NCBI GenBank assembly: GCA_036386775.1
Contig: DASVVA010000016.1
Location: 1 to 28,937, forward strand
Origin: Minisyncoccota bacterium
GTDB lineage: Bacteria; Patescibacteriota; Minisyncoccia; Phycocordibacterales; Phycocordibacteraceae
Length of the DNA stretch: 28,937 bases
Direction: 5' to 3'
How positions within the stretch are numbered: position 1 is the stretch's first letter; every line of letters starts with the position of its first letter. The notes beneath the pieces were generated by a model. It made no database searches. It was not told the origin of the DNA and saw nothing but the letters and a program-made list of their open reading frames with translations. Shown in pieces: positions 1 through 28,937 of this stretch. Both the position numbers and the translations under genes were made by a program.

Positions 1-1
1 C

Positions 2-1372
2 GTGGGTGTGTGCGGTACAGCCATGGGCTCGCTTGCTGGTCTTTTGGGAGAAGCAGGGTATGAGGTGACCGGCTCCGATACCGGTTGCTACCCTCCGATG
101 AGCGACCTTATTACTGAGCTCGGCATAACTTTCTTTGAAGGCTATGACCCCGACCACCTAAAGGACGCCGACATCATCATCATTGGTAACGCGAGCAGCC
201 CGGATAACGTCGAGGCGATATATGCGCGCGAGCAGGGGTTGCCGACGCTTTCCTTGCCCGAAGCCGTCGCCGAGTTCTTCATCAAGGGTAAGCGCTCGCT
301 TGTGGTTGCGGGTACGCACGGCAAGACGACTACCTCAGGCCTTTTAGCGCATGTCTTTACGTCTGCAGGGAAGGAGCCCTCCTATTTGATAGGTGGAGTA
401 CCGCAGGGCTTCGGGAAAGGGTTCCATGTTGGAAAGGGTGATCACTTTGTCATCGAGGGAGACGAGTACGACACTGCCTACTTTGATAAGCGACCGAAGT
501 TCCTCCACTACCGTCCGACAAGTGCCGTCATCACCTCACTTGAGTTCGACCATATCGATATCTACGACGACCTCGACGACTACCGCCAGGCATTCGTGTT
601 CCTTACGGAGCTCATTCCCGAAGGCGAAACGTTTTTCGTTTGGGGAGACGGTGCCGAGACTCGAGCACTTGCAAAGAAAGGTAATGCAAAGACGTACGGA
701 CTTGAGGAAGGAAACGACATTACCGCGAAGAACATTACAGTGTCACCGCCGGGCCAGCGCTTTACTCTCGTCATCGACGGTAAGGAGATAGGGGAGGTGG
801 AGACACCGCTATTTGGAGAACACAACTTGAATAACGTTCTTTCCGTGTGTGCCGTTGCGCTTTCGGAGGGCATGTCGTTCGAAGAGCTGAAGAAAGGAAT
901 TGGCTCCTTTACTGGCATGAAGCGCCGCCAAGAAGTCATCGCAGAAGAAAAGGGCGTGACATTCGTTGACGACTTTGCCCACCACCCGACCGCAGTCCGC
1001 GAGACATTAAAGGCAATAAGGATGAAGTATCCAGAGCGGCGCATCATTGCACTCTTTGAGCCGCGCTCTAACACAAGCCGTAGAAAGCTTTTTGAACAGG
1101 GTTACATTGAGTCCTTTGACGAGGCCGATGCGCTACACCTCAAGGTTCCACCGATGCGGCATAACGACAGTGCAGAAGACTTTATGGATGCCGAGAAGGT
1201 GGTTCGTGAAGTTACCGCGCGCGGCACCGAGGCACGCCTTTATGAAACAGGCGACGAGCTTGTTGCGGGAGTAGCGCCAACGCTCCAGACGGGGGACGTC
1301 GTCCTCATCATGTCGAACGGCTCCTTTGACGGCATCTACACTAAATTGGTAGATGCGTGGTGTGCTGCGTAG
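2..1372 (+). CDS. mpl: Murein peptide ligase Mpl (UDP-MurNAc:L-Ala-gamma-D-Glu-meso-DAP ligase), probably 5'-truncated by the window edge
   Basis: Motifs GVCGTAMGSLA, AGTHGKTTT, EGDEYDTAYFDKRPKFLHY, DDFAHHPTA, FEPRSNT and MSNGSF match the Mpl branch of Mur ligases rather than MurC (GIGGxGMS, EADESD). Confidence 0.85.
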   Translation: MGVCGTAMGSLAGLLGEAGYEVTGSDTGCYPPMSDLITELGITFFEGYDPDHLKDADIIIIGNASSPDNVEAIYAREQGLPTLSLPEAVAEFFIKGKRSLVVAGTHGKTTTSGLLAHVFTSAGKEPSYLIGGVPQGFGKGFHVGKGDHFVIEGDEYDTAYFDKRPKFLHYRPTSAVITSLEFDHIDIYDDLDDYRQAFVFLTELIPEGETFFVWGDGAETRALAKKGNAKTYGLEEGNDITAKNITVSPPGQRFTLVIDGKEIGEVETPLFGEHNLNNVLSVCAVALSEGMSFEELKKGIGSFTGMKRRQEVIAEEKGVTFVDDFAHHPTAVRETLKAIRMKYPERRIIALFEPRSNTSRRKLFEQGYIESFDEADALHLKVPPMRHNDSAEDFMDAEKVVREVTARGTEARLYETGDELVAGVAPTLQTGDVVLIMSNGSFDGIYTKLVDAWCAA

Positions 1373-1380
1373 CTACTTCT

Positions 1381-1821
1381 TTACGCAAGAAAATCGTGCG
1401 TGTAGTACCCCGTTACCTTACGTGTGCCGTCGAACGTAAGGCTGTGCTCAACTGGTGTGCAGTGTTGGTCCCAATGACTGATAGCGGTTTGTTCGTTTAC
1501 ATAAAATCCGCTGTGTAGGTACACGCCGCTCTTCTGCTGTTTTTCCTCCCATATCACCACATCACCCTCATGCGGCATGTCGGTCTTTCTCCAGCCTGAC
1601 GCTTCCAAGTCCCTCACCGTACCAGCAGTTCGGAGGTGGAGCTCTTTTATAAGGCCGAAGCCGCGCAACATGAATGAAACAAAGAAGGCGCAGGAGAGCT
1701 CTCCGTCTCGCACGAGGTTCTGCTCTATGCCATCTACGAGAGCGTAGTTATAGCGGAACATCTTCGTACCTACAGAGTTCCTGATCATTGCCAAGTAGGT
1801 TGCCTTAGGTACGAGCTGCAT
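1381..1821 (-). CDS. Hypothetical protein, putative NlpC/P60/CHAP-like Cys-His hydrolase
   Basis: SCAFFVS (candidate catalytic Cys on a helix), GDVVIW, then HSGFY (candidate His); spacing is typical of papain-like NlpC/P60 domains. Confidence 0.55.
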   Translation of the reverse strand: MQLVPKATYLAMIRNSVGTKMFRYNYALVDGIEQNLVRDGELSCAFFVSFMLRGFGLIKELHLRTAGTVRDLEASGWRKTDMPHEGDVVIWEEKQQKSGVYLHSGFYVNEQTAISHWDQHCTPVEHSLTFDGTRKVTGYYTHDFLA

Positions 1822-1911
1822 AACGTTGCATACAGAATACCAAATGCCTGAATGGCGATATGGTGAAAACTTGGTCGCGTGGCGCAGAGCAGCCCGACCG
1901 TGCCCCCATTC

Positions 1912-1940
1912 TTGCCTTTTAGTATGAAGAAAAGTATCCT
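1912..1940 (+). promoter_or_regulatory. Sigma70-type promoter for fusA
   Basis: TTGCCT-17 nt-TATCCT, about 50 nt upstream of the fusA ATG. Confidence 0.55.
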
Positions 1941-1992
1941 ACAACCAACGCTTTGAGCGGGCTTTTTCTTTTAATTAACCTTTGACTAACTC

Positions 1993-4140
1993 ATGAATCG
2001 CGATTATCCACTCGAGAAAGTGCGCAACTTCGGTATCGTCGCCCACGTCGACGCCGGCAAAACGACCACGTCCGAACGCGTGCTCTTCTATACGGGCTCC
2101 CAACACAAGATCGGTGAGGTGCACACGGGCGAGACGACCACCGACTGGATGGAACAGGAACGCGAGCGCGGCATTACGATCACCTCAGCCGCCATCACCT
2201 GCTTCTGGTCCAAGACCCAGGAACCGGATAAGAAAGATGCGTCGAAAAAGTACCGCTTCAACATCATCGACACTCCAGGGCACATCGACTTTACTGCCGA
2301 GGTGAAGCGCTCCATGCGCGTACTCGACGGTGCCATCGTCGTCTTTGACGGCGTTGCCGGTGTCGAGCCGCAGTCAGAGACCAACTGGCGCTATGCCGAC
2401 GAGGCGGGTGTGCCGCGAGTTTGTTTCATCAATAAGCTCGACCGCACGGGAGCCTCTTTTGAGGACTCGTTCAAGTCTATCCTCGACCGTCTGTCGAAGA
2501 AGGCCGTTCGCGCGCAGATCCCAATGGGTGCCGAAGGAGACTTCGAGGGCGTGATCGACCTTCTTGCACGCAAGGCGTACACCTTCACGGGCAATATGGG
2601 TGAAGAGGTTATCGAAGGCGAAGTGCCCGAGCAGTATAAGGCAGACATGGAGAAGTACCGCGCTGAATTCGTTGAGCGCATCGTCGAGCACGACGAGGCA
2701 CAGCTGAACGCTTTCTTTGAGGGAACAGAACCGTCTCTTGAGGAACTAAAGAGCACGCTCCGCAAGGCGGTGATCGCAAACGAGATCTTCCCCGTCTACA
2801 CAGGCTCCGCACTCAAGAACAAGGGCGTGCAGCTCGTACTCGACGCCGTCGTTGACTACCTGCCATCACCGCTTGATCTCCCGCCGGTTAAGGGAATCAA
2901 TCCGAAGAATGACGAAGAAATAGAGCGCAAGCCGTCTGACGACGAACCGTTTACGGCACTCGCCTTTAAGCTCCAGACCGACCCGTTCGTCGGCGCACTC
3001 ACGTTCTTCCGCGTGTACTCGGGTACCGTTTCTGCAGGTTCTTATATCTACAACGCGAACACTGGCTCCAAGGAACGCGTTGGCCGCATTGTGCGCCTTC
3101 AGGCTGATAAGCGCGAAGAAGTAGAGAAGGTATTTACTGGAGAGATCGCTGCCTTCGTGGGCCTTAAGGACACGAAGACCTCACACACGCTCTGCGACGA
3201 AGCTAGTCCAATCATTCTTGAGCAGATCGTCTTCCCTGAGCCGGTCGTATCACTCCGCATCGAACCGAAAACGAAGGCCGACCAGGAGAAGATGGGCATC
3301 GCTCTTAAGAAGCTCTCGGACGAAGACCCAACCTTCAAGATTAGTAGTGACGAAGAAACCGCCGAGACCATCATCGCCGGTATGGGTGAGCTCCACCTTG
3401 AGATCCTTGTCGATCGCATGCAGCGCGAATTCAACGTGGGCGCGAACGTCGGCAAGCCACAGGTGGCGTACCGCGAGACGATCATGGGCACTGCTGATGT
3501 CGAGAATAAGTACATCAAGCAGACGGGTGGTAAGGGTCAGTACGGTCACGTGAAGATCAAGCTGAAGCACCTTGAGCCTGTTGACCCCGAGGCAAAGGTC
3601 GCAAAGAACATCACGCGCGAAGAGCACTTCGAGTTTATCAACAACATCAAGGGTGGGGTCATTCCGCAGGAATACATCCCGGCCGTTGAAAAGGGTATTC
3701 GTGAGTCACTGTCGCGCGGTATTCTCGCCGGCTACCCAGTCGTCGACGTTTCTGTCGATCTCTACGACGGCTCATACCACGATGTTGACTCCTCAGAAAT
3801 CGCCTTCAAGATCGCTGCGAGTCAGGCCTTCCAGGAGGCAGCACAGAAGGCAAAGCCCGTTATCCTCGAGCCGATAATGAAGGTCGAAGTCGTTGTCCCT
3901 GAACAGTTCATGGGTGACATCACGGGTAACCTCTCAGGAAAGCGTGGTGCAATCGAAGGCATGGAGGATCGTGGTATGAATAAAGCGGTTCACGCAAAGG
4001 TCCCGCTTTCGGAAATGTTCGGCTACACCACGACACTCCGTTCCATGACCGAAGGACGTGGTTCTATGACCATGGAGTTCGATCACTACGAAGTGGTACC
4101 AGCTAACGTGGCTCAAGACATCATTGCAAGTAGAAAGTAG
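1993..4140 (+). CDS. fusA: Elongation factor G
   Basis: AHVDAGKTTT, ERERGITITSA, DTPGHIDF, NKLDR, GMGELHL, YHDVDSSEIAF; 715 aa. Confidence 0.99.
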   Translation: MNRDYPLEKVRNFGIVAHVDAGKTTTSERVLFYTGSQHKIGEVHTGETTTDWMEQERERGITITSAAITCFWSKTQEPDKKDASKKYRFNIIDTPGHIDFTAEVKRSMRVLDGAIVVFDGVAGVEPQSETNWRYADEAGVPRVCFINKLDRTGASFEDSFKSILDRLSKKAVRAQIPMGAEGDFEGVIDLLARKAYTFTGNMGEEVIEGEVPEQYKADMEKYRAEFVERIVEHDEAQLNAFFEGTEPSLEELKSTLRKAVIANEIFPVYTGSALKNKGVQLVLDAVVDYLPSPLDLPPVKGINPKNDEEIERKPSDDEPFTALAFKLQTDPFVGALTFFRVYSGTVSAGSYIYNANTGSKERVGRIVRLQADKREEVEKVFTGEIAAFVGLKDTKTSHTLCDEASPIILEQIVFPEPVVSLRIEPKTKADQEKMGIALKKLSDEDPTFKISSDEETAETIIAGMGELHLEILVDRMQREFNVGANVGKPQVAYRETIMGTADVENKYIKQTGGKGQYGHVKIKLKHLEPVDPEAKVAKNITREEHFEFINNIKGGVIPQEYIPAVEKGIRESLSRGILAGYPVVDVSVDLYDGSYHDVDSSEIAFKIAASQAFQEAAQKAKPVILEPIMKVEVVVPEQFMGDITGNLSGKRGAIEGMEDRGMNKAVHAKVPLSEMFGYTTTLRSMTEGRGSMTMEFDHYEVVPANVAQDIIASRK

Positions 4141-4153
4141 TCGTATCTCGATA

Positions 4154-4195
4154 CGTACGCAAAAGCCCGGCCGCTCGGTCGGGCTTTTGCGTACG
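4154..4195. terminator. Long bidirectional intrinsic terminator-like hairpin after fusA
   Basis: CGTACGCAAAAGCCCGGCC-gctc-GGTCGGGCTTTTGCGTACG: 19-bp stem with one G-U pair, and A4/T4 tracts inside the arms. Confidence 0.8.
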
Positions 4196-4196
4196 C

Positions 4197-4202
4197 TATA
4201 CT
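4197..4202 (+). promoter_or_regulatory. -10 box of a probable leaderless transcript
   Basis: TATACT followed by exactly 6 nt then ATG 4209. Confidence 0.6.
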
Positions 4203-4208
4203 TAGGAG

Positions 4209-5390
4209 ATGAAACTTCGCTGGGCCGCGCTAGTGTTCGTTGCTGCCGGCGTCGTGTCGCTTGTTCCCGGTGCGGCTGAAGCAGCGACGCTAGATATCAC
4301 ACTGAAGACTCACTCGAATACGTCTGACGGAACTCTGTTCGTGGGCCTGTTTGATGCTGAGACGAGCGACTTCGTAAAGGGCATTTACCCAAAAAATGGA
4401 AAAGCCCGCTTCGTGGGTCTGGCTGAAGGCAGAACGTACCTACTCTCTGTTACTGGAAATTGGTACGAAGACGTATTCATTTCGATTCCAGTTACCAAGA
4501 ACAAAGTGAACAAGAAAGTCGCGCTCGCTATCAATAAAGATGACGGCACCGACTTCGGAGTCATCCCGTTTCCGTTAAACGCCGTTTCAGGGACACCAGT
4601 GTTCAGGCTTGGCGAGGCGCCCCAGTTTGGTGTAAGCGTAGCTGCACCAAGCGGAACGGTGCGCACCTACCTCATGCGGCACGGCGAACCCAAGCGGTAT
4701 CTGCTCTCCACCACGAGGCATATTCCTGGGAGCAATCTGTATGAATTCAAAGACGTACGGCCTAGTACAGCATCGCTGTCGGGAGTGACACCTGGAGGCG
4801 GATATTACCTTGCATCGTTCTATACGGGTGACGACGGGAAGTTGAAGTTAACCAACACAAGCCGGTACGGCGCATATATTAGAGTAGAGGGCGGCTTTTC
4901 CGCAAAGAATGTTGAGACGCATGTTGCAACCAGTCCTGCATCGCGAAATACCTACGTCAACGAGACGTACGGATTTAGCATGTCCTTCCCGCAGAGCTGG
5001 AAGCACGACGGCAAAGGGTCTGTGTATCCATCGATTACATATTGGGAACCTGGCGATTTTGCGTCGCTTCGGGTGTGGATCATCAGAGACTATCCGGGTT
5101 CTGCAAACACAGCGCTCGACAGCTACGTAAGTTCAAAGCGCACACAGCTCATGAAAGACCTCCGGACATTTAAGGCGAAAGAAGTTAAGGGGATAGTGGT
5201 AAATGGTGCTCCAGGAAGAAAATTGAGCGGTACCTGGATTGACACGGACGGCAGCGAAAGAACGACGGACATTTACGTGCTTTATAACAAAGGGAGGCTG
5301 ATCGAAATAACGGCCACAGGGCTGGTTGCCAACTTTAGTAGCTTCGAAGAAGAGGTTAAGGAAGCTCTGAGAAGTTTCACCTTTATATAA
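4209..5390 (+). CDS. Secreted multidomain protein: signal peptide, beta-sandwich (carboxypeptidase-regulatory/prealbumin-like) region, C-terminal PsbP/Mog1-like domain
   Basis: N-terminal MKLRW, hydrophobic stretch and AEA-A cleavage motif; beta-rich middle; C-terminal YVNETYGFSMSFPQSW is typical of PsbP-like domains. Confidence 0.65.
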   Translation: MKLRWAALVFVAAGVVSLVPGAAEAATLDITLKTHSNTSDGTLFVGLFDAETSDFVKGIYPKNGKARFVGLAEGRTYLLSVTGNWYEDVFISIPVTKNKVNKKVALAINKDDGTDFGVIPFPLNAVSGTPVFRLGEAPQFGVSVAAPSGTVRTYLMRHGEPKRYLLSTTRHIPGSNLYEFKDVRPSTASLSGVTPGGGYYLASFYTGDDGKLKLTNTSRYGAYIRVEGGFSAKNVETHVATSPASRNTYVNETYGFSMSFPQSWKHDGKGSVYPSITYWEPGDFASLRVWIIRDYPGSANTALDSYVSSKRTQLMKDLRTFKAKEVKGIVVNGAPGRKLSGTWIDTDGSERTTDIYVLYNKGRLIEITATGLVANFSSFEEEVKEALRSFTFI

Positions 5391-5393
5391 CTC

Positions 5394-5413
5394 GCCGCCC
5401 CGGGCGGTCTTTT
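5394..5413 (+). terminator. Intrinsic terminator candidate
   Basis: GCCGCC-ccg-GGCGGT followed by CTTTT, right after stop 5390. Confidence 0.5.
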
Positions 5414-5431
5414 CGTTTATGTCCACTGGCC

Positions 5432-5437
5432 TATACT
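5432..5437 (+). promoter_or_regulatory. -10 box of a probable leaderless transcript
   Basis: TATACT, 6 nt, ATG 5444. Confidence 0.6.
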
Positions 5438-5443
5438 GGTCCT

Positions 5444-5887
5444 ATGGAAAGGGCACTTGGTTTCTTCGTAGTTTTTGGCGTCATTCTAATTGGCGCGCTC
5501 GCGCTAGTCGACCGAAAAGCTGCAGCCCCTGAGCCATCAGAGGCCAACAAACCTGCAGTTACAGAGCCTTCCCGCACATTCGCGTGGCGCTTTGAGACAA
5601 AGGAGGCCGAAGGTGAGCTGCCGCCACGCAGCCGGGTGGCGCTCATTACGGGCGGAGAAGTGTACGATGTTGGCGAATACGCCGGGAGCTGTGCAGAGGT
5701 TCCTGTGGACCGACTCCTGCCGGGGGAGGTTGCCGCCGTCTTGTGTTGGTGGGCAGGGAAGGGCGACGAGATCGCTGTCTTCAAAGAGGGAGAGCGTCAT
5801 GTGGTAAAGCTTGGTCTCCAAGAGGAATCCACGGCCGAGTCGGATGGGTTCCGCGGTGACTTCCGCGAGTACTTCACTCTCGACTAA
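5444..5887 (+). CDS. Hypothetical membrane-anchored protein
   Basis: One N-terminal hydrophobic helix (LGFFVVFGVILIGALALV) and a soluble domain with two Cys (SCAEV, LCWWAGKGD); fills the gap before tuf. Confidence 0.75.
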   Translation: MERALGFFVVFGVILIGALALVDRKAAAPEPSEANKPAVTEPSRTFAWRFETKEAEGELPPRSRVALITGGEVYDVGEYAGSCAEVPVDRLLPGEVAAVLCWWAGKGDEIAVFKEGERHVVKLGLQEESTAESDGFRGDFREYFTLD

Positions 5888-5899
5888 AAGCTTGCGGGG

Positions 5900-5928
5900 T
5901 TGACCCTATGTTTTGACCGCGTTAGAGT
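5900..5928 (+). promoter_or_regulatory. Sigma70-type promoter for tuf-rpsJ
   Basis: TTGACC-17 nt-TAGAGT; an 8-bp inverted repeat CGCGTTAG/CTAACGCG (5918-5940) overlaps the -10. Confidence 0.6.
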
Positions 5929-5985
5929 GGGCCTAACGCGAAACGGCGCTCTTTTCATGTTCCCATAGTGCTCGGGAGCTTGGTT

Positions 5986-6018
5986 AAAGGCGCTGCGCGG
6001 GTTACGCATAGCGCCTTT
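5986..6018 (+). promoter_or_regulatory. Stem-loop in the tuf 5' leader
   Basis: AAAGGCGCT-GCG...CGC-AT-AGCGCCTTT. Confidence 0.5.
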
Positions 6019-6087
6019 GATCATTTCAGGGCGCAGGCGATGCACTTTTGTTCTATATCTTTAACTTACTAGTTACTTACTAACACT

Positions 6088-7290
<1,203 letters not shown>

Positions 7291-7310
7291 CCCGCATACC
7301 TTCTTCTCGT

Positions 7311-7670
7311 ATGGCCACCACCAAGAAAGCTCCCGCGAAGAAAGCTGAAGCCGCGCCTGCGGTAGAGGCCAAGCTCCGCATCCGCGTGCGCGCCTACGAG
7401 CACAAGATTCTCGATCTGTCGGTGAAGCAAATCATGGACACGGCGAATCGCTTTGATGCGAAGATCGTCGGGCCTGTACCGCTTCCGACCGAGATCAAGC
7501 GCTGGACTGTGAACCGCTCGACGTTCGTCCACAAAGACGCACGCGAGCAGTTCGAGATGCGCATCCACAAGCGCCTCATCGACATCCTTTCGCCCAACCC
7601 GAAAGTGATCGAGGCCCTCACCAATCTGAACTTGCCCTCGGGTGTGACGATTGATGTGAAGATGGTGTAG
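7311..7670 (+). CDS. rpsJ: 30S ribosomal protein S10 (uS10) with Lys/Ala/Pro-rich N-terminal extension
   Basis: LRIRVRAYEHKILD, GPVPLPT, REQFEMRIHKRLIDI. Confidence 0.99.
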   Translation: MATTKKAPAKKAEAAPAVEAKLRIRVRAYEHKILDLSVKQIMDTANRFDAKIVGPVPLPTEIKRWTVNRSTFVHKDAREQFEMRIHKRLIDILSPNPKVIEALTNLNLPSGVTIDVKMV

Positions 7671-7683
7671 CTAAAAACTCACC

Positions 7684-7719
7684 AAACAAGAACCGCTCAG
7701 AAATGGGCGGTTCTTGTTT
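7684..7719. terminator. Intrinsic terminator after rpsJ
   Basis: AAACAAGAACCGCTCA-gaaa-TGGGCGGTTCTTGTTT: 16-bp stem (one G-U pair), GNRA loop. Confidence 0.8.
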
Positions 7720-7768
7720 TTATCAGCAAATCTGGCATATTCGTCACAGAGCACAGGAGGGCTCGCAT

Positions 7769-8254
7769 ATGCACCTGGGAGTTTTGTTCGCTGCAGCGCA
7801 GCGGGCCGAAAGCATCCTCAACGCGTTCCTGGAGCAGGACTCCGGCATCGCCAACGACCTGATTGCGGAAGGCAAGTTCGGAGGCTATCTTTGCCTCGCC
7901 TGTCCCGAAGGCTACCCGTTCGCGGTTGTGAGCATCGGGCGACCCGATCCCGGCAAGCTCGATCGTTACCTCACCTTTTCCCAGGAGAAGGCCCGTAGGC
8001 TCGCGGCCCATCCGGAACACCGGCTCAGCTTCGAAAGCAGGGATCCGGAGAAGGATCAGTGGGGCGGAGCGGTCCGTGGCGACATGTTCATCGTCAGCTT
8101 TTCGGGGCTCCCCGAGCGTCTCGACGAGGTCCTCTCGGCGCTGATTCTCGTGAGCTGCGATGATGTCGAGTTCCAGGATGCGATGTCGAGGATTGCCGGC
8201 AACCCCTATGTCGAGAAGCTGGGCGAATCCAGACTCGCGGCGTTCCTCGTCTGA
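7769..8254 (+). CDS. Hypothetical protein, possibly GlcG/HbpS-like fold; start reassigned from 7703 to 7769
   Basis: AGGAGG at 7755-7760 lies 8 nt before ATG 7769; the 7703 start lies inside the terminator; EKARRLA...WGGAVR...SFSGLPE..DE resembles the GlcG-like GG..I.GVSG..D pattern. Confidence 0.6.
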   Translation: MHLGVLFAAAQRAESILNAFLEQDSGIANDLIAEGKFGGYLCLACPEGYPFAVVSIGRPDPGKLDRYLTFSQEKARRLAAHPEHRLSFESRDPEKDQWGGAVRGDMFIVSFSGLPERLDEVLSALILVSCDDVEFQDAMSRIAGNPYVEKLGESRLAAFLV

Positions 8255-8264
8255 ACCCCACAAC

Positions 8265-8293
8265 GCCTTGGACCAAAATCCGGGGCCTTTTTA
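8265..8293 (+). terminator. Intrinsic terminator candidate
   Basis: GCCTTGGA-ccaaaa-TCCGGGGC (8 bp, two G-U pairs) then CTTTTTT. Confidence 0.45.
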
Positions 8294-8313
8294 TTATTTA
8301 TTGAGAGCGCGAT

Positions 8314-8342
8314 TTGCATTTCGGAAGCCCTGTCTGTATAGT
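8314..8342 (+). promoter_or_regulatory. Sigma70-type promoter for rplC-rplD-rplW-rplB
   Basis: TTGCAT-17 nt-TATAGT with an AT-rich upstream tract. Confidence 0.65.
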
Positions 8343-8445
8343 GCCCCTAATAACGCTACGTACGGCAGATTCGCTGCTGGACCAATGGCCGCTGAAAGGA
8401 GACCTCTCCTGAAACGCGCCATTGTGCGCGTTTCGCTTTAACTAC

Positions 8446-9063
8446 ATGAAATTCATCCTCGCTAAAAAGGACCGCATGACCCAGCTCTTCGATGAGCAGG
8501 GTCGCGTGTGGGCAGGTACGGTTCTTAAGACTACGCCACTCACTGTCACCCAGGTAAAGACCGCCGACAGCAAGGACGGCTACTCTGCCGTGCAGGTTGG
8601 CTTTGGTGAGCAAAAACTGGAACGCGTTTCGAAGGCGGTGCGCGGTCACCTAAAAGGTAAGGCTTTTAAAATCGTTAAAGAGTTCCGCGTCGAGAACCCT
8701 GCTGAATACGAGGTCGGCAAGGAAATTGGTATTGATACGTTTGCTGTGGGTGATGGCGTCGTTGTTGCGGGCACAGTAAAGGGTCGTGGTTTTGCTGGCG
8801 TCGTGAAGCGCCACGGTTTCCATGGAGGCCGCCGTACACACGGCCAGAAACACTCTGAGCGTGAGCCGGGCTCCATTGGCGGCGGCGGACGTGCTGGCGG
8901 TCGCGTGGCTAAAGGCATGCGCATGGGCGGCCGCATGGGCGGTAATCGGGTTACGGTCGAAAACCTGAAAGTGCTTCACGTTGATGCAGAGAAAGGCGAG
9001 ATCATTATTTCGGGTGCCATCCCTGGCGCTCGCGGCTCACTGGTCGAGGTCGTCTCGATGTAA
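8446..9063 (+). CDS. rplC: 50S ribosomal protein L3 (start at ATG 8446, not 8422)
   Basis: KKDRMTQLF, DGYSAVQVGF, KGRGFAGVVKRHGF, REPGSIG, GAIPG. Confidence 0.98.
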   Translation: MKFILAKKDRMTQLFDEQGRVWAGTVLKTTPLTVTQVKTADSKDGYSAVQVGFGEQKLERVSKAVRGHLKGKAFKIVKEFRVENPAEYEVGKEIGIDTFAVGDGVVVAGTVKGRGFAGVVKRHGFHGGRRTHGQKHSEREPGSIGGGGRAGGRVAKGMRMGGRMGGNRVTVENLKVLHVDAEKGEIIISGAIPGARGSLVEVVSM

Positions 9064-9073
9064 CTAGATTTGT

Positions 9074-9904
9074 ATGGCAACTGAAAAAGAAACAAAGGCT
9101 AAGGGCCCAGCAAAAGCAGCAGCAAAGAAGGCGCCAGCTAAGGCTGCGGCTAAAGCTCCTGCAAAGAAAGAGGCTCCCTCAAAGAAGATAGCTACTCCAA
9201 AGCCGGAGAAGGCAGCAAAGCCGGCGGCAGGGCTTGAAGCTACGGTCTATAGTGCAACTGGCTCGTCAGCTGGAACCATCACGCTTCCTGAGGCGCTCTT
9301 TGGCGCCCAGTGGAACGCTGACCTCGTGCACCAGGTCGTTGTGGGTATGCAGGCTAATGCACGTCCGACAGTTGCAAACACCAAGTTCCGCGGTGAAGTT
9401 CGCGGCGGTGGCAGGAAGCCTTGGAAGCAGAAGGGTACCGGCCGTGCTCGTCACGGCTCACGGCGCTCACCTATCTGGGTTGGTGGCGGTGTCACGCACG
9501 GCCCTCGTGCTGAAAAAGTGTATGCGGTGAAGATCAACCGTAAGATGCGGGCGGCCGCGCTCGCGTCTGTGCTCTCCCGTAAGTGGGCAGATGGTGAAGT
9601 GATCTTCGTAGAGCGCTTTGCTTTCGATGGTCCTAAAACCAAGGATGCAAAGTCAGCACTCGTTGCTATCGCTAAGGGCGCTGGCCAGGAGGCACTCGCA
9701 ACGCGTCGCACCAATGCCGCCCTAATCGCACTCCCCAAGAAGGACGCAGCTACTGAGAAGTCGTTCCGTAATCTTACGGGCATCGTCTCGGGGGAAGTGC
9801 GCAACCTCAATCCGGTCGATCTCATGACGAAGAAATACCTCGTGATCGCAGAGCCTGCAGAGGCTTTCACGATCCTTGGTAGCCGCCTAACGAAGAAGGC
9901 GTAA
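9074..9904 (+). CDS. rplD: 50S ribosomal protein L4 with ~53-aa Ala/Lys/Pro N-terminal tail
   Basis: RGEVRGGGRKPWKQKGTGRARHGSRRSPIWVGGG, KINRKMR. Confidence 0.98.
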   Translation: MATEKETKAKGPAKAAAKKAPAKAAAKAPAKKEAPSKKIATPKPEKAAKPAAGLEATVYSATGSSAGTITLPEALFGAQWNADLVHQVVVGMQANARPTVANTKFRGEVRGGGRKPWKQKGTGRARHGSRRSPIWVGGGVTHGPRAEKVYAVKINRKMRAAALASVLSRKWADGEVIFVERFAFDGPKTKDAKSALVAIAKGAGQEALATRRTNAALIALPKKDAATEKSFRNLTGIVSGEVRNLNPVDLMTKKYLVIAEPAEAFTILGSRLTKKA

Positions 9905-9914
9905 CGAGAATTTT

Positions 9915-10259
9915 ATGGCACTCTTTTCATCAACTCCCAAGAACGGCTCAAAGGCTCAGACGCCTAAGGTAGACGACGGTCGCTTGGCACACACGCTCAA
10001 GCGCCCATGGTTCTCCGAGAAGGCTTTCATTGGCACCGAGAACGGCGTCTACGTCTTTGAGGTCCCTGCTTCGGCAACGAAGCCTGAGATCAAGGCTGCA
10101 GTCGAGAAGTTCTACAGCGTTACGCCCCGACAGATTCGCGTCGTGAACCTGCCCGCAAAGAAGGTGTCTTTGCGTACTCGCCGCGGCACCGGCTCGCGCG
10201 CGCGTCGCCATAAGGCATACGTGTACCTAAAGAAAGGCGATACGATTTCGATTGCCTAA
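9915..10259 (+). CDS. rplW: 50S ribosomal protein L23
   Basis: PWFSEKA, YVFEV, ATKPEIKAAVEKFY, KAYVYLKKG. Confidence 0.97.
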   Translation: MALFSSTPKNGSKAQTPKVDDGRLAHTLKRPWFSEKAFIGTENGVYVFEVPASATKPEIKAAVEKFYSVTPRQIRVVNLPAKKVSLRTRRGTGSRARRHKAYVYLKKGDTISIA

Positions 10260-10269
10260 TACCTGAAGT

Positions 10270-11112
10270 ATGAAAACCTACAAGCCAACCAGTCCAAGCC
10301 GCCGCGGCATGACCACGCTTCCGTACAAGAAGCTTCTGTCGGGCGATCGCCCCATGAAGTCGCTTCTCAAAACGAAGAAGCGCCAGGCGGGCCGTAATAA
10401 TGCAGGCCGCATCACGACCCGTCACCAGGGCGGTGGTCATAAGCGCCGCTATCGCGACATTGATTTCACGTACAACAAGATGGATATCCCGGCAAAGATC
10501 GAGACCATTGAGTACGATCCGTACCGCACCGGCTTCATCGCCCGCGCCCTCTACGCAGACGGTGAACGCCGCTACGTGCTTGCTCCCAAGGATGTGAAAG
10601 TCGGCGACACTTTCCTCGTCGGTGAGACCGCACCACTTAAGCCCGGTAACCGCGTACCGCTCGGCCGTATCCCGTCCGGCACCTTCGTATACAATGTTGA
10701 GCTTAAGCGCGGCGCAGGCGCACGCCTTGCGCGTTCTGCCGGCAACTATGCCGAAGTCGTCGCGCACGATGCAGGCTACGCGCAGCTCAAGCTTCCTTCA
10801 ACCGAAGTTCGCAAAGTCTCCGATCTCTGCTTCGCATCCATTGGTGCCGTCGGTAACGAGAACAGCCGCCTTGTGAATATCGGTAAAGCAGGCCGCTCCC
10901 GTTGGATGGGCAAGCGCCCGACGGTTCGTGGTACTGCCATGAACCCAGTCGACCATCCGCATGGGGGTGGTGAAGGACGCCAAGGCCGCGGTCTACGCCG
11001 GGCCAAGAGTATGTGGGGCAAACCTACCGGCAAGGGTCAGAAGACTCGCACGCCGAAGAAGTACTCAAACGTCTTCATCGTCTCGCGCCGCAAGGTCGGC
11101 AAGAAGCGCTAG
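10270..11112 (+). CDS. rplB: 50S ribosomal protein L2
   Basis: GRNNAGRIT, IEYDPYR, RGTAMNPVDHPHGGGEG. Confidence 0.99.
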   Translation: MKTYKPTSPSRRGMTTLPYKKLLSGDRPMKSLLKTKKRQAGRNNAGRITTRHQGGGHKRRYRDIDFTYNKMDIPAKIETIEYDPYRTGFIARALYADGERRYVLAPKDVKVGDTFLVGETAPLKPGNRVPLGRIPSGTFVYNVELKRGAGARLARSAGNYAEVVAHDAGYAQLKLPSTEVRKVSDLCFASIGAVGNENSRLVNIGKAGRSRWMGKRPTVRGTAMNPVDHPHGGGEGRQGRGLRRAKSMWGKPTGKGQKTRTPKKYSNVFIVSRRKVGKKR

Positions 11113-11123
11113 TTAAGTGACTT

Positions 11124-11157
11124 AAAGAAAAACCGCTCTCGCCAGCGGTTTTTCTTT
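11124..11157. terminator. Bidirectional intrinsic terminator after rplB
   Basis: AAAGAAAAACCGCT-ctcgcc-AGCGGTTTTTCTTT: perfect 14-bp stem. Confidence 0.85.
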
Positions 11158-11163
11158 AGTGTC

Positions 11164-11172
11164 TGCTACAAT
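11164..11172 (+). promoter_or_regulatory. Extended -10 of a probable leaderless transcript
   Basis: TGC-TACAAT, 6 nt, ATG 11179. Confidence 0.65.
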
Positions 11173-11178
11173 CCCGGA

Positions 11179-11799
11179 ATGATTAAGGCAGCTCTATTTG
11201 ATGTTGACGGCGTCATTCTCGTTGGCAGAGAATGCCTCTTTAGTGAGCGGCTTGCAAAACATCAAGATATTCCCGGCGCGCATGTGTCAGAGTTTTTCGC
11301 TAAGGATTTTAAAAAGTGTTCTTTCGGCAAAGCCGATTTGAAAGAGGTGCTCACTCCGTACTTGTCTAAATGGAAGTGGAAAGGGAGTGTCGACGATCTG
11401 TGTAGTTTCTGGTTTGAAAACGAAGGAATTATAGATGCGGAGCTGCTGGCAATTGTGACCAAGTTGCGCGGAAGCGGTATTAAGTGCTACGTCGCAACAC
11501 GACAAGAGAAGTACCGACTGAAGTATCTCGTTGATTCTCTAGGCCTAAAAAACCACTTCGATGGAGTCTTTTCTACGTGTGACGTCGGCTTTGATAAAGA
11601 CACCTTCGAATTCTACGAGAACATATTTCATCAAACAGGCCTAGCTCCAGATGAGATTCTGTTTTTTGACGATAAAGAGGTAAACGTAAAGACCGCGCGT
11701 AGTCTGGGTATAAGGGCCTGTTTTTACCAAGGAATCGAGGACTTAAAAGTTCAGGCTGAACCCATTCTGTCAGAAGTTACGGCCGATACTTCGGATTAA
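11179..11799 (+). CDS. HAD-superfamily hydrolase (subfamily IA)
   Basis: Motif I FDVDGV; motif II YVAT; lysine motif GFDK; motif IV FFDDKEVNV. Confidence 0.9.
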   Translation: MIKAALFDVDGVILVGRECLFSERLAKHQDIPGAHVSEFFAKDFKKCSFGKADLKEVLTPYLSKWKWKGSVDDLCSFWFENEGIIDAELLAIVTKLRGSGIKCYVATRQEKYRLKYLVDSLGLKNHFDGVFSTCDVGFDKDTFEFYENIFHQTGLAPDEILFFDDKEVNVKTARSLGIRACFYQGIEDLKVQAEPILSEVTADTSD

Positions 11800-12589
11800 G
11801 GATGCTGCTTAGGTCTGAAAGGGGGATGGGTGCCTCGATCGTGCCGTAGGCATACGGGCCCACCTGGTATGGAGGGAAGATGAGGCGGAGCGTCGTGCCA
11901 TCTATGGCGAAGTTGTTAAATGAGTCGCCCATGGGCTGAGTACCGGAATTAATGTACTCGGCATCTATCTGATCGGGTGTTGTTTCCGCACGCTTTGCCA
12001 TAATGGCAGGCAGTTCAGCGCGTGCTCTGGCGGACAGCCGCTCAAGGTAGGAAGTGCCGGGAGCAAATAGCTCGTCGAGGTGGATATTCTCGCCGGTAGC
12101 GCGGTCAAATGTAAACGTGCGGTAGTAGGCATTAGGGTGAGCGCCTAGGGTGTTTTCGTAGATGATGTAGACGTACGAAATTGTTTTAGGGCTCTCGTAA
12201 AGGGAGTAATCGATGTCGAGAGCGTATTTTTGTCCGCCGGCTATGCTTGCGAGCTCGGGCATTTGTTCCTCGGCACGTTCCTCAAAGCCGCCCATGGCGT
12301 TCTCGACAAAGGACTTCATAAGCGCGACGGCCCCAGCGTCTGCTTCGGCGCCTGCACTTTGGGCGAGGGGCGTGACGCTTGGATAGGTAGCCTCGGCGTC
12401 GTGGTAACGCCCCGAATCAGTGAGTACGATCGGGGGAGTCGTTGTGGCTGTCGGGGTTGTGGTGGCAACAGTGCCCCCTGGGGCAAGCGCACGGGGGGTC
12501 GGATCAATGAAAAGGCGCCATACAAGGATCGCAAGGAAGACGATGAGAAGGGCAACAACGGCCCAGACGGCATGGTGCTTATTGTTCAT
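11777..12589 (-). CDS. Membrane-anchored DUF3298/DUF4163 (RsiV/PdaC-like) protein
   Basis: N-terminal TM helix, Thr/Pro linker (TTTPTATTTPP), GAHPNAYYRTFTFD, FPPYQVGPYAYG. Confidence 0.8.
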   Translation of the reverse strand: MNNKHHAVWAVVALLIVFLAILVWRLFIDPTPRALAPGGTVATTTPTATTTPPIVLTDSGRYHDAEATYPSVTPLAQSAGAEADAGAVALMKSFVENAMGGFEERAEEQMPELASIAGGQKYALDIDYSLYESPKTISYVYIIYENTLGAHPNAYYRTFTFDRATGENIHLDELFAPGTSYLERLSARARAELPAIMAKRAETTPDQIDAEYINSGTQPMGDSFNNFAIDGTTLRLIFPPYQVGPYAYGTIEAPIPLSDLSSILNPKYRP

Positions 12590-12596
12590 CTTACTA

Positions 12597-12602
12597 AGTA
12601 TA
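12597..12602 (-). promoter_or_regulatory. -10 box of a probable leaderless transcript (minus strand)
   Basis: Minus-strand TATACT, 7 nt, ATG at 12589. Confidence 0.6.
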
Positions 12603-12652
12603 GCGCTTCGCCGCCCTCGGCCACTCTAAGAGCTCTGGAATAAGCCTTAAGT

Positions 12653-12681
12653 TTGACACTACTACGCATTTCCTATACATT
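12653..12681 (+). promoter_or_regulatory. Sigma70-type promoter for rpsS to rplE
   Basis: TTGACA-17 nt-TACATT. Confidence 0.75.
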
Positions 12682-12705
12682 AGCCCTATCTCGCGCAAGG
12701 CTAAT

Positions 12706-12729
12706 CCGAGCGTCCGCGAGGACGCTCGG
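12706..12729 (+). promoter_or_regulatory. GNRA-capped hairpin in the rpsS leader
   Basis: CCGAGCGTCC-gcga-GGACGCTCGG: perfect 10-bp stem. Confidence 0.6.
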
Positions 12730-12757
12730 TCGCTTTAGTTGGCGGGTCATTTTTCTC

Positions 12758-13105
12758 ATGTCTCGATCGCTTAAGAAAGGTCCGTACGTGGACCAGAAGC
12801 TCCTCAAGAAGGTAGCCGACCAAAAGCCCTCTACTGCGGGTGTTATTCGCACATGGGCTCGCGCTAGTCAGATTGCCCCCGAATTCGTGGGCTTCACATT
12901 TGGCGTTCACAATGGCAAGCAGCACATCGAAGTCCTTGTTACCGAGGATATGGTAGGGCACCGCCTAGGAGAATTCTCAGCAACGAAGAAATTCCTTCGT
13001 CACGGAGGAAAGATGCAGAAGGAACTTGAGCAGAAGCGCAAGGACGCAGAAATTGCTGCTGCTAAGGCTGCTAAGAGCGCGCCCGCGGCGGCTAAGAAGA
13101 AATAG
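12758..13105 (+). CDS. rpsS: 30S ribosomal protein S19 (start at 12758), with Ala/Lys C-terminal tail
   Basis: [33 protein letters not shown]. Confidence 0.98.
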
Positions 13106-13107
13106 TT

Positions 13108-13431
13108 ATGAAGGCTGAGCTTAAAAGTTACAACCAGCCTCCGCGCAAGGTCCGCCTCGTAACGGATCTTGTGAAGGGCAAGAAGGTGCCAGATGCCCTT
13201 GCCGCGCTCGCCTTCCTTCCGAAGCGCGCCGCACTTCCAATTGCTAAGCTCATCGCAAGTGCTGCGGCCAATGCAAAGACGCAGGGCGCAGACCTTGAAA
13301 AGCTCCGCGTGAAGAATATCGCTGTCGACAGCGCGGGCATGCTTGTGAAGTACATGCCTCGCGCCATGGGCCGCGCCGCTCCTGTACGCCGCCGCAAAAG
13401 CCGTGTTTCCGTAACGCTCTCGGATGCGTAA
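13108..13431 (+). CDS. rplV: 50S ribosomal protein L22
   Basis: PPRKVRLVTDLVKG, SAAANA, PRAMGRA. Confidence 0.98.
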   Translation: MKAELKSYNQPPRKVRLVTDLVKGKKVPDALAALAFLPKRAALPIAKLIASAAANAKTQGADLEKLRVKNIAVDSAGMLVKYMPRAMGRAAPVRRRKSRVSVTLSDA

Positions 13432-13449
13432 TCCGCCCACTATTTTCGT

Positions 13450-14160
13450 ATGACCCACACCGTACATCCGTATGCCCACCGCCTAGGCGTGATCCGCGAC
13501 TGGCGGAGTCGCTGGTTTGCCGGCGATAAGAAGACCTTCCGCGAAAATCTTGCGGTTGATAACGCTATACGTACCTACGTAACCAAGAAGATGCGCAGCA
13601 TGCATGTCGCTGAAATTGAGATCGAGCGCTCTCAGTCGGAAATCCGCGTCATCCTCCATACCGCACGCCCGGGCCTAGTCATAGGCCGCTCTGGCGAGAA
13701 CGCAACGAAGCTCCGCAAGGAACTGGGTGACACTATCCGCAAAACTGCGCCTAACCACGGACGCACGCTCAAGCTCGACATCATGGAGATTCGTCAGCCA
13801 GAGACCTCAGCAGCTGTCGTCGGCATGATGGTAGTCGAGGGTCTTGAAAAGCGCATGCCATTCCGCCGTGTGCTTAAGCAAACGGTTGAAAAGGTAATGG
13901 CCGTTCGCGATGTTATTGGTGTTCGTGTCATCATCTCGGGTCGGCTGAACGGCGCGGATATGAGCCGTAAGGAAGAAATCAAGCGCGGCCGGATCCCTCT
14001 CCAGACCTTCCGTGCCAACATCGACTACGCACACCAAGAGGCCTACCTCCCGTACGGCGTAATCGGTATCAAGGTTTGGGTATACCTCGGCGAGCAGTTC
14101 GGTATGAATCAGCAGCAGGAGGGCCGTGAATCTACAGGTCGCCCCGGACGCGGCAAATAA
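13450..14160 (+). CDS. rpsC: 30S ribosomal protein S3
   Basis: VHPYAHRLG, RPGLVIGRSG, SGRLNGA, GRIPLQTFRANIDY, YGVIGIKVW. Confidence 0.99.
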   Translation: MTHTVHPYAHRLGVIRDWRSRWFAGDKKTFRENLAVDNAIRTYVTKKMRSMHVAEIEIERSQSEIRVILHTARPGLVIGRSGENATKLRKELGDTIRKTAPNHGRTLKLDIMEIRQPETSAAVVGMMVVEGLEKRMPFRRVLKQTVEKVMAVRDVIGVRVIISGRLNGADMSRKEEIKRGRIPLQTFRANIDYAHQEAYLPYGVIGIKVWVYLGEQFGMNQQQEGRESTGRPGRGK

Positions 14161-14170
14161 TAAGTGACGT

Positions 14171-14593
14171 ATGCTGTTTCCTAAGAAAGTAAAACACCGC
14201 AAGTGGCAGACCGGACGCAAGTCCGAGGCTCGTCTTGCGCGTCCGGATACGCGCGGCACCACAGTCGCCTTTGGCTCACTCGGCCTTAAGGCCACTACCT
14301 CCTCGCGCGTCACCTCAAACCAGATTGAGGCCGCTCGTAAGGTTCTTACCCGTGTTACGGGTAAAGGCGGTAAGATGTGGATTCGCATCTTCCCAGACCG
14401 TCCGGTCACCGCAAAGCCTGCGGAGGTGGGCATGGGTAAGGGTAAAGGTGATCCGAAGAAATTCGTCTTTGAGGTGCGACCGGGCCGCGTGCTCTTTGAG
14501 CTCGATGGCGTTGAGGAAGTGAAGGCACGAGACGCGCTTCGTCGCGCAGGCGCGAAGCTCCCGCTTAAGGTCAGTATCGTCACGCGCGCATAA
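14171..14593 (+). CDS. rplP: 50S ribosomal protein L16
   Basis: MLFPKKVKHRK, QIEAAR, WIRIFPD, GMGKGKG, KLP. Confidence 0.99.
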   Translation: MLFPKKVKHRKWQTGRKSEARLARPDTRGTTVAFGSLGLKATTSSRVTSNQIEAARKVLTRVTGKGGKMWIRIFPDRPVTAKPAEVGMGKGKGDPKKFVFEVRPGRVLFELDGVEEVKARDALRRAGAKLPLKVSIVTRA

Positions 14594-14597
14594 TCCT

Positions 14598-14804
14598 ATG
14601 GCTACCAAAATTAATCTTAGCGAGAAGAACGTATCCGAACTCACGGACCTGCTTCGCGAGAAGCGGGAAGAGCTTCGTACGCTCCGTTTTTCGATGGCTG
14701 GCGCCAAGGCAAAGGACAGTAATTCGCCGGCAAACATCCGTGCCGACATTGCCCGTCTTATGACCGAGCTCCACAAGCGCGCGCGTTCCGCATCAGCCGC
14801 ATAA
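14598..14804 (+). CDS. rpmC: 50S ribosomal protein L29
   Basis: ELRTLRF, IRADIARLMT; position between rplP and rpsQ. Confidence 0.95.
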   Translation: MATKINLSEKNVSELTDLLREKREELRTLRFSMAGAKAKDSNSPANIRADIARLMTELHKRARSASAA

Positions 14805-14808
14805 TTCT

Positions 14809-15099
14809 ATGGAAACTAATACCATCCGACCTCAAACCTTCCGCGGCACCGTTGTTAAGACGGCCATGAAAGACACGGCAACCGTGGCCGTTTCGCGCTA
14901 CGTGAAGCATCCAAAGTACAAGAAGTACCGTGTGCTTACAAAAAAGTATCTGGTACACGATCCTGAGAACACCGCCAAGGTTGGCGACCAGGTCACCATT
15001 GTCGCTTCGCGACCGATCTCAAAGATGAAACGCTTCAAGCTCGCCGAAATTACTGCGCGCGCTGAGACTGTCGATACGGTCAGTGAGACCGCTGCCTAA
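14809..15099 (+). CDS. rpsQ: 30S ribosomal protein S17
   Basis: GTVVKTAMKDT, KHPKYKK, HD, GDQV, RPISKMKRF. Confidence 0.98.
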   Translation: METNTIRPQTFRGTVVKTAMKDTATVAVSRYVKHPKYKKYRVLTKKYLVHDPENTAKVGDQVTIVASRPISKMKRFKLAEITARAETVDTVSETAA

Positions 15100-15120
15100 T
15101 CATTACTAACTACTACGCGT

Positions 15121-15498
15121 ATGCTTCAGCCCCAGACCATCGTTACCGTCGCAGACAACTCAGGCGCCAAAGTCGCTCGCGTTTTCAAGGTGCTTGGGGG
15201 ATCGAAGCGTCGTTATGCTGAGCTTGGCGACGTCGTAGTCGTATCAGTCCAGAGCGCAGAGCCCCGCAAGCCGGTAAAGAAGAAGGACATCTATAAGGCG
15301 GTGGTCGTACGCCAGAGGAAGCCCTACCGCCGCATGAACGGTTCCTACATCCGCTTCGACGATAATGCTGTCGTGCTTATCGAGAAGCAGGGTAAGGAGA
15401 TGGGCCCGAAGGGCAATCGTGTATTTGGCCCTGTGCCCCGTGACCTTATCGAACGCGGGTGGCAGAATATTGCCTCGCTTGCTCCTGAAGTCGTATAG
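15121..15498 (+). CDS. rplN: 50S ribosomal protein L14
   Basis: [32 protein letters not shown]. Confidence 0.99.
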
Positions 15499-15508
15499 AG
15501 ATTTAAGT

Positions 15509-15823
15509 ATGAAAATGAAGCTCAAAAAAGGAGATACCGTTGTCGTCGTAAGCGGCAAGGATAAAGGGAAGCAAGGCACTATTATGACGGCGCTTCCTGA
15601 CATGAACCGGGTTGTCGTTGATGGCGTCGGTCTCGTAAAGCGCCACCTGCGTCGCGCAACCCGCGGTCAGAGCGCAGGCATTGTCGAGCGCCCTCGCCCT
15701 ATCGACGCATCGAATGTAATGCTGCTTGACCCAAAGGACGGAAAGCCTACCCGAGTCGGACGCAAGATTGAAAACGGCAAGGTTGTGCGCGTAGCCAAGA
15801 AGAGCGGTACCACGCTTTCGTAA
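15509..15823 (+). CDS. rplX: 50S ribosomal protein L24 (start at 15509, not 15365)
   Basis: KKGDTVVVVSGKDKGKQG, IDASNVML, RVAKKSG. Confidence 0.97.
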   Translation: MKMKLKKGDTVVVVSGKDKGKQGTIMTALPDMNRVVVDGVGLVKRHLRRATRGQSAGIVERPRPIDASNVMLLDPKDGKPTRVGRKIENGKVVRVAKKSGTTLS

Positions 15824-15834
15824 CCCACGCTCGT

Positions 15835-16368
15835 ATGATGATTTCACAGCAAAAACAACAGGCCGCCTACGATTCCTTTAAGGAGCGCTTCGGTTACGGC
15901 AACGTAATGGCGGCGCCTCGACTCACAAAGATCGTCGTATCTTCGGGAGTCGGCAAAGCAAAGGACAAGAACAAGAATAAGATCGTCGAGGACCGCCTTG
16001 CACGCATTACCGGCCAGAAGCCCTCGGCTCGTGCAGCGCGTCAGTCTATTGCCTCTTTCAAACTTCGCGAAGGCGACATCGTTGGCTACCAGGCGACGCT
16101 TCGCGGCGACCGCATGTGGCAGTTTCTTGATAAACTCATCCACATTGCGCTTCCGCGTACGCGCGACTTCCGTGGCTTGTCGGCTTCTTCAGTCGACGAC
16201 ATGGGCAACTACACGCTCGGTATTCGTGAGAACACCATCTTCCCTGAGACCAGCGAAGAGGATCTCAAGGACGTCTTCGGCCTCTCGGTGACCCTCGTGT
16301 CGACGGCAAAGACCAAGGAAGAAGCTGAAGCCTTCTACCGCCACCTCGGCCTGCCGCTCAAGGCTTAG
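15835..16368 (+). CDS. rplE: 50S ribosomal protein L5
   Basis: PRLTKIVVSSGVG, ITGQKP, IASFKLREG, PRTRDFRG, GNYTLG. Confidence 0.99.
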   Translation: MMISQQKQQAAYDSFKERFGYGNVMAAPRLTKIVVSSGVGKAKDKNKNKIVEDRLARITGQKPSARAARQSIASFKLREGDIVGYQATLRGDRMWQFLDKLIHIALPRTRDFRGLSASSVDDMGNYTLGIRENTIFPETSEEDLKDVFGLSVTLVSTAKTKEEAEAFYRHLGLPLKA

Positions 16369-16378
16369 TTAACCGCAC

Positions 16379-16414
16379 AGAAAGTGCCCGCGATGGAAAT
16401 CGCGGGCACTTTCT
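16379..16414. terminator. Intrinsic terminator after rplE
   Basis: AGAAAGTGCCCGCGAT-ggaa-ATCGCGGGCACTTTCT: perfect 16-bp stem, GNRA loop. Confidence 0.85.
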
Positions 16415-16489
16415 TCATTTTTGCGACGTGGCTCACTGCGCAATTCTGCTTCCAGTCATCGCTGCCGAAAAGGTGCCTCGAGCGAGTGT

Positions 16490-16518
16490 TTGACAGCGTA
16501 AATCCTTACTGATACATT
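16490..16518 (+). promoter_or_regulatory. Sigma70-type promoter for rpsN to secY
   Basis: TTGACA-17 nt-TACATT, with the same hexamers as the rpsS promoter. Confidence 0.75.
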
Positions 16519-16551
16519 ACTTGCACGCTCCGTCGGGGCTATTTTTTTCGT

Positions 16552-16821
16552 ATGGCAAAAACCTCAGTACTCGCCCGAAACGCCAAAAGGGTGAAGCTTT
16601 CCGAGAAGTACGCAGCAAAGCGTGCTGCTCTTAAGGCTGCCGGCGACTATGAGGGTCTCCAGAAGCTCCCCCGCAACTCCTCTCCTGTGCGCATTAAGAA
16701 CCGCTGTGCAGTTACCGGCCGTGGACGCGGTTACCTTCGTGCCTTCGGTCTTTCTCGCATTAAGTTCCGTGAGCTTGCACGTGAGGGTAAGATTCCGGGC
16801 GTAAAGAAGGCATCATGGTAA
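16552..16821 (+). CDS. rpsN: 30S ribosomal protein S14, 89-aa Zn-independent form
   Basis: [39 protein letters not shown]; only one Cys. Confidence 0.98.
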
Positions 16822-17210
16822 GCGACCGCGTCGGCGACTTCATTATTCGTCTCAAGAATGCAGGTGCCATCGGCAACCGCACGGTAAACGTGCCGCATTC
16901 AAAGCATCTCGAGGCAATTGCCCGCAAGCTCAAAGAGCTCGGCTTTGTCGAAGGTATCGAGATCAGCACCAAGAAAGTGCCGTCAATGATGGAAGTGACG
17001 CTGGCGTATGACAGCGAAGGTCGTCACAAGATCCATGACGTGAAGCGCGTATCGAAGCCCGGGCGTCGCCTGTATGTACCCGCACACGAGGCGCACACCG
17101 TAAAGAACGGTCTTGGCGCGCGCCTCATCTCGACCCCCAAGGGTGTGCTTACGGACGCCGAAGCGCGTAAGGTTCGTCAGGGTGGCGAGAACCTATTTGA
17201 GATCTGGTAG
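16815..17210 (+). CDS. rpsH: 30S ribosomal protein S8
   Basis: [35 protein letters not shown]; overlaps the rpsN stop. Confidence 0.98.
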
Positions 17211-17222
17211 CTTTCTTTTCGT

Positions 17223-17756
17223 ATGTCCCGTCTTGCTAAAAAGCCCATTCCCGTCCCCGCAAAAGTAACCGTCGACACCACTGACGGCATGCTTACCGTT
17301 AAGGGCGCGAAAGAGACGCTTGCCCGCCCGGTTCATTCCTCGATCTCAATCGACGTGACTCCCGAGGGCGTTATGGTGGCTCCTAAGAACAACAGCAAGC
17401 TCGCGCGAGCTCTTACTGGTACCTACGCCGCCCACGTGCGTGCCATGGTCGCCGGTGTCGAAACCCCATGGAAGAAGGTGCTCATCCTCAAGGGTGTCGG
17501 CTACAAGGTCGAGCTTCGTGGCAATGATCTGGTTTTCAACGTTGGCTTCTCACATCCAGTAACGCTGGCCGTACCTGAGGGCCTTACGGCTACCGTCGAA
17601 AAGACGACCATTACCATTGCCGGCGCGGACAAGCAGAAGGTCGGTCAGTTCGCCGCAGAGATCCGCGATGTGAAGCGTCCTGAGCCATATCTCGGTAAGG
17701 GTATCGCTTACGATAACGAGGTTATCCGCCGTAAGCAGGGTAAGAAGGCTGTTTAG
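17223..17756 (+). CDS. rplF: 50S ribosomal protein L6
   Basis: [37 protein letters not shown]. Confidence 0.99.
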
Positions 17757-17764
17757 TACTACAT

Positions 17765-18115
17765 ATGACTCGACTTGGAACTACCAAAAAGAATCTGCGC
17801 GAACGTCGTCATGCACGCGTTCGCTCCAGGGTATCCGGCACTTCGGAGCGCCCACGTCTTGCCGTATTTCGCTCGAACCGCTTCGTTTCGGTGCAGGTCA
17901 TCGATGACGTTGCTGGACGCACGGTCGCCGCTGCGCACGGTCGCGAGTTTCCTGGCGCGCAGAGCGCGCAGGCAGCGGCTGTGGGCAAGGCTATTGCTGA
18001 GCGCGCAAAGAAGGCGGGAGTCTCAAGCGTCGTATTTGATCGCGGTGGGTACTCCTATGCTGCACAGGTGCGAGCACTTGCTGATGCAGCCCGCGAAGGA
18101 GGACTCCAGTTCTAA
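17765..18115 (+). CDS. rplR: 50S ribosomal protein L18
   Basis: [31 protein letters not shown]. Confidence 0.98.
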
Positions 18116-18134
18116 ATTACTTCTTTAAAACTTT

Positions 18135-18728
18135 ATGCAGGACACCACTACAGTACCCGAGACCACCGCAACCGCTCCTGAGGCGGGGGCTGCTCCTGTA
18201 GCCACTACCGCACCTGAACGCCCTCGTGGTCGCGGGGGAGATCGTGGCCAGCGTGGCCGCGGAGGTCCTCGCCGCGAACGCGCACCGCGCGAGCGTAGCG
18301 AATTCGATCAAGCGACACTTGATGTTCGTCGTGTTGCTCGTGTTATGGCCGGTGGTCGCCGCTTCTCGTTTAGCGTCACTGTGGTTATTGGTGACAAGAA
18401 AGGTCGCGTAGGCGTGGGTCTCGGCAAAGGCGCTGACACTGCGCTTGCTATCGACAAGGCTGTCCGTTCTGCAAAGAAGGCGCTCATAACTGTCCCGCTT
18501 ACCTCGTCACGCTCCATCGCGCACGATATTACCGCGCGCTACGCTTCGTCCGTTATCGAGATCATCCCTTCATCGGGCCGTGGTCTGGTTGCTGGCTCCG
18601 CAATGCGCACTGTGCTTGAGTACGCAGGAGTGACTGATGTGGTCGCAAAGATCCAGACCCGTTCGAAGAACAAGCTCACCATCGCGCGCGCGACTGTGGC
18701 GGCTCTGAAAAGCCTCCAGGCACGCTAA
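18135..18728 (+). CDS. rpsE: 30S ribosomal protein S5 with long N-terminal extension
   Basis: VRRVARVMAGGRRFSF, VGVGLGKG, GLVAG, VLEYAGV. Confidence 0.98.
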   Translation: MQDTTTVPETTATAPEAGAAPVATTAPERPRGRGGDRGQRGRGGPRRERAPRERSEFDQATLDVRRVARVMAGGRRFSFSVTVVIGDKKGRVGVGLGKGADTALAIDKAVRSAKKALITVPLTSSRSIAHDITARYASSVIEIIPSSGRGLVAGSAMRTVLEYAGVTDVVAKIQTRSKNKLTIARATVAALKSLQAR

Positions 18729-18748
18729 TCGCACATAATCCTTTTCGT

Positions 18749-19201
18749 ATGCAGACCAACACCCTTAAAGCCAAGACCACTCGCGTCACGACCCCTCGCG
18801 TGGGCCGTGGCGGCAAGCGTGGTAAGACCTCCGGACGGGGAACTAAGGGTCAGAAGGCTCGTGCTGGTAACAAGAAGCGCCCCGAGATGCGCGACCTCAT
18901 AAAGAAGCTTCCAAAGCGCCGTGGTTTTGGTAAGAACCGCTCCCGCACTGTGCGTCCGCAGGTAATCTACTGCCCGGTAAACCTTTCAGCGCTTGAGGGC
19001 GCCTTTGCTGCAGGTGAGCGCGTCACCCCAGCAACTCTCAATAAGAAAGGCCTCGTAAAGTCGCGTGGCGGCTTCATTCGCCCTGTAAAGATCCTCGGCA
19101 CCGGCTCGCTTACCAAGAAGCTTGTGGTGATCGACTGTTTCGCCTCTGCCTCTGCCGTGTCTGCCATAGAGGCTGCAGGGGGAACCATCTCCCATGCTTA
19201 A
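18749..19201 (+). CDS. rplO: 50S ribosomal protein L15
   Basis: RVGRGGKRGKTSGRGTKGQKARAG, LPKRRGF, VKILG, AIEAAGG. Confidence 0.97.
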   Translation: MQTNTLKAKTTRVTTPRVGRGGKRGKTSGRGTKGQKARAGNKKRPEMRDLIKKLPKRRGFGKNRSRTVRPQVIYCPVNLSALEGAFAAGERVTPATLNKKGLVKSRGGFIRPVKILGTGSLTKKLVVIDCFASASAVSAIEAAGGTISHA

Positions 19202-20462
19202 CAACTTCTTCCGGAAAATTCGTCTTATATTTGCCGACCCGGGTCTCCGGAAGCGCATCCTGTTTCTAGTGGGAGCCATCGTTGTTTTCCGCTTTCTCGC
19301 AGCCATTCCAGTGCCGGGTGTGAACCGCCTCGCACTTGATCAGTTTTTCGCCGGGAATCAATTCCTCGGTCTTTTGAACATTTTCTCGGGAGGTGGCTTC
19401 TCGAATATCTCCATCGTGCTTCTCGGTGTAGGGCCTTACATTACAGCGTCGATCATCATGCAGTTGGCGACGGTGCTTTCGCCCAAGATCAAGGCTATGT
19501 ACACCGAGGAAGGCGAGCAGGGTCGCGCCAAGTTCATTTCCTTCTCCCGCTTCCTTACGATTCCCATCGCCATCCTGCAGGGTGTAGCCTTCCTGTCGCT
19601 TCTGCAAAGCCAGGGCATCCTCATTCCGCTTACGCCGTTCGAGATGGCGACGAACGTCTTCCTCGTTGCGGCTGGCTCCATGCTCCTTATGTGGATCGGT
19701 GAGATGATCACTGAGTTTGGCATCGGCAACGGTGTCTCTCTCCTCATCTTTGCTGGTATCATCGCGGCGGTTCCGGGCGGCCTTTCGCAGCTCCTGTTTA
19801 CTGCAACTGCAGCCAATATTCCGACTTACCTTGCATTTGCCGTTGCAGCACTAGCGATTACCTACGCCGTGGTTGTGGTTTCAGAGGCAGAACGCTCCAT
19901 TCCCATTGCTTACGCGCGCCAGGTACGTAGCACGGGCCCGAGCGCTTCGACGTATCTTCCAATTCGTCTTTTGCAGGCCGGTGTCATGCCTATCATCTTC
20001 GCTCTCTCGCTCCTGCTTCTCCCGCAAATGGCACTCGCAGGCCTAAGTGGCCTTGGCCTAACGTGGGCTGCTAGTGCGCAGATGTGGTACACGGCTTTCA
20101 GTCTCAATACGTTCGCGTACAGCGCCGTCTACTTCGTACTTGTTGTCATGTTTACGTTTTTCTACACCTCGATCACCTTCGAGCCAAAGCGTGTTTCTGA
20201 TAACCTCCAGAAGTCAGGGGCTTTTATCCCTGGAGTACGCCCTGGTCGCGAGACCGAATCGTTTATCGGTAGTGTTGTGAACCGCGTCACCCTCCCTGGA
20301 GCACTCTTCCTCGGATTCCTTGCAGTCGTGCCATTTATCGTGCAGGCAGCGACTGGTATCACAGCGCTTCTTATCGGCGGTACTGCGCTCCTCATTGCAG
20401 TACAGGTGCTCCTCGACCTTATCCGTAAGGTCGATGCGCAGGTTTCGCTGCGCGAATACTAG
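19194..20462 (+). CDS. secY: Preprotein translocase subunit SecY
   Basis: LGVGPYITASIIMQL, WIGEMITEFGIGNGVSLLIFAGI, GVMPIIFA, IPGVRPG, GGTALLI. Confidence 0.99.
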   Translation: MLNNFFRKIRLIFADPGLRKRILFLVGAIVVFRFLAAIPVPGVNRLALDQFFAGNQFLGLLNIFSGGGFSNISIVLLGVGPYITASIIMQLATVLSPKIKAMYTEEGEQGRAKFISFSRFLTIPIAILQGVAFLSLLQSQGILIPLTPFEMATNVFLVAAGSMLLMWIGEMITEFGIGNGVSLLIFAGIIAAVPGGLSQLLFTATAANIPTYLAFAVAALAITYAVVVVSEAERSIPIAYARQVRSTGPSASTYLPIRLLQAGVMPIIFALSLLLLPQMALAGLSGLGLTWAASAQMWYTAFSLNTFAYSAVYFVLVVMFTFFYTSITFEPKRVSDNLQKSGAFIPGVRPGRETESFIGSVVNRVTLPGALFLGFLAVVPFIVQAATGITALLIGGTALLIAVQVLLDLIRKVDAQVSLREY

Positions 20463-20477
20463 CGAACTGCTTTAGTT

Positions 20478-20527
20478 CCTCCCAAGAAGAACGGCCGCCC
20501 AAATGGGCGGCCGTTCTTCTTGGGAGG
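20478..20527. terminator. Very long terminator-like palindrome after secY
   Basis: CCTCCCAAGAAGAACGGCCGCCC-aaat-GGGCGGCCGTTCTTCTTGGGAGG: perfect 23-bp stem. Confidence 0.8.
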
Positions 20528-20528
20528 G

Positions 20529-20534
20529 TATACT
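20529..20534 (+). promoter_or_regulatory. -10 box of a probable leaderless transcript
   Basis: TATACT, 6 nt, ATG 20541. Confidence 0.6.
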
Positions 20535-20540
20535 TTTTTA

Positions 20541-21134
20541 ATGGAGCTCAACCTTGCGTTTGGAGTAGCCGCCAGCTTAACTCTCATCGCTGGCTTTTAC
20601 CCCTACATCCGGGACATATTTAGGCGGCAGACAAAGCCTCACATCTATACATGGCTCATCTGGTCGATTACACAGGGCACGGCTCTTCTTGCGCTTGTCT
20701 ACGGCAATGGGGGTCTGTTTGCTGGTGTAGGCATAGCATCCGGCGCTTTTCTCACCTTCGTTGTGTTCTTGCTATCTTTCAAGTTTGGCACCAAGAACAT
20801 TACGGTTATTGATACGGTTACGCTGGTCGGTGCTCTTGCGGCTGTTGTTGTTTGGTGGCAACTCGATAGTCCGCTCGTCGCCGTACTCATGGTGGCCTTT
20901 ATTGATGGAATCGGCTATGTGCCGACGTACAGGAAATCGTGGAGTGAGCCAAGGACAGAGACTTTAAGTTTCTGGCTCCTTTTCACTGCTGGAAATCTTT
21001 TCGCGCTGCTTGCAGTGGCAGAGTACAACCTGCTCACAACATCATATCTAGTGACCGTAGTCACTGCCTCAGTACTGCTCATCATCCTTTGTATATACAG
21101 GCGCGGCGTCGTTCCGGACGCTGCTAGTCTTTAG
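20541..21134 (+). CDS. Integral membrane protein with two PQ-loop/SWEET-like repeats (start at 20541)
   Basis: About 7 hydrophobic helices; internal duplication PYIRDIFRRQTKPHIYTWLIW / PTYRKSWSEPRTETLSFWLLF. Confidence 0.7.
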   Translation: MELNLAFGVAASLTLIAGFYPYIRDIFRRQTKPHIYTWLIWSITQGTALLALVYGNGGLFAGVGIASGAFLTFVVFLLSFKFGTKNITVIDTVTLVGALAAVVVWWQLDSPLVAVLMVAFIDGIGYVPTYRKSWSEPRTETLSFWLLFTAGNLFALLAVAEYNLLTTSYLVTVVTASVLLIILCIYRRGVVPDAASL

Positions 21135-21687
21135 CTAGCCAAGACTGGTACGAAGTTTTGACTTTTTCAGCAACATTATCGAGCGAGGTGTTTGATGTAT
21201 CGGTAGTGAGGTCGAAGGCGGACAGATCAAGCGTGTCGACTCCATAGAGTGTCATGTAGCGCTTTCGCTCGCTCTCCCTGCGCGAGACGATACTCCGGAG
21301 TATCTCGTCCACGGAGTTGCCGCTCTCGCCCACACGACCCTCTTTCTGTATATGATTAAAGATTCGCTCGGCCGCCATTTCAGGGTCAAGTGCAAGAAAG
21401 ACCTTAAATGAAGAGGGAATCCAGTGGAAAGCCAAGCGCGAGTCGACGACTAGGCGGTCCTGTTCACCGAGCTTTTTAAGTCGGTCGTCAACAGCAAAGT
21501 CGATGCTAGGCTCTTGCTCCGCCTGTCGGTTCGCCTCTTCGAGGGAGAGGCCGCGCTCATCAGCAACAGCACGAAAGAGATCACCTGACGAAAAATGCTC
21601 GTATCCGAGCTCTGCGGCAATGCGTTTAGCTGTGCTCGACTTGCCGCTGCCGAGTTCACCAGCAATTGTTATGATGCTTTTTTTCAT
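21124..21687 (-). CDS. cmk: Cytidylate kinase, short archaeal-type
   Basis: ITIAGELGSGKSSTAK, SSGDLFR, VVDSRL, R..SERKRY..LYG, DLTTDTS. Confidence 0.8.
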   Translation of the reverse strand: MKKSIITIAGELGSGKSSTAKRIAAELGYEHFSSGDLFRAVADERGLSLEEANRQAEQEPSIDFAVDDRLKKLGEQDRLVVDSRLAFHWIPSSFKVFLALDPEMAAERIFNHIQKEGRVGESGNSVDEILRSIVSRRESERKRYMTLYGVDTLDLSAFDLTTDTSNTSLDNVAEKVKTSYQSWLAKD

Positions 21688-21742
21688 GCAGAGTGCGCCT
21701 CGCGCGCGTAGCTGCTAGTATTGACCCATCATAGCCATATAC

Positions 21743-22333
21743 ATGCATACATCAAGCCCCGACACGATTCTTATTATCGGCCGCCCAGGATCAGGTAAGG
21801 GCACGCAAGCACGACTTCTTTCTGAGAAGCTCGGTTGGATGCGTGCCTCCTCGGGAGATCGCATTAAGGCCATCCGTGACGGTAACGAGCCTTTCTCAGC
21901 GCGCGTGCGAGAGGTATACGACAAGGGAAGACTGCTTCCCAACTGGTTTGCCGACTATCTCCTTGAAGAGGCACTTTTGAAGCTCCAGCCACACGTGGGA
22001 ATCATATGTGAGGGATTTGGCCGAACGAGGAGCCAGGCTGAGCACTTAACCGAGATCATAGACTGGCTTGGCCGGGACCTTATGGTCGTCAATCTTGAAG
22101 TTCCTGAAGAAGAAGTCGCGCGACGAATGCATTCCCGCTCTGTTACCGAGAACCGGCCAGACAGCAATACAGAGGAGAAAATCAATGCTCGTCTCGCGCA
22201 GTTCAACGAATGCACGGCACCCGCTATCGAGTATTTCAGAAGTGAAGGGGTGGTCGTGGATATTGACGGCACGCCAATGCCCGATCAAATAGCGGAAGCG
22301 ATTGCCGGGGCGGTGCGCCCTAACGCGTCATGA
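21743..22333 (+). CDS. adk: Adenylate kinase, short-LID type
   Basis: GRPGSGKGTQA, SSGD, EGFGRT, RPD, ARL; canonical position upstream of map. Confidence 0.9.
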   Translation: MHTSSPDTILIIGRPGSGKGTQARLLSEKLGWMRASSGDRIKAIRDGNEPFSARVREVYDKGRLLPNWFADYLLEEALLKLQPHVGIICEGFGRTRSQAEHLTEIIDWLGRDLMVVNLEVPEEEVARRMHSRSVTENRPDSNTEEKINARLAQFNECTAPAIEYFRSEGVVVDIDGTPMPDQIAEAIAGAVRPNAS

Positions 22334-23112
22334 TCGTACAAAGCGACCAGGAGCGTGCAGGAATAATTGAAGCCGGAAGGCGCCTGGGCGCAGTGCTTGG
22401 TGCACTTGAACAGGAAGTTCGTCCGGGTATCACGACCGGATACCTTGATGAGGTCGCAGAGCGCCTTATCCGTGAAAAGGGAGATGAGCCTGCCTTTAAG
22501 GGATACACGCCCGAGGGTGCGCGCTACCCATTTCCTGCAGCGCTCTGTATTTCAGTGAACGACGAGATCGTCCACGGCATACCGGGAGACCGTATGCTAA
22601 AAGAAGGAGATATAGTGTCGCTCGATCTGGGCCTCATTCATGACGGGCTGTTCGCAGACTCAGCGGTGACAGTGCCTGTAGGGACAACAGACAAGACCTC
22701 CTACGCACTCATGAACGCCACACGCGTGTCCCTTGAGCGTGGTATAGAGGCGGCGCGCCCAGGAAAGCGCATCGGGGATATTTCATACGCAACGGGGCAG
22801 GCGCTTAATGGTACAGGCTTTGCAGTTGTGAAAGTGCTCGGCGGGCACGGTGTGGGGCGGAGCGTTCACGAAGACCCCTACATCGCTAACGACGGGCACC
22901 CGGGCACCGGTATCGAGATAGTGCCCGGAATGGTGCTTGCGCTTGAGCCCATTGCCAACGCAGGTAAAGCAAGTGTGCTTTTGGATAATGATGGTTATAC
23001 GTACCGCACCCGGGACGGTTCGCGCAGCGCACATTTCGAGCACACCATTCTCATCGAGGAGAAGCAGACGTTGGTAGTTACCCGCAGGCCCGGGGAGCAG
23101 GTAGTTCATTAG
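22330..23112 (+). CDS. map: Methionine aminopeptidase type I
   Basis: CISVNDEIVHGIP, SLDLG, DSA, GHGVG..VHEDP, LEP, SAHFEHT. Confidence 0.99.
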   Translation: MIVQSDQERAGIIEAGRRLGAVLGALEQEVRPGITTGYLDEVAERLIREKGDEPAFKGYTPEGARYPFPAALCISVNDEIVHGIPGDRMLKEGDIVSLDLGLIHDGLFADSAVTVPVGTTDKTSYALMNATRVSLERGIEAARPGKRIGDISYATGQALNGTGFAVVKVLGGHGVGRSVHEDPYIANDGHPGTGIEIVPGMVLALEPIANAGKASVLLDNDGYTYRTRDGSRSAHFEHTILIEEKQTLVVTRRPGEQVVH

Positions 23113-23173
23113 CTCTTCAGCAACAAAGCTTGATACTGCTGAGTATTACCAGCACGGTAATTCGAATTAACCT

Positions 23174-23413
23174 ATGGCAACTATCGTAAACACTCCGGGC
23201 GGCGGCAACGACAACAGCGGACCCGGCTGGGCAGTCGCAGTTATCGTTCTCCTCGTTGTCCTCATCGGCGCGTTCCTTCTCTGGGGTCGCGGCGGTGGCG
23301 ACACAGTCAACGTGGATGTACCAGCACCAAATGTGAATATTCCTACACCTAACGTAGATGTTCCTACTCCTGACGTGAGTGGTGGTGCAGGCGGAGGCGC
23401 TAGCGCGCAATAA
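23174..23413 (+). CDS. Small single-pass membrane protein with Pro/Val heptad repeats
   Basis: TM helix WAVAVIVLLVVLIGAFLLWG followed by VDVPAPNVNIPTPNVDVPTPDV and a Gly/Ala tail. Confidence 0.75.
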   Translation: MATIVNTPGGGNDNSGPGWAVAVIVLLVVLIGAFLLWGRGGGDTVNVDVPAPNVNIPTPNVDVPTPDVSGGAGGGASAQ

Positions 23414-23423
23414 ACCGCTCGTC

Positions 23424-23463
23424 CAAAAGAAAGAAGGCCGCTTCCGCGGCCTTCTTTCTTTTG
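23424..23463. terminator. Long bidirectional terminator-like hairpin
   Basis: CAAAAGAAAGAAGGCCGC-ttcc-GCGGCCTTCTTTCTTTTG: perfect 18-bp stem. Confidence 0.85.
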
Positions 23464-23470
23464 ATATACT
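23462..23470 (+). promoter_or_regulatory. Extended -10 promoter for ndk
   Basis: TGA-TATACT abutting the hairpin. Confidence 0.55.
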
Positions 23471-23511
23471 CGTATCTATATAAGCGCCCTCGGCGATTTT
23501 TCTTTATCTTC

Positions 23512-24120
23512 ATGCCAATTCCTCACCCCAAAACAGAACGGTCTTTTGTCATCATCAAGCCCGACGGTGTACAGCGCTCACTCATCGGTGAGATCCTCAG
23601 TCGTTTCGAGCGCACAGGCCTCAAGCTAGCTGCGCTTAAAATGGCAGTTCTTGATTCTGACCGCATCTGGAAGCACTACGATAAGGACGACGAATGGTTC
23701 GAGAGGAAGGGTAAGGCCATTGCAGAGGACCGTGCGGCGGCGGGCCTGTCTGCGGAAAAAGAGCCAATCGAATACGGCAAAGACATCATCCGTGCGCTCG
23801 ATCGGTATATGACGAGCGGCCCGGTAGTTATGATGGTGTGGGAAGGGAATCAGGCGGTTTCAGTCGTTACGAAGCTCGTTGGCGACACTGCCCCAGCCTC
23901 GTCTGATGTGGGTACTATTCGTGGAGATCTCACCATAGATTCGTACAACCTGTCCGCTGTTGACGACCGAGCCGTACGCAATCTCATCCACTGCTCTGAT
24001 ACTCCCGAGAACGCCCAAAAAGAGATTGAACTCTGGTTCACGCCCGAAGAGCTTATTCAGTACCGTCTTCTTAACGAAGCGATACTCTACGATGTGAACC
24101 TTGACGGTATTCTGGAATAA
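23512..24120 (+). CDS. ndk: Nucleoside diphosphate kinase with internal insertion (start at 23512)
   Basis: ERSFVIIKPDGVQRSLIGEI, YMTSGPVV, GTIRGD, RNLIHCSD, EIELWF. Confidence 0.95.
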   Translation: MPIPHPKTERSFVIIKPDGVQRSLIGEILSRFERTGLKLAALKMAVLDSDRIWKHYDKDDEWFERKGKAIAEDRAAAGLSAEKEPIEYGKDIIRALDRYMTSGPVVMMVWEGNQAVSVVTKLVGDTAPASSDVGTIRGDLTIDSYNLSAVDDRAVRNLIHCSDTPENAQKEIELWFTPEELIQYRLLNEAILYDVNLDGILE

Positions 24121-24148
24121 CGTATAGCACGTTATACAGACCGGGTTT

Positions 24149-24177
24149 TTGCAGCAAAAAGGAGTACTCGTTATACT
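24149..24177 (+). promoter_or_regulatory. Sigma70-type promoter of the ncRNA
   Basis: TTGCAG-17 nt-TATACT; predicted start site near 24184, the first base of the closing stem. Confidence 0.7.
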
Positions 24178-24183
24178 GTCCTC

Positions 24184-24312
24184 AGAGCCGCTGATTCGAA
24201 AGTCAACTTGCGCTTTTTCAGGGAGCTTTACATCCAGGCCAGGCGAGCTTGCTCTACCCTAGCCGTGCGAGCACCCACGTGGCACAGGAAGTTGCCACCC
24301 GGCGGCGGCTCT
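24184..24312 (+). ncRNA. ssrS: Probable 6S RNA, unusually short (~130 nt)
   Basis: Rod-like fold: closing stem AGAGCCGCUG/CGGCGGCUCU; central bubble; CAACUU/AAGUUG; GGGAGC/GCACCC helix resembling Firmicutes-type 6S motifs as I recall them; apical GGC/GCC, AGG/CCU and GAG-CUUG-CUC; own promoter and terminator. Confidence 0.7.
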
Positions 24313-24315
24313 AGT

Positions 24316-24345
24316 AAGAAACCGGCATGTATGTGCCGGTTTCTT
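24316..24345. terminator. Intrinsic terminator of the ncRNA
   Basis: AAGAAACCGGCA-tgtatg-TGCCGGTTTCTT: perfect 12-bp stem. Confidence 0.8.
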
Positions 24346-24379
24346 GCGTTCTATTCACCAAAAAGAGCGAAGGCGTGCA

Positions 24380-24388
24380 TGCTACTCT
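24380..24388 (+). promoter_or_regulatory. Extended -10 of a probable leaderless transcript
   Basis: TGC-TACTCT, 6 nt, ATG 24395. Confidence 0.5.
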
Positions 24389-24394
24389 AAATTT

Positions 24395-24748
24395 ATGCGT
24401 CTCGCCTGGCTCTTCGCCGCACTCGTTCTTGCCATTCTGCTTGCGGGCGTGCACCTCTACGCGCTCCCGCATTTCTGGTATTGGTATTTTCCTTGGCTAG
24501 ACCTGCCAGTACATCTTTTGGGAGGTGCCTTCATGGCAACTGCTGTTATCGGTGTGCTGGGCCGCTTTAGGCCGCTCGTGTTCCTGGTCGTTGTTACCGC
24601 CGGGGCTGTTGGATGGGAAGTTTTTGAGCTCGTCGTTAATGTCGACAGGGAAATGAACTTCGTTTTTGATACCTCGATGGACCTTCTCATGGACACCCTC
24701 GGCATTATCCTTAGCTACGCAACTGCGCGACTTACTATATGGCGATGA
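24395..24748 (+). CDS. Small membrane protein, DUF2238/VanZ-like (start at 24395)
   Basis: WLDLPVHLLGG...WEVFE...DTSMDLLMDTLG pattern of His/acidic residues in TM helices. Confidence 0.65.
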   Translation: MRLAWLFAALVLAILLAGVHLYALPHFWYWYFPWLDLPVHLLGGAFMATAVIGVLGRFRPLVFLVVVTAGAVGWEVFELVVNVDREMNFVFDTSMDLLMDTLGIILSYATARLTIWR

Positions 24749-26121
24749 AACTCACTTTTCACGGGGGCGCAGAGACTGTTACTGGTTCTAACTTCCTCGT
24801 AGAAGGATCTAAAGGGGGGCTGCTTGTTGATTGCGGCGTTGAACAGGGCGAACACTATTGTCAGGGCTGTATGTATGACCCTTTTCCGTATGACGTAACT
24901 TCAATCGACGCGCTCATCATCACCCATGGTCACCTAGATCACATTGGCCGCGCGCCTAAGCTCATCCGCGAAGGGTTTAAAGGAACCGTATACTGCACCG
25001 CGCCTACGCGCGATATTATGGCGCTTATCCTGCTTGATTCAGCGCGCATACTTGGGCAGGAGGCGCGCTCACAGGGTAGAGAGCCGATGTACGACGACCG
25101 CGATGTCGAGGCGCTTATGAATCGGGTCAAGACGATCGAGTACGGGCAGGAGTGGGAGGCTGCGCCCGGTCTCTCTTGCGTGTTGCGACAGACGGGTCAT
25201 ATCTTGGGGTCGGCAAGTGTTCGTATCAAAGACGAGGAAGGTGTGGGGCTCGCTCTTACGGGCGACATAGGCAACTCACCGTCGCCTTATCTGCCCGATC
25301 CCGAGCCTATACAAGACGCTGACGTACTAGTAATGGAGAGCGTGTACGGTGACCGGGAGAACCCTCAGGAAGGCAGAGTAGAAATGCTGCGAGATGTTCT
25401 TAAGGCAGCGATTTCGCGCGGCGGCCCAATTCTAATCCCTGCTTTTTCTATAGAGCGCACACAGCTCATGCTCTACGAGATCAGCAATTTTATGGAGACG
25501 GGGGAGATACCCAAGATCCCGGTCTTCCTTGACTCACCGCTTGCCATTAAGGTCACCGACGTCTATTCCAAATGGGGAAGCAAATACTTCAAACCAGAGG
25601 TAGACGATGAGCTTAAGCGCGAACACGACATTTTTCGTTTTCCATTCCTGACACAGACCCCTGGGCGCGAAGACTCGGAAGCTATCACCGAGACCCGTGG
25701 CTCCAAAATCATCATCGCGGGCGCGGGCATGTCTCACGGAGGCCGTATTGCTCGCTGGGAGGAGCGCTATTTGCCTGATCCGACAACAACTCTTATGATC
25801 GTCGGCTACCAGGCCCCAGGTAGTCCAGGTCGCCTACTTCAGGATGGCGCACGGACCATACGCATTAACAGTCGACAGGTCCCCGTTCGTGCCAAAGTGG
25901 GGACATACTTAGGCTGGTCTGCGCATGCTGACCGCAATGGCCTACTCGCCTTTGCCGAAAAGTCGCTGCCGCGGACGAAGACTATATTCGCTGCCCTCGG
26001 CGAACCAGCAAGCGCTCGCTTCCTGGCACAACGGATTCACGACTTCTTGGGCGTACGTGCCATTGTTCCGACGGAGGGGGAGGTGTGGGAAATTACGAAG
26101 GAGGGCGCTCAGCGTGTATAA
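24739..26121 (+). CDS. Metallo-beta-lactamase/beta-CASP family nuclease (YSH1-like, RNA-metabolising)
   Basis: FHGGAETVTGSNFL, VDCG, THGHLDHIG, GHILGS, TGDIG, MESVYG, PAFSIERTQ, GMSHGGRI, VGYQAPGSPG, SAHAD. Confidence 0.92.
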   Translation: MAMKLTFHGGAETVTGSNFLVEGSKGGLLVDCGVEQGEHYCQGCMYDPFPYDVTSIDALIITHGHLDHIGRAPKLIREGFKGTVYCTAPTRDIMALILLDSARILGQEARSQGREPMYDDRDVEALMNRVKTIEYGQEWEAAPGLSCVLRQTGHILGSASVRIKDEEGVGLALTGDIGNSPSPYLPDPEPIQDADVLVMESVYGDRENPQEGRVEMLRDVLKAAISRGGPILIPAFSIERTQLMLYEISNFMETGEIPKIPVFLDSPLAIKVTDVYSKWGSKYFKPEVDDELKREHDIFRFPFLTQTPGREDSEAITETRGSKIIIAGAGMSHGGRIARWEERYLPDPTTTLMIVGYQAPGSPGRLLQDGARTIRINSRQVPVRAKVGTYLGWSAHADRNGLLAFAEKSLPRTKTIFAALGEPASARFLAQRIHDFLGVRAIVPTEGEVWEITKEGAQRV

Positions 26122-26146
26122 CTTCTGGCGCCTGGATACCTAAAGC

Positions 26147-26152
26147 TATACT
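26147..26152 (+). promoter_or_regulatory. -10 box of a probable leaderless transcript
   Basis: TATACT, 6 nt, ATG 26159. Confidence 0.6.
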
Positions 26153-26158
26153 TAGACC

Positions 26159-26572
26159 ATGCAGCCTGTCTCTGATTTTTTTGCGTACTGCGTCGCTGAC
26201 AGCTACGTCGGCGAAAGCGTGCTGCTCATGGCCCTCCTTATTGTGGTTACGTGCGCTATTGGTTCCGTCCTGCTTCACGTTCTTGCGCGCCTAGCAAAGG
26301 AACGATTGACCTATAAAACCGGACTAGCAGCGTGTGTGGGAACGGGAATAGCAGTTCTGATTGCAGGCGTTGTTACCCTAATCACGGATTTTTGCTTTGC
26401 TCTTGCAGAGGACCTGCTCCTCGCTTTTGTTGTACTCGTGGCTCTGGTCGCCAGCATCGGCTTTCTGCGTCGGCTCAGTCGCATGGCGCTCCCGAAAGCA
26501 GCACTTCTTGCGGTTGTGACGCTGGTCTTAAGTTATGTTGCAGCTGTCCTAATCCTCTCATCGCTTCAATAG
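26159..26572 (+). CDS. Hypothetical 4-TM membrane protein
   Basis: Four hydrophobic segments; fills the gap; leaderless-type promoter signal. Confidence 0.65.
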   Translation: MQPVSDFFAYCVADSYVGESVLLMALLIVVTCAIGSVLLHVLARLAKERLTYKTGLAACVGTGIAVLIAGVVTLITDFCFALAEDLLLAFVVLVALVASIGFLRRLSRMALPKAALLAVVTLVLSYVAAVLILSSLQ

Positions 26573-26597
26573 TGACTTTCAATCATGCTCGCCAATA

Positions 26598-26632
26598 CAA
26601 AAAACCGCCCAGCGGAGCCGGGCGGTTTGTTG
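26598..26632. terminator. Bidirectional terminator between convergent genes
   Basis: CAAAAAACCGCCC-agcggagcc-GGGCGGTTTGTTG. Confidence 0.7.
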
Positions 26633-26633
26633 T

Positions 26634-26984
26634 TTAGGCGTTTACCTGCTTAGCAACGCGAGTGAAGGCCTCGGGGCGTTTCTGAGCAAGTTCTGAGAGC
26701 ACTTTGCGGTCGAGGGTGAAGCCCTTTTTCTTGAGCGCATTAATGAATGTGCTGTAGGACTGGTACCCGTTCTCGCGGATAGCCGCGTTAAGGCGGACGA
26801 TCCACAACTGACGATAGTCGGTCTTCTTGTCGCGACGGTGATTGAAGGCGTTTTTGCCGGCGTGCACGAGCGATTCTTTAGCGAGACGCTCCTTGGTGCC
26901 GCGACCATGGCGGTATCCTTTCGCGCGCTTGAGTACGTTGCGGCGGCGCTTTGCCGAAATCACTCCTCCTTTTACTCGGGCCAT
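26634..26984 (-). CDS. rplT: 50S ribosomal protein L20
   Basis: MARVKGG, AKGY, RRDKKTDYRQLWIVRLNAA, LDRKVLSELA. Confidence 0.99.
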   Translation of the reverse strand: MARVKGGVISAKRRRNVLKRAKGYRHGRGTKERLAKESLVHAGKNAFNHRRDKKTDYRQLWIVRLNAAIRENGYQSYSTFINALKKKGFTLDRKVLSELAQKRPEAFTRVAKQVNA

Positions 26985-27003
26985 ACGTTAGTAGTTAAAA
27001 AAG

Positions 27004-27195
27004 TTACTTGCTGAGGGTCGACAGGAAGCGGCGGCGGATACTCTTCGATACAGTAAGCGACTGTGCGCGGCGCTTTACACCCTTAGTGCCACCGCTCTCC
27101 TTGGCGTTGAAATGGTCCTGGCCAGCCTTGCGAACAACCAGCTTGCCTTTCTTGGTGACGCGTACGCGCTTCGTGTATGACTTGTTTGTTTTCAT
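27004..27195 (-). CDS. rpmI: 50S ribosomal protein L35 (start at 27195, not 27327)
   Basis: MKTNKSYTKRVRVTKKGK, H, KRR; position between infC and rplT. Confidence 0.93.
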   Translation of the reverse strand: MKTNKSYTKRVRVTKKGKLVVRKAGQDHFNAKESGGTKGVKRRAQSLTVSKSIRRRFLSTLSK

Positions 27196-27199
27196 AAAG

Positions 27200-27769
27200 T
27201 TATTCGGTGCCGGTTTCAGCAGGAGCGCCGGCGTCCTTGGGCTTTGCAGTTGCCTTGGGGTCTCGCTCAATGATGCCCGCGAAGCCCTTGGGCGCACGAG
27301 CGACCGGCTCGGCCACCCGATATGCATACGGGATTAGGAGCAGGAATTTCTCGAGGCGACTCTTCAAGAAAGCCTCGTCCATGCCCTTATACCTGCCCTT
27401 GAGGAAGAGCTCGGCGCGGACGCGATGACCCTCTTCAAGCCACTCGGCGGCCTTTCGGGCCTTGAGCCGCATATCGTTCTCGCTCGTGCCGACCTTGATC
27501 TGGACCTCCTTGGTCTCAGAGACCTTGGCCTTGGCCCGCGCAGCGCTCTCCCTTTTCTTCAGGTCGTACTGAAATTTACCATAATCCATCACTTTCGCAA
27601 CGGGCGGCTTCGCGTTTGGCGAGATCTCGATAAGATCAAGGCCTGCGGCCTCGGCTGCCTTCAAAGCATCGCCAAGCGAAAGGACACCGAGGTTCTCTCC
27701 CTCGGCGCCTACAACGCGCAATTCGGACGCGCGTATCTCACGATTAATGCGAATTTTTTCTGTAGCCAA
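27200..27769 (-). CDS. infC: Translation initiation factor IF-3, non-AUG (TTG) start
   Basis: RINREIRA, LDLIEISPNAKPPVAKVMDYGKFQY, KEVQI, FLKGR; in-frame TAA three codons upstream of TTG excludes an upstream ATG. Confidence 0.97.
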   Translation of the reverse strand: MATEKIRINREIRASELRVVGAEGENLGVLSLGDALKAAEAAGLDLIEISPNAKPPVAKVMDYGKFQYDLKKRESAARAKAKVSETKEVQIKVGTSENDMRLKARKAAEWLEEGHRVRAELFLKGRYKGMDEAFLKSRLEKFLLLIPYAYRVAEPVARAPKGFAGIIERDPKATAKPKDAGAPAETGTE

Positions 27770-27883
27770 AGCGTGTTAGGTACCTCTACGATACCACGAG
27801 GAGAGCAGGAAGCAAGGAAGTACGGGCTCTGGCAGGCCGACGCCCCCCTCAACAACCGTGCGCAAACTCAAGAATGGAGTAGT

Positions 27884-28321
27884 ATGACTGCAATGGACTT
27901 GCAGGAAGGCTGGGACCAGCTTCAGAAGTGGATGCGTAAAGACCGGCTTGGACGCCGGCGCTATGTTGAGATCAACGTCCTGTCCGGCGTTATTGGCTTT
28001 GCCGTCATTCTGTTGCCGCTTCTGGTCGTACTTCTTCTGCCCGATTTTGAAAGCAGTAACTATTTGATGATTCCGGCAGCCGCCGTTGGGATTGCAACGG
28101 CAATCATCATGCTCCTTATCTATATTGCTACGTCGATTGCCCGACTTCGTGACATGGGCAACTCAACCCACTGGTTCGTCGCAGGACTTATTCCATATAT
28201 AAACGTAGTTTTCTTCATCATCCTTGCTTTTAGGGAGGGCAAAGCATCGCGCTTACGGACAAAGAAGGGGGTGCCCGCAAAAGCTGAGCCAATGGAGACT
28301 GTCGCACCCGCTGAAACGTAA
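27884..28321 (+). CDS. DUF805-family membrane protein (start 27884 or 27893; the 5' half of the 27425 ORF is spurious)
   Basis: RLGRRRY, two TM helices, RLRDMGNS, LIPYINVVFFIILAF.EG. Confidence 0.8.
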   Translation: MTAMDLQEGWDQLQKWMRKDRLGRRRYVEINVLSGVIGFAVILLPLLVVLLLPDFESSNYLMIPAAAVGIATAIIMLLIYIATSIARLRDMGNSTHWFVAGLIPYINVVFFIILAFREGKASRLRTKKGVPAKAEPMETVAPAET

Positions 28322-28370
28322 GAACTGCGGAGCTTCTTCGTCCTTAGTAGTAATAACTACAAATTACTCT

Positions 28371-28937
28371 ATGAAAATCATTCCTGTATTCGTGCTTGCC
28401 GCAATCGTGGCTGCTTCATTTAGTTCGGGTGCCCATGCTGCCGTGCCAAACAAAGACCTGTCTTTTGGAAGCCGCGGCGAAGATGTTGTTTCGCTCCAGC
28501 ACGAGCTCATCGCATACGGTGGTCCTGCGGCGCAGGCGCTAAGCAAAGTGGGTGCTACGGGTTACTTTGGTCCACTCACGCGCGCAGCACTCGTAGAGTT
28601 TCAGAAGAATAATGGCATCACGCCAGCGGCCGGCTATTTTGGCGCCAAGACACGCGCAGCGCTTTCACTTCGTGCTGAACCTGAGGTACTTTACACCGGC
28701 ACCATCTCTGCAGTGGATACCGGCTGCTTCGTAGACGCTGTCTGCAGCGTTACCGTAGGCGGCAAGAAAGTAGTTCTCCTTACGGGCGAGCGTCTCATAG
28801 GGCCTCGCGAAACAGGTGCTCTCAAAGGAGTCGACTCCATTGGTGACCTTGAAGGGAAGATCGGTGCGGAGGCACGTGTATATGCCGCAAAACTGAACAA
28901 GGAATGGGGTGACTACACTCTTGAGGGCAAGAGCAAC
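28371..28937 (+). CDS. Secreted protein with a peptidoglycan-binding (PG_binding_1-like) domain; runs off the 3' edge and is absent from the ORF track
   Basis: Own translation: MKIIPVFVLAAIVAASFSSGAHA (signal peptide), DLSFGSRGEDVVSLQHEL, TGYFGPLTRAALVEFQKNNGITPAAGYFGAKTRAAL; no stop before the window end. Confidence 0.85.
   Translation, partial: MKIIPVFVLAAIVAASFSSGAHAAVPNKDLSFGSRGEDVVSLQHELIAYGGPAAQALSKVGATGYFGPLTRAALVEFQKNNGITPAAGYFGAKTRAALSLRAEPEVLYTGTISAVDTGCFVDAVCSVTVGGKKVVLLTGERLIGPRETGALKGVDSIGDLEGKIGAEARVYAAKLNKEWGDYTLEGKSN

Follow-up and report, generated by a model that had tools for sequence, protein, structure and literature searches.

Extended -10 boxes of the sigma-70 type, placed at the ATG so as to yield leaderless mRNAs, are very likely the usual layout for about a quarter of the genes in this genome, whatever the function of the gene. 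The sequence belongs to a 463-kb MAG of an uncultured soil bacterium of the Parcubacteria, in the candidate phyla radiation, and the window refers to the whole 28,937-nt stretch analysed here. Using a 9-nt weight matrix, with scores of at least 6 bits taken as positive, an extended -10 box (TGnTAtACT) was detected 6–9 nt before the first ATG in 113 of 451 genes, compared with 1.3 expected. The genes with a -10 box at this distance, about a quarter of the total, comprise housekeeping as well as accessory ones, and the 5' end of their mRNAs very probably coincides with the start codon. The motif, its spacing, its dependence on operon position, its conservation and the missing Shine-Dalgarno (SD) signals were observed in the genomes, and from these we infer the start sites and the loading of ribosomes. 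Genes and start codons were taken from a simple caller that uses the first ATG and makes some errors, e.g., in rplC and rpmI.

The sequence-only reading had quoted eight motif-to-ATG spacings in the window, all of which are present in the sequence as described (Table 1). By the weight matrix, seven of the eight scored 7.7–12.9 bits; the remaining one, at ATG 27893, had been flagged only as a possible case and did not hold up. Even so, a 142-aa DUF805 protein (27893-28321) probably has its true start at this ATG (or at 27884), with DUF805 profile positions 5–105 aligning to residues 16–119. A longer 298-aa ORF from 27425 was rejected as an antisense shadow of infC (27200-27769, minus strand), with relatives matching its antisense part only. 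The arrangement TATACTN6ATG occurred four times in the window against 0.06 ± 0.28 expected, and none of 100 dinucleotide shuffles reached four. Among the nine TATACT copies in the window, five lie at the leaderless distance, two are intergenic promoters of leadered units (23465 and 24172) and two are intragenic.

Table 1. Leaderless-type sites, their genes and neighbouring hairpins, and promoters of leadered units in the window
Feature	Position	Strand	Score or remark
TATACT (4197-4202), 6 nt, ATG 4209	4197..4211	+	12.9 bits
393-aa PsbP-like protein	4209-5390	+	Pfam PsbP_2
fusA terminator, a 19-bp hairpin with its end 1 nt upstream of -10 box	4154..4195	+	-37.5 kcal/mol, z -8.1
TATACT, 6 nt, ATG 5444	5432..5446	+	7.7 bits
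147-aa protein, no Pfam match	5444-5887	+	terminator-like hairpin upstream at 5394-5408
Extended -10 TGCTACAAT, 6 nt, ATG 11179	11164..11181	+	12.1 bits
HAD hydrolase between rplB and rpsS	11179-11799	+	residue 2 aligned with HAD profile position 1
rplB terminator hairpin, immediately upstream of extended -10	11119..11163	+	-22.8 kcal/mol, z -6.5
TATACT (12602-12597), 7 nt, ATG 12589	12587..12602	-	12.9 bits
DUF3298 protein	11777-12589	-	homologue at locus in 5 of 8 nearest relatives
TATACT, 6 nt, ATG 20541	20529..20543	+	11.1 bits
197-aa protein, no Pfam match	20541-21134	+	no homologue in 80 syntenic loci
secY terminator, a perfect 23-bp hairpin with its end 1 nt upstream of -10	20478..20527	+	-52.6 kcal/mol, z -11.2
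Extended -10 TGCTACTCT, 6 nt, ATG 24395	24380..24397	+	9.6 bits
117-aa protein, first gene of unit with beta-CASP RNase (24739-26121)	24395-24748	+	
Terminator upstream of 24395 unit	24314-24347	+	
TATACT, 6 nt, ATG 26159	26147..26161	+	11.1 bits
137-aa Yip1-like membrane protein	26159-26572	+	no homologue in 80 syntenic loci
TAGTAT, 7 nt, ATG 27893, weak candidate without convincing box	27880..27895	+	-0.8 bits
TTGACA-17-TACATT promoter of rpsS-rplV-rpsC... block; rpsS ATG 12758, leader ~70 nt	12653-12681	+	
TTGACA-17-(TG)TACATT promoter of rpsN-rpsH-rplF... block; leader ~27 nt	16490-16518	+	
Extended -10 TGATATACT, ndk promoter at a distance; ndk ATG 23512, leader ~34 nt	23462..23470	+	

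The same spacing was observed across the genome, where the positional scan extended the quoted sites to a general feature. TATACT occurs 158 times, with an ATG at spacer 6 in 34 cases, at spacer 7 in 10 and at each other spacer in about two. In the looser form TANNNT, spacers of 6, 7, 8 and 9 nt before the first ATG were found in 85, 35, 17 and 29 of 449 genes, respectively, against about three per spacer at internal in-frame ATGs used as a control. The modal spacer among the matrix positives was exactly 6 nt (62 of 113), and spacers of 8–9 nt accounted for about 27%. Alternative starts added few sites to the 113 first-ATG ones, namely four with GTG and three with a further ATG. The leaderless-type sites thus nearly always start with AUG, as in the leaderless-gene layout, and AUG is strongly preferred by leaderless translation. 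Additionally, the predicted ATGs match the N-termini of protein families (TIM 1:1, HAD 2:1, CN_hydrolase 4:1, DnaG zinc ribbon 3:3, Pyr_redox_2 3:2).

The composition of the sites is that of an extended -10 sigma-70 promoter. Hexamer positions T-12, A-11 and T-7 were invariant, as in a -10 box, a TG was present at -15/-14 (G 87%, T 59%), and no column of the -35 region upstream of the boxes exceeded 40%. Position -1 was C in 47% and T in 32% of the sites, followed by the A of the ATG; a pyrimidine-purine pair is the usual transcription start site, and the canonical distance from the -10 box to +1 is 6 nt. In E. coli and Gram-positive bacteria, extended -10 sigma-70 promoters carry a TG one base upstream of the hexamer that offsets a missing -35 element; unlike those promoters, the element described here is positioned so that +1 would be the start codon.

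The layout is also conserved in relatives. In each of 18 same-genus genomes (typically 5–10x, range ~3x to >20x) and in most families of the same order, the pattern TGNTANNNTN6ATG was several-fold more frequent than its reversed control, and a complete same-genus genome showed the same spacing peak. The leaderless state was kept in orthologues (OR 12.8, p 5e-14, from 37 of 66 against 17 of 187). Among the 17 listed orthologues of the gene at 24395, most keep (TGn)TAnnnT 6–9 nt before the ATG at 31–53% protein identity. The spacing is therefore genome-wide, lineage-wide and conserved in orthologues, which upholds the earlier proposal that it predicts leaderless mRNAs.

The sequence-only reading had further described a cell without SD signals, and this description was borne out. 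GGAG was found upstream of 1% and AGGA of 0% of operon-internal starts, against 6.6% and 6.9% in controls, and G was depleted from -10 to -2 upstream of starts. All ten 16S genes examined, from seven same-genus and three same-order genomes, lack CCTCC, and 16S genes of relatives read GGAACATATCC where E. coli has GGATCACCTCC; because the MAG's own 16S rRNA gene was not assembled, the loss of the anti-SD was observed in the relatives. In the MAG, which is 85.6% complete, uL1 gave no PF00687 match and bS21 was not found. An Rfam scan of the window returned no matches to known r-protein leaders or riboswitches.

Judged by its sequence context, the TATACT-type motif is a promoter and not a ribosome-binding site. 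The opposite proposal, a non-SD ribosome-binding motif in a 5' leader (GeneMarkS-2 'group B') that is read by a diverged 16S tail and has no promoter function, draws on the 6–9-nt distance, which is where SD sites sit in other bacteria, and on the 16S 3' tails of relatives, which changed to ...GGAACAUAUCC...; we regard it as extremely unlikely. A ribosome site should serve internal genes too, and the motif is rare before them: the box precedes 100 of 315 first-in-unit genes versus 20 of 136 internal genes, and in the loose TANNNT test it was found in 11 of 89 genes with an upstream gap of at most 10 nt and in about half of the genes with gaps of 10–100 nt. The group B pattern, in which leadered mRNAs carry the motif ahead of first as well as internal genes, is thus not observed. 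A ribosome site also does not fit the TGn extension and the invariant -10 positions, or the presence of the motif upstream of leadered genes; of the strong non-coding copies no farther than 200 nt from a start on the same strand, 87 fall at 6–9 nt and 36 at 10–200 nt. At ndk, where the box comes directly after a hairpin (23425-23462), the same motif acts at a distance, which points to a promoter element rather than a fixed-distance ribosome site. Moreover, the motif follows terminator hairpins directly. On folding of the window hairpins, the boxes of genes 4209, 11179 and 20541 each proved to have a strong terminator ending 1–15 nt upstream, so that neither a leader nor a separate -35 element can be accommodated, and the T-tract of the secY terminator doubles as the -10-to-ATG spacer of gene 20541. 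A strict terminator finder applied genome-wide upstream of leaderless genes gave 4 of 57 versus 6 of 118, too few sites to inform. Finally, the 16S tails differ between relatives (CATATCC, CATTTCC, TTCTTCC, TCATTC, TAATTC), with no complementarity to UAUACU in any of them, and pairing of TATACT with an altered tail was ruled out on these grounds. Among readings that accept real promoters, many transcripts might carry leaders between a few and about 10 nt long and be short-leadered rather than strictly leaderless. The 8- and 9-nt spacers, which may give leaders of 1–3 nt, are in line with this, as are 12 further strong boxes 10–20 nt from a start and the short box-to-start distances of adk (21 nt), gene 1821 (12 nt) and infC (17 nt) in the window. 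Against it stand the modal spacer of 6 nt, the pyrimidine at -1 and the A at +1, and leaders of at most 3 nt are known to be functionally leaderless in studied systems; we consider this reading rather unlikely.

The sequence-only reading had also assigned the -10-plus-ATG module to accessory or acquired genes, as a plug-and-play lower tier beside core genes with -35/-10 promoters and leaders. In the window, this appears plausible: all seven convincing sites belong to non-ribosomal genes located where segments of the r-protein supercluster join, no homologue occurs among 80 syntenic loci of relatives for three of the five testable genes (the HAD hydrolase gene at 11179, and those at 20541 and 26159), and the r-protein blocks do show -35/-10-like promoters with leaders. 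Across the genome, however, the assignment failed and is very improbable. Outside the window, 20 of the longest genes of the leaderless type were scanned for function, and most were core housekeeping genes (dnaG, hisS, tyrS, dnaX, parB, ddl, trxB-like, tpiA, a release factor, mltG/yceG and transketolase). Leaderless genes were not enriched among variable genes, as 35% of leaderless-type and 34% of other genes lacked a homologue in the one complete same-genus genome used as reference (OR 1.05, p 0.91), with an OR of 0.85–0.96 when only first-in-transcription-unit genes were considered. The inheritance of the leaderless state with the orthologue also argues against an accessory module, as do the accessory genes at 7703 and 23174, which lack the box and are not leaderless, and the leaderless starts of the core genes adk and ndk in many relatives. 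The apparent split between accessory and core genes in the window reflects the make-up of its core genes, most of which are r-protein genes inside operons. The real split is between the first gene of a transcription unit and internal or leadered genes, and the property is conserved per gene.

A second, leadered class exists for r-protein blocks, as described before. Promoters of the -35/-10 type with leaders were observed for the rpsS and rpsN blocks, both identified as perfect consensus matches only (TTGACA-17-TACATT), but as a class such sites did not exceed shuffled sequence (11 in the window versus 7.7 ± 2.4), and TTGAC-N16-18-TANNNT occurred 29 times genome-wide versus 22 in the reversed control. 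Only the individual conserved sites at 12653 and 16490 are persuasive. The leader of the rpsN block contains a small hairpin and a U-tract; in same-genus loci the -10 box is conserved, as is a hairpin with compensatory changes. A start of rpsS at TTG 12653 was rejected, as this triplet is part of the -35 box instead; in the ORF that opens there, the S19 domain begins at residue 38.

In the mechanism that we propose, an extended -10 element (TGnTAtACT consensus) without a conserved -35 would recruit the sigma-70-type polymerase. Predicted from promoter geometry, transcription would start at the A of the ATG, the seventh base after the hexamer, when the spacer is 6 nt, and 1–3 nt upstream of this A when it is 7–9 nt. 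Among sequencing runs, a search for this sequence listed one DNA run from a soil metagenome and no RNA run. The resulting mRNAs would have no 5' leader or nearly none, and ribosomes with initiator tRNA may bind the 5'-terminal AUG directly, by analogy with Actinobacteria and Deinococcus. This layout would serve about one quarter of all genes and one third of first-in-unit genes, in the genome and in the genus. The other genes are either internal to operons or preceded by G-poor leaders that lack SD motifs and frequently contain a small hairpin together with a U-tract.

This is the known leaderless layout of GeneMarkS-2 'group C' in an anti-SD-less Parcubacteria lineage. It represents no new mechanism, nor is it peculiar to accessory genes, and the anti-SD loss is already published. 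In its account of group C, Lomsadze et al. (2018, PMC6028130) describe leaderless transcription as frequent in Actinobacteria (Mycobacterium tuberculosis, Streptomyces) and Deinococcus-Thermus (Deinococcus deserti), with a Pribnow-type box 6–8 nt before the start codon of operon-first genes, about 25–50% of operons predicted to be leaderless, the motif missing before internal genes and ATG starts predominating, all of which resemble the present case. According to the same account, the other genes of group C use SD sites, whereas here SD is depleted and the relatives' 16S lacks the anti-SD; the box here is also mostly extended (TGn), with no conserved -35. Patescibacteria and Parcubacteria are not among the lineages named for group C in that account. 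A Parcubacteria subgroup without anti-SD and uL1, with rRNA and r-protein losses, was reported by Tsurumaki, Saito, Tomita and Kanai (2022, RNA 28:1041, PMC9297842), and the relatives' 16S without CCTCC and the absence of uL1 and bS21 matches in the MAG agree with it. The word 'leaderless' does not occur in that paper, which left the mode of translation start open; the promoter-at-ATG layout supplies part of the answer. In the literature library searched, no paper pairs 'leaderless' with Patescibacteria, the candidate phyla radiation, Parcubacteria or Saccharibacteria as its topic.

It is possible, although we offer this tentatively, that the loss of the anti-SD and the spread of promoters at the ATG are two sides of one wholly SD-independent system, in which unit-first genes would be leaderless, whereas those with leaders or with coupled translation would rely on a hairpin, a U-tract and a pyrimidine at -1. 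If so, a bare extended -10 next to an ATG would be enough for expression. Newly inserted genes could then do without any further signal, and the gain of genes at operon joints would be made easier, even though variable genes show no excess of leaderless starts. Annotation is affected as well, since SD-tuned gene finders will misplace starts in such genomes, as illustrated in the window by TTG 12653 and the ORF from 27425. The layout gives a concrete, testable answer to how anti-SD-less Parcubacteria choose their start codons.

All of the 6-7-nt spacings between a -10 box and an ATG that the sequence-only reading had quoted for eight genes are present in the sequence, and TATACTN6ATG occurs four times in the window, with 0.06 expected from shuffles. 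The genome-wide scan proposed in that reading revealed a clear positional enrichment of the box before ATG. Among the 158 TATACT copies of MAG G000, which holds the window, an ATG follows at spacer 6 in 34 and at spacer 7 in 10, with about two for every other spacer. Using our own ORF and dicodon caller (486 genes, 89% of the genome covered), TANNNT was found at spacers 6, 7, 8 and 9 of the first ATG in 85, 35, 17 and 29 of 449 genes, respectively, versus about three per spacer at internal in-frame ATGs as the control. The aligned sites yield an extended -10 consensus (TGnTAtACT) without a conserved -35, and C or T occupies position -1 in 79% of spacer-6 sites. A 9-nt-wide site matrix (cut-off at least 6 bits) identified 113 of 451 genes, hereafter leaderless-type, against 1.3 expected, with 62, 21, 12 and 18 at spacers 6, 7, 8 and 9. 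Seven of the eight proposed sites score 7.7-12.9 bits, but the one at 27893 scores -0.8 bits. When the spacer is 6 nt, the A of the ATG falls on the seventh base past the hexamer, the canonical +1 position.

Five observations point to a promoter rather than a ribosome site. The motif depends on operon position, being rare where the gap to the preceding gene is at most 10 nt and present in about half of the genes at 10-100-nt gaps. The motif is also found at larger distances, before leadered genes: of the strong non-coding copies no more than 200 nt from a start, 87 lie 6-9 nt away and 36 lie 10-200 nt away; ndk, for example, carries TGATATACT 41 nt upstream of ATG 23512, a start that agrees with the NDK N-terminus. 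Highly stable hairpins end 1-15 nt 5' of the boxes at 4209 (-37.5 kcal/mol), 11179 (-22.8) and 20541 (-52.6), and a transcript terminated there cannot provide a leader, nor is there room for a separate -35. Predicted ATGs agree with family N-termini, at 1:1 for TIM, 2:1 for HAD, 4:1 for CN_hydrolase and 3:3 for DnaG. TATACT was also considered as a 16S-pairing site and rejected, UAUACU being complementary to none of the relatives' tails (GGAACATATCC; variants including CATTTCC, TTCTTCC and TCATTC). Where transcription starts and how the ribosomes load are inferences; the promoter at the ATG is strongly supported as a real feature.

The proposed contrast with leadered core genes holds at individual sites, such as the identical promoters of rpsS and rpsN, but not for the promoter class as a whole, since -35/-10-type matches do not exceed the chance level. 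The leadered genes rpsN, rpsS and ndk, and probably fusA as well, carry a small GC hairpin and then a U-tract 5-15 nt 5' of the ATG. The hairpins of rpsN and ndk show compensatory substitutions among same-genus loci (sites in L001, L003 and L005-L008), and the rpsN -10 box is likewise conserved in the genus. These leader elements may act as attenuators or serve as S1/standby sites.

The description of a cell without SD signals is borne out. Of 104 operon-internal starts, 1% have GGAG upstream and 0% have AGGA, versus 6.6% and 6.9% of intragenic ATGs; positions -10 to -2 are depleted of G, position -1 is T in 63%, C in 29% and a purine in only 8%, and the most frequent -3 to -1 triplet is CGT. 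The CCTCC core is absent from all ten 16S genes of relatives (L101-L110, from seven same-genus and three same-order genomes: G003-G006, G008, G012, G015, G026, G028 and G029), the MAG itself having no 16S gene. Their 3' ends read ...GTCGTGGAACATATCCAATTGG, with variants GGAACATTTCC, GGATCATATCC, GGAATTCTTCC, GGAATCATTC and GGATTAATTC, and thus differ from the E. coli equivalent GGATCACCTCCTTA in lacking the anti-SD core. In the MAG, which is 85.6% complete, uL1 (PF00687) and bS21 (PF01165) provisionally gave no match, and three S1 matches fall in a single 372-aa open frame on contig C24, consistent with a short bS1. A Parcubacteria subgroup without anti-SD and uL1 has been published (Tsurumaki et al. 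2022, PMC9297842), which the present lineage resembles in the missing anti-SD core (in relatives) and the undetected uL1; that paper makes no mention of leaderless mRNAs.

TGNTANNNTN6ATG is several-fold more frequent than its reversed control in each of the 18 same-genus genomes (mostly 5-10x, with extremes of about 3x and more than 20x), and most of the 12 other families examined in the order also show an excess; a phylum-wide sample of 120 genomes gives ratios between about 1 and more than 10. In the r-protein loci of 80 relatives, the peak is likewise at spacers 6-7. Our literature search found no paper on leaderless mRNAs in Patescibacteria or Parcubacteria. The layout belongs to a known kind and the feature itself is real; it differs from the GeneMarkS-2 group C layout in that the non-leaderless genes here do not use SD sites.

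The MAG (463 kb, 51 contigs, G+C 54%), of which the window is contig C16, was placed by SecY-based loci in Patescibacteria/Parcubacteria, with neighbours labelled Kaiserbacteria or Paceibacteria and a top SecY identity of 75%; the only public run matching the window is a soil-metagenome DNA run, and the run searches listed no RNA run. At the rplB-rpsS junction (11113-12652), the S10-type r-protein cluster is split by the HAD hydrolase gene (plus strand) and a convergent DUF3298 gene, and the r-protein block downstream has its own promoter. In the 775-bp rpsJ-rplC interval (7671-8445), ORFs overlap on opposite strands.

The longest rpsS ORF opens with the TTG at 12653, where the TTGACA -35 box begins, and the S19 domain starts at ATG 12758; gene callers trained on SD sites are likely to get this start wrong. 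The plus-strand ORF 27425-28321 (298 aa) is mostly an antisense shadow of infC, whose IF3_N and IF3_C domains lie at 27200-27769 on the minus strand behind an apparent TTG start 17 nt past a TGGTATCGT box; matches in relatives are confined to the antisense part, and the most likely start of the DUF805 gene is ATG 27893 or 27884. In the 107-aa rpmI ORF (27004-27327, minus strand), the L35 domain covers only residues 45-94 and about 127 nt overlap the end of infC; translation probably begins farther downstream, at an ATG near 27195-27201.

Gene order of the window and associated features (single positions are start codons)
Feature	Position	Strand	Remark
Murein ligase, fusA			window start
fusA hairpin + U-tract	~1940-1992		probable
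Small gene	4209
Small gene	5444
Promoter-like match before tuf	5900-5928		weaker
tuf, rpsJ
0.8-kb stretch			unassigned
ORF	7697-8263	-	188 aa, no Pfam match
ORF	7703-8254	+	183 aa, no Pfam match
Terminator-like hairpin	8265-8286		follows the two ORFs
Promoter-like match before rplC	8313-8342		weaker; TTTGCA-18-TATAGT
rplC, rplD, rplW, rplB
HAD hydrolase	11179	+
DUF3298	12589	-
rpsS promoter	12653-12681		TTGACA-17-TACATT
rpsS hairpin + U-tract	12730-12757
rpsS ... rplE	12758
rpsN promoter	16490-16518		TTGACA-17-TACATT
rpsN hairpin + U-tract	16519-16551
rpsN ... rplO, secY	16552
hyp197	20541		197 aa, no Pfam match
cmk		-
adk, map, 79-aa ORF
ndk hairpin + U-tract	23480-23511
ndk	23512
Candidate ncRNA unit			possible
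hyp117	24395		117 aa, no Pfam match
beta-CASP RNase			beside hyp117
Yip1-like gene	26159
rplT, rpmI, infC		-
DUF805, PG-binding protein			window end

The view of leaderless starts as a property of accessory genes fails. A Pfam scan of 20 leaderless-type genes from the rest of the genome, all among the longest, matched core functions, namely DnaG primase, HisRS, TyrRS, DnaX, ParB, Ddl, a thioredoxin-reductase-like enzyme, a transketolase N-terminal subunit, a class-I release factor, TIM, YceG/MltG and RmuC, the remainder including PIF1 helicase and FAD oxidase. One leaderless-type class-I release factor (L085:3933-4802) is just 289 aa long and its PCRF match begins at profile position 97 of 194, suggesting either that the N-terminal domain is shortened or that the true start lies farther upstream. 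The complete same-genus genome G017 (993,452 bp) peaks at the same spacing, an ATG following at spacer 6 in 48 of its 250 TATACT copies. The suggested enrichment among variable genes did not appear: tblastn against G017 gave no match for 40 of the 113 leaderless-type genes (35%) and for 116 of the 338 others (34%; OR 1.05, p 0.91; OR 0.85-1.15 in the subsets of first-in-unit and longer genes). In reciprocal-best pairs, the G017 orthologue is leaderless for 37 of 66 leaderless genes of the MAG versus 17 of 187 others (OR 12.8, p 5e-14).

Within the window, the HAD, hyp197 and Yip1-like genes are locus-specific insertions (0 of 80 syntenic loci), DUF3298 (found in 5 of the 8 nearest relatives) and hyp117 are conserved within the genus, and no box precedes the accessory ORFs that start at 7703 and 23174. 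Most of the 17 hyp117 orthologues listed from the 80 syntenic loci retain a (TGn)TAnnnT box 6-9 nt 5' of the ATG, even at 31-53% protein identity and usually with a terminator just before it. Additionally, adk and ndk, with short or 34-nt leaders in the MAG, are leaderless in many relatives. The window seems to follow an accessory/core rule because its core genes are mostly internal to r-protein operons. The accessory-gene, two-tier interpretation should be replaced; the leaderless state travels with the gene.

Follow-up and report, generated by a model that had tools for sequence, protein, structure and literature searches.

A probable short and divergent 6S RNA homologue encoded between ndk and a beta-CASP gene in an ultra-small soil bacterium of the Paceibacteria

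The window analysed here is the 28,937-nt contig DASVVA010000016.1 from an ultra-small soil bacterium (CPR/Paceibacteria), and all coordinates refer to this whole stretch of DNA. All features described lie on the forward strand and are framed by two synteny anchors: upstream ndk, encoding nucleoside diphosphate kinase (23512–24120; Pfam NDK, E 1.7e-39), and downstream a beta-CASP/metallo-beta-lactamase RNase-type gene (24739–26121; Pfam Beta-Casp 4e-26, Lactamase_B and RMMBL). A facultative neighbour, the gene for a small membrane protein of 117 aa without a Pfam match (24395–24748), precedes the latter. Between ndk and this gene lies the 129-nt structural core of a 6S-like RNA (24184–24312), which is matched by R1, a covariance model built from nine homologues, with 99 bits and an E-value of 1e-19. 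Its -10 box, TATACT, was placed at 24172–24177 by sequence and by conservation in the homologues, and an intrinsic terminator hairpin of 13–15 bp followed by a T-rich tail was found by folding and comparison at 24314–24347. Further downstream, TGCTACTCT (24380–24388) resembles an extended -10 box and lies 6 nt ahead of the start ATG of the membrane-protein gene, which therefore appears to possess its own promoter and a leaderless mRNA.

In the consensus fold the core is a rod made of a closing stem, an inner helix, a central bubble with strands of 11 and 12 nt and an apical arm. The 5' strand of the closing stem (24184–24193) forms 10 bp with 24303–24312, and the inner helix, H2, pairs CAACUU (24204–24209) with AAGUUG (24289–24294). 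The 5' strand of the bubble (GCGCUUUUUCA, 24210–24220), unpaired in the consensus, would be the expected region for the start of pRNA synthesis; the 3' strand (ACGUGGCACAGG, 24277–24288) lies within a conserved CCCAC(C/G)UGG motif. At the base of the apical arm, GGGAGC (24221–24226) pairs with GCACCC (24271–24276) around an A.A mismatch in the middle, and the variable remainder of the arm (24227–24270) ends in a GAG/CUC stem with a CUUG loop (24248–24251). The 129-nt RNA with paired ends, both internal helices and the CUUG-capped stem had all been proposed by a sequence-only reading and were recovered at the same positions, with covariation in the pairing of the ends. The bubble and the terminator of that reading are also present, but their dimensions needed correction, from about 10 and 8 nt to the strand lengths given here and from 12 bp to 13–15 bp, respectively.

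Homologues were not readily accessible by sequence similarity: blastn among relatives recovered only the 3' third of the RNA, and full-length homologues were identified at the same position in sister genomes by reading the flanks. With R1, exactly one copy was found in 133 of 151 same-genus genomes (103 of the 111 of high quality). For the order, which comprises over 100 families, 151 genomes were sampled, and a second model, R2, built from 100 sequences, detected a single copy in 48 of them. Of 30 same-genus loci and 29 loci of the order, 27 and 21, respectively, have ndk beside the RNA, as had been anticipated for homologues of this RNA, and 29 and 22 the beta-CASP gene; the order ndk, RNA, (small membrane protein), beta-CASP is thus kept in nearly all loci of the genus and about three quarters of those of the order. 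The beta-CASP/RMMBL gene (24739–26121), as the conserved downstream neighbour across the order, is a candidate processor of the RNA's ends. Two departures from a single copy were seen. One same-genus genome (G010, 5% contamination) gave three model matches on separate contigs, and a locus from another family of the order (L150 in G232) gave two R2 matches, 1501–1624 and 1742–1906, about 120 nt apart on the same strand, which are possibly tandem 6S paralogues.

In 99 of 100 homologues the RNA is preceded, at a distance of 3–8 nt, by the end of a TAnnnT box (TATACT, TATAAT or TATAGT), against a background rate of 0.13 per equivalent window, and a hairpin with a T-run follows within 25 nt downstream in 97 of 100 (median -19 kcal/mol). 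No conserved open reading frame was found across the homologues, whose longest ORFs have a median of 25 aa, and the lengths of the RNAs are evenly spread over the three classes modulo 3. These data bear out the proposal of a stand-alone transcription unit without a credible ORF. They agree only in part with the proposed promoter, TTGCAG-17-TATACT: the hexamer TTGCAG is present (24149–24154), the spacer to TATACT is 17 nt and TATACT is conserved, but TTGCAG is not, since over 97 homologues the best -35 match did not outscore a control displaced by 8 nt, and the hexamer is probably incidental. In two other loci (L002 and L006) the ndk terminator hairpin abuts the -10 box of the RNA with almost no spacer (compare 23424–23470 of the window), so that the hairpin occupies the place of a -35; this junction of a palindrome and TATACT is of the same type that the sequence-only reading had marked elsewhere in the window.

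The succession of promoter, structured domain, terminator and gene is the classic layout of a riboswitch, and the position directly after ndk is conserved, both of which would fit a cis-acting element. This might be a structured 3' UTR of ndk, or a leader of the riboswitch or attenuator type in front of the membrane-protein gene or the beta-CASP gene. The gene that follows the RNA is not the same in all genomes, however: the membrane-protein gene is missing in G005, G017 and G013, where the beta-CASP gene directly follows the RNA. Each of the six loci inspected (the window's own, L002, L003, L004, L006 and L007) has a TGnTAnnnT box, i.e. an extended -10 box, after the RNA terminator and before the start codon that follows. 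The -10 box of the RNA itself is kept in 99 of the 100 homologues, and some genomes place a separate ndk terminator immediately before it. No conserved anti-terminator pairing was seen, and no Rfam cis-regulatory family matched beyond terminator noise. As ndk is separately terminated in some genomes and the TGnTAnnnT box is present in the six loci, the RNA is best described as neither a 3' UTR nor a leader. The riboswitch or leader reading was rejected on the grounds of a variable downstream gene with a promoter of its own, and we regard a cis-acting element of any of these kinds as very improbable. Judged from these sequence comparisons, the window RNA is the product of a conserved, single-copy and non-coding gene that is predicted to be transcribed separately. 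The only sequencing run listed was that of the source soil-metagenome DNA, with no RNA run beside it. In the six loci read, the TGnTAnnnT box lies 2–11 nt before the ATG, without a Shine-Dalgarno sequence (24380–24397 in the window), which suggests that the gene after the RNA makes leaderless mRNAs.

Support for the rod comes from the comparison with relatives. RNAalifold on the nine-sequence alignment returned it unaided, with GCAACUU/AAGUUGC, an open bubble, GGG.GC.../...GC.CCC and the apical arm. When 100 sequences were compared, 94.2% of pair cells held standard pairs and compensatory changes were seen at 22 of the 29 pairs, as the proposal of a covarying rod had demanded; none of 500 shuffles reached the observed pairing and covariation values, and sliding the 3' partners by 1–3 columns left pairing at 39–53%, with a covariation score of about 0.10 instead of 0.40. 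Most of the covariation sits in the closing stem and the apical pairs. The helix of the closing stem shows compensatory changes at 12 of 12 pairs, with 95.9% of cells paired. H2 is paired in 98.6% of cells, with rare compensatory changes in three of its seven pairs (e.g. CGACUU/AAGUCG in G017). All 100 homologues have GGG/CCC at the base of the apical arm, the pairs after it covary, and CCCAC(C/G)U is near-invariant; H2 and GGG/CCC are so nearly invariant that they carry little information on pairing. The single-sequence fold of the 129-nt core is not unusually stable (z = -1.2) and its minimum-energy form lacks the rod, which is why the case was built on the comparison with relatives.

The apical arm differs in length and sequence among the homologues and is the most variable part of the RNA. 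This bears on whether the gene might encode the SRP (4.5S) RNA, a reading that had to be considered since no SRP RNA is found by Rfam in genomes of the genus (no RF00169 or RF01854 match in five genomes, three of them single-contig), and 4.5S RNA is of a similar size, about 100–140 nt. Domain IV of bacterial SRP RNA consists of a GNAR tetraloop with flanking symmetric and asymmetric loops, and this universally conserved domain occupies the apex, whereas the apex of the window RNA is where conservation is lowest. The SRP models give no signal on the window RNA, and neither an Ffh M domain nor an SRP54-type GTPase was detected in genomes of the genus, so that the binding partner of an SRP RNA was not found. 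We excluded the SRP reading on the strength of the absent model signal, the variable apex and the lacking Ffh M domain, and its probability is close to nil.

Several observations on the SRP and on other structured RNAs stand apart from this question. The five genomes of the genus yielded neither small nor large SRP RNA, nor an Ffh M domain (PF02978), nor an SRP54-type GTPase. The SRP54-type GTPase domain was found in none of 60 families of the order and in 0 of 51 genomes, 50 of them spread across the phylum, while all 14 named control genomes were positive; the result across the phylum is surprising, and a blind spot of the search is possible. The source genome of the window (G000) has no DT[AS]GR motif in any frame, and the DTAGR sites fetched from five near-complete genomes all lie in unrelated or tiny ORFs. 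A tRNA/tmRNA scan found nothing, and both tmRNA and RNase P RNA are present elsewhere in genomes of the genus. In a subclade of the genus marked by CCUGG (G005, G017, G013; L009, L011, L012) the apical arm carries a conserved GGUGA...YCC-GNRA-GGA...CCGA module, i.e. a GNRA tetraloop with GA-rich internal-loop strands. To judge from its sequence it is possibly a kink-turn or loop-E-like motif, and it is lacking from the window's own subclade.

A relationship to 6S RNA was proposed by the sequence-only reading, and a relaxed search with the Rfam 6S model had a divided outcome. The window copy itself matched no Rfam family at the gathering score (whole window), nor at E ≤10 beyond terminator or chance noise (401-nt and 156-nt stretches), and 20 further same-genus loci likewise gave no RF00013 match but only terminator or chance noise. 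Among 41 relatives, RF00013 gave five matches below threshold, all five exactly on orthologues of the window RNA. The best of these, in G005, spans the full model length with 35.1 bits (E 4.9e-6 per genome); the gathering cut-off of 46.4 bits is a database criterion and not a biological property. In the G005 alignment the inner helix, the U-rich 5' bubble strand, GGGAG and CCCACCUGG fall onto the matching parts of the 6S consensus, H2 aligns to the RF00013 helix that flanks the bubble, and the 3' bubble motif fits the RF00013 consensus CCCACCUgg.

Across the phylum, RF00013 exceeded its gathering score in 7 of 151 genomes (about 5%) and reached E ≤0.01 in 22. The Rfam-certified Patescibacteria 6S RNAs share the AGGGAG...GCACCCAC(C/G)UGG core with the window family, and the phylum RNAs detected by RF00013 carry an AGGGAG...GCACCCACCUGG core along with a hairpin in the 3' bubble strand. 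R2 matched 10 of 20 RF00013-detected phylum RNAs at the same place, and in the reverse direction R3, a model made from RF00013-detected Patescibacteria RNAs only, matched 28 of 29 order-level loci at the position of the RNA (best E 4.5e-8) and several same-genus loci at that position (E 4e-4 to 7e-3). On the window's own copy, R3 gave 11.5 bits (E 0.24), which is not significant and ranks third behind terminator artefacts. Because the window copy lacks both a direct RF00013 match and a significant R3 match, its assignment is transitive, through orthologues: a chain leads from certified 6S RNAs to the order-level and some genus-level orthologues and from there to the window copy (R1, E 1e-19, and synteny), the shared ndk, RNA, beta-CASP order tying the order-level matches to it. 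A search for the pattern CACCCACSTGGCA-N5-12-AGTTGC over 185,579 species genomes gave matches in Candidatus Paceibacterota, Parcubacteria and Kaiserbacteria MAGs; the matches outside the CPR were dismissed as chance, about 70 being expected by our own estimate and 0 of 18 tested having an Rfam family at gathering score.

The family could instead be a conserved stand-alone small RNA of other function, such as a base-pairing regulator or the ligand of another protein, whose rod and CCCACCUGG-like motif resemble 6S RNA by convergence or distant descent and which does not sequester polymerase. It counts for such a reading that the window RNA and most same-genus copies score nothing against RF00013, that rod-like folds are common and that 6S function is here argued from sequence comparison. 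Against it, the matches between the window family and RF00013-detected 6S RNAs run both ways and always meet at the same locus, core sequence on both sides of the bubble and a release-type hairpin are common to both, and the gene is single-copy and near-universal in the manner of housekeeping genes. We consider this reading unlikely. Ms1 RNA of Actinobacteria (PMC9130861) likewise has a 6S-like structure and interacts with RNA polymerase, but its target is the core enzyme, it occurs in Actinobacteria only and its sequence differs, and nothing in the window RNA points to it.

The orthologue matches of RF00013, R2 and R3 together with the shared core thus support the 6S assignment, and we infer, with a probability of roughly 80%, that 24184–24312 is a divergent short homologue of 6S RNA (ssrS) with its own -10-type promoter and terminator. 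It is most likely a new, short and divergent member of the known 6S family and not a new kind of element. Like the 6S RNAs known as RF00013 (SsrS of E. coli, 6S-1 of B. subtilis), it appears as a rod of closing stem, central bubble and apical arm, with a U-rich 5' bubble strand followed by GGGAG, CACCCAC(C/G)UGG on the 3' bubble strand, a predicted hairpin in which the 3' bubble strand joins the 3' strand released from the neighbouring helix, and a single-copy, independently transcribed gene. Unlike them, it has a core of 129 nt instead of about 160–200, with each closing-side arm about 20 nt shorter; the window copy has no RF00013 match and its orthologues reach at most 35 bits against the cut-off of 46.4; its genomic context is ndk/beta-CASP; and it is known from sequence alone. 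The certified Patescibacteria 6S RNAs come from the same phylum and have in common with it the AGGGAGYY...UGCGGRCACCCACCUGG core, a 3'-bubble hairpin that starts in CACCU and similar apical arms. They differ in their length of 142–197 nt and longer closing stems, and the window genus often has CGUGG in place of CCUGG, with the hairpin shifted by 1–2 nt.

Few regulators act globally on the transcription machinery; 6S RNA, which restrains RNA polymerase by imitating an open promoter, is among them. The genome of the window organism encodes an RpoD-type sigma factor (348 bits), and by inference from E. coli and B. subtilis the rod would mimic an open promoter and tie up the holoenzyme of RNA polymerase that contains the primary sigma factor. 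Once nucleotides are available again, the 5' bubble strand and the inner helix would be copied by the polymerase into pRNA. For this template the E. coli analogy points to about 24195–24211, in place of the 24184–24200 proposed by the sequence-only reading. Synthesis of the pRNA would free AAGUUGCCAC and so allow a hairpin, GUGGCA/UGCCAC, to form, upon which the bubble would collapse and the polymerase would be released.

This hairpin (GUGGCA at 24279–24284, UGCCAC at 24293–24298) was earlier proposed as a competitor of the rod and release switch, and both folding in silico and comparison argue for it. It shares UG (24293–24294) with the 3' strand of H2 and is present in the minimum-energy fold of the window RNA in place of the rod; the two states are near-isoenergetic, the forced rod having -46.2 and the hairpin fold -48.4 kcal/mol, about 2 kcal/mol apart. 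With nt 14–28 blocked, as they would be by a pRNA duplex, the hairpin fold remained, so that in silico the window RNA is predicted to be able to refold into the 3'-bubble hairpin once the adjoining helix is opened. Within the genus, 72% of the hairpin's cells are paired and its covariation is modest; some compensatory changes are seen at positions that do not belong to H2, where one pair occurs as GC, GU, AU or UA and another as GC, CG or UA. A hairpin arising from the CACCU motif was found in 75% of RNAs of the genus, 97% of those of the order and 80% of the certified phylum RNAs, compared with 14–29% for shuffled tails, and its stems vary widely (e.g. CCUAG/CUAGG, CCUGG/CCAGG, CCUGCAA/UUGCGGG). 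A hairpin opposite the 5' bulge is part of the canonical 6S consensus (PMC8414754), and in 6S RNAs of the E. coli type the 3' bubble strand pairs with the helix strand that has become free, giving an extended hairpin (PMC8876501).

In contrast to published 6S RNAs, which are rod-shaped and about 160–200 nt long (PMC8414754), the structural core of the window RNA is short, and the sequence-only reading was right to describe its closing stem as curtailed. GGGAG starts at nt 38 of the window RNA versus nt 50–58 in most certified Patescibacteria 6S RNAs, from which it follows that each closing-side arm is about 20 nt shorter than in the latter. The part missing relative to RNAs of 160–200 nt would be the distal closing stem, which, according to reports, is not needed for binding. 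About 170 nt separate the presumed start from the T-tail of the terminator, and the transcript would have this length and not 129 nt if the terminator hairpin were retained. We tentatively entertain that the mature RNA has only about 100–130 nt in the order, the terminator hairpin being trimmed or functionally irrelevant, and hold the odds to be somewhat against it.

A shortened natural 6S form is plausible. Truncated 6S-1 RNAs of 78–82 nt still bind polymerase, template pRNA and are released (PMC8876501). These engineered minimal B. subtilis forms (6S78, 6S82cp; PMC8876501) resemble the window RNA in having a bubble between short helical arms only, and their behaviour indicates that a much reduced 6S RNA can still pass through binding, pRNA synthesis and release. 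They are, however, artificial, bind about 10-fold more weakly and do not contain the -35-like part of the apical arm, whereas the window RNA is natural and keeps a full apical arm. If mature RNAs of 100–130 nt were confirmed, they would be the smallest natural 6S RNAs and a natural counterpart of the engineered ones, and a whole order would run the cycle of binding, pRNA synthesis and release with only about 20 bp-equivalents of downstream arm, which could point to a co-adapted CPR polymerase or sigma factor.

6S RNA is said to be present in nearly all bacteria. No open-access paper was found that mentions it together with CPR, Patescibacteria, Saccharibacteria or Parcubacteria. The understanding of the 6S mechanism is unchanged by the finding; annotators would gain a model for finding a 6S gene that is missed by the standard Rfam model, and natural short variants would become available with which to work out the minimum that polymerase binding and release require. 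A link of the window RNA to dormancy, as suggested by the sequence-only reading, is speculation. If the assignment holds, a very diverse order of the Paceibacteria keeps a single-copy, compact 6S gene, which would mean that these minimal genomes retain growth-phase control of RNA polymerase.
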